From Abditibacterium sp. (lineage in GTDB: Bacteria > Armatimonadota > Abditibacteriia > Abditibacteriales > Abditibacteriaceae), in assembly GCA_965199495.1 (NCBI GenBank), contig CBDASK010000003.1, positions 2,528,001 to 2,592,000 on the forward strand: DNA of 64,000 nucleotides, read 5' to 3'. Below the pieces are notes generated by a model that saw nothing but the letters and a program-made list of their open reading frames with translations, searched no databases and was not told the origin of the DNA. The position numbers were made by a program, and so were the translations under genes. Below are positions 1-64,000 of this stretch, piece by piece; positions within the stretch are counted from its first letter, which is position 1; each line of letters starts with the position of its first letter.

Positions 1-222
1 ACCTGCGCGGTTTGCAATCTCTGCTTCGACTGGAGCGGAGAAACACAACTGTGTTTGGCCCAGTTTAAGCTCTAAACCCATCCGCACCATTGGTTAACCA
101 ATGCGCTGGCTGCTGCAAATCGCCCTAAAATTTGCTCATAAGTTGAAGCTCCGCCGAAATGTGGTAAAATCGCCGTGAGCTTTTTCGCGTTTAATCTGTC
201 AAACTCTGGTCGCGCTACTCCC

Positions 223-1542
223 ATGAAACTCTTATCCAATCGCCGCGCTGTGCGCTCTGCTTTGTTGATGTTGGCCTTTGCGCCCGCCGCCATGAACGTG
301 GCGCAGGCGCAGATGCCCGCCTTACCGCCCGCACCAATCAATCAGCCGTTGCCCCAAAGCCCAAATGTTGACCAAGCCGCGTTTTTGGTGAACGAAGCCT
401 ACAATATCGCTGGCAGCAACGCGGCGGCGCGTGCGGTCGCGGTCAAAACTTCGGCTTCGTTGCTGGCGCGGTTGCCCGAATCGAACCGCGAAGTGGGCCG
501 CGAACAGCTCACCGCGCGTTTCTTCAAATACGCGCAAAGCGGCGACGTTTCCGATGCGGTGCGCACCGATGCGCTTTCGTCGTTTTTCGATGCGGCTTCC
601 AAAGCCGATCCCGATTATGCGTTGCGTTGGGCGATGGCGACCAAAGATGACGCCGCACGCGCGGGCGCATTGCTCGCGGTTTCGCGCGCTTTGCCCGACG
701 CGCAGTGGGCGCGCGCCGATTCGCTGGCCGCCGATGCCGCGCGCGCCGCGCGTCAGGAACCCGACGAATTGCGCCGCGCCCGCGCCCTCGTTTATGTCGC
801 CGACCGCATGACCGAGTTTTCGCCCGCGCGCGCACAGGATTCCATCGCCGAGGCGCGCCGCGAAATCGCCCAGTTGGGCGATTCGTCCGAACAAGACAAC
901 CTCACGTCGGATTTGATTCCCGCCGTGGCTCGCTACGATGTGAACATGGCGCGCACAATGGTGAATGGTATTGGCGATGCCGACTTGAAAAATTTGGCGG
1001 GCGCGCGCGTCAACCTCGCTGAGGCTTCGCTTTCGACAGTCACTACGCGCACCAAAGATCGCGTGCAGGTCTTGGCAACCGCCGCCGCGCCCTACGACAA
1101 TCGCGCCCTGCCGCTTTTGGTGAAGTTGCCGCCCGAACCATCGGTTTTAAAAGCGATTTCCGAAACGCTCCCGCCGGTTTACGCCTCGGCGCGTCCGGCG
1201 ATTGACGTAGATCGTTTACAATCGCTGTGGGATTATAGCCAGAAAGCGCCCGAAGGCGTCTATCGCGACCAATTGCAATCGCGCTTGGCGCGCCTGATGG
1301 TGACGCAAGACCTGTGGCGCGGACGCGATTGGGGCAAACAATTGGCGTGGAAAGGAGGGCGCGTTCAAGTCGGCGCGTTTTTGAAAGACGTGCTGGCCTA
1401 TCGTTCGTCGCAACTCAAAGTGGCCACGCTACAAGATGTCGCGCAGGGCGATGTCAATGCGGCTTTGGTGCAAGCGCGCACGCTGGGGCCGGTCGAGCGC
1501 ACCGAGGCACTTTTGCTGTTGGCCGGACAGATTTTGGCGTAA
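223..1542 (+). CDS. Secreted, Ala-rich alpha-helical repeat-like hypothetical protein
   Basis: Long ORF; ATG at 223 gives a signal-peptide-like N-terminus (MKLLSNRRAVRSALLMLAFAPAA...AQA) and a Pro-rich linker. An alternative GTG start lies at 175. Confidence 0.7.
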   Translation: MKLLSNRRAVRSALLMLAFAPAAMNVAQAQMPALPPAPINQPLPQSPNVDQAAFLVNEAYNIAGSNAAARAVAVKTSASLLARLPESNREVGREQLTARFFKYAQSGDVSDAVRTDALSSFFDAASKADPDYALRWAMATKDDAARAGALLAVSRALPDAQWARADSLAADAARAARQEPDELRRARALVYVADRMTEFSPARAQDSIAEARREIAQLGDSSEQDNLTSDLIPAVARYDVNMARTMVNGIGDADLKNLAGARVNLAEASLSTVTTRTKDRVQVLATAAAPYDNRALPLLVKLPPEPSVLKAISETLPPVYASARPAIDVDRLQSLWDYSQKAPEGVYRDQLQSRLARLMVTQDLWRGRDWGKQLAWKGGRVQVGAFLKDVLAYRSSQLKVATLQDVAQGDVNAALVQARTLGPVERTEALLLLAGQILA

Positions 1543-1628
1543 ATCAGATTGTTCGTAGAACAAACGCTTCGCTCTTCGTGAGCGGGGCGTTTGTTGTTTG
1601 CGGCCACGATTTGCCCCACCGATACGCT

Positions 1629-2552
1629 ATGACTCCGCTTATTCTCGTCGCCGGATTTTTAGGCGCAGGCAAAACCACGTTTCTGCGCCATATTTTGCTC
1701 GACGCGCGCGCGAAAAATTTGAACATCGGCGTGATTATCAACGAGTTCGGCGCCATTGACGTGGACAGCGAAATTTTGCGCGATAAGGCACAAAATCTGG
1801 CGAGCGTCGCTGGAGGTTGCGCCTGTTGCGCTGGACAAGACGATTTCGTCGAAGCCGTCGAAAATATGAGCCACGTCGGGTTCGATGCAATTGTCGTCGA
1901 AGCGTCGGGTTTGGCCGATTCGCTGATTTTGCTGGAAACGCTCGCCGCGCCCGATTTATTGAAACGTGTGCAAACCGCGCAAATTGTGTGCGTGGCCGAC
2001 GCTTCCAATTGGAACGCGACGGCGGGCGCGTTGGGGCCGCTACTTCGACGACAATTAATGTTAGCCGATACCATCGTTCTCAACAAAATTGATTTGGTCA
2101 GCCCAGCCGCCGTGGCTGCATTGCGTGGCAAGGTCGCCGAATTGAATCCGAACGCAAGCGTGCGAACTGCGAGCGAAGGCGAAACCGAATTCGATTGGAA
2201 TCTTGGCTCGCGCGCCGCGACAAAACTCGATTTACCAATCGCGCCGCACGCCGATTCTCATATGATTTGGATTGCATTGCCGCATCCACTTGAACGCTCA
2301 GCTTTGGAGCGCGCGCTATCCGAGTTGGACGAAAATATCTGGCGCGCCAAAGGCTTCGTGCGCGTGCGCGGCGAAAGCGGTTTGCAATTGGTTCAACTCA
2401 GCGGCGGCATGGACGGCAATCGCACGCGCATCGCGCCTTTCGCGATTCCGTTTGGCGCCGATGAACCGCAATTGGGTTTGGTTTTTATCGGCGCGGGCTT
2501 CGACGGCGCGTGGGTGAAGCGCGCGTTTGAATCGCTCAACCCGACGTTTTAA
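1629..2552 (+). CDS. COG0523/CobW-family G3E GTPase metallochaperone
   Basis: GFLGAGKTT Walker A, INEFG, GGCACC (CxCC), VEASG, LNKID and C-terminal WRAKG motifs. Confidence 0.92.
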   Translation: MTPLILVAGFLGAGKTTFLRHILLDARAKNLNIGVIINEFGAIDVDSEILRDKAQNLASVAGGCACCAGQDDFVEAVENMSHVGFDAIVVEASGLADSLILLETLAAPDLLKRVQTAQIVCVADASNWNATAGALGPLLRRQLMLADTIVLNKIDLVSPAAVAALRGKVAELNPNASVRTASEGETEFDWNLGSRAATKLDLPIAPHADSHMIWIALPHPLERSALERALSELDENIWRAKGFVRVRGESGLQLVQLSGGMDGNRTRIAPFAIPFGADEPQLGLVFIGAGFDGAWVKRAFESLNPTF

Positions 2553-2604
2553 CGCGTCGTTCGCAGAGCTATGCCACTGCTAATAAGTGCATTAAACTGC
2601 GGGC

Positions 2605-3906
2605 GTGAAACTCTCAACTCGCGAAAAGAAATTTTTTGTGTTTTGCACTCTCGTCATCGCGTTGCCGTTGGGCGTTGGGTTGTATATCAACCATCTCAAC
2701 GCGGCGTCGAACGCGCCCATTCCGGCGTATCCGCGCGCGCCCAATCCCAATGGCTATGACCTTTATGTCGCAGCAGAGGCGGCGATGACGCGCGCGACGC
2801 CAAGCGTCGATCCCAACAGCGACGCCCGCCCGCCAACCGATGCCAAAGCGCGCGCGGCGCGTTATTCGCTGGCGCGGCGCAACGCGTGGTTGGGGCAAAA
2901 TGGCAAAACGTTCGCGTTGTTTAATCAGGCGATGAAAACGCCGTCGCTGGCGCCGCCGAGCCGCTCGATTGCCAATACCAACCCGACTTACGCGCGGTTG
3001 CGCGAGTTGGCGCGCGCCAAAGCCGCCCAGAGCAACACGCTGTGGATGCGCCGCGATTACAACGGCGCGCTGCAAAGCGGTTTGGATACGATTCAGATGG
3101 GCCACGATATGCGGCACGGCACGCAGATCATCGGCAGTCTGGTCGGCATGGCCATCGGCGCCATTGGGGGCCGCGCGACCAACGACACCATCGAGCGCGT
3201 GAACGCGGCGCAGGCCAAAAGCGCGGCCAAGCGTCTGGAAAAAATGCTGCAAACGCGCTGGAATCTCGACCAAACGCTAACCGAAGAAAAATACGCGAAC
3301 CAGACGTTCATGGTGCCGCTCGTCAAAGCGGGCACCTGGCGGTTATCGAGCGCGCCGTGGATGCTGAGCGGCACGGTGCCTTCGCTGTCCGAGCGTGTGC
3401 ATCTGGCGACTTTGCCGACGAGCCAAATCTTGCGCGACATCGAAAACGAACATAACCGTCAAATCGCCAACGCGAAGTTGCCTTACGCCAACGTGGGGCA
3501 AGCGCGTCCCAATTATAGCGATCCGTTCGTGCCGCAGGAATTCAAGCGTTTGCCCATCAACAACGCGCGCGATTTGGCGCGCGACCGTTTTCTGATGCTG
3601 CGTCTGGCGTTGCGCGCTTACCGTTTGGAGCAGGGCGTTTATCCGCCGAATTTAAACGCGCTCGTGCCCGCTTATTTAAGCGCCGTGCCCGCCGATCCGT
3701 TCGGCGGCGGCGAAGCGATGCGTTATAAATTGAGCGGCGCCAAATACGTTTTGTGGAGCATTGGGCCGGACGGCGCAGACGATGGCGGCAAACCGGTTCC
3801 GTTTCTCAAACCGGCGCCCACAACTTACGCGGGCGAGCGCCCCGTCGAACGCCTATTCACCGATTTCAACGGCAAAGGCGATGTTGTCGCGGGCGTGAAC
3901 GGCTAA
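2605..3906 (+). CDS. Membrane-anchored hypothetical protein with GspG/pseudopilin-like C-terminal motif (paralog 1)
   Basis: N-terminal TM helix; C-terminal LRAYRLEQGVYPPNLNALVP..DPF..Y..WSIGPDG.DDGG. Confidence 0.75.
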   Translation: MKLSTREKKFFVFCTLVIALPLGVGLYINHLNAASNAPIPAYPRAPNPNGYDLYVAAEAAMTRATPSVDPNSDARPPTDAKARAARYSLARRNAWLGQNGKTFALFNQAMKTPSLAPPSRSIANTNPTYARLRELARAKAAQSNTLWMRRDYNGALQSGLDTIQMGHDMRHGTQIIGSLVGMAIGAIGGRATNDTIERVNAAQAKSAAKRLEKMLQTRWNLDQTLTEEKYANQTFMVPLVKAGTWRLSSAPWMLSGTVPSLSERVHLATLPTSQILRDIENEHNRQIANAKLPYANVGQARPNYSDPFVPQEFKRLPINNARDLARDRFLMLRLALRAYRLEQGVYPPNLNALVPAYLSAVPADPFGGGEAMRYKLSGAKYVLWSIGPDGADDGGKPVPFLKPAPTTYAGERPVERLFTDFNGKGDVVAGVNG

Positions 3907-3916
3907 AATTAAACGC

Positions 3917-5224
3917 ATGAAATTCAAATCCGGCGAAAAGAAAATGCTGGCGTTTTTCGTCGTCGCCATCGCGCTGCCCCTGAGCGTTGGGCTGTTTCTC
4001 AATCGCATCAACGCGACGCCAACTGTCAACATTCCGGCGCCCGCGCCGCGCCCGAAACCCAATGGCTACGATTTATATGTCGCGGCAGCCACGGCGATGA
4101 CGCGCGTCAAACCTGAAACCGATCCGGCCAGCGATACGACGTTTGTAACCGATCCAAAAGTGTGGGCGCAACGTTATTCGCTGGCGCGCCGCACGGCGTG
4201 GCTGAACGCGAACGCGAAGTCTTTCGCTTTGTTCGATCAGGCGCTTCAAACGCCGACGATGGCGCCACTTTCACGCTCTTTCAGCGGAAATAGCTTCGGT
4301 TCCTACGCCAAACTGCGACAAATGGCGCGCGATAAATCGGCGCAGAGCAACACGCTATGGATGCGCGGCGATTACAACGGCGCGCTGCAAAGTAATCTCG
4401 ATACAATTCAAATGGGCCAAGATATGCGGCATGGCGGCGTTCTCATTACTCAGTTGGTTGGCATCGCCATCGGCGCCATCGGGCGCGGTAACACGGGCGG
4501 AACAATCGAACATTTGGACGCCGCGCAGTGCAAAAGCGCGGCGCGGCGCATGGAGAAAATGTTAGCGAATCGTTGGCGCTTAGATCAAGTTCTGACCGAA
4601 GAAAAATGGGCGACGGAAGCGGCGCTTATGGAAAGTTTCGGGCAAAAAAACTGGCGCACTGGATTCTTCGGCAAAGAGATGACTCCGTTGAAGCGTTGGC
4701 GCATTTATACGATTTCCAAACAGCAAATCATCGATAATGTCGGCGCCAGTTACGATCAGCAAATCGCCAATGCGCGTTTGCCCTACACGCAAAAAGGCGC
4801 ATCAATTCAAGCCGACGATCCCTTTTTGGAAATTTTAGTCGCCAACGGTGACCGCGCGCGCATCAATGAAGCGCGCGGTTTGATGGGCGACGACACTTTA
4901 ATGCTGCAACTCGCTTTGCGCGCTTATAATTTGGAAAATGGCGTTTATCCGCCGAATTTGAAAGCGCTCGTGCCCAATTATCTGGGGGCCGTGCCCGCCG
5001 ATCCGTTTGGCGGCGGCGAAGCGTTGCGCTACAAAATCAGCGGCAAAACTTACGCGTTGTGGAGCATCGGCCCCGACGGCAAAGATGACGGTGGCAAACC
5101 GATTCCGCCGCGTAATGGCATTCGGCACACGAAACCTTTCCCCGGTCAGCGCCCGCGTGGGCCGCGTTCGTTTGTCGAATTCGAGGGCAAAGGCGATGTC
5201 GTGGCGGGCGTGAATACTGGATAG
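3917..5224 (+). CDS. Membrane-anchored hypothetical protein with GspG/pseudopilin-like C-terminal motif (paralog 2)
   Basis: Colinear paralog of 2605-3906 (shared PNGYDLYVAA, RYSLARR, AQSNTLWMR, WSIGPDG, GKGDVVAGVN). Confidence 0.75.
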   Translation: MKFKSGEKKMLAFFVVAIALPLSVGLFLNRINATPTVNIPAPAPRPKPNGYDLYVAAATAMTRVKPETDPASDTTFVTDPKVWAQRYSLARRTAWLNANAKSFALFDQALQTPTMAPLSRSFSGNSFGSYAKLRQMARDKSAQSNTLWMRGDYNGALQSNLDTIQMGQDMRHGGVLITQLVGIAIGAIGRGNTGGTIEHLDAAQCKSAARRMEKMLANRWRLDQVLTEEKWATEAALMESFGQKNWRTGFFGKEMTPLKRWRIYTISKQQIIDNVGASYDQQIANARLPYTQKGASIQADDPFLEILVANGDRARINEARGLMGDDTLMLQLALRAYNLENGVYPPNLKALVPNYLGAVPADPFGGGEALRYKISGKTYALWSIGPDGKDDGGKPIPPRNGIRHTKPFPGQRPRGPRSFVEFEGKGDVVAGVNTG

Positions 5225-5308
5225 TCGGACTACGGATCTCAAATATCGGATGGGTTGAAGAGAGTTGAACGAAACTGAACTCTCTTCGTATCATCCGACA
5301 TCCGCTAC
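5225..5308. repeat. Imperfect palindrome with heptamer-periodic (..CGGA) arms between convergent genes
   Basis: GAAGAGAGTT (5257-5266)/AACTCTCTTC (5278-5287); TCGGATG/CATCCGA outer arms. Confidence 0.55.
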
Positions 5309-6403
5309 TCAAACCGAGAACCGGAAGTTCATCAAGTCGCCGTCTTTGACGATGTAATCTTTGCCTTCCAATCGCATTTTGCCCGCCGCTTTCGCGCCTT
5401 TTTCGCCCTTCAACTCGATATAATCGCCGAACGAAATCACTTCGGCGCGAATAAAACCGCGCTCGAAGTCGGTGTGAATCACGCCCGCCGCTTGCGGCGC
5501 CGTGGCTCCAACTTTGATTTCCCACGCGCGCACCTCTTTTTCGCCCGCCGTGAAATAAGTTTGAAGTCCGAGCAAAGCATAACCAGCGCGAATCACGCGA
5601 TTTAAACCCGGCTCCGATAATCCGATTTCGGCCAAAAATTCGAGTTTTTCTTCGTCACTCATGTCCATAATTTCGGCTTCGAGCGAAGCGCACACCGGCA
5701 CAACGATGGAATTCTCTTTGGCCGCATATTCTACGACTGCTTGCAAATGCGGGTTGTCTTCCAAGTTGCCCGCGTCAGCCACGTTGGCGACATACATCGT
5801 CGGCTTGAGCGTGAGCAGGTTGAAACTCTTGATCGCCGCGCGCTCGTCGTCGGTTAAATCGAGCGAGCGCACGGCATTGCCCTCATTCAAACATTCGAGC
5901 GCGCGTTCCAAAACCGGGACTTGTTGATTCGCCAATTTGTCGCCGCTTTTAGCGGCTTTGCGCGCGCGGTCAATAGCTTTTTCCACGCTGGTCAAATCGG
6001 CCAGAGCCAATTCCGTGTTGATCACTTCGATGTCCGAAACCGGATCAACTTTGCCCGCGACGTGAACGACATCATCATTCTCGAAGCAGCGCACGACGTG
6101 CGCGATGGCGTCGCATTCGCGGATGTTAGCCAAGAATTTATTGCCCAGACCTTCGCCTTTGCTGGCGCCCGCGACCAAACCGGCGATGTCCACAAATTCG
6201 GTCACCGCGTTCAAAACGCGTTGCGGATTGACGATTGCGGCGAGTTCCGCCAACCGTTCATCGGGCACGGGCACGATGCCGACGTTGGGTTCGATGGTGC
6301 AAAACGGATAGTTTTCGGCGGCGATTTCGGCGCGCGTGAGGGCATTAAACAAGGTCGATTTGCCGACGTTTGGCAAACCCACGATTCCACATTGAAGACT
6401 CAT
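5309..6403 (-). CDS. ychF: Redox-regulated ATPase YchF (Obg family)
   Basis: [56 protein letters not shown]. Real start is ATG 6403; the ORF-track extension runs through a repeat. Confidence 0.97.
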
Positions 6404-6423
6404 AATCAACCAAACAGTATGAC

Positions 6424-6572
6424 GATTAGCCACAGAGGACACAGAGAACGCACAGAAAAACACAGAAAGAACGAAGAAACCAAAGATATACAAAAGCACT
6501 TTCTTTTTCGATTTATTCTCTTCCTTCTCTCTGTGTTTTTCTGTGCGTTCTCTGTGTCCTCTGTGGCTAATC
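6424..6572. repeat. Long palindromic element, CACAGAG family, copy 1
   Basis: GATTAGCCACAGAGGACACAGAGAACGCACAGAAAAACACAGA and its exact reverse complement; supplies the TAG stop of 6567-7619. Confidence 0.95.
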
Positions 6573-7619
6573 CCAGACAATCGCCACTTTTCCGCTCTGG
6601 CCCGAATCGAAAATTTCATACGCTTCTTTCGCTTCGTCTAACGTAAATTTGTGCGTCACGATGCAATCGGGATGCAAATCCCACGCGACCAATTTCTCGA
6701 CTAACTCTTCCATTTGGCCAATCGAGCAAACCCACGAACCGTGCAACGTCAACTGTTTGTGCAGCAACAACGGCGACGGCTCGAACGTCACATCGCCGCC
6801 TTCGCCGACGAAAACCACACGGCCCCAATCGCGCGCGGCTTCCAGACACAAATGGCGCGCGGCTGAGGCGCCCGAACAATCAATAGCGACTTCAAAGCCT
6901 TTGCCGCCATTTAAATCCATCAAATGTTCCAACGCGTTTTCGCCGGGCGCGACGATGTTTTCAAAGCCCAAATCATTGGCCAATTTCACGCGGTCGGCGT
7001 TGCCCTCGACAGCAGCCACGCGCGCGCCCAGCGCGCGGGCGAGCAGGGCGGCGCCCAGTCCGACCGGGCCAAGGCCGGTAATCAAAACTTCGTCGCGCCC
7101 CGAAATCTGCGCGCGCAAACAGGCCGCGTAAACCGTCCCAAACCCGCACGCGACCATCGCGCCATCGAGATACGTCAGCTCATCGGGCAAAAGCACGAGC
7201 GTGCGTTCCTCGGCCAACATAAACGGCGCGTGGCCGCCGTTGCGTTGCCAACCGTAAGCCTCGCGCGCGGGCGAGTGGCAACCGATCATCCAACCGCTAC
7301 GGCACGCCTCGCACACGCCGCAACCCGCGATATGATAAGCCACAACGCGGTCGCCGACCTGAAAGCGCGAAACATCTTCGCCGACCGCGACGATTTGTCC
7401 GCACGGCTCGTGCCCGGCGATGACGCCGCGATAGGCTTCGGGGCCGCTACCTTGATCGTGGGGGCGATAAATCGCGCGCAAATCGGAGCCGCACAAACTG
7501 GAGGCTTTAATCTGAATCAAAACTTCGCGCGCGCCGGGCGTTGGAACGTTGAACTCGCGAATTTCGAGTTGGCGGTCGCCGGGCAAAACGACGCCGGGCA
7601 TAGTCTGGGGAAGGGACAT
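6567..7619 (-). CDS. Zinc-dependent alcohol/sugar dehydrogenase (MDR family)
   Basis: CGSD, GHE, CxxCxxCx7C structural Zn site, GLGPVG. Confidence 0.92.
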
Positions 7620-7693
7620 GAATCGAAGTTTAAGTGAGCCGAGTTCGGAGGCGCTTGTGTGTTGGGCGGGACTAATTTATAATAGAAATTGAA

Positions 7694-8851
7694 ATGAATC
7701 CGCAAATTCGTCTGCTGTTGCCCATCGGTGCGCTCGCGCTTGTCGTGGGCGGGCTTCTCGTCTGGAGCGACACGCGATTGAAGAAAATTGCGCCTTCCCC
7801 TGGCGGCGTGGCTGCTTATGCAGTGTGGGCGCCCGATACGGTTTGGCCGTGGCCAAACGCCCATACCAAAACGCTGGCGCCGGGCGTGACGCAGATTTCC
7901 AAAATTTCATCGGATGGCACGATGCTCGACTTATTCGACTTCGATTTTGGCGCCAACCCGCGTTTGCGCTGGGAAATTTTCGATCAGGACGAAGACGACG
8001 CCAAACCATTGGATAATCACGTCGCGTATTGGGATCGTAACGTCGCGCAAATGACGAAACAACTCGATGGCGCCAAAGGGCGCGGCCCGGTTTTGGTGGC
8101 GTGGAACGGCGCGTTTTTCGGCTACGATAACCACACCGTAACCGAAGACGCCTTTCACGTTTCGCCGGTTGTTTTGCGCGGCAAAGTTTATTTTTATACC
8201 GCGCAACATCGCTGGACTTTCGGCGTGAAGAACACAGCCACGGGGCCGGTGTGGAAAACGTTTTTCGAGCCAAGTCGCGCCACGATGGAGCGCGAATTCG
8301 ACTGGGCGGCGGGTAGCGTGCAATGTCTAATTAAAGACGGCAAACCGCTCAAAATCGAACCGTTCCCGCCCGTTGGCGGCGCTTTCAAATCGCAGCCAGT
8401 GCCTTCGACCGACAAAGAAGCCGGGCACATTCCCTATTTCGATCACATGAAAACTTGCCGCGCTTCGATTGGCTGGAGCCGCGATAACAAGCATTTGTAT
8501 TTTCTGGCGGTCAAAGAACCCGACGACGAAAGCTCATCGAGCGTGGCTTTGTCGTTCGCGGTGCGCGGCGAGCCGATTCCCGCCAATACGTCGCTTGCCG
8601 GTGGCTGGAGCGTGGCCGATGTCGGCAAGTTCTGGCAAAGTATGGGCGTGTGGGGCGCGATTAATTCCGACGCGGGCGGCGTGATGCAGTGGATCGCGCG
8701 CAAACCCGATAACGCCGGTTGGGAAATAGTGCCAGCGCACCAATCGTCGAACCAAATGCGCGTGCAAATCGCGCCGAATTGGGACGGCGAAATCAAGGGC
8801 GGCGGTTCGATTATGTATTTCTTCGTGCGCGAAATCGGGCAAACTAAGTAG
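7694..8851 (+). CDS. Phosphodiester glycosidase (NAGPA/DUF2233)-like protein, membrane anchored
   Basis: N-terminal TM; NGAFF, RASIG and AINSDAGG resemble the family motifs. Confidence 0.65.
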   Translation: MNPQIRLLLPIGALALVVGGLLVWSDTRLKKIAPSPGGVAAYAVWAPDTVWPWPNAHTKTLAPGVTQISKISSDGTMLDLFDFDFGANPRLRWEIFDQDEDDAKPLDNHVAYWDRNVAQMTKQLDGAKGRGPVLVAWNGAFFGYDNHTVTEDAFHVSPVVLRGKVYFYTAQHRWTFGVKNTATGPVWKTFFEPSRATMEREFDWAAGSVQCLIKDGKPLKIEPFPPVGGAFKSQPVPSTDKEAGHIPYFDHMKTCRASIGWSRDNKHLYFLAVKEPDDESSSSVALSFAVRGEPIPANTSLAGGWSVADVGKFWQSMGVWGAINSDAGGVMQWIARKPDNAGWEIVPAHQSSNQMRVQIAPNWDGEIKGGGSIMYFFVREIGQTK

Positions 8852-8852
8852 C

Positions 8853-9251
8853 ATGGAAATTCCCCTCGCAGCTAAACCAGAACCTGGCCCGACGATTTAC
8901 GAAAAGGCGGGCGGACAAGAAATGTTCTTCAAACTCGCCGCGCACTTTTACGATGCCGTGAGCCACGACGCGGTTTTGCGCCCGCATTATCCCGAAGATT
9001 TGAGCGACAACGCGTGGTGGCTGGCGCTGTTTCTGATTCAGTATTGCGGCGGCCCGGACGATTATTCGCGCCAAAAAGGTCACCCGCGTTTGCGTATGCG
9101 TCACGCGCCCTTCGCCATCGGCGTGGCCGAGCGCGACGCGTGGATGAATAATATGCGCCGCGCCGTCGAAGCGCATGTCGAAAACGAGGAAGTCAAAGCG
9201 TATTTGCTGGATTATTTCGAGACGACGGCGACGTTTTTGATTAACACGTAA
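8853..9251 (+). CDS. glbO: Group II truncated hemoglobin
   Basis: IYEKAGG, FY, GGPDDYS, GHPRLRMRHAPFAIG, ERDAW. Confidence 0.9.
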   Translation: MEIPLAAKPEPGPTIYEKAGGQEMFFKLAAHFYDAVSHDAVLRPHYPEDLSDNAWWLALFLIQYCGGPDDYSRQKGHPRLRMRHAPFAIGVAERDAWMNNMRRAVEAHVENEEVKAYLLDYFETTATFLINT

Positions 9252-9256
9252 TTTGG

Positions 9257-9357
9257 CCCGTAGGGACACCGACTTGTCGTGTCTAAAACGTGGATGAACG
9301 CCGCAAAGTTGAAGCAAATCCGACGTTTTAGACACGATAAATCGGTGTCTCTACGGG
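9257..9357. repeat. GTAG-type REP doublet (REPIN-like)
   Basis: CCCGTAGGGACACCGACTTGTCGTGTCTAAAACGT and a near-perfect inverted copy at 9323-9357; each unit is itself a GTAG + hairpin. Confidence 0.85.
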
Positions 9358-9378
9358 AGCATCGAAAACGCCAAAAAC

Positions 9379-9407
9379 TTGCGCCACATTCCAATCCGTT
9401 TTATAAT
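9379..9407 (+). promoter_or_regulatory. Sigma70-type promoter of the cimA leader
   Basis: TTGCGC (9379-9384), 17 nt spacer, TATAAT (9402-9407). Confidence 0.75.
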
Positions 9408-9417
9408 CAATAGCACA

Positions 9418-9486
9418 ATGTTTCCATTTAGCGCGCGAATTATCACCTGTGCGGGCCGCCATTACCTTGGCTCCCGACGCGGATAA
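9418..9486 (+). CDS. Putative attenuator leader peptide MFPFSARIITCAGRHYLGSRRG (22 aa)
   Basis: ATG 10 nt after the -10 box; tandem Ile codons ATT ATC; TAA lies just before the terminator. Confidence 0.65.
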   Translation: MFPFSARIITCAGRHYLGSRRG

Positions 9487-9501
9487 ATTCGCGCGTCATG
9501 C

Positions 9502-9544
9502 AGCCCGCCCCGATTATTTCATCAATCGCGGCGGGCTTTTTTTT
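9502..9544 (+). terminator. Intrinsic terminator (attenuator) upstream of cimA
   Basis: AGCCCGCC..CGATT/AATCG..GGCGGGCT stem followed by T8, 14 nt before the cimA ATG. Confidence 0.85.
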
Positions 9545-9558
9545 GCTTTTTTAATTCC

Positions 9559-11127
9559 ATGAATCATCCCAAAGTTGAACTCTACGACACGACGCTCCGC
9601 GACGGCGCGCAGGCCGAAGGCGTCTCGTTTTCCGTCCTCGACAAACTCAAAATCGCGCGTCGTTTGGACGAATTCGGCATTCATTACATCGAAGGCGGCT
9701 GGCCCGGCTCCAATCCCAAAGACGAAGAGTTTTTCGCGCTCGCCCAAAAAGAAAAGTTTCGCAACGCGCAATTATGCGCTTTCTCTATGACGCGGCGCGC
9801 GAACATCGAACCGCAAGACGACGCCAATTTGCAGACCATCGTCGCCGCGCAAACGCCCGTCGTGATGCTCGTCGGCAAATCGTGGGATTTTCATGTCACT
9901 GAAGCCTTGAAAGTTCCGCTCGACGAAAATTTGCGCATGATCGAAAGCAGCGTGCGCTGGGTAAAATCGCAGGGGCGCCGCGTGTTTTTCATCGCCGAAC
10001 ATTTTTTCGATGCGCTGCAAAAATCGCCCGAATACGCGATGAAAACGCTCGAAGCCGCCGCCAACGGCGGCGCCGAATTGCTGGCTTTGCCTGATACCAA
10101 CGGCGGCGCTTTGCCCGCGCATATCAGCCACGGCGTGAGGCAAGTGTTGGAAATGTTCGATTTGCCGGTCGGAATTCACACGCACAACGACTGCGAACTC
10201 GCCGTGGCTAATGCTCTGGCTGGCGTCGAAGCGGGCGCGACGCAGGTGCAGGGCGTCATCAACGGGTTCGGCGAGCGTTGCGGCAATTGTAATCTGGTTT
10301 CGGTGATCGGCAATTTGCAGCTTAAAATGGATCGGCCCGTTGTCAGCGCTGAAAAATTGAAAGGCTTGACGGCGCTCAGTCATTACGTCGCCGAAATCGC
10401 CAATATGACGCCCAACGAGCGCCAGCCGTTCGTCGGGCGCGCCTGTTTCGCGCACAAAGGCGGCATGCACGTTGACGCCGTGCAAAAAGCGGGCGGCGCC
10501 GCCTACGAACATATCGAGCCGCAGAGCGTGGGCAACGAACGGCGCATTTTGATTTCGGATTATTCGGGCACTTCCAACGTGCGCGAAGTCGCCTCCGATT
10601 TGGGCTATGAATTGCCCAAAGGAAGCCCCGAAGCCACGGCGATTCTGCGCGAAGTGAAGCGATTGGAAAATCAAGGCTACGAATTCGAGAGCGCCGACGC
10701 CAGTTTCGCGCTCTTAATCCAGCGCGCGCTGGGCCGCGAAGAGAAAAAATTCGAGTTGTTGAGCGTGCGCGTTATCAACGAATTTCGCCCCGGCCTAACC
10801 GAATGGATTACCGAAGCGACGCTCAAAATCCGCGTCGGCGACGAAATTCAGCACACTGTCGCCGAAGGAGATGGCCCAGTTCACGCGCTCGATAACGCGT
10901 TGCGGCTGGCGCTTCGCGGCGCTTATCCGCAGTTGGACGAAATTCGCCTCGCCGATTTCAAAGTCAGAGTCGTGAATACAAGCGAAGGCACGGCGGCCAA
11001 AGTGCGCGTTTCGATTGATTCGGGAAGCGGCGAAAAAACTTGGGGAACCGTCGGCGTTTCGACTAACGTTATCGAGGCGAGCTGGCAGGCTTTGACCGAA
11101 GCGATTGAATTTGGATTGGAAAATTAG
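9559..11127 (+). CDS. cimA: Citramalate synthase (bacterial CimA, LeuA-related)
   Basis: DTTLRDGAQ, YIEGGWPGSNPKD, HTHND, GFGERCGN, FAHKGGMH and a C-terminal regulatory domain (GDGPVHALD). Confidence 0.92.
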   Translation: MNHPKVELYDTTLRDGAQAEGVSFSVLDKLKIARRLDEFGIHYIEGGWPGSNPKDEEFFALAQKEKFRNAQLCAFSMTRRANIEPQDDANLQTIVAAQTPVVMLVGKSWDFHVTEALKVPLDENLRMIESSVRWVKSQGRRVFFIAEHFFDALQKSPEYAMKTLEAAANGGAELLALPDTNGGALPAHISHGVRQVLEMFDLPVGIHTHNDCELAVANALAGVEAGATQVQGVINGFGERCGNCNLVSVIGNLQLKMDRPVVSAEKLKGLTALSHYVAEIANMTPNERQPFVGRACFAHKGGMHVDAVQKAGGAAYEHIEPQSVGNERRILISDYSGTSNVREVASDLGYELPKGSPEATAILREVKRLENQGYEFESADASFALLIQRALGREEKKFELLSVRVINEFRPGLTEWITEATLKIRVGDEIQHTVAEGDGPVHALDNALRLALRGAYPQLDEIRLADFKVRVVNTSEGTAAKVRVSIDSGSGEKTWGTVGVSTNVIEASWQALTEAIEFGLEN

Positions 11128-11260
11128 CCACAGAGAACTCAGAGAACGCTCAGAAAAACACAGAGGGAATGAAGAAATTTGAGCTTTGAAGTTGTAAATT
11201 AACCTTCAGTTTTTATTCTCTGTGTTTTTCTGGGCGTTCTCTGAGTTCTCTGTGGCTAAT
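11123..11260. repeat. Long palindromic element, CACAGAG family, copy 2
   Basis: ATTAGCCACAGAGAACTCAGAGAACGCTCAGAAAAACACAGAG with inverted arm; contains the cimA stop and the 3' end of 11206-11475. Confidence 0.95.
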
Positions 11261-11475
11261 CCGATTTCGGTTTCCCAATCGTCGCCCCAAATCTCACGTT
11301 TCTGCTTTTCGCTTAAGAAAACGCCGTGCGAATAGTCATCTTTGTCGTGTTCGTTGGTGCTTTGCATTTGCAACAACCATGCGTTCCAGACGGCGATGCG
11401 TTCGGGCCAATCGAGGTTGCCGATGTCGAGGTCTTCTTCGCTGAGAAATTCGTCACGGTCTTGAAAATTGAACAT
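11206..11475 (-). CDS. Small acidic hypothetical protein, partner of the upstream nucleotidyltransferase-like gene
   Basis: Starts 1 nt after the upstream stop; C-terminal [16 protein letters not shown] is read from the repeat arm. Confidence 0.65.
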   Translation of the reverse strand: MFNFQDRDEFLSEEDLDIGNLDWPERIAVWNAWLLQMQSTNEHDKDDYSHGVFLSEKQKREIWGDDWETEIGLATENSENAQKNTENKN

Positions 11476-11476
11476 T

Positions 11477-12271
11477 TTAGAGAACCTCTGCGGGCAAAAA
11501 TTGCGCCCGTTCGACGACGATTTGGTGAGCTTCTCGAAGTGGCAAACCTTCGATGTCGCGTTTAAGTTTGGGCCACTGTTCTAACCATTGAACCGACGCT
11601 CTCGTGTAAGCGGCTAATCGCTGCGCGTCAGCTTTTTTTAAATTTCGACGCTCAGCATCCAACTGTGCTTCGAGAGCATCGGAGCCTTGTGAGACGTAAC
11701 TCAAAAGCGGGCGTTGTTGCGCGAGTTGTTTCACCAAATCAGGGTGTTCTCGCGCCAACTGGATGATTTCGCGCGGACTACGACTCCACAGCAACTGCTC
11801 GCGCACATCAGGCAAAAGACGCGCAATTTCGGCGATGAACGAGTAATCGCGCTCGCGCTTGGTCTCTTTAAGTAGGGCCAGACGACGCAGATCAATCGTC
11901 GCAACAGGAAACCCGGTTTGGTTTTCCTGCTCGTTCCACATTTGCGCCAAATCTTCGGGCGACACGCGCGGTGGACGGGTAACGAAGTCGGTGCGCGCGC
12001 GATAGCTATCCAACTCGAACTCGAAATGACTGCTCCACCCCCCGGCAAGCCAGCGCACATCGAGCGGCGCACCCAAACGGTAACTCGCGCCGTAACTTTC
12101 TAATACGCCCAAAATATGATCGAGAGATTCCGCATCTTCTCGGATAATCCAATCTCCGTCTTTGGAAGAAAGCGCCAGTCCATGCATTACAACCGCTTGC
12201 CCAGAAGACAAAACCGCGCGTAATTTTCCTTCGTTAAATCGGTTCGTCAATTCTAAATAAATGTTGGACAT
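11477..12271 (-). CDS. Nucleotidyltransferase-fold (AbiEii/DUF6036-like) protein
   Basis: SGQAVVMHG...SKDGD (GGxA..G..T.DxD-like) and LK.TKRERD motifs; start taken at ATG 12271. Confidence 0.6.
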   Translation of the reverse strand: MSNIYLELTNRFNEGKLRAVLSSGQAVVMHGLALSSKDGDWIIREDAESLDHILGVLESYGASYRLGAPLDVRWLAGGWSSHFEFELDSYRARTDFVTRPPRVSPEDLAQMWNEQENQTGFPVATIDLRRLALLKETKRERDYSFIAEIARLLPDVREQLLWSRSPREIIQLAREHPDLVKQLAQQRPLLSYVSQGSDALEAQLDAERRNLKKADAQRLAAYTRASVQWLEQWPKLKRDIEGLPLREAHQIVVERAQFLPAEVL

Positions 12272-12309
12272 CCGTTTAACAATCGCAAATTCAACTCCCC
12301 TCGCCAACA

Positions 12310-12337
12310 CGCCGTGGCTACTTATGCAGCCACGGCG
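12310..12337. terminator. Hairpin formed by an inverted pair of the CGTGGCT(G) motif, downstream of the esterase
   Basis: CGCCGTGGCT / AGCCACGGCG 10-bp stem; no clear T-tract. Confidence 0.5.
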
Positions 12338-12363
12338 CTTTGAGTATTTAGATCGTTCGCAAC

Positions 12364-13455
12364 TTACATCATACCAAACGCCGATTTGAGGCCGCTCGCC
12401 ACGAAATTCTGCGCATCGTCGGCTTGCGGAACCGTGCCGCTCATGCCGAAGAATTCGTGCGTCACGCCTTGAAAATAACGATAACGGACGGGGATTCCGG
12501 CTTGCTTGAGTTTGGTCGCGTAATCCTGACCTTCCGAGTGCAATACGTCGATTTCGTCGGTAATGACCGTCGCGGGTGGCAAGCCGCGCAATTGCGCTGT
12601 CGTCGCTTTGATCGGCTCTTGATAACGCAACGGGTCTTTGGCGGTGATTTTTCCGGGATAATATTTCCAAAACCACTGTCCCGCGCCTTTGCCCAACGGC
12701 ACGGCGTCTTCGTTGATTTTGTAGGACGGATAACGGCGGAACAGCGTAGCGTCGCTCAACTTGAGCGAATTCATGATATACGGATAAACCAGAACTTGAT
12801 GAATCGGCATCGCGCCGCCGCGATCTTTGGCCATCATGCAGACAGTTGTGGCGAGATTGCCGCCCGCGCTTTCGCCCATGACGGCGATTTTCTTCGGGTC
12901 GGCGCCAACGTATTGGGCGTTTTTGGTCAGATATTGCAGCGCGGCATAGGACGCTTCGGGCGCGGCGGGAAACGGATTTTCAGGCGCGAGCGGATAAGCG
13001 ACGCTGGCGACGATGACGCCCGCTTTGTTGGCGATGGCGCGGCACGACGGCGCGTAAACGTCCAAATTGGCGATGACGAAACCGCCACCGTGGAAATAAA
13101 CCACCATCGGCAAAGGTTCATTGCCCGCGTTGGCGGGCTTGAAAAAGCGTACCAACGTTTGGCCTTTGCCCATCGCGCCGGGAATCGCGCGATGAAAAAT
13201 TTGCGTTTTCGGAAAAATATCAGCGCCGCTTTGATCTGTAACTTCGAGGTAAGCGCGCTGAATCGGCGCCTGATTGCGCGCGTTGGCGGGCGTCAATTTG
13301 GGCAACGGAACCGGGCCGTATTTTTTGAATTGATCCAAAACTTTCTTCATGCCCGCGTCGGGCGCCGGGGCGGCAAAGGTCGGAGCGGCAATGGTTGCGG
13401 ATAGGGAAAGGACGGCGCCGAACGTCGCGGTGCGAGCGAATAGTTGAGTTTGCAT
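12364..13455 (-). CDS. Secreted alpha/beta hydrolase (HSL-family esterase)
   Basis: Signal peptide, HGGGF, GESAGG, D-V-L and H-E-F catalytic motifs. Confidence 0.92.
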   Translation of the reverse strand: MQTQLFARTATFGAVLSLSATIAAPTFAAPAPDAGMKKVLDQFKKYGPVPLPKLTPANARNQAPIQRAYLEVTDQSGADIFPKTQIFHRAIPGAMGKGQTLVRFFKPANAGNEPLPMVVYFHGGGFVIANLDVYAPSCRAIANKAGVIVASVAYPLAPENPFPAAPEASYAALQYLTKNAQYVGADPKKIAVMGESAGGNLATTVCMMAKDRGGAMPIHQVLVYPYIMNSLKLSDATLFRRYPSYKINEDAVPLGKGAGQWFWKYYPGKITAKDPLRYQEPIKATTAQLRGLPPATVITDEIDVLHSEGQDYATKLKQAGIPVRYRYFQGVTHEFFGMSGTVPQADDAQNFVASGLKSAFGMM

Positions 13456-13554
13456 AAAACGAAGATTTGTCTGTCAACTTTCGTTTAAGCAAATGAAATT
13501 CCAAAAGCATTTAATTTTTCCCGAAATTAGGAAATTCGGGGGAATTTACCCAAC

Positions 13555-13585
13555 AAAAAGCGCCCCGCGAAATCCGCAGGGCGCT
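13555..13585 (-). terminator. Intrinsic terminator after the SDR gene
   Basis: AGCGCCC/GGGCGCT stem followed by a T-run on the minus strand. Confidence 0.65.
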
Positions 13586-13605
13586 GCTCTTAAATAAAGC
13601 TAAAT

Positions 13606-14352
13606 CTATAAGCGCGCCAATCTTCCCGCGTCCACGGGAATGACGCTGCCGGTGATGAACTGCGCCTCGCGCGAGGCCAGAAAACAGATGGTTTTGGCGA
13701 CCGACTCGCTCGAAGCCACGGCGCCTTCGAGCTTTTCTTCGCCCGACTGCAAATTGGGATTCGTCCACAAAAGCGGCGTGTCCACCGCGCCCGGCGCGAC
13801 GGCGTTGACGCGCACATGAAGCGGCTCGGCTTCGATGGACAAAGCGCGCGTGAACGCTTCGAGGCCGCCTTTGCTGGCGGCGTAGGCCGACACGTTGCGC
13901 GTGGTGGCCTGCGCGTGAACGCTCGAAACGTTGACGATTGAACCACCTTTGCGTCCGTCTTCGTGGCGAAAATGCGGTAGTGCGTATTTGCTAAACAAAA
14001 ACGCCGCGCGCAAATTCACGCTCATCACCCGATCCCAATCGGCTTCGGCCAAATCAATCACCGGCTGAAAACGCATGATACCCGCGTTGTTGATGAGAAC
14101 TTCGATGCGGCCCCACCTTTCGACGACGTGATTGACGACGCCTTGTACATCGGCGCTTTGCGAAACGTCGGCGTAAAGATAGATGGCCGATCCACCGTCG
14201 CGCTCGATTTGAGCAACGGCTTTGCAGCCCGCCTCACGGTCAATATCCACGATGGCGACTTTGGCACCCTCGCGGGCGAGTTGGAGGCTGGTGGCCAAGC
14301 CGATGCCGGAGCCACCGCCGGTCACGATTGCGATGTGATTGGGAAAATTCAC
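13606..14352 (-). CDS. Short-chain dehydrogenase/reductase
   Basis: TGGGSGIG, NNAG, YAASK; probable GTG start at 14352. Confidence 0.92.
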   Translation of the reverse strand: MNFPNHIAIVTGGGSGIGLATSLQLAREGAKVAIVDIDREAGCKAVAQIERDGGSAIYLYADVSQSADVQGVVNHVVERWGRIEVLINNAGIMRFQPVIDLAEADWDRVMSVNLRAAFLFSKYALPHFRHEDGRKGGSIVNVSSVHAQATTRNVSAYAASKGGLEAFTRALSIEAEPLHVRVNAVAPGAVDTPLLWTNPNLQSGEEKLEGAVASSESVAKTICFLASREAQFITGSVIPVDAGRLARL

Positions 14353-14645
14353 GGGGTAATACCTTGTCGCCTTCAGGGAATTGGCGACTTTTCTAACGGA
14401 AATACTCTCTGGCAAAGGGGACGCCTAAAAATCCATAATAAAACGTTTAATTCAAGTTTTAGTAATGAGTTGAAATCGGGTTTTTTCGAGCTTATATCGC
14501 GAATGTAAAAATGAGATTAACGATGCGTCGCGGCGCGGTTAAAACCCCTATTGCTGTGAACTTCGCGCGCGCGAAACGATGTTTATCGTTTGAGCGTCTT
14601 GCCATTAAACGCCCGCGAAACGAAAAGTTCCCGGCGCCATTTAAA

Positions 14646-15941
14646 ATGACTGGAACAACCATTGGCACTTTCTGGAATCGTCAAATCGAAGCCGCAGGTT
14701 TGGCCGACATCGCCGAAAAAACCGAAAACGGCGAACGCCTTTCCGCCGACGACGGAATGCGACTTTATGGGTCGCCGCATCTCAACGTCGTCGGTTATCT
14801 CGCCAACCGTGTTCGCGAGCGCAAAAACGGCAACGTGGCTTATTGGGTGCGTAATCAGCACGTCAATTACACCAACATTTGTAACAAAGGGTGTCTGTTC
14901 TGTTCGTTCTACGCCAACCCCAAAGACGACGCGCGCGCCTATTGCATGACGCCGCAACAGGCCGCGCAGAAAGTCACCAATTATGGCGACGTGCCGATTT
15001 CCGAGATTCACGTCGTCGGCGGCGTCAATCCGAAGTTGCCTTACTCGTATTATGTCGAGTTGTTGCAGGCCATCAAAGCCGCGCGACCCGATGCGCATAT
15101 CAAGGCGTTCACGATGGTCGAAATTGACCAAATCGTGCGCGCGGCCAAACGCGTCGGGTTGGAAACGCCCGCGCAGGTTTTCGAGGATTTGAAGCGCGCT
15201 GGCCTCGACGCTTTGCCCGGCGGCGGCGCCGAAGTAATGAGCGAACGCGTTCACGAAGATTTGTTTTATGCCAAACCCGACGCCGCGCGCTGGCTGGAAT
15301 TGGCGCGCGCGGCGCATTTGTCGGGGCTGAAAACCAACGCGACGCTTTTATACGGCCACGTCGAGCAGACGCCGGAGAAAATCGAGCATTTTCTCAAACT
15401 GCGCGAATTGCAAGACGAAACCGGTGGCTTTTTAACGTTCATTCCGCTTTCGTGGCATCCCGAAAAAACGGCTTTGGAAGAATTGCGCCCGCCGACGGGC
15501 GTCGAAGATTTGCGCGAGATCGCTGTGGCTCGTTTGATGCTGGATAATTTCCCGCACATCAAAACGTTCTGGATTATGAACACGGCGCCGGTTTCACAAA
15601 GCGCGCTGTGGTATGGCGCCGACGATATGGACGGGACGATCATGGAATACGAAATTATCCGCGACCCATCGCGCGACCGCAAACAGGTTTTGACTTCGCG
15701 CGAAATGGTTGAGATGATTCTCGAAGCGGGCCGCGAACCGCTCGAACGCGACCCGTTCTACCACGTTTTGTCGCGCGGATTGGAAAGCGTGACTGATGTC
15801 GAAACTTTATTGAGCGAACAAAGCGCCGATTTGATTCAGCCGACGGCGAATCTGGGCATTACGCAACGCGCGGGTATTACGACGGCGGCGCAGGCGCATC
15901 TGGAAAAAGGCCGCAAATTGATTGCGCTCGAAGCGCGCTGA
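14646..15941 (+). CDS. mqnE: Aminofutalosine synthase (radical SAM, futalosine menaquinone pathway)
   Basis: NYTNICNKGCLFCSF, EIHVVGG, HIKAFT.VEI, PGGGAE, NATLLYGHVE, HIKTFW, GADDMDGT. Confidence 0.9.
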   Translation: MTGTTIGTFWNRQIEAAGLADIAEKTENGERLSADDGMRLYGSPHLNVVGYLANRVRERKNGNVAYWVRNQHVNYTNICNKGCLFCSFYANPKDDARAYCMTPQQAAQKVTNYGDVPISEIHVVGGVNPKLPYSYYVELLQAIKAARPDAHIKAFTMVEIDQIVRAAKRVGLETPAQVFEDLKRAGLDALPGGGAEVMSERVHEDLFYAKPDAARWLELARAAHLSGLKTNATLLYGHVEQTPEKIEHFLKLRELQDETGGFLTFIPLSWHPEKTALEELRPPTGVEDLREIAVARLMLDNFPHIKTFWIMNTAPVSQSALWYGADDMDGTIMEYEIIRDPSRDRKQVLTSREMVEMILEAGREPLERDPFYHVLSRGLESVTDVETLLSEQSADLIQPTANLGITQRAGITTAAQAHLEKGRKLIALEAR

Positions 15942-16622
15942 CAATTGGATTATGGAAACCAAGAACATCTACCGAGCCGCCTCGATGGGGGATGAAGAAT
16001 CTCTTTTAAAGTTGATAAGGAAAGGGGCGGATGTAAACGCCAAAGATGAGCAACAGCTTCCGCCATTACATTACGCCGCCTATAGAGGTCGGAGCAATAC
16101 GTTGCAAATTCTGTTGGATCATGGAGCCGAAGTGAACACTTCTAATGGTATCGGTTACACGCCGCTTATGGTTGCTTCGCGCGAAGGCAGAACGGATGCC
16201 GTGCGCCTATTGCTGGAATACGGCGCCGCAGTAAACGCCACTTCGATCTCCGGGCAAATGGCCCTATCTTTTGCGGCGACTTATGCACATTCTGGCGTCG
16301 TGCAACTGCTTTTAGAGCATGGCGCAACCGTAAAGGGAAAAGGGGCCGAGTCCGCTTTGCTGGGAGCCGCATTGAACGGTAACAGCGACAATGTGCACCT
16401 CTTGTTGGTTGCCGGTGTTGACTTTCGTGCCACCAATAACGGTGGGAAAACCGCTCTGGATTTGGCATCCGAACCGGGCCGAGCCGAAATAGGAAGGGCC
16501 ACCGTGCGTCAACTACTCCAAGACGCGGATGCAGGCCGCTGATAACAATCGTTGCTACGCGTGTGAGCACGTCGGATAAAGCGTAGAAGTAACCGCTTTA
16601 ATAGGATTGCGCTCGAAGCGCG
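15920..16622. mobile_element. Small insertion bounded by an 18-bp direct repeat that duplicates the mqnE 3' end
   Basis: GATTGCGCTCGAAGCGCG at 15920-15937 and 16605-16622. Confidence 0.6.
15952..16542 (+). CDS. Ankyrin repeat protein
   Basis: About 5 repeats (PLHYAA, TPLMVAS, LLEYGAAVN, GKTALDLA); atypical codon usage. Confidence 0.92.
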   Translation: METKNIYRAASMGDEESLLKLIRKGADVNAKDEQQLPPLHYAAYRGRSNTLQILLDHGAEVNTSNGIGYTPLMVASREGRTDAVRLLLEYGAAVNATSISGQMALSFAATYAHSGVVQLLLEHGATVKGKGAESALLGAALNGNSDNVHLLLVAGVDFRATNNGGKTALDLASEPGRAEIGRATVRQLLQDADAGR

Positions 16623-16663
16623 TTTGCAGTTACGATAATTCGATTCTCAAAAAGCCTAATTTT

Positions 16664-16712
16664 ACATTTGGATTGCCTCCGGCCTTTTTCACGCCGGAGG
16701 CAATCCAAATGT
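16664..16712. terminator. Bidirectional terminator-like hairpin between convergent genes
   Basis: Perfect 20-bp stem ACATTTGGATTGCCTCCGGC / GCCGGAGGCAATCCAAATGT. Confidence 0.75.
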
Positions 16713-16749
16713 TTTCGCAGCCCAATTTCACAATTGTTAGGCGCTGATT

Positions 16750-17208
16750 TTACCAATCGAGCGTGGTTTCAAAACTGTTATTATCTTCGTTGCTTTCCTT
16801 AATGCGTTGCACATCATCAACGACGGCGCGAATCGTGTGTTTGCCGGGCGTAATTTTCCACGTCGCGCTGCCGTTGGGGCCGCCATTCGAGCGCAGAATC
16901 GCGAATTGGCCGGGCTTCAAATCCTGACGGTAAGTATCCGACCATGCGACGAATTCGCCGTCCACGTAAAACGCGACGCCGTGAGCCACATCTTTTTTGG
17001 TGGCAGCAGCGCCGTGATTTTCGATGCGCGCGATCAAATGCGCATTGGTGCCGACTTGACCTTCGCTTTCTGTAACACCGACGCTGGTGACAACTAAATC
17101 GGGTAAATTATTCATCGAATTGGTCGTGGGTTGCGCTGTAACGCTTTGGCTCAGCGCGACGGAAAGACTGGCACCGACGAGTAAAAGAGCGGGTAAAAGA
17201 AGTTTCAT
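16750..17208 (-). CDS. Secreted single CARDB-domain protein
   Basis: Signal peptide; PDLVVT...I.N.G...VD...IKESNEDNN. Confidence 0.85.
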   Translation of the reverse strand: MKLLLPALLLVGASLSVALSQSVTAQPTTNSMNNLPDLVVTSVGVTESEGQVGTNAHLIARIENHGAAATKKDVAHGVAFYVDGEFVAWSDTYRQDLKPGQFAILRSNGGPNGSATWKITPGKHTIRAVVDDVQRIKESNEDNNSFETTLDW

Positions 17209-17455
17209 ACTTGGTTTGGAGCATCCTGTGCTTCTCAAAGTTTTGCGGGCGAGTTTACTTCTCGTCTGAGGAAAAAGCTCGTGAATTAGGCGGGCTTGAA
17301 GCGCATCGATAGTTAGACCTTTGCATCAATGAGGAGATGAGTAGGAAGCCGTAGAGTAACAAAATGGAAGATTTCTTGCAAGCTAAAGCCGTGCTGATTT
17401 ATGCGCAAAGAACGTTTCTTTATCTCGACCAATAACGCTCTTTGGGTTGCAAACA

Positions 17456-17941
17456 ATGAAGACTAACTCAGAGTTACAAATTCAGCAACGTTTATCGGAC
17501 AGTTCGTGTTCTGATGCGCTGCTGGCCGAATCGCCATTGGTATCGCCACGCGATGCGAACGCGCGTCCCGTCTGGCCCGCATTGCTACGCTTTGTGGTGG
17601 GTGGTGGCACCTGCTTCATGGTTAATCTGGCGATATTGTGGGTTGCCACCGAAAAGTGGAAGTGGCATTATTTGATCGCAATGGCTCTGGGGTGGAGTGT
17701 GGTGTTTGTTTTAGGATTTTTCCTGCATCGTCACTGGACTTTTGAATCGCACTCTTCGAGCGTTCTGGGGGCGGCTCGACGTTACTTCGTGGTGAATCTG
17801 GGGCAGACGCTGGTTTCCACGGGTTTGTTAATTCTTTTGGTTTCGGGATTCGGTCTGGCTCCTTGGTTCGCCAGCATCCTCCTCGGCGCGTCGTTCATGG
17901 TTTTTAGTTTTCTGCTGCACCGGAACTGGAGTTTCGCGTGA
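17456..17941 (+). CDS. GtrA-family flippase-like membrane protein
   Basis: RFVVGG, 4 TM helices, F.LHRHWTF and F.LHRNWSF; start uncertain. Confidence 0.88.
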   Translation: MKTNSELQIQQRLSDSSCSDALLAESPLVSPRDANARPVWPALLRFVVGGGTCFMVNLAILWVATEKWKWHYLIAMALGWSVVFVLGFFLHRHWTFESHSSSVLGAARRYFVVNLGQTLVSTGLLILLVSGFGLAPWFASILLGASFMVFSFLLHRNWSFA

Positions 17942-19110
17942 CCCAACCAATGCAGAAACGGGCGCGGCGCGTGTTGGTTGTCACGAATTATTTTTCGACT
18001 CATTTGGGCGGTATTCAGTTGGTGGCGCACCAACTGGTGCGACATTTGGCCGCGCAACATCCCGATTGGCGGTTCGACTGGTGCGCCAGCGCGAGCGATG
18101 CGTTGCCCGATGTCGCGCCCGCCGTGCGCTGTCACGCAATGAGCGGTTGGAACGGCATCGAAGAGCGTTCGGGTTTTCCCTATCCCTTGTGGTCTCCGGG
18201 CGCCGTGCTGCGATTGTGGCATTTGGTTGGGCGCTGCGACGTGGCTCACTTGCACGACTTCGCCTATATGGGAAATATTGTCGCCGCATTATTTTGTGTT
18301 TTGCGCGGCAAACCTTACGTGGTGACGCAACATACCGGTTGGGTGCCCTATGACAATTTGGCGATGCGCGCGATATTGAGGACGGCGATTAAAACCGTGG
18401 GCCGCGCGGTTTTGCGAAACGCACGGCGCGTGGTTTTCGTGTCGGATACGGTCAACGGTTTTTTTTCGGGTCGCATGAAGTTGCGCCGCCAAACGCTGGC
18501 CAACGGTGTGGATACCCAATTGTTCGTGCCGGTTGATGCAACCACGCGCGCGCGCTTGCGGCGCGAGAACGGATTGGACGAAGCGGCGCCCGTCGCGATT
18601 TTTGTCGGTCGTTTCGTCGAGCGCAAAGGTTTTCCTCTGATTTTGGAGATGGCCGCGCGAACGCCCGATGTGCAGTGGATTGTCATGGGCAGTGGCCCAT
18701 TAGATCCGGGCGAAAATGTGCCGCCCAATGTGCGCGTGTGGCGCGGGCGGCGCGGCGCTCAAGTCGCGCAGGCGATGCAGCTCGCGGATGCGTTGGTCTT
18801 ACCCTCGCAAAACGAAGGTTTTCCGCTTGTTGTGCAAGAAGCTCTGGCGTGCGGAACGCCGGTTCTCTTTGAAACGAATTTAGCGCAGGCGCTGCCCGGC
18901 GTCGCCGCTCGGCTCACGACTCAAGCGTTGGGCACGCCCGACGATGCCGCGCTCTGGAGCGCTCGTCTGCGCGCGGTTTTGGACGCGCACGAAACGCAGT
19001 CGCAGCGCGAAAAGCGTGCGAATTGGGCGCGTCAGACCTGGAATTGGGATGTTTGCGCTCGCCAATATGGCGAACTGCTCGAAGCCGTGATGCTTGAGGC
19101 GCGCTCGTGA
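17938..19110 (+). CDS. Glycosyltransferase family 4
   Basis: GG, NGVD, FVGRFVERKG, LPSQNEGFPLVVQEALACGTPV. Confidence 0.92.
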   Translation: MTQPMQKRARRVLVVTNYFSTHLGGIQLVAHQLVRHLAAQHPDWRFDWCASASDALPDVAPAVRCHAMSGWNGIEERSGFPYPLWSPGAVLRLWHLVGRCDVAHLHDFAYMGNIVAALFCVLRGKPYVVTQHTGWVPYDNLAMRAILRTAIKTVGRAVLRNARRVVFVSDTVNGFFSGRMKLRRQTLANGVDTQLFVPVDATTRARLRRENGLDEAAPVAIFVGRFVERKGFPLILEMAARTPDVQWIVMGSGPLDPGENVPPNVRVWRGRRGAQVAQAMQLADALVLPSQNEGFPLVVQEALACGTPVLFETNLAQALPGVAARLTTQALGTPDDAALWSARLRAVLDAHETQSQREKRANWARQTWNWDVCARQYGELLEAVMLEARS

Positions 19111-20891
19111 AACGCATCTCTCGTATCCATAAAGACGAAGCATCGTCGCTCGCAAAGAGCGCCGGGCGCGTTATGCTGGCCAGTTCGTTCTGGTGGTTGG
19201 TGGCGCTGATGTTTTTGGCGGGCGTCGGCTTAATGATTCCCGCGAAAATAAAAATGCCCTTCTGGGTGTTGATGCGCGATACCGATCCGGCAGCCGGATG
19301 GGTTGGCGTCGTCGTTTTGGCGGGCGCGTGGGCGCCATACTCGCGCGTTTCGTGGGATTTCGCGCGCATTTCCTCTTGGATCGAGCGCCATTTGCTCGCG
19401 TTATGTCTGGGAGCGTTCGCGCTTTATGCGGGACTTTCGTTTTGGCCTTATCATCATTATCCGTTGGCGATGGACGAATACGGGCCTTTCATGCAGAGCC
19501 GCGCCTTTGCCGCCGGGCAACTCAGCGCGTGGGTGCCGCCCGATTTGTTGGATTGGGTCATCAGTCATGGATTTCGCGGCGAATTTTTTTCGGTCTCCGA
19601 AAGTAGCGGGCGTTACGTGTCGGTTTATTGGCCCGGTCTGGCGATTTCGCAGGTGCCGTTCGCGCTCATTCATGCGACGTGGCTGTGCAATCCGGCGTGG
19701 GGCGCGCTGGGACTGTGGGGCGTTCACCGGTTGACCAAACGTTTGACGGGTTCGAGCGAAGCGGCGGCCTGGGCGGGGGCGTTGATGTTGGCCTCGCCCG
19801 TCATCGCGATAAATTCCGCCAGCCTTTACGCGATGCCCGCGCATCTGACGTGCAACATTTTTTATTGTCTGTTGTTGCTGCGGGGCGAACGACGCAGCGC
19901 ATTTTGGGCGGGCGTTGTGGGCGGGTTTGCCTTGGTGCTGCACAATCCGGTGCCGCACGCGGCGTTCGCGTTGCCGTGGATCGTTCTCATCGCGCGCAAA
20001 GAGCGGCGTTTGCTGGGGCCGCTGCTGTTGGGCTATTTGGTGCTGGCCCTTCCGCTGGGATTGGGCTGGAGCCTTTTCCTCAAAGACAATTTCGATGCCA
20101 GCAAATTCGCTCATCTGGCGCCATCAAGCGGAGCGTTATCGCCGTTTGCCGAAATCTTGGGTCGCTTGGCGATGTTCGTGAAATGGCCCGATTTTCTATT
20201 GATTATGGCGCGTCTGACCGGAGTTGCCAAAACCGTCATCTGGGCCGTGCCGGGACTTTTAGTGGTGGCGTGGCAGGGCTGGCGCGGCTTGAAAACGGGG
20301 GCGCCCGACGCCAAAATCGACGCGCGCGGATTGCGTTTATTGGCGCTCTCGTTGTTTTGGACTTTCCTGATTTATTGGCTGGTGCCATTCGATCAGGGAC
20401 ACGGTTGGGGATTTCGTTACGTTCATTCCGCGTGGTTTGCTCTTGTCGTTCTGGGCGCGTTATTTATTTCTCGCGCGCCAGAAAAAAGCGCGCTTCGCCC
20501 GTTTTTCGCGGCGCTGTGTGCGCTCAGTTTCGCGGTTCTGTTGCCGTTACGCGCCGGGCAATCCGAAAATTTCATCGCGCTCCATCTCTCGCAAGTGCCC
20601 ACTGCGCCCACTACAGCCACGGCGAACGCCTCGATCACTTTCATTGACCTCAAACACGGTTGGCTGACTTCGGATTTGGTGCAAAACGATCCGTTTTTGC
20701 GCAACGACGATTGGCGCCTCATCAGCCACGGAGAGGCGCGCAACGCACAATTGGCGCGCGAGTATTTAGTGAATCCCAAGCGTGAACAAAACGGCGAGTG
20801 GGGCGAAATCTGGGCGGGTAGCGCATTGCGGCATCCGACAAAAATTAGCCACAGAGTTCCCAGAGAAACACGGAGAGGACGAAGAAATTAA
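19107..20891 (+). CDS. Polytopic membrane glycosyltransferase (GT-C; ArnT/PMT-like)
   Basis: More than 10 TM segments, DE motif after the first TMs (MDEY), YWPG, GFRY; C-terminus reads into a repeat. Confidence 0.7.
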   Translation: MKRISRIHKDEASSLAKSAGRVMLASSFWWLVALMFLAGVGLMIPAKIKMPFWVLMRDTDPAAGWVGVVVLAGAWAPYSRVSWDFARISSWIERHLLALCLGAFALYAGLSFWPYHHYPLAMDEYGPFMQSRAFAAGQLSAWVPPDLLDWVISHGFRGEFFSVSESSGRYVSVYWPGLAISQVPFALIHATWLCNPAWGALGLWGVHRLTKRLTGSSEAAAWAGALMLASPVIAINSASLYAMPAHLTCNIFYCLLLLRGERRSAFWAGVVGGFALVLHNPVPHAAFALPWIVLIARKERRLLGPLLLGYLVLALPLGLGWSLFLKDNFDASKFAHLAPSSGALSPFAEILGRLAMFVKWPDFLLIMARLTGVAKTVIWAVPGLLVVAWQGWRGLKTGAPDAKIDARGLRLLALSLFWTFLIYWLVPFDQGHGWGFRYVHSAWFALVVLGALFISRAPEKSALRPFFAALCALSFAVLLPLRAGQSENFIALHLSQVPTAPTTATANASITFIDLKHGWLTSDLVQNDPFLRNDDWRLISHGEARNAQLAREYLVNPKREQNGEWGEIWAGSALRHPTKISHRVPRETRRGRRN

Positions 20892-20967
20892 AAAAAACAG
20901 AAAGCGATGACTTTCCCCTTTTAATTTCTTCGTCCTCTCCGTGTTTCTCTGGGAACTCTGTGGCTAA
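20845..20967. repeat. Long palindromic element, CACAGAG family, copy 3
   Basis: TTAGCCACAGAGTTCCCAGAGAAACACGGAGAGGACGAAGAAATTAAAA and its exact reverse complement. Confidence 0.95.
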
Positions 20968-20969
20968 AA

Positions 20970-22109
20970 TTATTCGCTCGAAAGCAAATTTAAGATAAAC
21001 GCGTTGAACATCAGCGTCAAACCCATTTCCATCGCCGACGTGGCCACGAACGCCGGATGAACCGTGTTTTCCATCGAAGCGCCCATGTGACCGAGCCAAT
21101 AAGCCAAAATGCCGCCGTCAATCGCCAGCCCGACCAAGAATAAACCTAATCCGCTCACCAACTGTTTTTCCAACGATAATTCGGCGACCCACGCGCCGAC
21201 GCGCGTCTGGGCAAGCCTCGGATGCTTGCGCATCACCACGCGTTTGCCCAACAGCCACAGCATTAACACGTTCCAGCCCAGCATCGCCATCAAACAGGCC
21301 AGCGCCAAAAAGTGTGCGCCCAGATAAAAACCGTTGACGATCTGCGGCCCACTCGCGAGCAACGCCATCAGCAGAAGTCCGGGCAACAAAAGCAACATCG
21401 CTGGCGCCAACAACAGATGGTCGGGCGCATAAGACAAAATGAATTTGAGATGGCGCCAGCCGTCGCGCCACGAGCGCAGATGCGGCGGGCGATTGCGTTT
21501 GTCGGGATAGAGTTTGGTCGGGATTTCGGCGATTTTGAGGCCGTTGCGCGCGGCGCTAATTACCATTTCGGAGGCGAACTCCATGCCCGAAGTTTGCAAC
21601 TTCATGCGTCCATAACCTTCGCGCGTAAAGGCGCGCATGCCGCAGTGAAAATCGCCAATCGGCGCGCGCGAAACGCCGCGTGCGATGAACGACAAAACCG
21701 GATTGCCCAGATAACGATGATGAATCGGCATCGCGCCCGGCTCGATGCCGCCCCTGAAACGGTTGCCCATCACCAAGTCGTTGCCTTCCTGCACTTTGCC
21801 GACGAATTCGCCGATGCAACCCCAATCGTAAGAATCGTCGGCGTCGCCCATCACCACGATTTCGCCGCGCGCGCCTTCGATGCCCGCTTTGAGCGCCGCG
21901 CCATAACCTTTTTCGGGCGCATTGACCACGCGCGCGCCCAGACTTTGCGCGATTTCGACCGAATTATCGGTCGAGCCATTATCAGCCACGACGACTTCGC
22001 CAACGATGCCCAATTGGATAAACGCGTCCTGCGCCTTGCGCACGCACAGCGCCAAAGTTTCTTCTTCGTTCAAACACGGAATAACGGCGGAAACCAAAAT
22101 AGAAGTCAT
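20970..22109 (-). CDS. Glycosyltransferase family 2, polyprenol-phosphate sugar synthase type with C-terminal TMs
   Basis: IPCLNEE, DNGSTD, GYGAAL, MGDAD, DFHCGMR, HLRSWRDGWRHL. Confidence 0.92.
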   Translation of the reverse strand: MTSILVSAVIPCLNEEETLALCVRKAQDAFIQLGIVGEVVVADNGSTDNSVEIAQSLGARVVNAPEKGYGAALKAGIEGARGEIVVMGDADDSYDWGCIGEFVGKVQEGNDLVMGNRFRGGIEPGAMPIHHRYLGNPVLSFIARGVSRAPIGDFHCGMRAFTREGYGRMKLQTSGMEFASEMVISAARNGLKIAEIPTKLYPDKRNRPPHLRSWRDGWRHLKFILSYAPDHLLLAPAMLLLLPGLLLMALLASGPQIVNGFYLGAHFLALACLMAMLGWNVLMLWLLGKRVVMRKHPRLAQTRVGAWVAELSLEKQLVSGLGLFLVGLAIDGGILAYWLGHMGASMENTVHPAFVATSAMEMGLTLMFNAFILNLLSSE

Positions 22110-22269
22110 GAGTGAAATTCTCCTTGCGACTCAGCTTGATATTTTGGTATTTCCACGTTGTTGCCAAACGCTATTTCTCGGCGGCGCGCCGCTTGGGCGC
22201 AAGGAACAAAGGCGCCATTCGCGACGAGCAAAGCGGGCGCAAAAGATGCGGTTGAGCGCGTATCGCGAA

Positions 22270-24330
22270 TCAGGGTTTGATCTCGATTTTCGTTTCGAGC
22301 GCGTTGTTGCCCTCGTCCGATTCTTTGATGCGATTCACATCGTCGGCCAGCGCGCTAATCGTGTGCTGGCCCGCCACGACTTTCCAAGTCGCGCTGCCTT
22401 TTGGCCCATTGTTCGACCTAACCACGACCGATTGGCCCGGCGCGAGTGGCCCACGAAACTCATCCGACCAACAGATGAATTCGCCGTCTACAGTAAACGC
22501 GACGCCATGCGTCAAGTCGGGCGGCGTGGCTGCATTGCCAGCGTTGCGAATCGTCGCCTCGAAATGCGCGTTTTGTCCCATAACATCTTCGCCCGCTACG
22601 AAGCCCACTTTGGTCACGACCAAATCGGCGAACTCGTTTTTGGTTGTCGCGATAATTGTCGCGGGCATCGAGATATTGCCCGCGTTGTCGAAGGCGCGCA
22701 CTTCGTAGGGAGTGCCAGTCGCCGGCGTTAGTTTGTCGTCGGCGAAACTGGTGTTTTGCGCGCGCCCCAATTGCTGACCCAATCGCGAGACGAAATAACC
22801 AGCCACGTCGGCATCAGGCGAGGCTTTCCACGAAATTTTCGCGCTGGTGCCGGTCGTCGTCGCGCTCAAATTTGTTGGAGGAGCGGGCGCGGTGCGATCC
22901 AAATTTGTGCCTGCGGGCGGCAAGGGCGGCACGATGTGAAGCGCGACAATTTCGTCGGGCACATCGAGCGTAAACGAAGCCGCTCTGGAACGAAACAGTC
23001 TGCCGATGATGGGGATTCCGCCCAGATCGAGCGGATTGGGCATTTTCTGCTCGCTCGAAATCAATGGAATCTCACCCAAATTCGGCGTTTTTTGCATAAT
23101 CGGCGGCGCTGATTCGATGATTTGATTATCGCTGATGCGAGTGGCAGAAATCCTCACTTTTTCGCGCGAAAAATTCACCGTCACGCGCGCGGGCGCGTTT
23201 TCGATGGGCGTTTGCGTCGCGGTATTGTAGCTCGAAACTTCGCGCCACAGCAATAAATAAAATGTGCCATCGGCTTTCTGCAATAACGTCGAGCGCACGT
23301 CTTTGGTATCGCCGCTCAAATCGTAATCTAAAGCGCGCGTCGTGAAGTTGGGCGCCGGTTTGTCCCACGTTTTGGCTTGCGCATTCCACCGGGCCTCGCT
23401 TAAAAGCGCGATCAAATTTTTGATGGCGAGATACGCCGGTTTGGGCGTGAAATCGCGACGCACCAAGCCAAAACTCGCTTCGGCGTTGGTGGCTTCATCG
23501 GGGAATTCATCCAGAAATTCGTAGGTAAATGTGCGTTTGATTCCCGCGTTCCAATACGCGGCGAAGTGGCGCGGGAAGTATTTGGCGCCGGTCGCTTCCG
23601 AGATTCCGGGTTGCACGCCCGCGATGGTCTTGTCGGCGCCAGTCGCGGTGTGATAGCCCGATTCGGTGACGACGATGCGCTTGGCAATTTCGCCCGTGCT
23701 TTGCAGACCGCGCGCGTTGACGATGTTGTTATTGATGTCGCCTTCCAGCGAAACCGAGGGCATCTGGCCGCCCGCGTAAGAGTGCATCACCAGAAAATCG
23801 TAGGCATCGAGCGGTTTGAGTTTGCGGTTGGAATCGACGCGCGCCGTCGAGGGCGCGATCACTGGAATGTCGCGCGTCAGAGCGTCGGCCTGGAGCGCGG
23901 CGTAAAGATCGTTTTGATACAATCGCGGGCCATCGGGAAAACCTTTGCCCCGATATTGCGCACTGTTTGGAAAAATATCGACTTCGTTTGGGCCTTCGAT
24001 CATCGCGATCCATTGGCGGCTACTTTTGATCTGCTCGACTTGAGCGGCCACGTCGCCCGGCCCGAAAAGCGTTGTCGTCCTAATCCCATATTTTTCCCAC
24101 AATTCGCGCTCGCGCGGCTGCAAATCGTCGCGCACATGGCGCACGCCCAGTTCGTTTAACAAAGGCGCGGCGCGTTCAAAATCGCCATAAGGCGTGTCGA
24201 GATAGCCCCAATGGGTGGCGACGCCGATGGCATCCACGAAATCGTCGGCGCGTCCGGCGGGAGTTGGCGCGGCCTGAGCGATTTGAATGAGGGCGATTGA
24301 GAGCAAAAGCGCGGATAGAGCGAATTTCAT
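22270..24330 (-). CDS. Secreted clan GH-A glycoside hydrolase with FN3 and CARDB domains
   Basis: Signal peptide; EGPNE and VTESGY catalytic motifs; DRTAPAPPTNL..W..Y FN3; C-terminal CARDB. Confidence 0.8.
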   Translation of the reverse strand: MKFALSALLLSIALIQIAQAAPTPAGRADDFVDAIGVATHWGYLDTPYGDFERAAPLLNELGVRHVRDDLQPRERELWEKYGIRTTTLFGPGDVAAQVEQIKSSRQWIAMIEGPNEVDIFPNSAQYRGKGFPDGPRLYQNDLYAALQADALTRDIPVIAPSTARVDSNRKLKPLDAYDFLVMHSYAGGQMPSVSLEGDINNNIVNARGLQSTGEIAKRIVVTESGYHTATGADKTIAGVQPGISEATGAKYFPRHFAAYWNAGIKRTFTYEFLDEFPDEATNAEASFGLVRRDFTPKPAYLAIKNLIALLSEARWNAQAKTWDKPAPNFTTRALDYDLSGDTKDVRSTLLQKADGTFYLLLWREVSSYNTATQTPIENAPARVTVNFSREKVRISATRISDNQIIESAPPIMQKTPNLGEIPLISSEQKMPNPLDLGGIPIIGRLFRSRAASFTLDVPDEIVALHIVPPLPPAGTNLDRTAPAPPTNLSATTTGTSAKISWKASPDADVAGYFVSRLGQQLGRAQNTSFADDKLTPATGTPYEVRAFDNAGNISMPATIIATTKNEFADLVVTKVGFVAGEDVMGQNAHFEATIRNAGNAATPPDLTHGVAFTVDGEFICWSDEFRGPLAPGQSVVVRSNNGPKGSATWKVVAGQHTISALADDVNRIKESDEGNNALETKIEIKP

Positions 24331-24420
24331 CGGGAGTTTGGAGCGAAAAAACGACGTGAAGTTCTATCGAGAAAAAAGTTGGGAACAAAAAATTAGCATC
24401 GCGCGGTCAGAGCTTCCAAT

Positions 24421-25092
24421 ATGCAGTCAAATAACTTAATTCCGCTCGAAGCGATTCAAATCGCCCAACCGTGCCGCGCCGATTGGCACCGTATGACTGG
24501 CGACGAGCGCGCCCGCTTTTGCGGCAGTTGCCACAAAAATGTCTACGATATTTCGCAAATGACGCGCGACGAAGCCTACGATCTCATCGCCGAAAAAGAG
24601 GGCAATTTATGCTTGCGCTTGCACCGCCGTCCCGATGGAACGGTGATCACTTCGGATTGTCCGGTCGGCATTGCAGCCACGCCGCGTCCGTTGTGGTTCG
24701 GCGTGGCTGCACTGGTGGCCCTGATCGGTTCGGGACTGGCCGGATGTGCCACGCAGAGCGAGACGATGGGCGACATCGCGCCGGTCGCCGCGCTCGACAA
24801 TCGAAAATTGGAAACTCCGCCCGTCGCGCCGGTAAAAGTCGAGACGCCGCGGATGAATTTCGGCAACGTCGAATCGGTGCCTTTTACCAACGGTTCGTCG
24901 AATGAACATTCGAGCGTAACTATGGGCGCGCCGATGATGCCGCAACCGACGCCGAAAAGCACGCCAAAACCGCAACCGACCGATGAGCCGCTGATGGGCA
25001 AACCGACGATGGGCGAGCCGACTTTTCCTCATGCTGCCAATCAAACGACAACGATGGGCGACAGCGCGCCGGTTTATCCGGATGCGCGCTGA
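24421..25092 (+). CDS. Hypothetical protein: Cys-rich N-domain, internal TM/lipobox, Pro/Thr-rich tail with MG repeats
   Basis: PC.ADW..M.GD...RFC..C.KNVYD...LC...R.DG..ITSDC; LAGC after a hydrophobic stretch. Confidence 0.75.
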   Translation: MQSNNLIPLEAIQIAQPCRADWHRMTGDERARFCGSCHKNVYDISQMTRDEAYDLIAEKEGNLCLRLHRRPDGTVITSDCPVGIAATPRPLWFGVAALVALIGSGLAGCATQSETMGDIAPVAALDNRKLETPPVAPVKVETPRMNFGNVESVPFTNGSSNEHSSVTMGAPMMPQPTPKSTPKPQPTDEPLMGKPTMGEPTFPHAANQTTTMGDSAPVYPDAR

Positions 25093-25192
25093 AATTGGTG
25101 TGGCGATTGGAGAAAACAATCAAAACACAACATTGCCGCAATTAGGGCAAACTCTCCGCGTTTGGGGCGTCCCTTGACGCGGAGAATTTTTT

Positions 25193-26323
25193 ATGCCCGC
25201 TCTTCTCGAAAATCCCGTAACTCGAAATATTGACGACATCGCCGACCGCGTTTTCGCCGGAGAACGCCTGACCCGCGAAGACGGTTTGCGTTTGTTCGCG
25301 CATCCCAATCTGGCCGAACTCTCGATGCTCGCCGATCACGTTCGCCAGCGCCAGAATCCCGGCAACGTCGTGACTTATATCGCCGGGCGCAACATCAATT
25401 ATTCCAACGTTTGCTGGGTGCAATGCAAGTTCTGCGCGTTCTACGATTTGCCCGCCTCGAATCAGGGTTATACGCACGGCAAAGAAATTATTTTTCAGAA
25501 AGTGCAGGAAATGGTGGATTTGGGCGGCATCGAAATTCTGCTGCAAGGCGGTTTGAATCCGAAACTCAAGATTGATTATTACGAGGATTTATTCGCTTCG
25601 ATTATGGCAAAGTTTCCCAGCGTGTGGATTCACGGTTTGAGCGTCGCCGAAATTTTATATATCGCCAAAATCTCGCGCATTTCGACCGAAGAGTGTTTGA
25701 TTCGATTGCGCAATGCGGGCCTCAAAACGATTCCGGGCGCGGGCGCCGAAATGCTCGTTGATCGCGTGCGCAAAATCATCGCGCCCTATAAAGATACGAC
25801 GACCGAATGGCTCGACACGATGAAATTGTGGCACCGTCTGGGCGGTTTTTCGACGGTGACGATGATGTATGGCACGGTTGAGACACAAGCCGAGCGTTTG
25901 GAACATATGCTCGCCACGCGCGCCGCGCAGGACGAGTCGTTGGCCAACACAACGGGCGGCTTTACCGCGTTTATCGCGTGGAATTTTCAGCCCGATGGCA
26001 CACCTTTGGGCGACGAAATTCTCGCTGGTAATCCGCACTGGCGCAAAGCGACGGGCTACGATTATCTGCGCACAATCGCCGTCGGGCGTTTGATTTTGGA
26101 TAACATTCCGCATCATCAGGCGAGTTGGGTGACGCAGGGGCCGAAAATTGCGCAAATCGGTTTGGGTTATGGCTTGGATGATTTCGGTTCGACGATGATG
26201 GAAGAAAACGTCGTCTCGGCGACGGGCACCGATTACGTGATGCCGATTTCGGAAATCGAACGGTTAATTTCCGAGGCCGGATACCAGCCACGGCGCCGCG
26301 ATACGTTATATCGGTTGGTTTAA
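25193..26323 (+). CDS. mqnC: Cyclic dehypoxanthine futalosine synthase (radical SAM)
   Basis: RNINYSNVCWVQCKFCAFY, LLQGG, PGAGAE, TMMYG, QASWVTQG, DFGSTMMEENVV. Confidence 0.93.
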   Translation: MPALLENPVTRNIDDIADRVFAGERLTREDGLRLFAHPNLAELSMLADHVRQRQNPGNVVTYIAGRNINYSNVCWVQCKFCAFYDLPASNQGYTHGKEIIFQKVQEMVDLGGIEILLQGGLNPKLKIDYYEDLFASIMAKFPSVWIHGLSVAEILYIAKISRISTEECLIRLRNAGLKTIPGAGAEMLVDRVRKIIAPYKDTTTEWLDTMKLWHRLGGFSTVTMMYGTVETQAERLEHMLATRAAQDESLANTTGGFTAFIAWNFQPDGTPLGDEILAGNPHWRKATGYDYLRTIAVGRLILDNIPHHQASWVTQGPKIAQIGLGYGLDDFGSTMMEENVVSATGTDYVMPISEIERLISEAGYQPRRRDTLYRLV

Positions 26324-26397
26324 AGCGCGCTCTTTTTGGTGGTTTTCGGGACTTGAGTTGTGTTTCGGGAGCGCGCTTTGCAAGTTGTGCGGCTCTC

Positions 26398-27396
26398 ATG
26401 GAATATAATAATCTCGGCGGAAGCGACCTCAAGGTTTCCGCGATTTCTTTCGGCTGTTGGACGATGGGCGGCCTCAACTTTGTGGACGGCAACCCCAACG
26501 GTTGGGCCGATGTAGACGAAGACGAAGTCACGGCGGGCGTGCGCGCCGGTTTGGATGCGGGCGTCACGCACTTCGACAATGCCGACGTTTACGGCAATGG
26601 GCGCGCCGAACGAATGCTGGCGCGCGTTTTCGACAAACTGGGCGTCGCGCCCGATTCCGTGACAGTCGCCACCAAAGTCGGCCATTTTCCCGGCACCGCG
26701 CCACACGCTTACGACGCGCTCCACGTTCGCGGTCAAGCCGAGCAATCGTTGGCGAATCTCAATCGCGAAAGCCTTGACCTCTATTATTTTCATCACGGCA
26801 ACTTTGGCGATGACGATCAATATTTGGAAGGCGCCGTGACAGAAGTGCAGAAAATGGTGGACGAAGGCAAAATTCGCTACGCCGGTTTGTCGGCTTACAG
26901 CGCTGACGATTTCGAGCGCTTGGTGCCGAAAATCAAAAACATCGCGCCCAATTTTCCCCTTGTCGCACTGCAAAGTTGGGCCAACGCGCTCGATTACGAT
27001 TTCATTAAACCCGGCAGTCGCGTGCAAAACGTGATGGACGAGCATAATCTCAGTTACGTCGCGTTTAGCCCGCTCGCGCAGGGACGATTGTTGGACAAGT
27101 TCAACCCCGATAATCCGCCGCAATTCGAGCCGGGCGATCATCGCAAAGGCAGCGACGCTTTCAAGGCCGAAGCGATTGCGAAGTTGCAGCCGAAGTTGGC
27201 GAAACTCAAAGAGCGTTTCGGCGATTCGACGCAGGATTTGGCGAGCATGGCGCTGGGCTTCATTCTGGCGCAACCGCGCGTGGGTTGCGCCATTCCCGGT
27301 TTTCGCAACGAGCGTCAGGCCAAATGCAACGTCGCGGGCGACGGCAAAGCGCTATCGAGCGAAGACGCGCAATTTGTGATTGAGACGCTGAGTTAA
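26398..27396 (+). CDS. Aldo/keto reductase
   Basis: LGGSDLKVS.I.FG, FDNADVYG.G.AE, ATKVG, LDLYYFH, SPLAQG. Confidence 0.92.
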   Translation: MEYNNLGGSDLKVSAISFGCWTMGGLNFVDGNPNGWADVDEDEVTAGVRAGLDAGVTHFDNADVYGNGRAERMLARVFDKLGVAPDSVTVATKVGHFPGTAPHAYDALHVRGQAEQSLANLNRESLDLYYFHHGNFGDDDQYLEGAVTEVQKMVDEGKIRYAGLSAYSADDFERLVPKIKNIAPNFPLVALQSWANALDYDFIKPGSRVQNVMDEHNLSYVAFSPLAQGRLLDKFNPDNPPQFEPGDHRKGSDAFKAEAIAKLQPKLAKLKERFGDSTQDLASMALGFILAQPRVGCAIPGFRNERQAKCNVAGDGKALSSEDAQFVIETLS

Positions 27397-27408
27397 TTTT
27401 GGACGCCC

Positions 27409-27442
27409 AAGGCGGCGTGGCTGGTAGCAGCCACGCCGCCTT
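27409..27442. terminator. Hairpin between convergent genes built from an inverted CGTGGCTG pair
   Basis: AAGGCGGCGTGGCTG-GTAG-CAGCCACGCCGCCTT perfect 15-bp stem. Confidence 0.75.
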
Positions 27443-28562
27443 ATTTAATGCGCCACAGAGTGATTTTGTTCTGTGCAGCGACGGCGAGCGTGTTTCCATC
27501 GGGCGCAAACGCGACCGATTGTGGCACCGGAATCAATTTTGAGTCGCTGGGAAAACTTCGTTCGAGGGCGCCCAATTTCAAATTCATCAATAGAGCTTGA
27601 CCGTCATATGTGCCCAACGCCAACTGCCCGCTATCGGGCGAATAAGAAACGTTAATTATGCCCTGTGTCTGCTCCAAATCCACGATTTGAGACCAAGAAC
27701 AGATCAATTTGCCGCTCTGCGCATCGTGGACATACAGAAATTCGTGATTGCGTGGTTTACCCGCAGGACTATAGGTTTGAACGAAAGCGTGCCCTCCATA
27801 AATTGCCAGCGTTTTGCCATCGGGCGACCAGCGAACGTTCGGCGACCATTGGGCCGCATCTCTATAAGACGGTTGCGCCGTAGCAAATTTTCGCCGCAAC
27901 TTTCCGGTTTGCGCATCTATAAACAAGACGCGGTTTTCTCCAACAATCGCCAACTCGCGATTGTTGGGCGAAAAGGCCAACGCGTTGACTTTGCGCACGC
28001 CAGTGTCAAAATCGGCGTCGGCAATAACGGTTGCCGAGCTGCCCAAATGCACGATTTGATTGGGCAAACCCGTCAAACCGTCATCCCAGGCGGCGCGCTG
28101 ACTATCGGACGAAATGACCCAGTTATAGGACTGCGAATGAAAATTCCATTGTTGCTGCTCGCCGGGCATCGCCCCGATGATACCGTGAGCCGCGCCCGCT
28201 TCCACGTCCCAAAAATCGTGCAATCTCGTTGACGGAAACTGCTCTCTTTTGGTAACGATGGCCGCCGTCTTTCCATTCGCGTCGAGCGACACTCGCCACG
28301 CATTAACAGCGCGCACAGTGAGCGACTCACCGTCCCAATTGCGCGTCTCGAACGGGCCTTTCCATACCACGGAATCGGCACGCGCCAAAAATAAACCGTT
28401 GGGACACCAGAACAAATCGCGATTTCTATTTTGCTGTCCCACTTTTTGAGTCGTCGGCAGATCAATAAAGTGAGGTTGCCACGAACGCAACGCGCGCAGC
28501 GGAATAATCAACGCGAGCGGCAACGCAACGGTGAGAGCGATGAGAATTTTGCGGCGATTCAT
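27441..28562 (-). CDS. Membrane-anchored WD40-repeat protein
   Basis: N-terminal TM; AFSPNN, WSPDGK, YSPDSG and AFAPDG repeats. Confidence 0.85.
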   Translation of the reverse strand: MNRRKILIALTVALPLALIIPLRALRSWQPHFIDLPTTQKVGQQNRNRDLFWCPNGLFLARADSVVWKGPFETRNWDGESLTVRAVNAWRVSLDANGKTAAIVTKREQFPSTRLHDFWDVEAGAAHGIIGAMPGEQQQWNFHSQSYNWVISSDSQRAAWDDGLTGLPNQIVHLGSSATVIADADFDTGVRKVNALAFSPNNRELAIVGENRVLFIDAQTGKLRRKFATAQPSYRDAAQWSPNVRWSPDGKTLAIYGGHAFVQTYSPAGKPRNHEFLYVHDAQSGKLICSWSQIVDLEQTQGIINVSYSPDSGQLALGTYDGQALLMNLKLGALERSFPSDSKLIPVPQSVAFAPDGNTLAVAAQNKITLWRIK

Positions 28563-28564
28563 CT

Positions 28565-29323
28565 TCACAAATTTAACACTTTCTGCCGATACGCCTCGGC
28601 GTTCCAACCGGCGATATATTCGACTTGGTCGTCCGACAAAAACGTCGGGCCGCCCAACGCCGCCGCGCCCAGCCAGATGTGCGCGGCTTTTTCGGCCATT
28701 AACGTCGTCGCCAAAACCGCGTCGGGCGTCTTGCCTAAAGCGATTATTCCGTGATTACCCAGCAAAATCAGACGCGGCACTTGATTCCACTTTTGGCGAA
28801 ACGCCTCGACTTCCTCGCGAATTTTGCGCGCGAGCGGCACGCCCGGATTGATGGTGGGCACCCAAACTGATTGCGCGCCGCAACAGACGATTTCGTCGGG
28901 AAACAATCGCTTGCTCGCAAATTCAGATGCGCGCGGGCTGCAAACGATGGCGTTGACGGCGATGGGATGCGTGTGGCCGACGAAATGAACATCGGGCAAA
29001 CCCAATAAATAGGCGTGAAATAGCGCTTCGGTCGAAGGTTTGCGATCTGATTCAAAAGCGCGCGAGGCTAACAACGCGGTTTCGATTTCGTCATCGGAGA
29101 ATTCGGGATGCTCAAATAATTCCGTAACTTGGGCGCGCCGACAACGAGCCACGCCGCCCGCGTCGAGTGTGGAAAGCGAACTGCCGCTGGCTTTGACGGC
29201 GAACAAATCGTTGTCCAAACGCATCGAGGTGTTGCCCTCGCCCAAAATGGCGAGGCCGCGTTTTTCTTCGCCCAGTTGGTGCGAAAGGTCGAGCAGAGAT
29301 TGAATATTGGATAAGTTCTTCAT
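28565..29323 (-). CDS. Class II aldolase/adducin family protein
   Basis: GEGNTS, KASG, PSTEALFH, HTHP, L.NHG. Confidence 0.9.
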   Translation of the reverse strand: MKNLSNIQSLLDLSHQLGEEKRGLAILGEGNTSMRLDNDLFAVKASGSSLSTLDAGGVARCRRAQVTELFEHPEFSDDEIETALLASRAFESDRKPSTEALFHAYLLGLPDVHFVGHTHPIAVNAIVCSPRASEFASKRLFPDEIVCCGAQSVWVPTINPGVPLARKIREEVEAFRQKWNQVPRLILLGNHGIIALGKTPDAVLATTLMAEKAAHIWLGAAALGGPTFLSDDQVEYIAGWNAEAYRQKVLNL

Positions 29324-29566
29324 TGAATGTAGAGACGCACCATCAGACGTTTTGTCGCCCGCAAATCGGCGGCACTAATAAATCCTCTCCAAAATATTTA
29401 CAAATGAGAAACACATCCGAAATATTTAAAGCGTAAAGTTGTGTGCAACACGAAGTCGAATCGCGAAACCCTTGCGCCGGGCGGTTTTGGTGGCAACATG
29501 GATACACCAGAAACAAGCGGGGCGAAAAAGCGCGCGTTGAATTCGTGAAATTCTCGGAGAAACATA

Positions 29567-30358
29567 TTGAACAATCTGAAAAAATTAGTCGCCGCCGGAG
29601 TGGCCGCGACCGCCATCCTCGGCGTCGCGGGTATTAAACCCGCCGCCGCCACGCCCGCCACGCTGGGCTTTTATCCCGCGACCGATATTTATGGAGATCA
29701 AGTCTTCCATCTCGACGTTGACCGTTATAGCATTGACGATTTCAAAGGTTCGGGCAACGCCGATACTTATGGTCTGACTTACGGCATCGGCGACAAGGGC
29801 GGCGTGGCTGGACGCAACGAAATCGGGTTCGATTACTACTCGAATTCGGGTGTGAACTTGGGCAAATCGCTCTACTTTAACGGCAAAACCCAGTTGTATG
29901 ACGATGCCGCCAAAGGCGTGCGCGTCGTGGGCGGTTTGTGGCTGGCGGGCAGCACCGATAACGCGTTGGTTTCCAATACCGGTTATTTGCTGGCTTCCAA
30001 ATCGTTCAAATTCGGTCGCATTCATGCGGGCGTGGCTCATGCGTTCAGCGACAAAAATATCGGTGGCAACGCCGCCGATACGACCTTTTTGCAACTGGGC
30101 TACGACCGCGCCATCACGCCCAAAGTCTTGTTCGTCGCCGATTATTACAGCGGCAAATCGCTGATTTCGGGCGTGCAGCCGACGCTTTATTACTCGGTCA
30201 ACTCGCAGGCCAGCTTTGGTCTGGGCTACTTTTTCTGTAACGAACCCAAAGGCACCGGCTTCAACAACGACCAGTTGTATTTGTGCTTCGACTACAACTT
30301 CGGTGGCCGCAAAGCCGCTCCACCAGCCGAAGGTACGCCCGGCGCGCCCGGCGCCTGA
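29567..30358 (+). CDS. Secreted, probable outer-membrane beta-barrel protein
   Basis: GGAG RBS with TTG start, signal peptide, alternating aromatic/Gly strands, late DYNF. Confidence 0.65.
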   Translation: MNNLKKLVAAGVAATAILGVAGIKPAAATPATLGFYPATDIYGDQVFHLDVDRYSIDDFKGSGNADTYGLTYGIGDKGGVAGRNEIGFDYYSNSGVNLGKSLYFNGKTQLYDDAAKGVRVVGGLWLAGSTDNALVSNTGYLLASKSFKFGRIHAGVAHAFSDKNIGGNAADTTFLQLGYDRAITPKVLFVADYYSGKSLISGVQPTLYYSVNSQASFGLGYFFCNEPKGTGFNNDQLYLCFDYNFGGRKAAPPAEGTPGAPGA

Positions 30359-30364
30359 TGATTT

Positions 30365-30560
30365 GACGATGCTCGCTTGCCAACATGAGCGGGTGTCGTC
30401 GCTCCCTTTCATCGCGACAACGCGAAACCAACAAATCGCTTAAAAACGAGCCGCGCGAGTTAGACCGCGTGGCTCGTTCGTCTGTGTCATTCGATTTGGC
30501 TGATGCTCTAAAGCTGTGTGAGAATAAATTGCGACAGAACGAAGCGTCAGCCTCGCTCCC
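30365..30560 (+). other. Structured intergenic region upstream of glnA (three GU-containing hairpins)
   Basis: Stems 30365-30377/30388-30400, 30445-30457/30466-30478 and 30498-30507/30543-30552. Confidence 0.5.
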
Positions 30561-30643
30561 CTCGTTTTATCGCAATTGCCAAATCAAATTCGGCGCGCCA
30601 CTTGCCACCGACATTACCTCTAAATTTTCGTCTTTAATCTCCG

Positions 30644-32041
30644 ATGCCCACCCCCGATGCTTTCGATGCCTTTTATGCGCCCGACGATGCCGCCGCCAGC
30701 GATGAATCTCCGTCCGAACCCGATGTGCAAAACGAGCATGAACATGATAACATCGAATATGTCTTGCGCATGGCGCGCGACCGCAAAGTCAAGTTCGTGC
30801 GCCTGTGGTTCACCGATATTTTGGGCATCCTGAAAAGTGTGGCGATTATCGCCGACGAACTGGAAACCGCTCTCCACGAAGGCATTACTTTCGATGGCGC
30901 GGCCATCGAAGGGTTTTCGCGCGAAACCGAAAGCGATATGATCGCTTTGCCCGATCCGGAAACTTTCGTGCTGCTGCCGTTTGCCGACGACGAAGGCGCC
31001 GTGGCTCGTCTGTTTTGCGATATTATCCGCCCCGACGGTTCGCCCTCACAAACCGATCCGCGCCACATTCTCAAAACGCAATTGAAGGCGGCGGGCAAAC
31101 TGGGCTTTACGTTTTATGTTGGCCCCGAAGTCGAATACTTCTACTTCAAAACGATGCCCGACAACCAGCCACGGCGCCCCGAACCGCTCGATCACGGCGG
31201 CTATTTCGATTTAACGCCGCACGATTTGGCCTCGCCACTCCGCCGCAAAACCGCTTTAACCTTGGAAAAAATGGACATCGGCGTCGAGTCGAGCCATCAC
31301 GAAGGCGCGCCGTCGCAGCACGAAATAGACCTGCGCTACACCGACGCTTTAACGATGGCCGATTCGTTAATGACGTTTCGTCTGGTCGTCAAAGAAATCG
31401 CGGCGGAAAACGGCGTGTTCGCCACCTTCATGCCCAAGCCTTCGGTTCATTACAACGGTTCGGGCATGCACATCAACATGAGTTTGTTCAAGGGCGGCAA
31501 AAACGCGTTTTACGACCCGAAAAAGCCCGACGAAATGTCGGCGACCGCGCGCTATTTTCTGGCCGGTTTGCTCAAGCATTCGGCGGAACTGACGCTGTTT
31601 ACCAACCAGTGGGTCAACTCCTATAAGCGTCTGGTGCCCGGTTTCGAGGCGCCGACGCGCGCGACCTGGGCGATGCGCAGTCGCGACGATTTGGTGCGCG
31701 TGCCGGCGTTCAAGCCGGGCCGCGAGAGCAGTCGTCGCGTCGAATATCGCTCGCCCGACGCCGCGTGCAATCCGTATTTAGTTTTCGCATTATTATTGGC
31801 GGCGGGTTTGGACGGCATCCGCAACAAAATGCCGTTGGACGAAGAAAGCAACGAGGCCGCGACCGAACTCCCGACCAGCCTGGGCGAAGCGATTCGCGCG
31901 TCGCAAAACTCCAAGTTGGCGCGCGCGGTTTTGGGCGATTTGTTATTCGAGAAAGTTTTGGCCAACAAACGCGCCGAATGGGAAAATTATCGCGCGCAGG
32001 TGCATCAATACGAATTGGACAGGTATCTGAGCATTTTGTAG
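30644..32041 (+). CDS. glnA: Glutamine synthetase type I
   Basis: FTDILG.LK, FDGAAIEGF, GPEVEY, HHEGAPSQHEI, TFMPKP, GSGMH, NSYKRLVPGFEAP, EYRSPD..CNPYL. Confidence 0.93.
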   Translation: MPTPDAFDAFYAPDDAAASDESPSEPDVQNEHEHDNIEYVLRMARDRKVKFVRLWFTDILGILKSVAIIADELETALHEGITFDGAAIEGFSRETESDMIALPDPETFVLLPFADDEGAVARLFCDIIRPDGSPSQTDPRHILKTQLKAAGKLGFTFYVGPEVEYFYFKTMPDNQPRRPEPLDHGGYFDLTPHDLASPLRRKTALTLEKMDIGVESSHHEGAPSQHEIDLRYTDALTMADSLMTFRLVVKEIAAENGVFATFMPKPSVHYNGSGMHINMSLFKGGKNAFYDPKKPDEMSATARYFLAGLLKHSAELTLFTNQWVNSYKRLVPGFEAPTRATWAMRSRDDLVRVPAFKPGRESSRRVEYRSPDAACNPYLVFALLLAAGLDGIRNKMPLDEESNEAATELPTSLGEAIRASQNSKLARAVLGDLLFEKVLANKRAEWENYRAQVHQYELDRYLSIL

Positions 32042-32108
32042 AAAACAGAAGTTCGCAGAGGATCATCGGAAGGCGTGGCATACTTATTACTCTAAAAATT
32101 AAGTTGCC

Positions 32109-34598
32109 ATGAAAAATTCGTTTGCCCCGTTCCGTTCTGCATTGCCGCGCCGCCAATTTTTGCAATTGACGGCATTGGGCGCTTTTGCCGTTGCCGCAAC
32201 TAACCCGAAACGCGCGCTGGCCAGCGCGTTAATTGGCGATTCCAAAAATTTGGGCGTGGCGCCCAATAAATTGTTGGCTGCCGAAAAATCATATCTCGTC
32301 GCGCCCCGCGTAGCGACTAAAGTCCAGCCGTTTTCGCTCGCGCAGGTGCGCTTGTTGCCCGGCCCGTTTCTGCACGCGCAAAACCAAGATCACGCGTATT
32401 TATTGTTCTTGGAACCCGACCGGTTTTTGCATAACTTCCACAAATTCGCCGGGTTTGAACCCAAAGCCGAAATTTATGGTGGCTGGGAAAGTCAGGGCGT
32501 GGCTGGTCAGACGCTGGGACATTATCTGTCGGCGCTTTCGCAAATGTATCAGACGACGGGCGATGCGCGCCTTAAAAGCAAGCTCGATTATACGGTCGGC
32601 CAGTTGGCGATGATTCAGGACAAGTGGGGCGATGGTTATGTTTCGGGCATTCCCGACGGACGCGCGATGTTCGCCGACATCAAGGCGGGCGATCCCAACG
32701 GCGCCAAGCGCGGTTGGGTGCCGTGGTATACCATGCACAAACTGTTCGCCGGTTTGCGCGACGCCTATTTATTGACCGGCAACGAGCAAGCGAAAACGGT
32801 TTTGATTAAGCTCAGCGATTGGGCGATTGATACTACGAAAAGCCTGAGCGACGCACAGTGGGAAACGATGTTGGAACAGGAACATGGCGGCATGAACGAA
32901 ACGCTCGCCGACGTTTACGCGCTGACTGGCCAGCGCAAATATCTGGATTTGGCGCACCATTTTTCACATAAATTGATTTTGGAGCCGTTGACGCAACGCG
33001 AAGACCACTTGGACGGTTTTCATGCGAACACGCAAATTCCCAAAGTCATCGGTTTCGAGCGCATTTACGCGCTGGGTAACGAAAATGATTATGGCACGGC
33101 GGCGAAGTTTTTCTGGCAGACCGTAACGCAGAATCGCAGTTACGTCACGGGCGGCAACTCGGATCGAGAACATTTCTTTCCGCCCGCCGATACCGGCGCG
33201 CACTTGAGCGCCGAAACCGCCGAAACCTGCAACATTTACAATATGTTGAAATTGACGCGCGATTTGTGGAAAGTCGAGCCGACGGGCGCGCAGATGGATT
33301 GGTATGAGCGCGCGCTTTATAACCAGATTTTGGGGAGCCAAGACCCGATCGGCGGCGACAAAGGCGGCTTCAATTATCTCAATCCGCTTTCGACCGGCCA
33401 GTTCAAGGTCTATTCCAATCCGACGACGGCGTTCTGGTGTTGCGTGGGAACCGGCATCGAAAATCACGCGAAATACGGCGACACGATTTACTACCATGAC
33501 GCGGATTCGCTGTGGGTGAACTTGTTCATTCCCTCCGAGTTGACGTGGCCCGAAAAAAGTCTGGTTTTGACGCAACAGACGCGCTTTCCCGATGCCGACA
33601 CGTCCAACTTCACGCTCAAACTGGCGCGCCCGACGCAAATGGCGCTCAAGATTCGCCAGCCCGCGTGGGCGCAGAACATGACGATTTCGGTCAACGGCAA
33701 AGCGCAGTCAACAGCAGCCACCGGCAACGGCTACGCGACGATTGCGCGGCAATGGCGCGACGGCGATGTGGTCGAAGTGCATTTGCCGATGCAACTGCAT
33801 ACGGAACAATTGCACGCCACGCCGCAAAAACAGGCGATTCTCTACGGCCCGATTGTTCTGGCGGCCAATCTCGGCCCCAACGGTTTGGAAACCGATTACG
33901 TGGACAGCCAGACGCAGTATTCGGGCGCGGTTTTGCCTCCGGCGCTGGTATTTGTGACGTCGGGCACGGCGACCGCAAAAATTACGCGCGCCAATTCGGA
34001 CAATCTGGCGTTCACCGCGCAGATGCTCGATTCGGGCGATGGCACAGCTCGCATGGTGCCGATGCTGCCGTATTCGCGCGCGCATCATATGAGATATGGT
34101 GTTTATTTCGACGTTCTGACGCCCGCCGATTGGCAGCGCAAACGCGCTGAAATCGCCGCCGAAGCCGCGCGTCAGCGCGACATCGCCGCGCGCACCGTGG
34201 ATATTTATCGGCCCGGCGAACAGCAAAACGAAGTCGAACACGCGTTCAACGGTCGAAACTCGAATACAGGCAATTCGGGCGATTTCAAGTGGCGCGACGC
34301 CCGCGATGGCGGTTTCATCGAGTTCGCGCTGCAAGCTCCGCCCGCCGGTGTGGGCGGCGAATTGTCCATTAAATATTGGGGCAGCGACAACGGCGACCGC
34401 GACTTCGATATTTTGGTGAACGGCCAAAAAGTCGGCTCGCAGGTGCTCAACAACGACAAGCCGGGCGAATATTTCGACGTGATTTATCCGATTCCCGCAG
34501 AATTATTGGTGGGCAAAACGCGCGTGACGGTGCGCGTGGCTGCCAAACCGGGTAAAACGGCGGGCGGAATTTTTGGCGTGCGGATGTTGAAACGGTAG
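32109..34598 (+). CDS. Tat-secreted GH127/GH146-family beta-L-arabinofuranosidase-like enzyme
   Basis: RRQFL Tat signal, YGGWE, PWYTMHK, EHGGMNE, HANTQIPK, ETCNIYNMLKL, FWCC.GTG.E. Confidence 0.9.
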   Translation: MKNSFAPFRSALPRRQFLQLTALGAFAVAATNPKRALASALIGDSKNLGVAPNKLLAAEKSYLVAPRVATKVQPFSLAQVRLLPGPFLHAQNQDHAYLLFLEPDRFLHNFHKFAGFEPKAEIYGGWESQGVAGQTLGHYLSALSQMYQTTGDARLKSKLDYTVGQLAMIQDKWGDGYVSGIPDGRAMFADIKAGDPNGAKRGWVPWYTMHKLFAGLRDAYLLTGNEQAKTVLIKLSDWAIDTTKSLSDAQWETMLEQEHGGMNETLADVYALTGQRKYLDLAHHFSHKLILEPLTQREDHLDGFHANTQIPKVIGFERIYALGNENDYGTAAKFFWQTVTQNRSYVTGGNSDREHFFPPADTGAHLSAETAETCNIYNMLKLTRDLWKVEPTGAQMDWYERALYNQILGSQDPIGGDKGGFNYLNPLSTGQFKVYSNPTTAFWCCVGTGIENHAKYGDTIYYHDADSLWVNLFIPSELTWPEKSLVLTQQTRFPDADTSNFTLKLARPTQMALKIRQPAWAQNMTISVNGKAQSTAATGNGYATIARQWRDGDVVEVHLPMQLHTEQLHATPQKQAILYGPIVLAANLGPNGLETDYVDSQTQYSGAVLPPALVFVTSGTATAKITRANSDNLAFTAQMLDSGDGTARMVPMLPYSRAHHMRYGVYFDVLTPADWQRKRAEIAAEAARQRDIAARTVDIYRPGEQQNEVEHAFNGRNSNTGNSGDFKWRDARDGGFIEFALQAPPAGVGGELSIKYWGSDNGDRDFDILVNGQKVGSQVLNNDKPGEYFDVIYPIPAELLVGKTRVTVRVAAKPGKTAGGIFGVRMLKR

Positions 34599-34622
34599 AA
34601 TCTTGGGGTTTTGTTGGTTACG

Positions 34623-34697
34623 AGAAGAGCGTCTGGTCTTTCCCTCACCCGGCTGAGTTACGCGAAGCCGGGTGAAGGAAAAACCAGACGCTCTTCT
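34623..34697. repeat. Palindrome of the CCCTCACCCG family
   Basis: AGAAGAGCGTCTGGTCTTTCCCTCACCCGGCT with near-perfect inverted arm; core shared with 53061-53107. Confidence 0.8.
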
Positions 34698-34744
34698 TCG
34701 ACAATCCCGCGCCAAATCTTACCCATCGCGTTAAAATGGAATGC

Positions 34745-36517
34745 GTGTTCGATCCCTCCAAACCCCCGCAGACTTTAGCCGAAATGGCGCAGCGTTCGTT
34801 CGTTGATTATGCCGAGCGGCCTTATCTGGGCGTCAAAGAAAATGGCGCTTTTCAATTTCAGACTTATGCGCAAGTCGCCGCGCGCGTGAAAAACGTCGCG
34901 GGCGCGTTGCTGCAACTGGGTTTGGCGCGTGGCGACCGGGCGGCGATTCTGGCCGAAAATAGTCCGATGTGGGCGATTATGGATTTGGCGTGCCAAATGT
35001 GCGGAGTGATCTCCGTCCCGCTTTATTCGACCCTGCCCGCCAATCAAGTTCAGGTCATTTTGGCCGATAGCGGCGCCACTTTGATTTTGGTTTCGACCGA
35101 TAAACAGCGCGCCAAAGTGGATAAAGTGCGCGACGAGTTGCCGGATTTGAAATACGTTTGGAGTTACGAGGAATTCGGCGACATCGAAGCGCGCGGCGCG
35201 GCTTATTTCAAGGAACATCCCGAACTGTTCGAGTCAACGTGGCCCGCCGCCTATCCCAACGACGTGGCGACCATTATCTACACATCGGGCACGACCGGCA
35301 CGCCCAAAGGCGTGATGTTGACGCACAAAAATTTGGTCTCGAACGCCGTGGCGATTACCAAAATTACGCCGCATCTGGGCACGCAGGACAGATTTCTCTC
35401 GTTTTTGCCGCTCGCCCATATTTACGAGCGCACGGCGGGCCAATTTTTCCCGTTGCGTTTAGGCGCGAGCGTGGCCTATTGCGAAAGTTTGTTTACGGTT
35501 GATAAAGATATGCAACTCGCCCATCCGACGGTGATGGCGTGCGTGCCCAGACTTTACGAATCGTCGCGCGAAAAATTGTTTTCGGCGGCCAAAGCGTTGC
35601 CCGAAGGCAAGCGCAAAACTTATCTGGCGGCGCTCGAATTGGCGACGAAATTTGGTGCGCACAAAGGCAAAGTTCCCGGCGCGCCCGGTTTGTCGTTGAT
35701 CGAAAAGATCAAGTTTGTGATTTACGATAAGTTGGTTTACGGCAAAATTCGCGATAAGTTTGGCGGCAAGCTCAAGCATTTCATTTCGGGCGGCGCGCCG
35801 ATTGCGCCCGAACTGGGCGCGATTTTTATCGGTCTGGGGTTGGAAACTCTGGAAGGTTATGGACTGACCGAAACTTCGCCGGTTATCGCCGTCAATCGTC
35901 CGTTTGGGCCGCAACTTGGAACCGTGGGGCCACCGCTTCCGGGCGTCGAAGTGAAAATCGCCGAAGACGGCGAAATCGTGGTCAAGGCGCCGAGCGTAAT
36001 GAAGGGCTATTGGAACAAGCCCGACGAGACCAAAGAAGTTTTGACGCGCGACGGCTGGTTTCATACCGGCGACATTGGCGAATTAAACGACGGCGTTTTG
36101 AAGATTACCGACCGCAAGAAAGATTTGCTGGTGTTGGGCAACGGCAAAAAAGTCGCGCCGCAACCGATTGAGTTGCAGTTGCAGGAATCGAAATATATCG
36201 CGCAGGCGATTTTGCTGGGCGACAAAATGAAATCGGTCGCAGCGCTGATTGTGCCCAGTTTTCCGCAGTTGCGCGAGTGGGCCAAAGAACGTAATTTGAA
36301 TATCTCAAAAGACGCCGAACTGGCTGCGCACGCCGACGTGAATAAATTAATTCGCAGTGAAATTGACGCGCAAACCAAAGGTTTGGCTGACTTCGAGAAA
36401 GTGCGTAAATTCGCGTTGTTGCCCGAATTGTTGACAACGGAAAAAGGCGAACTCACGCCGACGCTGAAGGTGAAACGCAATGTGGTGGCGGAGAAATATG
36501 GTTCGTTGGTCGAGTAG
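34745..36517 (+). CDS. fadD: Long-chain-fatty-acid--CoA ligase (AMP-binding)
   Basis: IYTSGTTGTPKG, EGYGLTET, GWFHTGD, ITDRKK, LTPTLK. Start is GTG 34745 or ATG 34736. Confidence 0.9.
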   Translation: MFDPSKPPQTLAEMAQRSFVDYAERPYLGVKENGAFQFQTYAQVAARVKNVAGALLQLGLARGDRAAILAENSPMWAIMDLACQMCGVISVPLYSTLPANQVQVILADSGATLILVSTDKQRAKVDKVRDELPDLKYVWSYEEFGDIEARGAAYFKEHPELFESTWPAAYPNDVATIIYTSGTTGTPKGVMLTHKNLVSNAVAITKITPHLGTQDRFLSFLPLAHIYERTAGQFFPLRLGASVAYCESLFTVDKDMQLAHPTVMACVPRLYESSREKLFSAAKALPEGKRKTYLAALELATKFGAHKGKVPGAPGLSLIEKIKFVIYDKLVYGKIRDKFGGKLKHFISGGAPIAPELGAIFIGLGLETLEGYGLTETSPVIAVNRPFGPQLGTVGPPLPGVEVKIAEDGEIVVKAPSVMKGYWNKPDETKEVLTRDGWFHTGDIGELNDGVLKITDRKKDLLVLGNGKKVAPQPIELQLQESKYIAQAILLGDKMKSVAALIVPSFPQLREWAKERNLNISKDAELAAHADVNKLIRSEIDAQTKGLADFEKVRKFALLPELLTTEKGELTPTLKVKRNVVAEKYGSLVE

Positions 36518-36533
36518 GGAATTTGTGCAACGT

Positions 36534-36658
36534 TTTTCTGCGGCCCGTAGGGTCAAAACTCGTTTTGACCGCGTCTCAAAATCTGGCATTTTCCGCGTTT
36601 ACAAAGCGAACATTGCTGCGCGGTCAAAACGAGTTTTGACCCTACGGGCCGCAGAAAA
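36534..36658. repeat. GTAG-type REP doublet (REPIN-like) between convergent genes
   Basis: Perfect 40-bp inverted arms 36534-36573/36619-36658; unit GTAG-GGTCAAAAC-TC-GTTTTGACC. Confidence 0.9.
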
Positions 36659-36677
36659 GCAACAATGAAGAACTGGA

Positions 36678-39302
36678 TCACTTCGCGCCCGGCGCGCCAT
36701 TTAAGCGCCAGCGTTCCAATTCGCGCACGCCGCGCTTCCACAGCCACGCCGTCTCGATGGCGTAAATCGCGCTCAACAACAGCGACGCGCCGATGATATA
36801 AAGCGCGCCGTCATTGACGGCTAAAATGATTATGCCCGCTTCGGTCAACAGCGTGAAAAGCAGCGTGAGCGAAATCGCGAACGAGATATTATTCGCGCCG
36901 ATTTTGCGTTTTTTGAGCGCCATCCAATGCGAACCCACGATGTTGCGCAACGTAAAAGCGCAAATCCACAACGGCGTGGCCGCATAGGCGGCGTTCAATA
37001 GCGGCTGATTCGCCGTCGGCAACATTAGCGCTCCGACCAGAAAAATCGGGACGCACACGGCGCCCAACAACACCGAGCGCACGACGAACGGCCCGGCTTT
37101 GCCCCACGCGATTTCAGCGGATGTGCGCGGCGTCAAAAACAAAAGTTCGAGCGTGCCATCCAAGCGGTCGCGGTCGTAACAGAGCGAGCCGCCGCTCGTG
37201 CCCAGCAACATCGCGGCACATGAACTTAATAACATTAATCCGACGCATAACGCGAAAATGTTATCATCCCAGAAACCAGTTGCGATGTTGAAGAGTGGCA
37301 AAACAATCAAGGGCACGCTCGCGACCAGCGCTTGCAAAACCAGCGAATTTAACGCGAAACTTTTGAGGTCGCCACTGATGGCGCGGCGCATTTCGAGCGT
37401 TAAAATTGGATTGTCGAAACGTTCCAGCCAGACCAATAACCGCGCCATCCACGCGTCGGGCGCAGGCAACTGGCGGCGCGACAGGCTGACGGTTTGCGAG
37501 GCCGAGGGCAACGCGGGCGCATTCGCAATGGGCGTTTGCGGCGTTAAATCGTCCAAAACTTCCTCTTTGTCGCGCGTATTCAGAGTTTTGACTGCCGTGA
37601 TGCGGTCGCAGGCCAATCGCCACGCGAGCGCGCCGGTAATGATGGCTAACGTCGCGTGGACGGCGCACGCGATCCAGAAAATCGGGTTGCTCGCGACGTT
37701 TGGATCGCGCAGCATGAGCCACAACGTCCACGGCGAAAGCGGGAAGAAAACCGTCAGCAACTTCGCCGGGAATTGCGCCGTAACCAACAACAGCGCGCCG
37801 CAAAGTGGCCCGCCGTAGAACCAGACGAAATGCCAGATCGCGAACGCATTGCTAAAACGCGGCGCGCGTTGCGCGGCGTGGCTGGCGCATTGCGACGCGA
37901 TCCAAACCGCCGCCATCGCCAAAGTCGCGGGCAAAATATGTAACCATAGCGCGTTTATCGGCCAGCGCCAGCCGAGCAAACAAGACGCAATCCAGAACGT
38001 TAAAGCCACGATCAAACCGCGCGCCGCCAATTTAGTCGCGCGCGGCAGCTGAGCGCGCAAGCTCAGTAATCCGATTGGCAATTCGAGCGAGGCTCGCCAC
38101 ATCGCCGTCGTGGCTAAAGCGCCCACCGCGACGCAAATAATCCACCACGCGGCCAGCGCTTGCGTCGGCGTGCCCGCCAAGCGGCCAAACCAATTGCTCA
38201 GCCACGAATCGTTTTCGATGGCGCCCGGCCACAAAATGCCGAACAGAAAGGTGAACCACAACGCGCCTTGCACGGTTTGCGCGCGTTTCCACAACGCGAA
38301 ACGCGCCCCAGTCCAGAACGGTTCGCGGCCCGTGACCGCCGCTAATCGTAGCACGCGAATCGTCGCGCCACACAGCCACGCCGGGACGAGCAACAGAATC
38401 GGCGCGAGTGCAAAGCCGAAAAACGGTTGCGCCTCGCCCAGCCAGCGCACCAAAAAGAGCGGCCAATTAAACCAAATTTCGCCGCTCGCCGCGCGCACAT
38501 GAGGCGGCAAACCCTGCCAGTAATCGCGCGCGATGCCAACGGCAACTCCGGCCATGCCGAACTGCGCCATGAAATAGACCGGCGCCGTCAAGCCGATGCC
38601 GCCGCCCCAGCCGCGCGCGTTCACCGCCAAATCGGGCGGCAAAACGAAACCGTCGCCGATTTTGGCGCGGGCGTTGCCGTTGTTGGTCGTCAGTTTGAGC
38701 GCGTCTTTGCCCGTCGGCGCCGGTTTGGCGCCCTGAACACGCCACGCCGTCGGCGCCCACAAAGGCGTGCCCCACAAACTCAGCGCCATTATCAAAACCA
38801 ATAATCCGGCTTCGTGCCACTCGAACACGCCGCCCACCAACCACGCGAGCGCGGGCAACATCGTCGCGCACAGCAAAAGTCCCGATAGCGTGCCCGGCGC
38901 GCTCCACAGCCACGCGCGCTGAGTTGCCGAAAGCGGCGTTAATTGAATCGGCTCGAAGCGGCCTTTGATGACTTCCTGACGCAGCAATTCGCTGTTGCGT
39001 GCGAGCGTCATCGCCCACGAAATTATCCAAACGATGGCGATCCACAACAGCGCGCCGGTGGCGGCCCAATCGCGCGTTTGATTCGTTTCGCGCGCCAACG
39101 CCAAAGCCGCGCCCATCGCACCCAGCCAGACGATAACGATGAAAATCAGCCGGAAAACCCACTGCGCGCCGCGCGCATCAACGCGGCGCGATTGCGCTAA
39201 AAACGGATTAATGAGCGGCGACGCCCAATCGCACAGTGCGCGGCATCCCTGGCTCCAGGCAGCGCGCGGGCGGTCAAGAATGGGCAAGCGAGAAAAGTTC
39301 AT
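36678..39302 (-). CDS. Large polytopic membrane protein with two ABC-2 permease-like modules
   Basis: NPFL..RR / NPIL.LEMRR and E...G..E...LTP motifs occur twice; many TMs. Confidence 0.7.
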   Translation of the reverse strand: MNFSRLPILDRPRAAWSQGCRALCDWASPLINPFLAQSRRVDARGAQWVFRLIFIVIVWLGAMGAALALARETNQTRDWAATGALLWIAIVWIISWAMTLARNSELLRQEVIKGRFEPIQLTPLSATQRAWLWSAPGTLSGLLLCATMLPALAWLVGGVFEWHEAGLLVLIMALSLWGTPLWAPTAWRVQGAKPAPTGKDALKLTTNNGNARAKIGDGFVLPPDLAVNARGWGGGIGLTAPVYFMAQFGMAGVAVGIARDYWQGLPPHVRAASGEIWFNWPLFLVRWLGEAQPFFGFALAPILLLVPAWLCGATIRVLRLAAVTGREPFWTGARFALWKRAQTVQGALWFTFLFGILWPGAIENDSWLSNWFGRLAGTPTQALAAWWIICVAVGALATTAMWRASLELPIGLLSLRAQLPRATKLAARGLIVALTFWIASCLLGWRWPINALWLHILPATLAMAAVWIASQCASHAAQRAPRFSNAFAIWHFVWFYGGPLCGALLLVTAQFPAKLLTVFFPLSPWTLWLMLRDPNVASNPIFWIACAVHATLAIITGALAWRLACDRITAVKTLNTRDKEEVLDDLTPQTPIANAPALPSASQTVSLSRRQLPAPDAWMARLLVWLERFDNPILTLEMRRAISGDLKSFALNSLVLQALVASVPLIVLPLFNIATGFWDDNIFALCVGLMLLSSCAAMLLGTSGGSLCYDRDRLDGTLELLFLTPRTSAEIAWGKAGPFVVRSVLLGAVCVPIFLVGALMLPTANQPLLNAAYAATPLWICAFTLRNIVGSHWMALKKRKIGANNISFAISLTLLFTLLTEAGIIILAVNDGALYIIGASLLLSAIYAIETAWLWKRGVRELERWRLNGAPGAK

Positions 39303-39330
39303 TGGGCGAAATGCGTCAGACTTTGAAGGG

Positions 39331-40203
39331 ATGAAGTTTCCTTGTCTTTGCCTTCTGCTGTCTATCTGCGCTCTCGCCGCGACTTCGGCTCACGCCGCCA
39401 CACTCAAAGTTTCGCCGCAAAACCCGCAGCCCGGCGATATTCTCACCGTCACGGTTTATCCGGCGGCGGGCGAAACTATTGAAGGCGTCGGCATGGCGGC
39501 CTTCGACACCGATTTGGTCAAATTCTATGGCCACGATGGCGGCATGGTGCGCGGTTTCATCGGCTTTCCCTTCGACCGCACGGCGGGCAAATTCCCGTTG
39601 AACGCGCGCGTCATGGTTAACGGCAAAGAACAGATTCTCTCGACTTCGATTAACGCGCGCGCCCGCAATTATCCGACGCAACGTATCACGATGTCGAATA
39701 AAGGCACCGCCAGCAAAATGCACGCGACTGACGCTCTGCACGCCGAAAAACTTTACGTTCAATCCAAAATGAAAGACAGTTACGCCGCGCCTTTGTGGAG
39801 CGGCAATTGGATCATGCCCGTCAACGGCGCGACGAGTTCGGGTTATGGCCGCAAGCGTTACGTCAACGGCAAATGGTGGGGCCAGCATAACGGCTCGGAC
39901 ATCAAAGCGCCGACGGGCAAACCGATTCACGCGATGAATGCGGGCCGCGTGGTGATGAGCGATTATTTGCCCGCGCTACGCGGCAATTGCATCGTGATTG
40001 ACCACGGTTGCAACGTGTTTTCGGTTTATATGCACATGAGTAAGCGCGACGTGGCTGCGGGCGATACGATCAGCAAAGGCGAAGAAATCGGCGAAGTCGG
40101 CGCGACGGGTTTCGTGACCGGGCCGCATTTGCATTTCGAGGTGCGCATTGGTTGGGAGCCGGTTGATCCGATGAAAGTGATTGGCGGCGGGATAAAATTT
40201 TAA
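39331..40203 (+). CDS. M23 family metallopeptidase
   Basis: Signal peptide; HNGSD, IDHG, YMHM, GATG.VTGPHLHFE. Confidence 0.93.
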   Translation: MKFPCLCLLLSICALAATSAHAATLKVSPQNPQPGDILTVTVYPAAGETIEGVGMAAFDTDLVKFYGHDGGMVRGFIGFPFDRTAGKFPLNARVMVNGKEQILSTSINARARNYPTQRITMSNKGTASKMHATDALHAEKLYVQSKMKDSYAAPLWSGNWIMPVNGATSSGYGRKRYVNGKWWGQHNGSDIKAPTGKPIHAMNAGRVVMSDYLPALRGNCIVIDHGCNVFSVYMHMSKRDVAAGDTISKGEEIGEVGATGFVTGPHLHFEVRIGWEPVDPMKVIGGGIKF

Positions 40204-40244
40204 AATCGTTGCATTTGGCTTAATTCGTTCATATTGTTGCGCCT

Positions 40245-40592
40245 ATGGCCGCATATTCACTTCAAACTTTGGGCGATGAACGGGTGGGTTTTCTTTTGCT
40301 GGCAGGAAGCGAATCGTTGAGAGCGGGCAACGCACAACGCGATTGCATTTTTATGAGCGCGCCCGCTACCGCCGAAATCGTTGAACACGAACTCAATGTT
40401 TTTCTCACCGAAAACAAAGCGACCGAGTTTCGATGTTCTCTTTCGCAACGGGATAATATCTGGGAAGCCAAAATTATCATTGATGCTCAAACTGAAGTTC
40501 TTCTGTTTTGTGCTGAAGGAGATAAAGGAAGCTGGCAAATTCGGCATCGCGATGGCCGTGTTTTGACGGGGCACTGCGAAATCATCGGTTGA
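40245..40592 (+). CDS. Hypothetical protein
   Basis: Fills the gap between two genes; TTGCAT-17-TATTGT promoter 7 nt upstream of the ATG. Confidence 0.5.
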   Translation: MAAYSLQTLGDERVGFLLLAGSESLRAGNAQRDCIFMSAPATAEIVEHELNVFLTENKATEFRCSLSQRDNIWEAKIIIDAQTEVLLFCAEGDKGSWQIRHRDGRVLTGHCEIIG

Positions 40593-40627
40593 AAATTGAA
40601 GTGGAATCGCTTTCTCGCAAACTTCTC

Positions 40628-41245
40628 ATGCCCCGACTTCTTCCGCGCACCAATCGCCGCCAACGCCTGATTATCGCGGGCGCGCTGTTGCTGGCGCCGC
40701 TCATTTATCTGGGCGCATTGGGCTATTATCTCGATAGCTGGGGCAAAGTTGACCGCGCCCAAAAAGCCGATGCGATCATGATTTTCGGGACGGGCGTCAA
40801 AGCCGACGGCTCGGCCTCGCTGACGTTGCGGGCGCGCACGCGTCACGCCTACGAATTGTGGAAACGCGGTCTGGCTCCGAAAATTCTCTGCACGGGCGGA
40901 ATGGGCACGCATCCGCCCGCCGAAAGCGTGGCGCAGGAAAAACTATTGGTCGGTTGGGGTGTGCCCGCCGATTCGATAATTAAAGAAGAAAAGTCCACTT
41001 CTACGTGGGAAAACGCCAAATTCGGCGCGCCGCTTTTGCCCGCGAATTCGAGCGTCATCGCGGTTTCCGATCCGTATCATTTGTGGCGCTGCCAACGCGA
41101 TTGCGCGGCGTTCGGTTTGAGCGCGACGACTTCACCAGCCACGGCGGCGTGGCTGCAATGGCCAGTGCGAACGCGATTGTTCTTTTGCGTGCGCGAGGCG
41201 GCGCTGGTGACGCGCGATTTAATTTATGGCGTCTTGGGAATTTGA
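40628..41245 (+). CDS. YdcF/DUF218 (ElyC/SanA-like) protein
   Basis: N-terminal TM, ADAIMIFG, CTGG, EEKSTSTWENA, VSDPYHLWR, VRE. Confidence 0.9.
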   Translation: MPRLLPRTNRRQRLIIAGALLLAPLIYLGALGYYLDSWGKVDRAQKADAIMIFGTGVKADGSASLTLRARTRHAYELWKRGLAPKILCTGGMGTHPPAESVAQEKLLVGWGVPADSIIKEEKSTSTWENAKFGAPLLPANSSVIAVSDPYHLWRCQRDCAAFGLSATTSPATAAWLQWPVRTRLFFCVREAALVTRDLIYGVLGI

Positions 41246-41833
41246 CGGGCGCAGTTTGCTGCGAAGATGCGGTAAATCTCGCACGTTTTGTCTTGGCAAC
41301 AATGAATTGAGGTCAACTTCCATCGCCGTTGTCAAAATGCCGATAATTTGGCGGATTTGCGGCGGCAAATGGCGACGGTCGTAAAGCCGCAATCTTTGTG
41401 GCGTCGAATGGTCGGTCAGAACTACGATCACATCTTCGGGCTTTTCGGGTGGAGCGTTGGACGGCAACTGCTTTATCAATCGCTTGACCGACGCCAATTG
41501 CGCGGGCGATAAATTCGCTTGTTGAAAGTAGCCGCCACTTTTCTCTGGCGTAATGACGTTCAATTTGAAGCTACCTCCCGAATTGATTTCGTAGCTCAAG
41601 ACCCTCTCGACGCTGCCATCAATTGGTTCGTGAATGTCGAGAATAGATTCACCGTTAGAAAACTCATATTCCAATTCGGTAGAGACGTAGGAAACATAAC
41701 GCTTGAGCGCGGGCGCTCGCGAGTAATGCGACAGTTGATAAGACGGATTTTGCCGCACCTTCATCGTCGTGCCAACAAGCAGCGCCGTGATAACCACAAA
41801 CGCGCCCAACATCCAAATGCGATAACGTTTCAT
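41219..41833 (-). CDS. Membrane-anchored hypothetical protein
   Basis: N-terminal TM; GATACT -10-like box 7 nt upstream of the ATG. Confidence 0.65.
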   Translation of the reverse strand: MKRYRIWMLGAFVVITALLVGTTMKVRQNPSYQLSHYSRAPALKRYVSYVSTELEYEFSNGESILDIHEPIDGSVERVLSYEINSGGSFKLNVITPEKSGGYFQQANLSPAQLASVKRLIKQLPSNAPPEKPEDVIVVLTDHSTPQRLRLYDRRHLPPQIRQIIGILTTAMEVDLNSLLPRQNVRDLPHLRSKLRPSNSQDAIN

Positions 41834-41883
41834 TGGGTAAAGTATCGCAGTTGCGCCTCAAATTTGCAGGTTAAACCCTCGAA

Positions 41884-42183
41884 ATGTTGCCTTCTCCCGA
41901 CGAAAACCCCGAAGTTCTCAATAACGCTGTTCAAGAAGCATTGGACGGCGAAACTTTGCGCTCCGACGATTGGAATCGTTACGTCAGCGCGCTCGAAACA
42001 CGCCGCAAACGCTTGCTTCTCGATTTAGAAGATGCCGATGATGTGGACGCTTTGCTGATTCAAGTGCGCATTGACGAAATCAACGAGCAGATTCGATTGC
42101 TCGAAGAAGAATCGAAAATTTCGCGCTTTGTCGAAGACACAGTAAAATTCTCTTACGAAGTGCGCAGATTGAACGACGGTTAA
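41884..42183 (+). CDS. Small acidic coiled-coil hypothetical protein
   Basis: ORF with typical codon usage directly upstream of sucC. Confidence 0.7.
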   Translation: MLPSPDENPEVLNNAVQEALDGETLRSDDWNRYVSALETRRKRLLLDLEDADDVDALLIQVRIDEINEQIRLLEEESKISRFVEDTVKFSYEVRRLNDG

Positions 42184-42215
42184 ACGCTCGTTTCCAACTA
42201 AACTTCCCAACCAAC

Positions 42216-43352
42216 ATGAAAATTCACGAATATCAAGGCAAAGAACTTTTGGCCAAATATGGCGTGCCCGTGCCGCAAGGCCGCGTCGCCTCGACTCCCG
42301 ATGAAGTCGAAACCATCGCGCGCGAAATTGGCAAACCCGTCGTCGTCAAAGCGCAGGTTCACACCGGCGGACGCGGCAAAGCGGGCGGCATCAAAGTCGG
42401 CAAAACGCCCGAAGAAGCGCGCGAAGTCGCCACGCAAATTTTGGGCATGGACTTGAAAGGCTTCACGGTCGAGAAAGTTTTGGTCGAAGAGGCCGCCGAC
42501 ATCAAAGAAGAATATTATCTGGGCATCACGACCGACCGCGCCGCGCGGCGTAATATCGTGATGGTCTCCAAAGAAGGCGGCATCGAAATCGAAATCGTCG
42601 CCGAAGAGAACCCCGACGCCATCGCCAAATTGCATCTCGATCCGGCGATTGGTCTGCAAGATTACCAGATGCGCCAACTGGGTTTCGACGCCAAATTGCC
42701 CAAAGAAGCCCTGCGCGGCATGGGGCCGTTTTTGAAGGCGCTTTACAATTTGTATCTCGATTACGATTGCTCGCTCGCCGAAATCAACCCTCTGGTTCTC
42801 ACGGGCGACGGCAAACTCATCGCCGCCGATGCCAAAGTCGTTCTGGACGATAACGCTTTGTTTCGCCATCCCGATTTGGCGCAGTATCAGGAAGAGCAGG
42901 AAGACGATCCCATCGAAGCCGAGGCGCACAAGCGCGGCCTGACTTACGTGCGTTTGGACGGCGACATCGGCATTATCGGCAACGGCGCCGGTTTGGTGAT
43001 GACGACTTTGGACGTTGTGCAGCGCGAAGGCGGACGCCCGGCGAACTTCCTCGACATCGGCGGCGGCGCCAAAGCCGAAACCGTGACGACGGCGATTGAC
43101 ACGGTTTTGCTCGACAAAAACGTGAAAGGCATTTTCTTCAACATTTTCGGCGGCATCACGCGCGGCGACGAAGTGGCGAAAGGAATGCTCGAAGCGATTG
43201 GTACGATGGACATCAAAGTTCCGATTGTCGTGCGCTTGACGGGCACACGCGCCGAAGAAGGTTTAAAATTGCTCGAAGGTTCGAGTCTGGTCGGCGCGGC
43301 GACGATGCAGGAAGGCGCTCAGAAGATCGTCGCGTTGGTGAACGCGGCTTAG
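42216..43352 (+). CDS. sucC: Succinyl-CoA synthetase beta subunit
   Basis: MKIHEYQGK, KAQVHTGGRGKAGG, EINPL, DDNALFRH, GNGAGLVM, NFLDIGGG. Confidence 0.97.
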   Translation: MKIHEYQGKELLAKYGVPVPQGRVASTPDEVETIAREIGKPVVVKAQVHTGGRGKAGGIKVGKTPEEAREVATQILGMDLKGFTVEKVLVEEAADIKEEYYLGITTDRAARRNIVMVSKEGGIEIEIVAEENPDAIAKLHLDPAIGLQDYQMRQLGFDAKLPKEALRGMGPFLKALYNLYLDYDCSLAEINPLVLTGDGKLIAADAKVVLDDNALFRHPDLAQYQEEQEDDPIEAEAHKRGLTYVRLDGDIGIIGNGAGLVMTTLDVVQREGGRPANFLDIGGGAKAETVTTAIDTVLLDKNVKGIFFNIFGGITRGDEVAKGMLEAIGTMDIKVPIVVRLTGTRAEEGLKLLEGSSLVGAATMQEGAQKIVALVNAA

Positions 43353-43368
43353 TTGTATTTATTGCGTC

Positions 43369-43413
43369 AAAATCGAACGCTCGCTTCCGAACCAGAAGCG
43401 AGCGTTCGATTTT
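43369..43413 (+). terminator. Intrinsic terminator after sucC
   Basis: Perfect 19-bp stem ending in TTTTATTT. Confidence 0.8.
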
Positions 43414-43447
43414 ATTTGGCGCCCATTTTGCGCCTTACGATTTCGTT

Positions 43448-44155
43448 ATGCTCCCTTTTAAACGCATGATGCCCGTGGCTGTGTTGGCGGCGACTTTCGC
43501 TGTGGCCACGCCGTCCGAGTCGGCGCCCGGCGAAAAGTATCCGCAAACCAAAACTCGCGTTTTGACCAACGCCCAGGTCGCCAAACTGACGCCCGCTCAA
43601 CGCCAATATGCCATCAACGAAATTTATGCGCGTCACGGTTTGCTTTTTGGCGACGTGGCTTTGCGCAAACAGTTTCTGCCTTACAAATGGTATAAACCCG
43701 AACCGGGCCTGAGCGGAGACCAAATTCGCCAACGTTTTTCCTCGACCGAAAAGCGCAACGTCGAACGCCTGGCGCTGGCGCGCGAAGTCTCCAAAAACGA
43801 TGATGTGGACTCTGATGTCGAAGCGGCGCCGCCTTATGTCAGTCCCTACAAGCGCGGCTCACAGGGCTTGGTAGGCGAACATTTTCCCGAAACGCGTTTG
43901 AATGTGTTCGATCCAGACAAGATTTACAACATGACCGACGCGCAGTTGCGTTATGCCATCAACGAGATGTATGCGCGGCACGGCTTCAATTTCGGTGACA
44001 TGACCCTTCGCAAACAGTTTCTTCAGTTCGGTTGGTATAAACCCAAAGTTGGCGCTTCGATGGCCGCCATCGAAAAGAGTTTTTCGGGGCGCGAACGCGA
44101 CAACCTTTCCGCCTTGAACGACGAGCGTGGCGCGCGCAACGAGCCAGCCAATTAA
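43448..44155 (+). CDS. Secreted tandem YARHG-domain protein
   Basis: Signal peptide; two copies of YAINE(I/M)YARHG..F...WYKP. Confidence 0.9.
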   Translation: MLPFKRMMPVAVLAATFAVATPSESAPGEKYPQTKTRVLTNAQVAKLTPAQRQYAINEIYARHGLLFGDVALRKQFLPYKWYKPEPGLSGDQIRQRFSSTEKRNVERLALAREVSKNDDVDSDVEAAPPYVSPYKRGSQGLVGEHFPETRLNVFDPDKIYNMTDAQLRYAINEMYARHGFNFGDMTLRKQFLQFGWYKPKVGASMAAIEKSFSGRERDNLSALNDERGARNEPAN

Positions 44156-44192
44156 AATATCTAAGCCGCCCCAATTTCGCGGCTCCCTTCCC

Positions 44193-44954
44193 ATGAAAAA
44201 CATTCCCCTTGCTCTCGAACTCTACTCGCTGCGCGACGATGCGCCCAAAGATATGGCGGGCACTCTCAAGAAAGTCGGCGAAATCGGCTATGACGCCGTT
44301 GAATTCGCCGGATATTTCGGCCACAGCGCCGCCGATCTGAAAAAGATGCTCGATGACGCGGGCCTCAAATGCGCCGGAACGCACACCGGACTCGATACGG
44401 TTTCCGATGACCAAATCAAAGAAACCGCCGAGTTCATGGCGACTCTGGGCAGTCCGTTTTTGATCGTGCCGGGCGTTGGCAAAGAGTATCAGGGCACGCG
44501 CGATGGCGCGATGCGTTTGGCCGAAAAGATGACGCAAGCCTCCAAAACCGCCGCCGAATTTGGCGCGCGCGTCGGCTACCACAATCATATGTGGGAATTC
44601 GAGCCACTGCCCGGCGACACTTTCGCGATGGAGATTCTGGCGACCAACACGCCGCCCGAATTTATTTTGCAAGTGGACTCCGGCAACTTGCAGGAAGCCG
44701 GAGTTAGCCCCGTCGAGTTCATGGAAAAATGGAGCCGCCGCATGGGCACGGTTCACATCAAGCCGTATGTCAAGAGCGAAGACGATTTCAGCCGCTATTT
44801 CATCGGCGAAGACGACAGCGATTGGCCCGCGATTTTAGGCGCGATTAACCCGGCCAACACGCAATACGTTATCGTCGAGCAGGAGCGTTATCCTAACGGT
44901 TTGACGCCGCTGGAATGCGTGAAAAAGTGCTACGATAATTTGCAGAAAATGTAA
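44193..44954 (+). CDS. Sugar-phosphate isomerase/epimerase (xylose isomerase-like TIM barrel)
   Basis: LYSLRD, GYDAVEFAG, GYHNH.WEF, QVD.G, VHIK, IVEQE. Confidence 0.9.
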   Translation: MKNIPLALELYSLRDDAPKDMAGTLKKVGEIGYDAVEFAGYFGHSAADLKKMLDDAGLKCAGTHTGLDTVSDDQIKETAEFMATLGSPFLIVPGVGKEYQGTRDGAMRLAEKMTQASKTAAEFGARVGYHNHMWEFEPLPGDTFAMEILATNTPPEFILQVDSGNLQEAGVSPVEFMEKWSRRMGTVHIKPYVKSEDDFSRYFIGEDDSDWPAILGAINPANTQYVIVEQERYPNGLTPLECVKKCYDNLQKM

Positions 44955-44960
44955 GATTTA

Positions 44961-45079
44961 TTTCTCACAAAGAACACAAAGATCGCACAAAGGTAACAAA
45001 GAGTTTGAAGAAAATAAAAGGTTAGCTCTCTTCATTTCCTTTGTTTCCTTTGTGCGATCTTCGTGTTCTTTGTGAGAAA
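44961..45079. repeat. Long palindromic element, CACAAAG variant of the CACAGAG family, copy 4
   Basis: TTTCTCACAAAGAACACAAAGATCGCACAAAGGTAACAAAG; inverted arm has 2 mismatches. Confidence 0.9.
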
Positions 45080-45091
45080 CTCAATATCAAG

Positions 45092-45508
45092 ATGGCTGAT
45101 AAAAACGAGAAAGTCCGCCTCGATTTGTGGCTCAAGCACGTTTGTCTTTACAAGCACCGCAACGAAGCCACAACCGATTGCAACGGCGGCAAAATCAAAC
45201 TCAACGGCGGGCGCGCCAAAGCCGCCGCCTCGATCAAAGAAGGCGATGTCGTCGAGTTTCGGCGCGGCGATTGGGAGCGCAAATTCGTGATCACGGGTTT
45301 GCCCGCCAAGCAGGTCGCCAAAGAACGCGCCGAAGAGTTCTACCGCGACGAAAGCGGTGAGCGTCCCGAAAAACAGACGCCGTTTGAAAAAGCGATGGGC
45401 GCGCCACTGCGCGACAGAGGCGCGGGGCGTCCGACTAAGCGCGACCGCCGCGACTTGGAACGCGAAGGGTTTCGGCGCGACGCGAGCGGAGATTATGGTG
45501 ACGAATGA
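45092..45508 (+). CDS. hslR: Ribosome-associated heat shock protein Hsp15 (S4 domain)
   Basis: VRLDLWL, R.EA...C.GG, GAGRPTKRDRR. Confidence 0.88.
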   Translation: MADKNEKVRLDLWLKHVCLYKHRNEATTDCNGGKIKLNGGRAKAAASIKEGDVVEFRRGDWERKFVITGLPAKQVAKERAEEFYRDESGERPEKQTPFEKAMGAPLRDRGAGRPTKRDRRDLEREGFRRDASGDYGDE

Positions 45509-45977
45509 AGAATATAAGCGGCAAAACTTGCGGCTGTTGGCGCGCGCAAAAGAAGCTCGAAGAGACGGCAAGTTTTGCTCGATAGTGACTCGGCAGGAGA
45601 AGGGGGCAGCAATCCCCACAGATTTCTTGTTGTCCCTCGAAGACAGTGAATTGCGGTTGGTAGCCGAGCAAAAAGAGCAGTCTTTTCGTGTTGCTTTGAG
45701 TTCGCTCCAAAATGTTCGATGGTCTCGCAACAATGAAAGCACTTGGTGGATAGAGCTTAAGTTCGAGGTCGCAGATGAAAGTTACCGGTTGCATTTCTGG
45801 TCGCCCACGGAATTCAGAATATTTCGCATAACCGGCGGCTCTTTGATGTGGTTTCTTCGCATGATATGCCGCATAAGGGACATACAAAAAGCTAACTTCG
45901 CCGAAGCCGAAAAGTGGCGCGCCGTTTTCCCCGATGCCGAATTTCCCGACACCCAAATCAAAAATGCAAAATCCTGA
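45495..45977 (+). CDS. Hypothetical protein with atypical (lower-GC) codon usage
   Basis: ATG 45495 overlaps the hslR end; ORF overlaps the next gene start. Confidence 0.55.
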   Translation: MVTNEEYKRQNLRLLARAKEARRDGKFCSIVTRQEKGAAIPTDFLLSLEDSELRLVAEQKEQSFRVALSSLQNVRWSRNNESTWWIELKFEVADESYRLHFWSPTEFRIFRITGGSLMWFLRMICRIRDIQKANFAEAEKWRAVFPDAEFPDTQIKNAKS

Positions 45978-46347
45978 ACCGCGTTTTTATCCGTCCTACT
46001 GTTTGCGCATTGACGACTACGGCGTTTGGCGCTCGATGGATAAAAGCAAGCGCGCTGCCATCGGTTGGAAATTCGTCAACGATATTCGCCGCCTTCAAAT
46101 GGAGCGCATTCAAGAAATTCATCCCGATTGGAACGAATCGCAGCACTGTTTGATGTTCTTCAAATTGGCTTATCGCGGCGAAAACTTCGAGTTGTTCGCC
46201 AACGCTAAAATCAAACGCGGCGATTTCACCGAATCCGAAGTCGAGGCGGTGCGCGCGATTCCAATTCCGACCGAGCGCGCCGATGCCTTGCGCTATGCGG
46301 GCATTTCGCATCCGCTATTAGACGAAAGCAAGTTGTATTGGCCTTGA
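45964..46347 (+). CDS. Hypothetical protein
   Basis: ORF with typical codon usage; WRSM...R....I...HPDW pattern. Confidence 0.6.
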   Translation: MQNPEPRFYPSYCLRIDDYGVWRSMDKSKRAAIGWKFVNDIRRLQMERIQEIHPDWNESQHCLMFFKLAYRGENFELFANAKIKRGDFTESEVEAVRAIPIPTERADALRYAGISHPLLDESKLYWP

Positions 46348-46432
46348 GCCGGACGACGTGGCTGCTGTTTCAGGCAAAGCCGGATTCAACGAAACGCAAA
46401 CTCAGTCAGACTAAGCAACCAACCAAAATACC

Positions 46433-47317
46433 ATGAGCATTCTCATCAACAAGCAGACCAAAGTCGTCGTGCAGGGCGTCACCGGGCGCGAAGGCACGTT
46501 TCACACCCAGCAGATGCTGGATTACGGCACCAAAATTGTCGCGGGTGTCACGCCCGGCAAGGGCGGCCAATTTCTCGAACACGGCGACGATACCGTGCCG
46601 GTTTTCAACACCGTTAAAGAAGCCGTCGCCATGACGGGCGCCGACGTTTCGGTGATTTTCGTGCCGCCACCCTTTGGCGCCGACGCGATTATGGAAGCCG
46701 TTGACGCGGGCTGCAAAGGCATCGTCTGCATCACCGAGGGCATCCCGATTCAGGACATGATGCGCACTTATCGCTTCGTCAAAGAGCGCGACGGCTGGAT
46801 GATCGGCCCGAACTGTCCGGGTTTGATTACGCCCGGCGAATGCAAAATCGGCATCGTGCCAGCGTCCATTTTTATGCCCGGCAACATCGGCGTCGTCTCG
46901 CGTTCGGGCACGCTAACCTACGAAATCGTGGACGAATTGACGCGCAACGGCATGGGCCAGAGCACCTGCGTCGGCATCGGCGGCGACCCGATTATCGGTT
47001 CGAGTTTCGTTGACGTGTTGGGCTGGTTCAACGCCGACCCCGACACGCACGCCGTCGTTTTGAGCGGTGAAATCGGCGGCGACGACGAAGAGAAAGCGGC
47101 GGAATATATCAAGAATCACATGACCAAACCGGTCGTGGCGTTCATCGCTGGCAAAACCGCGCCTCCCGGCAAACAGATGGGCCACGCTGGAGCGATTGTT
47201 TCGGGCAGCGCGGGCAGCGCGGCCTCGAAAATCGAAGCATTTGGCAATGCGGGCGTCGAAGTCGCCGATTTGCCGTCGGATGTGATTCCGCTTTTGAAGA
47301 AAGCGTTGGGACGTTAG
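46433..47317 (+). CDS. sucD: Succinyl-CoA synthetase alpha subunit
   Basis: [48 protein letters not shown]. Confidence 0.97.
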
Positions 47318-47421
47318 AGACCGCAAGAGTGACAGAAAGGGTCGTGCGAAATGCGCGGCCCTTTTTGTCATACTCGGAGCCAGCGAACCAGATTTTCGTA
47401 ATACCAACGCGAGGGACAACT

Positions 47422-47616
47422 ATGAAAACAATTCCAGAGAATGCGACAGCAAACCAAACCGAGAAGAGTGCGCGCGTGGCGCTTCGGGAAAAGTTGAACA
47501 AGCTCGCCGAAAATCCGCCTGTTGTGCCCTCGCCCGGACTATCGGTGAAATTTGAGGCCGCCCTTGAAATCACCTTGCGCGAGGATAAGGAACTTCTCGA
47601 ACGGCTCGCTCAATAA
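47422..47616 (+). CDS. Probable antitoxin of Doc
   Basis: 64 aa, directly upstream of doc; C-terminal ELLERLAQ is typical of Doc-neutralising tails. Confidence 0.7.
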   Translation: MKTIPENATANQTEKSARVALREKLNKLAENPPVVPSPGLSVKFEAALEITLREDKELLERLAQ

Positions 47617-47625
47617 TCGTTTTTT

Positions 47626-48567
47626 ATGCTGACTTACGCTCAGGTCTTGCAACTTCACCAAGCGGCCATCCGAGAATTTGGCGGATCCAACGGCATTCGA
47701 GATCAAAACCTGATTCTTTCGGCAATCGCTCAACCCCATCAATCTTTTGGTGGGGTTGATCTTTATCCAACGCTCATTGCCAAAGCTGCGGCGTTGGGCT
47801 GGTCATTGGCCAAGAATCATGGTTTTGTTGACGGCAACAAACGCGTCGGCTGGCTTGCCACCAAAGTCGTGCTGTTTCAACTCGGCTATCATCTCAATTG
47901 CAGCGCCGACGAAGGTGAAGCGATAATGCTCGGCATCGTCGCGGGCGAGTTCGATATTGCCGATTTCGCGTTGTGGATCGAAAGCGTCGTCGTGCCCGTG
48001 GCTGCTGATAGCACGGAAGAATTGCTTGAATCCCTGTTGCGTCTTGGACAACTGTTACACAAAATAGCACTCGTTGTAGATGACTATAGAAAAGAATCGA
48101 GTCTCAACAGAAAGAGAATGGATTTCATGATCATTTCTCCCTCTCTGAACACGAAATTCGCTCAGAAAAGGCTTCAAGAGGCTATGAAGTTGAATGTTGA
48201 TTCTTTGACAATATCCTTGTCTGACACCGTAAATTTTATAGAAATAGAAGTCGAAACTATAGGTGCAAACTCATCTGATGCTCTGGCTTGGCTTTACGTA
48301 GATGCAAAAAAATATAAAGAAGAAGTTTTAGACTATTTGGTAAATGTAGGATATGCAATCAACTCGGTAGATCAAGCTGTTGAGGGCATACAAGCGTTCC
48401 AATCCTCAACAAAATCGCTGCAAAAAACTTCTGATTATCCACCTTTAAAAAATTCTTTGGGCTTGCTCTTAAATACTTTGGATGACCTGACATTTCTCTT
48501 CAATCAAAATTGGTTCTCGTTTAAGGAAATGTTTGACATCGCCAAAAAGAAGCTTGACGAATCTTGA
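47626..48567 (+). CDS. doc: Doc (Fic) toxin with a long AT-rich helical C-terminal extension
   Basis: FGGSNGIRD, SAIAQP, LYPTL..KAA, NHGFVDGNKR in the first ~125 aa. Confidence 0.85.
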   Translation: MLTYAQVLQLHQAAIREFGGSNGIRDQNLILSAIAQPHQSFGGVDLYPTLIAKAAALGWSLAKNHGFVDGNKRVGWLATKVVLFQLGYHLNCSADEGEAIMLGIVAGEFDIADFALWIESVVVPVAADSTEELLESLLRLGQLLHKIALVVDDYRKESSLNRKRMDFMIISPSLNTKFAQKRLQEAMKLNVDSLTISLSDTVNFIEIEVETIGANSSDALAWLYVDAKKYKEEVLDYLVNVGYAINSVDQAVEGIQAFQSSTKSLQKTSDYPPLKNSLGLLLNTLDDLTFLFNQNWFSFKEMFDIAKKKLDES

Positions 48568-49124
48568 ACCATAAGCGCGAAGGAGCATCCCAAACTATCA
48601 CGCTCAACGGCATTCCGCGCGACATGGCTTCGGCGCGCGCCCTCGCGCTCAAAAAAGATGACTACGTGCGCAAAGAGTTCGAGAAATGGGCGGTTTTGAC
48701 TTATTCGCGTCACTACGCTATCATCAACACCAAAAAGGGCGCCGATGGCGGCGTGGACGGCACCCAGTATTTCCCGCTTCAATTCGTATCACCCGAAGTC
48801 GGCAAAGTGTTGTATCAGGTCAAATCGGGGCACGTAGGGCGCGGCGATATCGCCAAACTGCGCGGCGATATGCTCGGCAACGGCGCGCAACTGGGCGTTT
48901 TCATCACGCTCGAAGAGCCGACGGCGCCGATGAAGACCGAGGCCCACAAAGCTGGCAATTACCATCTCGAACTGCTGAAAAAGGATTATCCGGTAATTCC
49001 CATCGTGACCGCGCGCGAAATCGTCGAAGCGGGCGCGCGTTTGGAGTTGCCGATTTCGCACGAATTGAACAAACGCACCGCCGCCAGCAGCAAACGCGCC
49101 GGTGTCGCGCTCGATTTCGGGTAG
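48564..49124 (+). pseudogene. Mrr-like endonuclease domain; probable C-terminal remnant of a DNA methylase-endonuclease fusion
   Basis: GADGGVDG..QVKSG, GVFITLE.PT..M..EA; weak TTG start; no methylase motifs upstream. Confidence 0.6.
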
Positions 49125-49182
49125 CGCGCTGCAGCCACGGCGACGGCGTTGTGTTTAAACTCTCGAACCGAAAACCCAAATT

Positions 49183-49356
49183 ATGAACCCCGAAGAGAAT
49201 ATCGAAGCCGAAAATAGCGAAGAAGAACGCGAATTCACCGAAGAGGGCGAACAGCAACCGCTTCCGCCCAAACCCAAAGTCGAGCGCGTGAAAAAAGATT
49301 TGCCCAAGAAAAAATGGCGCAAGCAAGGTTTGCGCAAATCCACGCGCAATCGTTGA
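49183..49356 (+). CDS. 57-aa charge-segregated small protein (not in the ORF track)
   Basis: MNPEENIEAENSEEEREFTEEGEQQPLPPKPKVERVKKDLPKKKWRKQGLRKSTRNR; stop 7 nt before the next ATG. Confidence 0.65.
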   Translation: MNPEENIEAENSEEEREFTEEGEQQPLPPKPKVERVKKDLPKKKWRKQGLRKSTRNR

Positions 49357-49363
49357 GCGAAAT

Positions 49364-49783
49364 ATGAAACCAATTACCGTAAATTACACCGGAGACTTAC
49401 ACTGCGAAGCCTTACATCCCGATTCGGGCAGCACGCTTTCGACCGATGCGCCCAAAGATAATCAAGGCTTGGGCGAAGCGTTTTCGCCGACCGATTTGCT
49501 GGCGACGGCTTATGCGACGTGCGTGATGACGATTTTAGCGTTGCTGGCGCGTCGCCTGGATGTCGAAATGGCGGGCGCGACCGCGCGCGTTGACAAGCAG
49601 ATGAGCGCGGATTCGCCGCGCCGCATTGTGGCGTTGCCTTTGACGGTTACGATTCCGGCGATGCCATCGGACGAGAATCGCCGAAAATTAGAACAAGCCG
49701 CGCTGACGTGTCCCGTTCATCATTCGCTGCATCCGAGCATTGATAAAACGATCACGTTTCAATGGGGCGCGGCACAAGATTGA
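49364..49783 (+). CDS. OsmC-family protein
   Basis: TDAPKDNQG.GEAFSPTDLL..A...C, CPVHHSL. Confidence 0.9.
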   Translation: MKPITVNYTGDLHCEALHPDSGSTLSTDAPKDNQGLGEAFSPTDLLATAYATCVMTILALLARRLDVEMAGATARVDKQMSADSPRRIVALPLTVTIPAMPSDENRRKLEQAALTCPVHHSLHPSIDKTITFQWGAAQD

Positions 49784-49834
49784 TTGGCCTCGTTTTTTGT
49801 GGCGCGCGATTTGAACACAGGAACACCGATAAAA

Positions 49835-50326
49835 ATGGGAAAAATCAACTGGAAACAAGTCGGCGCGGGCGTCACGGCGGGCGCGCTGGCGGGCGTGGCT
49901 GGAAGTCTGGCTCTCGCGCTGACAGATATTATCGAACGCAAATACGTCAATCAATCCGATTCGGCGGCTTCCGAAAAAACGGCGGACGCGCTGGGTTTGA
50001 GCGACAATCCCAAACCCGAAACCGGCTGGGCGTCACACGTAAAACATTTCGGTTATGGCGCCGTGGCTGGTGCGATTCGCGGCGGTGTTTTGGCGCTGGG
50101 TTTTACTGGCATTCCCGGCAAATTGATTTATTGGGGCACGACGGCTTTGAGCGCCAAAACAATTTTGCCCGCGATTGGACTCAAGCCACGCTTGGAAAAG
50201 GCGCCGCCCAATTTGTTCGCCAACATCGCGCATCATGTGATTTATGCGGCGGTTTCCGTAGTGGTTCTGGGTTTGTTCAAACGGTTCACGCCGTTCGATC
50301 CCGAAGTGAATGAAGACAATGCTTAA
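49835..50326 (+). CDS. Hypothetical membrane protein (DUF1440-like)
   Basis: G..AG..AG helix, HFGYG, HHVIY. Confidence 0.6.
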   Translation: MGKINWKQVGAGVTAGALAGVAGSLALALTDIIERKYVNQSDSAASEKTADALGLSDNPKPETGWASHVKHFGYGAVAGAIRGGVLALGFTGIPGKLIYWGTTALSAKTILPAIGLKPRLEKAPPNLFANIAHHVIYAAVSVVVLGLFKRFTPFDPEVNEDNA

Positions 50327-50400
50327 GTGTTGAGGGCGCAAGCCCCGCAACGGTTTGCAATTTCAAACTGCGCCCGCAATTTGCAAGTTGGCGCCGCGCT

Positions 50401-51360
50401 ATGAAAGCTATTATCGTTCAAGAATTCGGTGGCCCCGAAACCCTGCAACTCCAAACCGTTCCCGATCCCAAACCGCAAAATGGCGAAGTCGTCGTCCGCT
50501 TGCACGCGGCGGGCGTTAATCCCGTCGAGACTTATCAACGCGCGGGCACGCCGCCCTATAACGGCGAGTTGCCGTTTACGCCCGGCTCCGATGGCGCGGG
50601 CGTCATCGCCGCGATTGGCGAAGAAGTTCACGATTGGAAAATCGGTGACCGCGTTTATGTTTATGCGCCGCGCGGGGCGGGCACTTATGCCGAAATGATC
50701 GCCTGCAAATCCAGTCAGGTTCATCGTTTGCCCGATAACGTTTCGTTCGAGCAGGGCGCCGCCATCGGCGTGCCCTATGCGACGGCGCACCGCGCATTAT
50801 TTGGAAAAGCCCATGCCAAAGGCGGCGAAGTCGTGTTTATTCACGGCGCTTCGGGCGGCGTCGGCACGGCGGCGATTCAACTGGCCAATCGCGCTGGACT
50901 CAGCGTGGCTGGTAGCGCGTCCGATGAAGAATTCATCGAAAAAGTCGGCGCGAAATATACCTTTAATCACAATGTCGAAGGCTATATGAGCGACGCGCTG
51001 GGCGCGACCTGCGGGCGCGGTTTTGACATTATTTTGGAAATGCTCGCCAACGAAAATTTGGCTCGCGACCCCGACGTTTTGGCGCCTTTCGGGCGTATTG
51101 TCGTCATCGGTAATCGCGGAGAAGCGACGATTAATGCGCGCGATTGGATGGGCAAAGATGCAACCGTCATGGGCATGACGTTGTTTAACGTGACCGGCGC
51201 GCAGTTGCAGGAAATTCACGCCGATTTAATTGACGGTTTGCAAAGTGGCCAACTGCGCCCGATTATCGCTCAAACCTTTAAATTGGAAGACGCCGCCAAC
51301 AGCCACGTCGCCGTGATGGAAGGCGAATCGCACGGCAAAATCGTGTTGACGATAGAGTAA
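50401..51360 (+). CDS. NADPH:quinone reductase (zeta-crystallin-like MDR)
   Basis: FGGPE, AAGVNP, PFTPGSDGAG, HGASGGVG, GKIVL. Confidence 0.92.
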   Translation: MKAIIVQEFGGPETLQLQTVPDPKPQNGEVVVRLHAAGVNPVETYQRAGTPPYNGELPFTPGSDGAGVIAAIGEEVHDWKIGDRVYVYAPRGAGTYAEMIACKSSQVHRLPDNVSFEQGAAIGVPYATAHRALFGKAHAKGGEVVFIHGASGGVGTAAIQLANRAGLSVAGSASDEEFIEKVGAKYTFNHNVEGYMSDALGATCGRGFDIILEMLANENLARDPDVLAPFGRIVVIGNRGEATINARDWMGKDATVMGMTLFNVTGAQLQEIHADLIDGLQSGQLRPIIAQTFKLEDAANSHVAVMEGESHGKIVLTIE

Positions 51361-51421
51361 CGATGGAAATTTCTGTCCGCTAACTTTCCTCATTTTTATG
51401 TAAAATAGAAGTGAAATTACT

Positions 51422-53059
51422 ATGCCTGCCGCTGCCATTCCCGATGTTGAGGCGCAGAGAATTGTCGCGCTCGAACGTTATGGCATTCTCGATACTCTGC
51501 CCGAAATCGAATATGATGATCTGACTTTGTTGGCCTCGCAGATTTGCGAGACGCCGATTTCGTTGATTTCTTTGGTCGCATCGGAGCGGCAGTGGTTCAA
51601 GTCGCGTCGGGGATTTGAATCCGCAGAGTCGCCGCGCTCGATTTCTTTTTGCGCGCACGCCATTCACGATGAAAAACTGTCGGAAGTGCCCGATGCCACG
51701 CTCGATGCGCGTTTTCTCGATAACGAGTTGGTAACGGGCGAGCATCATATCCGGTTTTACGCGGGCGCACCTTTAATCACGCCCGATGGCTTGAAATTGG
51801 GCACGCTTTGCGTTATTGACCGCAAACCGCGCGAATTATCCGACGCGCAACGCGAGGCTTTGAGCGCGCTGGCGCGCCAGGTCGTGGCGTTGCTCGAACT
51901 GCGTCGTAGCATTAAACAACTCGAAATCAGCAATCGCGAATTGAAAAATCAACGCGAAGAATTTCGCGGTTTCATGGATAACAGTCCCCTCGTCGCGTTT
52001 AGTAAAGACCGCGCGGGGCGCTTTATTTACGGCAATAAAACTTGGGAAGAGAGCTTTGGTTTTTCTTTTGCGCAACTCCAAGGGAAAACCGATTTCGAGT
52101 GGTTGCCAACCGAAGTCGCCGCCACAGTTCGCCAGAACGATATGCTGGTATTAGATGAAAATCGCGTGATTCAGGTGATCGAGCGCGTGCCTACGCCCGC
52201 CAATCCGACGTGTGAATGGTTGGTTTTCAAGTTTCCCATCGGGCATGGCCAAGAGGTGCGCTTGGGCGGCGTGGCTCTTGATTTGACCGAGTTGCGGCGC
52301 GCCGAAAAACTCAAAGACGAATTCGTCGCCGTCGTCTCGCACGAACTGCGCACGCCGCTCACCGCCTTGCGCGGTTCGCTGGGATTGCTCGATAATCAGG
52401 TCGCCGGAGTTTTGCCGAATAGCGCGCGCGAAATGGTGCAGTTAGCGCTCAAAAACGCCGAGCGTTTGAACTTGCTCATCAACGATTTACTCGACATCGA
52501 GAAAATCGAAAGCGGCCCGCTCCGCTTTGAAATGGCCGAAATCGATCTGGAAAAACTGTTGCATTCCGCCATCGAACTCAACGCGAATTACGCGTCGCCC
52601 TTGGGCGTGCAACTCGAATTGGAACCTTTGGCGCCCGCGCTGCAAGACGCTCTGGTCGTGGGCGACGAAGCGCGTTTGCAGCAAGTGCTATCAAATTTGC
52701 TTTCCAACGCCGCTAAGTGGACGCCCAAGGGCACAACCGTAAAATTGCGCGCGCAAATCGCGCCCGATTCGACGCCCGCCAACCCGCGCGTTCTCATCGA
52801 AGTTCAGGACGCCGGGCCGGGCGTGCCTGCCGAATTTGAGGCGCATATCTTCGAGCGTTTCTCGCAGGCCGACAGCAGCGCGACCCGCGAAAAAAGCGGC
52901 ACCGGATTGGGTTTAGCGATCAGTCAGGCGATTATCGCCCAGCACGGCGGCGTCATCGCCTACCGCGCGCCCGACGTGGCTGCGGGCTGCGTTGGCGCGA
53001 CGTTTGGTTTCGAGTTAGCGGCGAATTTGGGGGATGATTCGGTTGGCGCGAGTTTGTAG
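51422..53059 (+). CDS. Cytoplasmic GAF-PAS sensor histidine kinase
   Basis: GAF (RQWFKS, SFCAHAI, IRFYAGAPL), PAS, SHELRTPL, NLLSNA, D.GPG, GTGLGL. Confidence 0.92.
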   Translation: MPAAAIPDVEAQRIVALERYGILDTLPEIEYDDLTLLASQICETPISLISLVASERQWFKSRRGFESAESPRSISFCAHAIHDEKLSEVPDATLDARFLDNELVTGEHHIRFYAGAPLITPDGLKLGTLCVIDRKPRELSDAQREALSALARQVVALLELRRSIKQLEISNRELKNQREEFRGFMDNSPLVAFSKDRAGRFIYGNKTWEESFGFSFAQLQGKTDFEWLPTEVAATVRQNDMLVLDENRVIQVIERVPTPANPTCEWLVFKFPIGHGQEVRLGGVALDLTELRRAEKLKDEFVAVVSHELRTPLTALRGSLGLLDNQVAGVLPNSAREMVQLALKNAERLNLLINDLLDIEKIESGPLRFEMAEIDLEKLLHSAIELNANYASPLGVQLELEPLAPALQDALVVGDEARLQQVLSNLLSNAAKWTPKGTTVKLRAQIAPDSTPANPRVLIEVQDAGPGVPAEFEAHIFERFSQADSSATREKSGTGLGLAISQAIIAQHGGVIAYRAPDVAAGCVGATFGFELAANLGDDSVGASL

Positions 53060-53060
53060 A

Positions 53061-53107
53061 ATTTTCCCTCACCCGCCTGAACCGTGCGAAGGCGGGTGAG
53101 GGAAAAT
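53061..53107. repeat. Hairpin of the CCCTCACCCG family
   Basis: Perfect 18-bp stem ATTTTCCCTCACCCGCCT / AGGCGGGTGAGGGAAAAT. Confidence 0.8.
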
Positions 53108-53109
53108 GT

Positions 53110-53249
53110 GATATAGCTCTTCATAGTGAGAAGGCTACACCGGCGGGGCTGACGCCCTCTTCCAATCAGCGCGCTTTCGAGGAACTCCGCTGATTGGAAG
53201 AGGGCGTCAGCCCCGCCGGTGTAGCCTTCTCACTATGAAGGGCTATATC
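53110..53249. repeat. Long near-perfect palindrome (62-bp arms) between convergent genes
   Basis: Arms 53110-53171 and 53188-53249 with a single mismatch and a 16-nt loop. Confidence 0.95.
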
Positions 53250-53255
53250 TACACG

Positions 53256-54278
53256 TCAATCCACGTTTCCCACGTAAATCGTCGCGCCACTCGCTAACTT
53301 TTCATCCGTCGCCGCCGCGACAATCGCGCGCGCGAACTCGGCGACATCGGGCAATTGGCCCGCCTGCTCGCGCCGCGTTTCGATGATGCCGCGTTGCGCG
53401 CGCTCCAACAATTTCGGCGTGATCGTGCCCTCAATCATATCGCCGCTGACGACGACCAGACTTACATCTTGCGCGGCGAATTCGTCCATTTTGGCGCGTA
53501 ACGCGTCTTCGCCCGCGCGCTTGCTGGCGGCGACGGGCGCGTAAATTCCGTCCATTGGTTTGTCATGGAAAAAGTGTGCCAGATGACTCGTCACGAAAAC
53601 GATGCGCCCCCCATGCGCCATCAACGGCAACGCGGCCTCGACCAAACGGACTTGCGCGGTCAAATTCAATTGCATCGCGTAATCGGGCGCGACGCCTTTC
53701 TCCAATCCGCCGCTCGCGTTGAGAACTAAATAATCGAGCGTGCCCGCCGCGCGCACGACGTTCATCATCGCTTCAATGTCGGCGGCACGGGTGATGTCGG
53801 CGGGCGCCAAAGAGGCGCGTCGCCCGCAAGCAGCCACGGCGTCGGCGACGGCCTGCGCGCGCGGCGCTTTGCTGCGATAGTTGATGACGACATCGGCGCC
53901 GCTGTGCGCCAATTGGCGCGCGACTTCGGCACCCACGCCGCGCGATGCGCCCGTCACGAGCGCGAGTTTTGTTGCGGATTTATTCATAATTTCTTGCGCT
54001 TTTGCGCGCTGCCAAATCTCGTCCGCCGTGAACAAAATCCCGCGCGCGGCTTCTTCGCGCGCCAAACCTCGAAGCCACAAACAATTGCAGGCTTCGAGGT
54101 TTGGCGTCCACCGCTCGTCGAGCAGTGCCGACAACGCGAAATTGCCGCCCGCCGATCCGTGACAAACGCCTTCAGCCAGCATAATCGGGTCGTTGCCATT
54201 TTCGCCGGGCCAATGAACCGCGACTTCGTAGGGCCACACGCCGCGTTTATTCTCGCCAATAGTTTGGTATTTATCCAT
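53256..54278 (-). CDS. Short-chain dehydrogenase (53256-53987) with an in-frame N-terminal domain of unknown function
   Basis: TGASRGVG, LVLNASGG, FVTSH, VAASK; no stop between ATG 54278 and ATG 53987. Confidence 0.8.
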   Translation of the reverse strand: MDKYQTIGENKRGVWPYEVAVHWPGENGNDPIMLAEGVCHGSAGGNFALSALLDERWTPNLEACNCLWLRGLAREEAARGILFTADEIWQRAKAQEIMNKSATKLALVTGASRGVGAEVARQLAHSGADVVINYRSKAPRAQAVADAVAACGRRASLAPADITRAADIEAMMNVVRAAGTLDYLVLNASGGLEKGVAPDYAMQLNLTAQVRLVEAALPLMAHGGRIVFVTSHLAHFFHDKPMDGIYAPVAASKRAGEDALRAKMDEFAAQDVSLVVVSGDMIEGTITPKLLERAQRGIIETRREQAGQLPDVAEFARAIVAAATDEKLASGATIYVGNVD

Positions 54279-54388
54279 ATTCTTATTACGGATCGTAAAT
54301 CGGTTTGGACGCGCGCTTGCTATCACAAAGGCGAACAAAAAAGGAAAAGTCGCTTTTGCAACGTCACAACCCATTAGAAAGATACGAA

Positions 54389-55786
54389 TTGCCGTGGATC
54401 CAAGTCTGCCACAACGCGCCCTACTTTCAGGACGAAACTGGAAAACCTTGGACGCCCATCGGCCAAAACGACGCCATTACCTGGCCCGATTTCGCTGGAG
54501 CTTTTCGCCGCCGCGACCTCAACTCGGTTGAAGAACATCTGAAATTTTTGGCCGATCACGACGTGAATTGCCTGAGATTGATGCTGGAATATTGCCAGTC
54601 GCCGCATCGCACGCTGGAAAAGCCGGTCGGTCGTTTCGTGCCCAATATGGTGCGATTGTGGGACGATATTTTCGCCTTATGCGAAAAATATGGCATCCGC
54701 ATTTTGCTGACGCCTTACGACACGTTCTGGATGTGGATTCGTTGGGATAAGCATCCCTATAACGAAATTAACGGTGGAATTTGTGACAGTCGTAATCGCT
54801 GGCTTTTGGAGCCGCGAATGCGCGACGCGATGAAAGCGCGTCTCGAATTTGCCACTGCGCGTTGGGGTGGTAGCGGCGCGTTGTTCGCGTGGGACATCTG
54901 GAACGAAGTGAACCCGGTGCACGCGCAGAACTCAACCGAACCGTTTTGGGAGTTCGTCTCCGACATCAGCGACTTTTTGCGCGCAACCGAAATGCGTTTG
55001 CATGGCCGCGCGCATCCGCAAACGATGTCCACTTACGGTATGCCCTCCGATTTCGACGCGGGCATGACGGCGGCGATTTACCATCATCCGGGTTTGGATT
55101 TCGCCAGCGTCCATTTTTACGAGCGCCCGGCAATTGACAACCCGAAAAACACGGTGGACAGCGCAGTTTTGGTCGGCGCCATGACGCGCGAGGCATTGGG
55201 AGAAATTCGTGACAATCGTCCGTTTTTCGATTCGGAACACGGCCCAATTCACACGTTCAAAGACAAAAAGAAAACATTGTCCGAAGCGTTCGACGACGAG
55301 TATTTTCGCCATTTTCAGTGGGCACATTTCGCGAGCGGCGCCGTCGGCGGCGGGATGCGCTGGCCCAATCGCCACCCGCACGTTTTGACTTATGGTATGC
55401 GCGCCGCCCAGAAATCGCTCGCCGATTTTTTGCCGCTCATCAACTGGAACGATTTCAAGCGCCGCAATCTCAATTGCGAAATCGAAATTGACCCCCAGAA
55501 TTGCACCGTCTGCGCCTGTGGCGACGAAAATCAAGCGGTTGTTTGGCTGTTGCGTCTGGATATTACCGGCAAAAACGGTCTGCTGCAACCAGCAGCCACG
55601 CCGACGGTGTTGAATCTCAAAGTGCCCGGTTTAGCGCGCGGCAATTATAGAGTGACGGCGTGGAACACGACGCAGGGCGTGCCCGTGGCTGCATTCGAGG
55701 CCGCGTCCGATGGCGAAGTCTTACAACTTGAAACGCCGCCATTTGCCCACGATTTGGCGCTGGCGATTAGGCGGATCGGCGACTGA
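54389..55786 (+). CDS. Clan GH-A (GH5-like) glycoside hydrolase
   Basis: APYF..E.G, AWDIWNE, SVHFY, DSEHGP; start uncertain. Confidence 0.7.
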   Translation: MPWIQVCHNAPYFQDETGKPWTPIGQNDAITWPDFAGAFRRRDLNSVEEHLKFLADHDVNCLRLMLEYCQSPHRTLEKPVGRFVPNMVRLWDDIFALCEKYGIRILLTPYDTFWMWIRWDKHPYNEINGGICDSRNRWLLEPRMRDAMKARLEFATARWGGSGALFAWDIWNEVNPVHAQNSTEPFWEFVSDISDFLRATEMRLHGRAHPQTMSTYGMPSDFDAGMTAAIYHHPGLDFASVHFYERPAIDNPKNTVDSAVLVGAMTREALGEIRDNRPFFDSEHGPIHTFKDKKKTLSEAFDDEYFRHFQWAHFASGAVGGGMRWPNRHPHVLTYGMRAAQKSLADFLPLINWNDFKRRNLNCEIEIDPQNCTVCACGDENQAVVWLLRLDITGKNGLLQPAATPTVLNLKVPGLARGNYRVTAWNTTQGVPVAAFEAASDGEVLQLETPPFAHDLALAIRRIGD

Positions 55787-55795
55787 ATCGTAAGC

Positions 55796-56455
55796 TCACG
55801 CCGATTGGCAACAGCCTTCTTCGCGCACGCAACGACAGGCCACGACGCCCATCAACGCGCCTAAAACCGGAGCCACCAGATAAATCCACAAACTTGCCAG
55901 ATGAAGCGAAACCAACGCCGGAGCCAGCGAGCGTGCCGGGTTCATCGAAGCGCCGCAAATCGGGCCAGCAAACAACGCTTCCAAACCAATGACCGCGCCC
56001 ACGACAATGCCCGCTGTAATGCCTTTTTCTTTGGCGCCCGTCGAAACGCCCAAAATAACGAACATCAAAATCGCGGTCAGAATCCATTCCAAAACGAAAG
56101 ATTGACTGCTCGAACCGGCGGGCAAAGTGCGGCCCAACGTGAGATTGGTGGGAAATAGAAACCGCAGCATAAGGCTGGCTGCCAGAGCGCCCAGACATTG
56201 ACTGAGAATATAAGGCGCTACCAGGCGCGACTGGAACCGCCGCGCCGCCCAAAAACCGAGGGTCACGGCGGGATTGAGATGCGCGCCGGAAACCTCGCCC
56301 AGCGTGTAAATCATCGCCAGCACGATCAGCCCGAAAGTTAGAGCCACGCCGACGTGAGACACCGCGCCGCCATTAACATCGTTAGTGACGATGGCGCCAG
56401 TTCCGGCAAAGACCAGACAAAAAGTGCCGATAAACTCGGCGGCAAACTTTTTCAT
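55796..56455 (-). CDS. MIP-family aquaporin with a Cys-rich tail
   Basis: AEFIGTF, SGAHLNPAVT, GASMNPARS. Confidence 0.93.
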   Translation of the reverse strand: MKKFAAEFIGTFCLVFAGTGAIVTNDVNGGAVSHVGVALTFGLIVLAMIYTLGEVSGAHLNPAVTLGFWAARRFQSRLVAPYILSQCLGALAASLMLRFLFPTNLTLGRTLPAGSSSQSFVLEWILTAILMFVILGVSTGAKEKGITAGIVVGAVIGLEALFAGPICGASMNPARSLAPALVSLHLASLWIYLVAPVLGALMGVVACRCVREEGCCQSA

Positions 56456-56519
56456 GCGGCCATTAATTTAACCGATTCAAAGGGAGCGCGCATTGTGTTC
56501 CCGTTGATTTCAATCAATT

Positions 56520-58016
56520 CTAATCTTGCGCGGGCAAATCTAACTCAACTTCCAATCCTCCATTTTCGACATTGCGCGCGCTGACTTTTCCGCCGTGTGC
56601 GCTGATGGCGCGCTGCACAATCGCCAGACCCAGACCGGCGCCGCCGCTCTGGCGGTCGCGAGCTTCTTCGACGCGGAAAAATGGCTCGAAAATGCGTTCG
56701 AGCGTTTCTGGGGGCACGCCCGCGCCAAAATCGCGCACGCGGATGAGGGCGCCGCTCGCGCTCGCTTCGAGCGCGATTTCGACCGCCGTGTTTTCGGGCG
56801 TGTGGCGTAGCGCGTTGCGCACCACGTTTTCGATGGCCGAACCCAATAACGTGCGCTCGCCCTGCATTGAAAAATCATCGGCGCGCCCCAGTTCGACGCG
56901 TTTGTTACACGTCTGCGCCTCGAAACGCGCATCGGCGGCGATTTCTTTGACCAATTCGGTCACGTTTACGCTCTCGAATTCGCCTTGACCACCGTTTTCC
57001 AGGCGCGTCAAATCTAATAGTTGGCCGATGAGCGCATCCAAGCGCCCAGTTTCGCGCGTGATGCGCTCGAAGGCGGGCATAAATTCGGTGCCCGCCGCGC
57101 CGCTTTCGATTTGGCGACGACCCAGCGCGCCCGCCATGCGCAGGCGCGCCAATGGCGAGCGCAGTTCGTGCGAAATATCGCCCAAAAGTTGGCGCTGGCC
57201 CTCGACTAAATTCTCGATGCGGCCCGCCATAATATCGAAATCGCGGCCCAAGTCGCCGACTTCGTCGCGGCGCCCGTTGCGATTGGCGCCGGTGCGCGCC
57301 GCCAAATCGCCCGCCGCCAATTTTTGCGTGGCATTGCGAAGCGTTATCAGTGGCGCCGTCAGATAGCGCACCAAACCCCAGCAGACCAGCCCCGACAAAA
57401 CCAGAGCCACGGCGCCGCCGATGAGTTGGGTGCGCGCTTTGGTGGCGGGCCGTCCCGATTCGGGGAGGGGCAGGTCAGCGACCAAAATGTAGTTGACGCC
57501 GCTTTCGCTGGTCTCGCGCACCGCCGCGACGACGCGCGCGTTAAATAACTCGAAAACCGGTTGTCCACCCGCGCTCGCCTGCTTCACCATTTTTTCAAAG
57601 CGCGCGCGCGCTTTGGCAACGGTGGCGTCATCGGCAAAGCGCGATTCTATCGCGGGCAAGTTAAAAGTGCGCGAGTTGTCCGCGCCCAGCGCCGAGCGAT
57701 TATCCGGCGCATCCGCATCATCTATGTTCGCGGCGGGGCGCCCCAGCTTTTGGCCGTTGGCATCGAGCAAACGCAGACGAACTTTGCCGCCGCGTTGCGC
57801 ACTGCGCAAAGCCGTGCGCAACGCGGGCGCGCCGCCGCGTTCCCATTCCGAGACCATCACGGTCGCCGTGGCTCCCAACGCCGACGCGGTGTTTTTGCGC
57901 CATTCGAGCGGCATCGGTTCGGGCCGCGTGGTCAAGACGACCGTATAAAGCGCCAGCCCGATGAGAATCATCGCGCCCCAGAACCAACCGAAAATTTTCC
58001 AAAAAAGACGGGGCAT
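56520..58016 (-). CDS. CpxA-like membrane sensor histidine kinase
   Basis: RLFWKIF..FW, HAMP, DISHELRSPLARL, ENVVRNA, D.G.G, GAGLGL; start taken at ATG 58016. Confidence 0.9.
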   Translation of the reverse strand: MPRLFWKIFGWFWGAMILIGLALYTVVLTTRPEPMPLEWRKNTASALGATATVMVSEWERGGAPALRTALRSAQRGGKVRLRLLDANGQKLGRPAANIDDADAPDNRSALGADNSRTFNLPAIESRFADDATVAKARARFEKMVKQASAGGQPVFELFNARVVAAVRETSESGVNYILVADLPLPESGRPATKARTQLIGGAVALVLSGLVCWGLVRYLTAPLITLRNATQKLAAGDLAARTGANRNGRRDEVGDLGRDFDIMAGRIENLVEGQRQLLGDISHELRSPLARLRMAGALGRRQIESGAAGTEFMPAFERITRETGRLDALIGQLLDLTRLENGGQGEFESVNVTELVKEIAADARFEAQTCNKRVELGRADDFSMQGERTLLGSAIENVVRNALRHTPENTAVEIALEASASGALIRVRDFGAGVPPETLERIFEPFFRVEEARDRQSGGAGLGLAIVQRAISAHGGKVSARNVENGGLEVELDLPAQD

Positions 58017-58021
58017 GGAAT

Positions 58022-58140
58022 GTAAGGGACAGGGGACAAGGAGCAGGGAACAAGGAATTATAAGAGCGCAGGGCATCGCGCTCGCGTTACCTGCGACGGT
58101 TTTAACCTTGTCCCTTGTCCCCTGCTCCTTGTTCCTTTAC
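58022..58140. repeat. Palindrome with 7-nt periodic arms (AAGGGAC-type) inside the two-component operon
   Basis: Left AAGGGAC AGGGGAC AAGGAGC AGGGAAC AAGG; right (reverse complement) AAGGAAC AAGGAGC AGGGGAC AAGGGAC AAGG. Confidence 0.85.
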
Positions 58141-58854
58141 GGGCGGCAACGCGTAAATATAACCGACGCTGCGCACGGTTTTGACGCGTTCGGCGTCGTT
58201 GGGGTAGGGGCCAATTTTGCGACGCAAACGCGAAATATGAGTGTCAACGCTACGGTCAAAGGCGCTGAGTTGGCGATCCAAAATGCGCTTGGAAATCGTC
58301 TCGCGCGTCACGATTTCGCCCGCCGATTGCGCCAAAAGCGTCAACAAATCGAATTCGACGGCGGTCAGGTTGAGCTTGTGCCCATTGCATCGGGCTGTGC
58401 GCGCTCCGCCATCAATAATTAAATCGCCAACGTTCAACAATTCGCGATTTTCGGTCGGCGCGGCAGGCGTTTCGCTGGCCGGGCGGGCGCGGCGCAAAAT
58501 CGCGCGCAAGCGGGCCACGAGTTCGCGTTCGTCGAACGGTTTGGGCAAATAATCGTCGGCTCCCACTTCCAAACCGACGATGCGATCCACGGCCTGACCG
58601 CGCGCCGTTAGCATTAGAACCGGCGTTTGTGCGCCCACACTGCCGCCGCCGCGCAACCGTTTCAAAACCTCGAAACCGCTGAGTTTCGGCAGCATCACGT
58701 CCAATAAAATCGCTTCGTAGTCGCCAGCACTCGCGCTCTCCAAACCCGACGCCCCGTCGTGTTGAGCCGAAACGCGAAAACCTTCGAGCGCGAGATATTC
58801 GCCGACCATTTCGCACAACTCGGTATCGTCGTCGATCATCAAAATCGGTTTCAT
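58102..58854 (-). CDS. CpxR-like OmpR-family response regulator
   Basis: IDDD, LLDVMLP, MLTARG, GADDYLPKPF, DRSVDTHISRLRRK, TVRSVGY. Confidence 0.93.
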   Translation of the reverse strand: MKPILMIDDDTELCEMVGEYLALEGFRVSAQHDGASGLESASAGDYEAILLDVMLPKLSGFEVLKRLRGGGSVGAQTPVLMLTARGQAVDRIVGLEVGADDYLPKPFDERELVARLRAILRRARPASETPAAPTENRELLNVGDLIIDGGARTARCNGHKLNLTAVEFDLLTLLAQSAGEIVTRETISKRILDRQLSAFDRSVDTHISRLRRKIGPYPNDAERVKTVRSVGYIYALPPVKEQGAGDKGQG

Positions 58855-58914
58855 CCGGTTAAGTATCGCGCGCCACCAAGCAGAAATGCGAAATCGTCAG
58901 AATTATTCACGTTA

Positions 58915-59078
58915 ATTTTAGCCACAGAGGGCACAGAGAACACACAGAGGGGCACAGAAAAGAACGAAGAAATTAAAATGGAGAAGAACCATTATTTATG
59001 GTTTTGCCTTTCCGTTTTAATTTCTTCGTTCTTTTCTGTGCCCCTCTGTGTGTTCTCTGTGCCCTCTGTGGCTGAATT
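58915..59078. repeat. Long palindromic element, CACAGAG family, copy 5
   Basis: About 63-bp arms AGCCACAGAGGGCACAGAGAACACACAGAGGGGCACAGAAAAGAACGAAGAAATTAAAA; begins just after the sucB stop. Confidence 0.95.
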
Positions 59079-59083
59079 TGCGT

Positions 59084-60373
59084 CTAAACTTCCAGCAACA
59101 TTCGGTTTGGATTTTCGATGCAATCGGCCAAACGTTTCAAGAACGAGACGGCTTCGCGGCCATCCACAATGCGATGATCGTAAGTCAAGGCCAGATACAT
59201 CATCGGCGCAATGACGACTTGGCCGTTGCGCGCGACCGGGCGTTCCTGAATCGAGTGCATACCCAAAATGCCCGACTGCGGCGCGTTGACGATGGGCGTT
59301 GACAAAAGCGAACCGTAGATGCCGCCGTTGGTAATGGTGAAAGTTCCGCCAGAAAGTTCGTCGGGCGAGATTTTGCCGGTTTTGACTTTACCCGCGAAAT
59401 CGGCAATCGCCAACTCGATTTCGGCGAAACTCATGCGCTCGGCGTGCTTGAGAACCGGCACAACCAAGGCTTTGCCGCCGCCAATCGCCACGCCGATGTC
59501 GTAGTGATTGCGATAGACAATCGAGTCGCCCTGAATTTCGGCGTTAATGGCCGGATAGGCTTTGAGCGCGTCAATCGCCGCTTTGACGAAGAACGACATG
59601 AAGCCCAACTTGATGCCGTATTTTTTGGTGAACGCGTCCTGATGTTCCTTGCGCAATTGCATAACGGCGCTCATGTCGGCTTCGTTGAACGTCGTCAAAA
59701 GCGCGGCGGTTTGCTGCGCCTCGACCAAACGTTGCGCGATTTTGCGGCGAAGCGGCGTCATACGCACGACTTCCTCGTCTTCGCCCGCTTCAACCGGAGC
59801 CGATGGCGCGGCGGGCATCGGCGTCGCTTTGGATTCGGTCGGCGTGGCTGATGTTGGTGCGGGCGCCGATTTCTTCGCTTCGACCGCGTTTTGCACGTCC
59901 GATTTCAGCAAACGTCCGCCGGGGCCAGTGGCAGCCACGTCGCCCGCCTTCATGTTGTTTTGCGCCAATTCGCGCGCGGCGGCGGGCATCACGCGCGCGT
60001 CTTCGTCACCCGATTGCGGCGGATGCGTGCCGATTTCCATGCCGTTGGCGCCCGCGCCGGGCGTGTCGAGATTGCCTTCGGGCTTTGCTTCGACTTTGCC
60101 TTCAGTTTTGGCGCCCGAACCGTTGGAGGTGCCTGAACCTTCTTCCAAAATGGCGACGACTTCGCCAATAGCGACGACATCACCCTGCTTTTTGAGAATT
60201 TTGCCGATGACGCCGCTCGAAGGCGCGGGCAGTTCGACCGTCGCTTTGTCACTTTCGAGCATCACGACGATTTCATCGGTCGAGACAGCATCGCCCTCGT
60301 TTTTGAGCCATTCGCCCATTTCGACTTCGGAGACCGATTCGCCAACCGACGGAATTTTAATTTCTACGGACAT
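59084..60373 (-). CDS. sucB: 2-oxoglutarate dehydrogenase E2 (dihydrolipoamide succinyltransferase)
   Basis: Lipoyl [40 protein letters not shown]. Confidence 0.97.
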
Positions 60374-60476
60374 GATTGATTGGGTTCACAGTGTGAACGT
60401 TTGCGCGCCCATTTTCAACAGCAAAAGTTAAATTGGTTGATGGTTTGAGCGAGTGAATTTATAACGGGCAAACGGA

Positions 60477-60508
60477 AAAGCCCGACAGAAATTAATCTGC
60501 CGGGCTTT
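60477..60508 (-). terminator. Hairpin between sucA and sucB
   Basis: AAAGCCCGACAGA / TCTGCCGGGCTTT with a short T-run on the minus strand. Confidence 0.55.
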
Positions 60509-60520
60509 CGCGCTCCAATT

Positions 60521-63406
60521 TTATCGCTCGAACGCCGCGTTAATCAGCATTTCCTGTTCCTTGCGATGGCTGGCCGCGCTGCCGGTGGCTGGGCTGGCGC
60601 TACGGGCGCGATAAACGCCGCTCCACTCGAATCGCTTGGTCAAAACGCGCCAAAAACTGGTGTCCATATGGAACCACGCGCCCATATTTTCCGGCTCTTC
60701 CTGCGCCCACACGATTTTGGTGCCGTCGGCGTATGGCGCTAAGGCGCCCATCAATTCGTCGTTGGAGAGCGGATACAACTCTTCGACGCGCAAGATAGCC
60801 ACGTCGTTGGCGCCGCGTTCTTCGCGGGCTTTGTCCAGCTCGTAATAGATTTTGCCGCAACACAGAATCACTTTCGAGATTTCTTTGCCGCTCCGTCCGT
60901 GCGAATCGGGAATGATTTTCTGCCAAGTGCCCGTCGCCAACTCGTCCAGACTCGAAATCACTTCGATGTGGCGCAGCAGACTTTTGGGTGACATTACAAT
61001 TAAGGGTTTGCGCCATTTGCGCAAGACCTGACGGCGCATCAGATGGAACATCTGCGCGGGCGTCGTCGGGTAAACGACCTGAAAATTGTCCTGAGCCGCC
61101 AACAGCAAAAACCGTTCGGGTCGCGCCGACGAATGTTCCGGCCCGGCGCCTTCGTAGCCGTGCGGTAAAAGCATCGTCAGGCCCGACAGATGATTCCATT
61201 TGTCCTCCGCCGACGCGATGAACTGGTCAACGATGACCTGTGCCGTGTTCCAGAAATCACCGAACTGCGCTTCCCAAATCACCAAACCGCCCAGCGCGTC
61301 GAGCGAATAACCGTATTCAAAACCCAAAACGCTGTTTTCCGATAAAGGCGAATTATAAATCCGTAAACGCGCCTGATCCGAAGCCAGATGATGAAGCGGC
61401 ACGTATTCTTCGCCATTGTTCACGTCGTGCAAAACCGCGTGACGATGCGAAAACGTGCCGCGCTCGCTGTCCTGTCCGCTCATGCGAATTGGCACGCCTT
61501 CGGTTGACAGAGTCGCGAAAGCCAAGGCTTCGCCCGCCGACCAATCGAGCGGCGCTTCGCCCTTGGCCATTTGTAGTCGCGCTTTCAGAAGGCGCTCAAT
61601 TTTCGGATGCGGCGTGAAATCTTCGGGGACGGTCGCCAACTGTTCCAGCAACATTTGCAGCCGTTCTTTGGGCACGCCGGTATTGACTTCGGGCGCGTTG
61701 GCGTCCACGCCGCCGATGTAGCCGCCGTGCGTTTTGCGCTCGCGCGTCGGCGCCTCTTCGTGCGCCTGCGAGAGTTCGTTTTCCAAATGCGTGCGGCGGC
61801 GTTCGGCGATGGCGTCGGCCTCTTCGCGCGTGATTTCGCCCATGCCCAATAATCTGTCCAAATAACCTTCGCGCACCGATTGGCGCTTGGAAATCGCCGC
61901 GTAAGTCAACGGTTGCGTGAACGCCGGTTCGTCGCTTTCGTTGTGACCCAGCTTGCGATACGAATACATATCGATCACGGCGTCGCGGCGAAATTTGCGG
62001 CGAAATTCCATCGCGATTTTCACCGTCGCGGCGACGGCTTCGGGGTCTTCGCCGTTGACATGGAAAATCGGGATTTGCAGCATTTTCGCGATGTCGGTGC
62101 AATAATGGCTCGACCGCGCCTCTTTCTGCTCGGTCGTAAAACCGATTTGGTTATTGATCACGACGTGAAGCGCGCCGCCAACCGTGTAGCCGGGCAACTG
62201 GCTCAGATTCAGCGTTTCCTGCACCACGCCTTCGCCGATAAACGCGGCGTCGCCATGAATCAGAATCAGCAAACCGCGTTCGCGCGCGTAATCGTCAATG
62301 CGATCTTCCTTGGCGCGCAAGCGCCCCATCGCGACCGGATTGACGAACTCCAGATGCGACGGGTTGAAACAGAGCGACAAATGAACTTTGCGCCCGGTCG
62401 AAGTCTGATAATCGTTGACGTAACCCAGATGGTATTTCACGTCGCCGCCGCCCAGATGCAAATCCGGGTCTTTGTCCTCGAACTCGCGGAAAATCTCGCG
62501 CGGACTTTTACCGATAATGTTCGCCAACACGTTCAAGCGCCCGCGATGCGCCATGCCGACGACGACTTCCTGAATGCCCTGTTCGCCCGCCGCTTCGATG
62601 GCCAAATCCAAAGTCGGCAGCAGACTTTCCGAGCCTTCGAGCGAGAACGATTTAGCACCGGTGAATTTCCGGCGAATGAACTCCTCGAAAATGACGGCAT
62701 CGCTTAAACGCGTCAAGATGCGAATCTGTTCGGGCCGCGACAATTGCGCACGGTTTTGCGTGGACTCCATGCGCTGTTGCAGCCAGTTGCGCGCTTCGAT
62801 GTCGTCAATGTGGGTGAACTGCACGCCGACGGTGCGCGAATAAGTGTTTTTCAGCCGTTGAATCAGTTCGCGAAGCGGCAACTGTCCAGAATTTTCGAGC
62901 GAGCGGTCGCAGGCGAAAACCCGATCCATGTCGGATTCGCGAAAGCCGTAAAATATCGGTTCGAGTTCGGGAATGACCGGCACTTCCTGAAAACCCAATG
63001 GATCCAAATCGGCGATGAGATGGCCGCGCACGCGATAGTTGCGCACCAGTTGCGTTACCGCTTCTTGACGTTCTTTGGCGGCGGCGGCCAAAGCCGCTTG
63101 CCCGTCGCTGTTAATCGGCGCGACGGGATTGCCGCCGGGATTGAAAATCGAGGTCGTCTCGAATGTCGGGCCGAGTTGCGTCGAACCGTTGGAGCCCGGC
63201 CCGGTCACGTTGTCGAGCGACTCGAAATAACGCCGCCAATCGGGTGGCACGCTGTTGGGGTTGCGTTCGTAATCGGCGTAGATACCCTCGATAAAACCGA
63301 GGTTGGAATTGTTGGGCAGAGTGACTGTGGTAACAGCCACGGCGTCGGCGTGGCTGCTGTCGGCGCCGTTGAGTTCGGCGGAAAGAGTGGAAGTTGTGGA
63401 ATCCAT
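60521..63406 (-). CDS. sucA: 2-oxoglutarate dehydrogenase E1
   Basis: FSLEG, GMAHRGRLNVL, GDVKYHLG, NPSHLE, HGDAAF, WEAQFGDF, LPHGYEG.GPEHSSAR. Confidence 0.97.
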   Translation of the reverse strand: MDSTTSTLSAELNGADSSHADAVAVTTVTLPNNSNLGFIEGIYADYERNPNSVPPDWRRYFESLDNVTGPGSNGSTQLGPTFETTSIFNPGGNPVAPINSDGQAALAAAAKERQEAVTQLVRNYRVRGHLIADLDPLGFQEVPVIPELEPIFYGFRESDMDRVFACDRSLENSGQLPLRELIQRLKNTYSRTVGVQFTHIDDIEARNWLQQRMESTQNRAQLSRPEQIRILTRLSDAVIFEEFIRRKFTGAKSFSLEGSESLLPTLDLAIEAAGEQGIQEVVVGMAHRGRLNVLANIIGKSPREIFREFEDKDPDLHLGGGDVKYHLGYVNDYQTSTGRKVHLSLCFNPSHLEFVNPVAMGRLRAKEDRIDDYARERGLLILIHGDAAFIGEGVVQETLNLSQLPGYTVGGALHVVINNQIGFTTEQKEARSSHYCTDIAKMLQIPIFHVNGEDPEAVAATVKIAMEFRRKFRRDAVIDMYSYRKLGHNESDEPAFTQPLTYAAISKRQSVREGYLDRLLGMGEITREEADAIAERRRTHLENELSQAHEEAPTRERKTHGGYIGGVDANAPEVNTGVPKERLQMLLEQLATVPEDFTPHPKIERLLKARLQMAKGEAPLDWSAGEALAFATLSTEGVPIRMSGQDSERGTFSHRHAVLHDVNNGEEYVPLHHLASDQARLRIYNSPLSENSVLGFEYGYSLDALGGLVIWEAQFGDFWNTAQVIVDQFIASAEDKWNHLSGLTMLLPHGYEGAGPEHSSARPERFLLLAAQDNFQVVYPTTPAQMFHLMRRQVLRKWRKPLIVMSPKSLLRHIEVISSLDELATGTWQKIIPDSHGRSGKEISKVILCCGKIYYELDKAREERGANDVAILRVEELYPLSNDELMGALAPYADGTKIVWAQEEPENMGAWFHMDTSFWRVLTKRFEWSGVYRARSASPATGSAASHRKEQEMLINAAFER

Positions 63407-63612
63407 GAAGCGTCCTGCGGTCGAAATTTTATGCGTTGACCGCGCGGAATGGGGCCGGGTTCATCTTTAATATAAGTCAATAAATCAAGGCCGCAATCGG
63501 TTGTCTATAAGTTATGATAACAAATTGAGAGCAACGGTTCCGCTTTAGCACAACATATCGGAGGCTATTTCGCTCGATTAAAATAAACTCGTTCGATGGC
63601 AAAACAAATATT

Positions 63613-64000
63613 ATGGCGATCCACATTCCCTTTACCGATAATTATCGGGATTTATCCACCGACGAAGGTTTTCAATTTCGCTTCAACTGCGAGCGTTGCG
63701 GCAACGGCTATATGTCGAGTTACCAACGCAATTTGACCGACATGGCGGGCGATGCTCTGCGCGCTGCCAGCAACATTTTCGGCGGCGTTTTCGGGCGCGC
63801 GGCCTCTTCGTCCTACGATATTCAGCGTATGGTCGGCGGCGCCGCTCACGATTCGGCTTTGCGCAAAGCTGTCGAAGAGATCAGTCCGCTCTTTAATCAG
63901 TGTAAGCGTTGCGGCCAATGGGTCTGCAAAGACGTTTGCTGGAACGATGACCGCGACCAGTGCGTGCGTTGCTCGCCCAAAATGGATCACGAAGTTGCCG
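63613..64000 (+). CDS. Zinc-ribbon domain protein, runs off the window end (not in the ORF track)
   Basis: MAIHIPFTDNYRDLSTDEGFQFRFNCERCGNGY...QCKRCGQWVC..CWN....CVRCSP; open to 64000. Confidence 0.85.
   Translation, partial: MAIHIPFTDNYRDLSTDEGFQFRFNCERCGNGYMSSYQRNLTDMAGDALRAASNIFGGVFGRAASSSYDIQRMVGGAAHDSALRKAVEEISPLFNQCKRCGQWVCKDVCWNDDRDQCVRCSPKMDHEVA

What the first reader, a model, noticed from the sequence alone, without database searches (positions are those of the whole stretch)
924..63356. Highly over-represented non-palindromic octamer CGTGGCTG behaving like a DNA-uptake sequence
Seen: by hand I count about 47 copies of CGTGGCTG/CAGCCACG (about 22 on +, 25 on -) and about 69 of the 7-mer core CGTGGCT, roughly one per kb. 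Examples: 2111, 4086, 7807, 10125, 19678, 22525, 26285, 32498, 40050, 47997, 49132, 55684, 59843. A zero-order estimate at about 57% GC predicts about 3 octamers and about 11 heptamers. The motif is read in different frames (A-V-A, A-A-T, S-H-G, T-W-L, Q-P-R), so it is not one protein motif. It forms closely spaced inverted pairs at 12310-12337 and 27409-27442 (intergenic, at gene 3' ends), and at 24672-24711, 41136-41155 and 63334-63356. I saw none inside the atypical-composition segments (15952-16542, 45495-45900, 48010-48560). Established: Neisseria DUS and Pasteurellaceae USS have this profile (non-palindromic, about 1/kb, strand-symmetric, inverted pairs in terminators, depleted in foreign DNA), whereas Chi and KOPS are strand-polarised. 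Inference: this may be an undescribed uptake/self-recognition signal or a nucleoid-protein site. I know of no such motif described for this kind of organism.
Basis: partly seen in the sequence, partly recalled or inferred. Interest (0 to 1): 0.9.

Follow-up and report, generated by a model that had tools for sequence, protein, structure and literature searches.

The report
Strand-specific self-signal in Abditibacterium DNA
A small group of little-studied Abditibacterium bacteria has written one 11-letter DNA word into its genes about 2,000 times, evenly spaced along each DNA strand separately. This pattern is not seen for the known DNA-uptake or Chi signals, and it points to an unknown protein that reads the word on one strand during recombination.

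Summary
The word is CG[C/G/A]CGTGGCTG: 48 octamers in the window and 2,113 11-mers in the genome, 38-fold above synonymous-codon shuffles, in all six frames, with no replichore bias. It is enriched in only 3 of 401 phylum genomes, all in one Abditibacterium clade.

New property: same-strand copies exclude each other out to about 1 kb (observed/expected 0.02-0.35 below 500 bp), while opposite-strand copies are independent. Neisseria DUS and E. coli Chi controls do not show this, so it is not a classical uptake sequence.

Seven other family genomes carry different, palindromic or inverted-pair words at about 1 per kb. All 10 word-bearing genomes lack AddAB. The window's clade instead has an FeS Dna2-like nuclease-helicase, broken in the one relative that shows net loss of sites.

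Best reading (0.45): a self-signal read on one strand during homologous recombination and spread by molecular drive.

The scan has noted similar palindromic words in other bacteria and per-strand-spaced words in phages (unchecked notes). I found no paper on this word.

The parts
921..63356 (+). 25 plus-strand copies of the 10-mer CG[ACG]CGTGGCT, starting at 921, 2108, 4194, 5498, 7804, 10200, 12310, 18237, 19675, 22522, 24699, 27413, 29800, 30997, 37874, 40047, 41145, 43651, 46354, 50059, 52267, 52972, 57864, 59840, 63346; smallest same-strand gap 705 bp
1869..63344 (-). 25 minus-strand copies, leftmost base at 1869, 4087, 10126, 10632, 12328, 13714, 20615, 22801, 24675, 26286, 27429, 29147, 31167, 36742, 38374, 41137, 49133, 51301, 53832, 55594, 56342, 57405, 59933, 60797, 63335; smallest same-strand gap 506 bp
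12310..12337 (.). Intergenic inverted pair (hairpin) just past the 3' end of the minus-strand alpha/beta-hydrolase gene 12364-13455; terminator-like (inferred)
27409..27442 (.). Inverted pair between the convergent aldo-keto reductase (+) and WD40-like (-) genes; terminator-like (inferred)
24672..24711 (.). Outward-facing inverted pair inside the coding region 24421-25092 (+)
41136..41155 (.). Overlapping inverted pair sharing the CG bases, inside gene 40628-41245 (+)
63334..63356 (.). Inverted pair inside the 2-oxoglutarate dehydrogenase E1 gene 60521-63406 (-)

Best explanation
CG[CGA]CGTGGCTG is a self-signal that is read on one strand (as single-stranded DNA, or in a fixed orientation). 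It gives the strand that carries it an advantage over about 1 kb around it during homologous recombination, that is, in repair of DNA ends and in integration of incoming kin DNA. SHOWN: per-strand even spacing with an exclusion range of about 1 kb, concentration in the core chromosome, conservation with turnover that changes amino acids, family dialects, and absence of AddAB in every word-bearing genome. INFERRED: because a second copy on the same strand adds nothing while a copy on the other strand does, sites spread by biased recombination (molecular drive) until each strand is covered; palindromic and inverted-pair dialects serve both strands at once. The most likely reader is an end-processing or ssDNA-handling enzyme that took over from AddAB/Chi. 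In this clade the candidate is the 1,421-aa FeS Dna2/Bad-like nuclease-helicase (G000:C3:4111365-4115630, minus strand). That assignment is a lead only, about 0.25 on its own.
For: Spacing: occupancy of codon-compatible sites rises from 0.01 (<30 bp from a same-strand copy) to 0.55-0.61 (1-3 kb), but is 0.40-0.49 at all distances up to 3 kb from an opposite-strand copy; a permutation among compatible sites gives the same result. It is the same on leading and lagging strands. A toy model reproduces it only with strand-specific redundancy. Location: occupancy is 44.5% on the chromosome, 20.6% in islands, 2 of 35 on the phage-like contig and 0 of 12 on the plasmid. Conservation: 78 of 112 sites are kept in G011 against 33% of generic 10-mers, and 20 of 29 scored turnover sites change the peptide. 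AddAB: the AddA-type gene is found in 10 of 10 word-less genus genomes and in 0 of 10 word-bearing family genomes. On a rough tree the word-bearing clade is nested among AddA-bearing kin. Candidate reader: within the genus the Dna2-like gene is found only in the 3 word-bearing genomes, 3 of 13; it has the four iron-staple cysteines and 21 near homologues at 59-89% identity. In G011 its 5' half is missing, and G011 has fewer sites at aligned positions (28 against 4, p=2e-5). The Geobacillus enzyme Bad unwinds about 900 bp on average (PMC7430649, passages), close to the exclusion range. HIP1 was reported to act partly in a Chi-like way, independently of addAB (10.1101/2024.09.10.611283, Discussion).
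Against: No reader is shown to bind the word. The Dna2-like gene was not found in 6 of 10 word-bearing genomes (all palindromic dialects) and is intact in G016, where about 95 kb showed no word. Six word-less genomes also lack a clear AddA. Kin are not independent, so there are only about 2-3 independent contrasts. The G000/G011 asymmetry was not polarised with an outgroup and could be gain in G000. E. coli Chi shows no same-strand exclusion (10 pairs against 9.2 expected below 500 bp, first 100 of 1,008 sites). Pair statistics cannot tell one-way scanning from two-sided action; the two are identical by construction. Competence has not been shown for this lineage. The match to Bad's processivity may be coincidence.
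Confidence: 0.45

Rival explanations
1. It is a true uptake sequence, but read in an oriented way. A pilus-tip pilin or the ComEA/ComEC step binds the word and decides which strand is imported, so each strand needs its own copies. It accumulates by drive as DUS/USS do.
For: comEC in 27 of 27 and comEA in 25 of 27 family genomes, dprA in 5 of 5, and a conserved pilB-pilT-pilC-pilD locus with fast-evolving minor pilins. Long graded consensus, up to about 17 bp in G004. G017's word sits mostly in A/T-flanked inverted pairs, like Neisseria terminators (35 pairs among 99 half-sites). Dialects parallel those of Neisseriaceae (PMC3630211, passages). Strong avoidance of restriction-type palindromes fits frequent DNA exchange.
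Against: Known USS uptake is orientation-independent (PMC1939737, passages), and the DUS control shows no strand-specific exclusion. The competence and pilus genes are equally present in word-less genomes, with no word-specific gene in the loci compared. This reading does not explain the AddAB pattern.
Confidence: 0.25
2. It is a methylation or mismatch-repair strand signal (Elhai's HIP1 model, or a MutH-like nick site on the new strand) that works within about 1 kb on either side.
For: Elhai's model predicts saturation at about one site per 1,000 nt (PMC4390886, passages). The exclusion is symmetric 5' and 3'. mutL is present in 5 of 5 genomes. The palindromic dialects share AGTACT.
Against: Four-fold-site divergence from G011 is flat with distance from the word (0.26-0.28), and there is no marked strand-specific composition shift near one-strand sites, so no local antimutator effect is seen. 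No methyltransferase tracks the word: the conserved N6/N4 orphan is also in word-less genomes, and 5 of 10 word-bearing genomes gave no C5 methyltransferase match. Resident mobile DNA lacks the word.
Confidence: 0.1
3. It is a priming or replication-restart site read on the template strand.
For: The spacing is on the scale of Okazaki fragments and is per strand. Earlier scan notes propose this for phage words (unchecked).
Against: The chromosome has one origin (dnaA at 2.027 Mb, a flip in T4 skew, polar KOPS), yet counts (1074 against 1038) and exclusion are equal on leading and lagging strands. Ten of 13 genus genomes lack the word.
Confidence: 0.07
4. It is a nucleoid or chromosome-organisation site (matS/SBS-like), or a by-product of codon or peptide bias.
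For: Even genome-wide spread. A structural role was proposed for HIP1 from its periodicity (PMC5861425, passages).
Against: It is not confined to a macrodomain. A duplex-binding structural protein should not ignore opposite-strand neighbours. The 38-fold excess survives synonymous shuffling.
Confidence: 0.05

Closest known systems
DNA uptake sequences: Neisseriaceae DUS (ComP-read) and Pasteurellaceae USS
   Same: Non-palindromic, about 1 per kb, no replichore bias, all reading frames, enrichment of encoded peptides, scarce in accessory DNA, family dialects, some terminator hairpins.
   Different: Same-strand-only exclusion (absent in the DUS control); 92% of copies in coding DNA; dialects switch between palindromic and non-palindromic; unrelated lineage; no uptake assay.
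HIP1 (GCGATCGC) and alternate highly iterated palindromes of cyanobacteria
   Same: Hyper-abundant word written into genes by substitution and conserved between genomes; reader unknown; relatives here carry 14-24 bp palindromes; reported HIP1 effects on transformation and recombination.
   Different: The window's word is asymmetric, which exposes the per-strand action that a palindrome hides. No co-distributed methyltransferase was found, and the words are patchy within one family.
Chi sites (RecBCD, AddAB)
   Same: Orientation-specific, over-represented asymmetric word with a plausible role at DNA ends.
   Different: No leading-strand bias; AddAB not found; longer (10-17 bp) and far more saturated (45% of compatible sites); E. 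coli Chi shows no same-strand exclusion.
Bad, the bacterial DNA2-like helicase-nuclease of Geobacillus (for the candidate reader)
   Same: Iron-staple PD-(D/E)xK nuclease fused to an SF1B helicase.
   Different: No sequence-specific activity of Bad appeared in the passages read. Direct orthology to Bad was not tested.

Membership tests
DUS/USS | Strong genome-wide over-representation beyond codon bias | tested here: met
   38-fold over synonymous shuffles
DUS/USS | No replichore polarity | tested here: met
   1390:1409
DUS/USS | Depleted in accessory and mobile DNA | tested here: met
   Occupancy 44.5% chromosome, 20.6% islands, 2/35 phage-like contig, 0/12 plasmid
DUS/USS | Orientation-independent action, so no strand-specific spacing | tested here: not met
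   Same:opposite 81:375 here against 49:62 for DUS in 46 metagenome loci
DUS/USS | Competence machinery present | tested here: met
   comEC, comEA, dprA, pilB/T/C, recA; not specific to word-bearing genomes
DUS/USS | ComP-type receptor pilin | tested here: inconclusive
   PF16732 found in 0 of 5 genomes, but no positive control rang; no ComP_DUS hit on the pilins of the pilus locus
DUS/USS | Sequence-specific uptake shown by assay | not testable with these tools
   Needs a bench assay
Chi | RecBCD or AddAB as reader | tested here: not met
   No AddA-type UvrD match and no AddB match in G000
Chi | Leading-strand bias | tested here: not met
   1074 leading against 1038 lagging
Chi | Orientation-dependent stimulation of recombination | not testable with these tools
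   Spacing is compatible with it but is not an assay
HIP1-type | Palindromic word | tested here: not met
   Asymmetric in G000, G004, G011; palindromic in 6 relatives and mostly inverted pairs in 1
HIP1-type | Cognate orphan methyltransferase | tested here: inconclusive
   No methyltransferase co-distributes; specificities and methylome unknown
KOPS / matS | Replichore polarity or confinement to a macrodomain | tested here: not met
   Uniform along the chromosome, while GGGNAGGG is polar in the same genome

The most novel reading that the evidence does not exclude
Abditibacteriaceae, and perhaps cyanobacteria (HIP1) and other lineages with iterated words, use an undescribed, AddAB-independent recombination pathway in which a sequence-specific factor reads a species word on single strands. 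The asymmetric dialect here shows that iterated palindromes are two single-strand signals in one. In this clade the FeS Dna2-like nuclease-helicase would be the first bacterial Dna2 with its own Chi-like word.
Probability: 0.25. Interest if true: 0.9.

Novelty: new variant of a known kind. Interest (0 to 1): 0.72.

Why it matters
Only three classes of hyper-abundant bacterial self-words are in print (DUS/USS, Chi, HIP1), and how HIP1 works has been open for three decades. An asymmetric word lets the two strands be analysed apart. The result is each strand covered separately, about 1 kb range, and AddAB absent. That constrains any mechanism and gives a simple genome statistic to apply to other iterated words. 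The family also offers natural contrasts: gain, dialect shift and possible decay among close relatives, plus a named candidate enzyme that can be assayed in vitro.

Tried and rejected
Codon or peptide bias: rejected. Replichore polarity or macrodomain confinement: rejected. Coding inverted pairs as a separate signal: explained by clustering of compatible sites. 5'/3' asymmetry of strong and weak sites: none; I first read this as against one-way scanning, then found that the pair term is symmetric in order, so it is uninformative. Local antimutator effect: not seen; GC4 falls only from 0.815 to 0.783 with distance. Compensatory gain next to lost sites in G011: not seen, few events. Candidate readers that did not track the word: comEC, comEA, dprA, mutL, FtsK, pilus ATPases and pilins (present with and without the word), RadC (1 of 27), RecD2 (0 of 5), methyltransferases, AAA_12 family (2 of 5). 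Viral contigs: single chance-level matches and no dense carrier among the listed loci. Hidden word in G016 and five other word-less genomes plus G013 and G019: none, but the screen had little power (the positive control G004 reached only z=-2.2), and no further DNA from those genomes could be added. Fold of residues 1-950 of the Dna2-like protein without an alignment: pLDDT 37, unusable. Public runs were contigs of mixed communities and gave nothing on polymorphism at sites. The 27 hairpin loci that one search did not list were not examined.
Full report
1. OBSERVATION. The window has 48 copies of CGTGGCTG/CAGCCACG and 72 of the heptamer, and every quoted coordinate checks. It lies in a 4.81-Mb genome, G000, which has 3,091 octamers against about 240 expected under order-2/3 Markov models. 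The consensus is CG[C>G>A]CGTGGCTG(C)(T), and single mismatches in the core are rare: mostly 0-31 against 1,051 for the commonest form. With my own gene calls (3,978 genes), coding 11-mers number 1,941 against 51 +/- 5 after synonymous shuffling, with all six frames enriched. In intergenic DNA the 10-mer is 47-fold over an order-2 model, but only 172 of 2,113 11-mers lie outside genes. The origin is at about 2.03 Mb (dnaA, skew flip, polar KOPS), and the word is unpolarised at 1390:1409.

2. LINEAGE AND RANGE. A hairpin scan of one genome per species gave 107 loci. Among the 80 listed, records with several hits were named Abditibacterium or Abditibacteriales, apart from a three-record Coproplasma set with one hit each. 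Their flanks match G000 proteins at up to 88-92% identity, so the genome belongs to the Abditibacterium lineage. The 11-mer is abundant in 3 of 401 phylum genomes: G000 2,113, G011 1,776, G004 720; the highest other count is 134. These three form one clade nested among word-less congeners on a rough tree of 26 genomes with uneven data.

3. THE NEW PROPERTY: PER-STRAND SPACING. Same-strand pairs are depleted to 0.05-0.24 of expectation at 50-300 bp and 0.3-0.5 at 300-750 bp, and recover near 1-1.5 kb; opposite-strand pairs sit near 1.0. This is not a coding artefact. Among 5,809 codon-compatible sites, occupancy climbs from 0.01 to about 0.6 with distance from the nearest same-strand copy and is flat against opposite-strand copies; 200 permutations confirm this. 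Control words are slightly clustered on the same strand. It is equal on leading and lagging strands. Small samples of G004 and G011 point the same way. External controls: unpaired Neisseria DUS in 46 of 62 metagenome loci kept after removing overlaps (748 kb) show ratios of 0.79-1.19 (same strand) and 0.79-1.27 (opposite) at 100-1,000 bp. The first 100 of 1,008 E. coli Chi sites show 10 same-strand pairs against 9.2 expected below 500 bp. A toy gain-loss model gives the observed curves when redundancy is strand-specific and depletes both classes when it is not; it cannot separate one-way from two-sided action.

4. WHERE AND HOW SITES EVOLVE. Occupancy is 44.5% on the chromosome, 20.6% in islands that I delimited by low word density (so that figure is partly circular), 2 of 35 on the phage-like contig and 0 of 12 on the plasmid. 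In 155 kb aligned with G011, 78 sites are shared, 34 are G000-only and 12 are G011-only; generic 10-mers are identical in 33% of cases; 20 of 29 scored turnover sites change the peptide. Several encodable tripeptides exceed their reversed forms, up to 2.3-fold, while others do not, as reported for uptake sequences (PMC2817400, passages). Four-fold-site divergence does not depend on distance from the word.

5. DIALECTS. Samples of 14-100 kb from each of the 26 other family genomes show words in 9. G011 shares G000's word. G004 has AGGACGTGGCTGGTGTC. G020, G024 and G026 have the palindrome ATCGAGTACTCGAT and G022 its shorter core; its 10-bp core has 1,834-3,166 copies in these four and at most 37 in the other 397 genomes searched. 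G014 has TGCAAGTACTTGCA, G018 has CAAAGTACTTTG, and G017 has AGTACGGTCGA, mostly as 24-bp inverted pairs with A/T runs. The three with enough data for spacing (G014, G017, G020) show short-range exclusion. The other 17 samples showed no such word; absence there rests on samples only.

6. GENES. comEC (27 of 27), comEA (25 of 27), dprA, mutL, FtsK, pilus ATPases and recA (5 of 5 each) are general, and the pilus locus has the same gene set with and without a word. One N6/N4 orphan methyltransferase spans both groups, and C5 methyltransferases are patchy. The one clear contrast is AddAB. An AddA-type helicase is found in 10 of 10 word-less congeners and in G015, in 0 of 10 word-bearing genomes (two are only 63% and 77% complete), and not clearly in 6 word-less genomes. 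G000, G004, G011, G017 and G016 (5 of 27) carry a nuclease-helicase of about 1,420 aa with PD-(D/E)xK and AAA_11/12 domains, four invariant cysteines and DNA2 as its best structural relative. It is conserved in the clade and reduced to a broken 3' half in G011. Against a general role: it was not found in the six palindrome-bearing genomes, and G016 has it without a detected word.

7. MECHANISM. Whatever reads the word treats the two strands separately and is satisfied by one copy per kilobase or so. Structural duplex binders and orientation-blind uptake do not predict that. Lagging-strand priming predicts polarity, and a mismatch-repair signal predicts a local fall in substitution rate; neither was seen. 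What remains is a step of recombination in which a strand carrying the word is protected, loaded or preferred, or an oriented stop for an end-processing enzyme acting on random breaks or incoming linear DNA. Either step would also spread the word by biased transmission. That fits its saturation, its cost in amino-acid changes, its scarcity on mobile DNA and the rewriting of flanks between close relatives. All of this last step is inference. I put 0.45 on a cytoplasmic recombination signal, 0.25 on oriented uptake and 0.10 on methylation or repair.

8. COMPARISON AND NOVELTY. It works like DUS/USS in distribution, like Chi in strandedness and like HIP1 in saturation, but it fails a defining test of each (see the membership rows). 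For HIP1, a dual uptake-like and Chi-like action independent of addAB has been proposed (10.1101/2024.09.10.611283, abstract and Discussion), and also a link to uptake genes (PMC13756078, passages). Marine picocyanobacteria have recBCD while several model strains lack parts of it (PMC5101192, passages). That parallel is loose, since PCC 7002 has addAB. Searches for the word itself and for the lineage with repeat or competence terms listed no relevant paper. The library lacks most subscription papers, and I read no supplements; large k-mer surveys could list the word there. Earlier scan notes describe iterated palindromes in other bacteria and per-strand-spaced words in phages; they are unchecked and count only as leads.

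9. VERDICT. New variant of a known kind; interest 0.72.

Noticed in passing
G000 genome-wide: Extreme avoidance of many 6-bp palindromes (CGGCCG, CTCGAG, CCCGGG, CCGCGG, TTCGAA and others at 0.01-0.1 of expectation), and of CTAG, GTAC and GGWCC. GTAC is nearly absent in many relatives yet is the centre of the palindromic dialects.
   Followed up: partly
L171-L174, L637 (G017): 24-bp inverted pairs of AGTACGGTCGA flanked by A- and T-runs about every 2 kb, resembling bidirectional terminators built from the word.
   Followed up: partly
G000:C3:1807692-1808396 and L410-L429: Orphan N6/N4 DNA methyltransferase of about 260 aa, conserved at 58-71% across most of the family; target unknown.
   Followed up: partly
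G000:C3:2766486-2775009: CRISPR-like array with 131 copies of a repeat at about 65-bp spacing.
   Followed up: no
G000:C3, dispersed: Two REP-like repeat families, marked by GGTGTCTCTAC (157 copies, often paired 70-110 bp apart) and TATCGCGTCT (128 copies).
   Followed up: no
G000:C1 and C2: A 25-kb plasmid-like contig and a 65-kb phage-like contig; both avoid the same palindromes as the chromosome but almost lack the word.
   Followed up: partly
G000:C3: No gene-strand bias (1,946 of 3,899 genes on the leading strand) and almost no GC skew despite a clear origin; rpoB lies near the inferred terminus at 4.32 Mb.
   Followed up: no
L460 (G000:C3:867671-876728) and orthologues: Minor pilins diverge very fast: the 597-aa pilin is 49% identical between G000 and G011, whose PilB, PilT and PilC are 92-98% identical.
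   Followed up: partly
L155-L158, L467, L469, L473 (G009): AAGCGG, which contains the B. subtilis Chi AGCGG, occurs at about 2.7 per kb in this AddAB-bearing genome against 1.0-1.5 in relatives, without strand bias; G009 is also more GC-rich.
   Followed up: partly
L151-L152 junction (G004:C8, about 220,000): A 21-bp tandem repeat of 8 units, each containing the word, an exception to same-strand exclusion.
   Followed up: no
window 47626-48567: Low-GC (37% over 48010-48560) ORF with an N-terminal Fic domain inserted after the succinyl-CoA ligase alpha gene.
   Followed up: no
G000:C3:80384-84531: SbcCD-like pair (ATPase and metallophosphoesterase, judged from sequence only) divergent from mutL, not seen beside mutL in G009, G014 or G020.
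   Followed up: no
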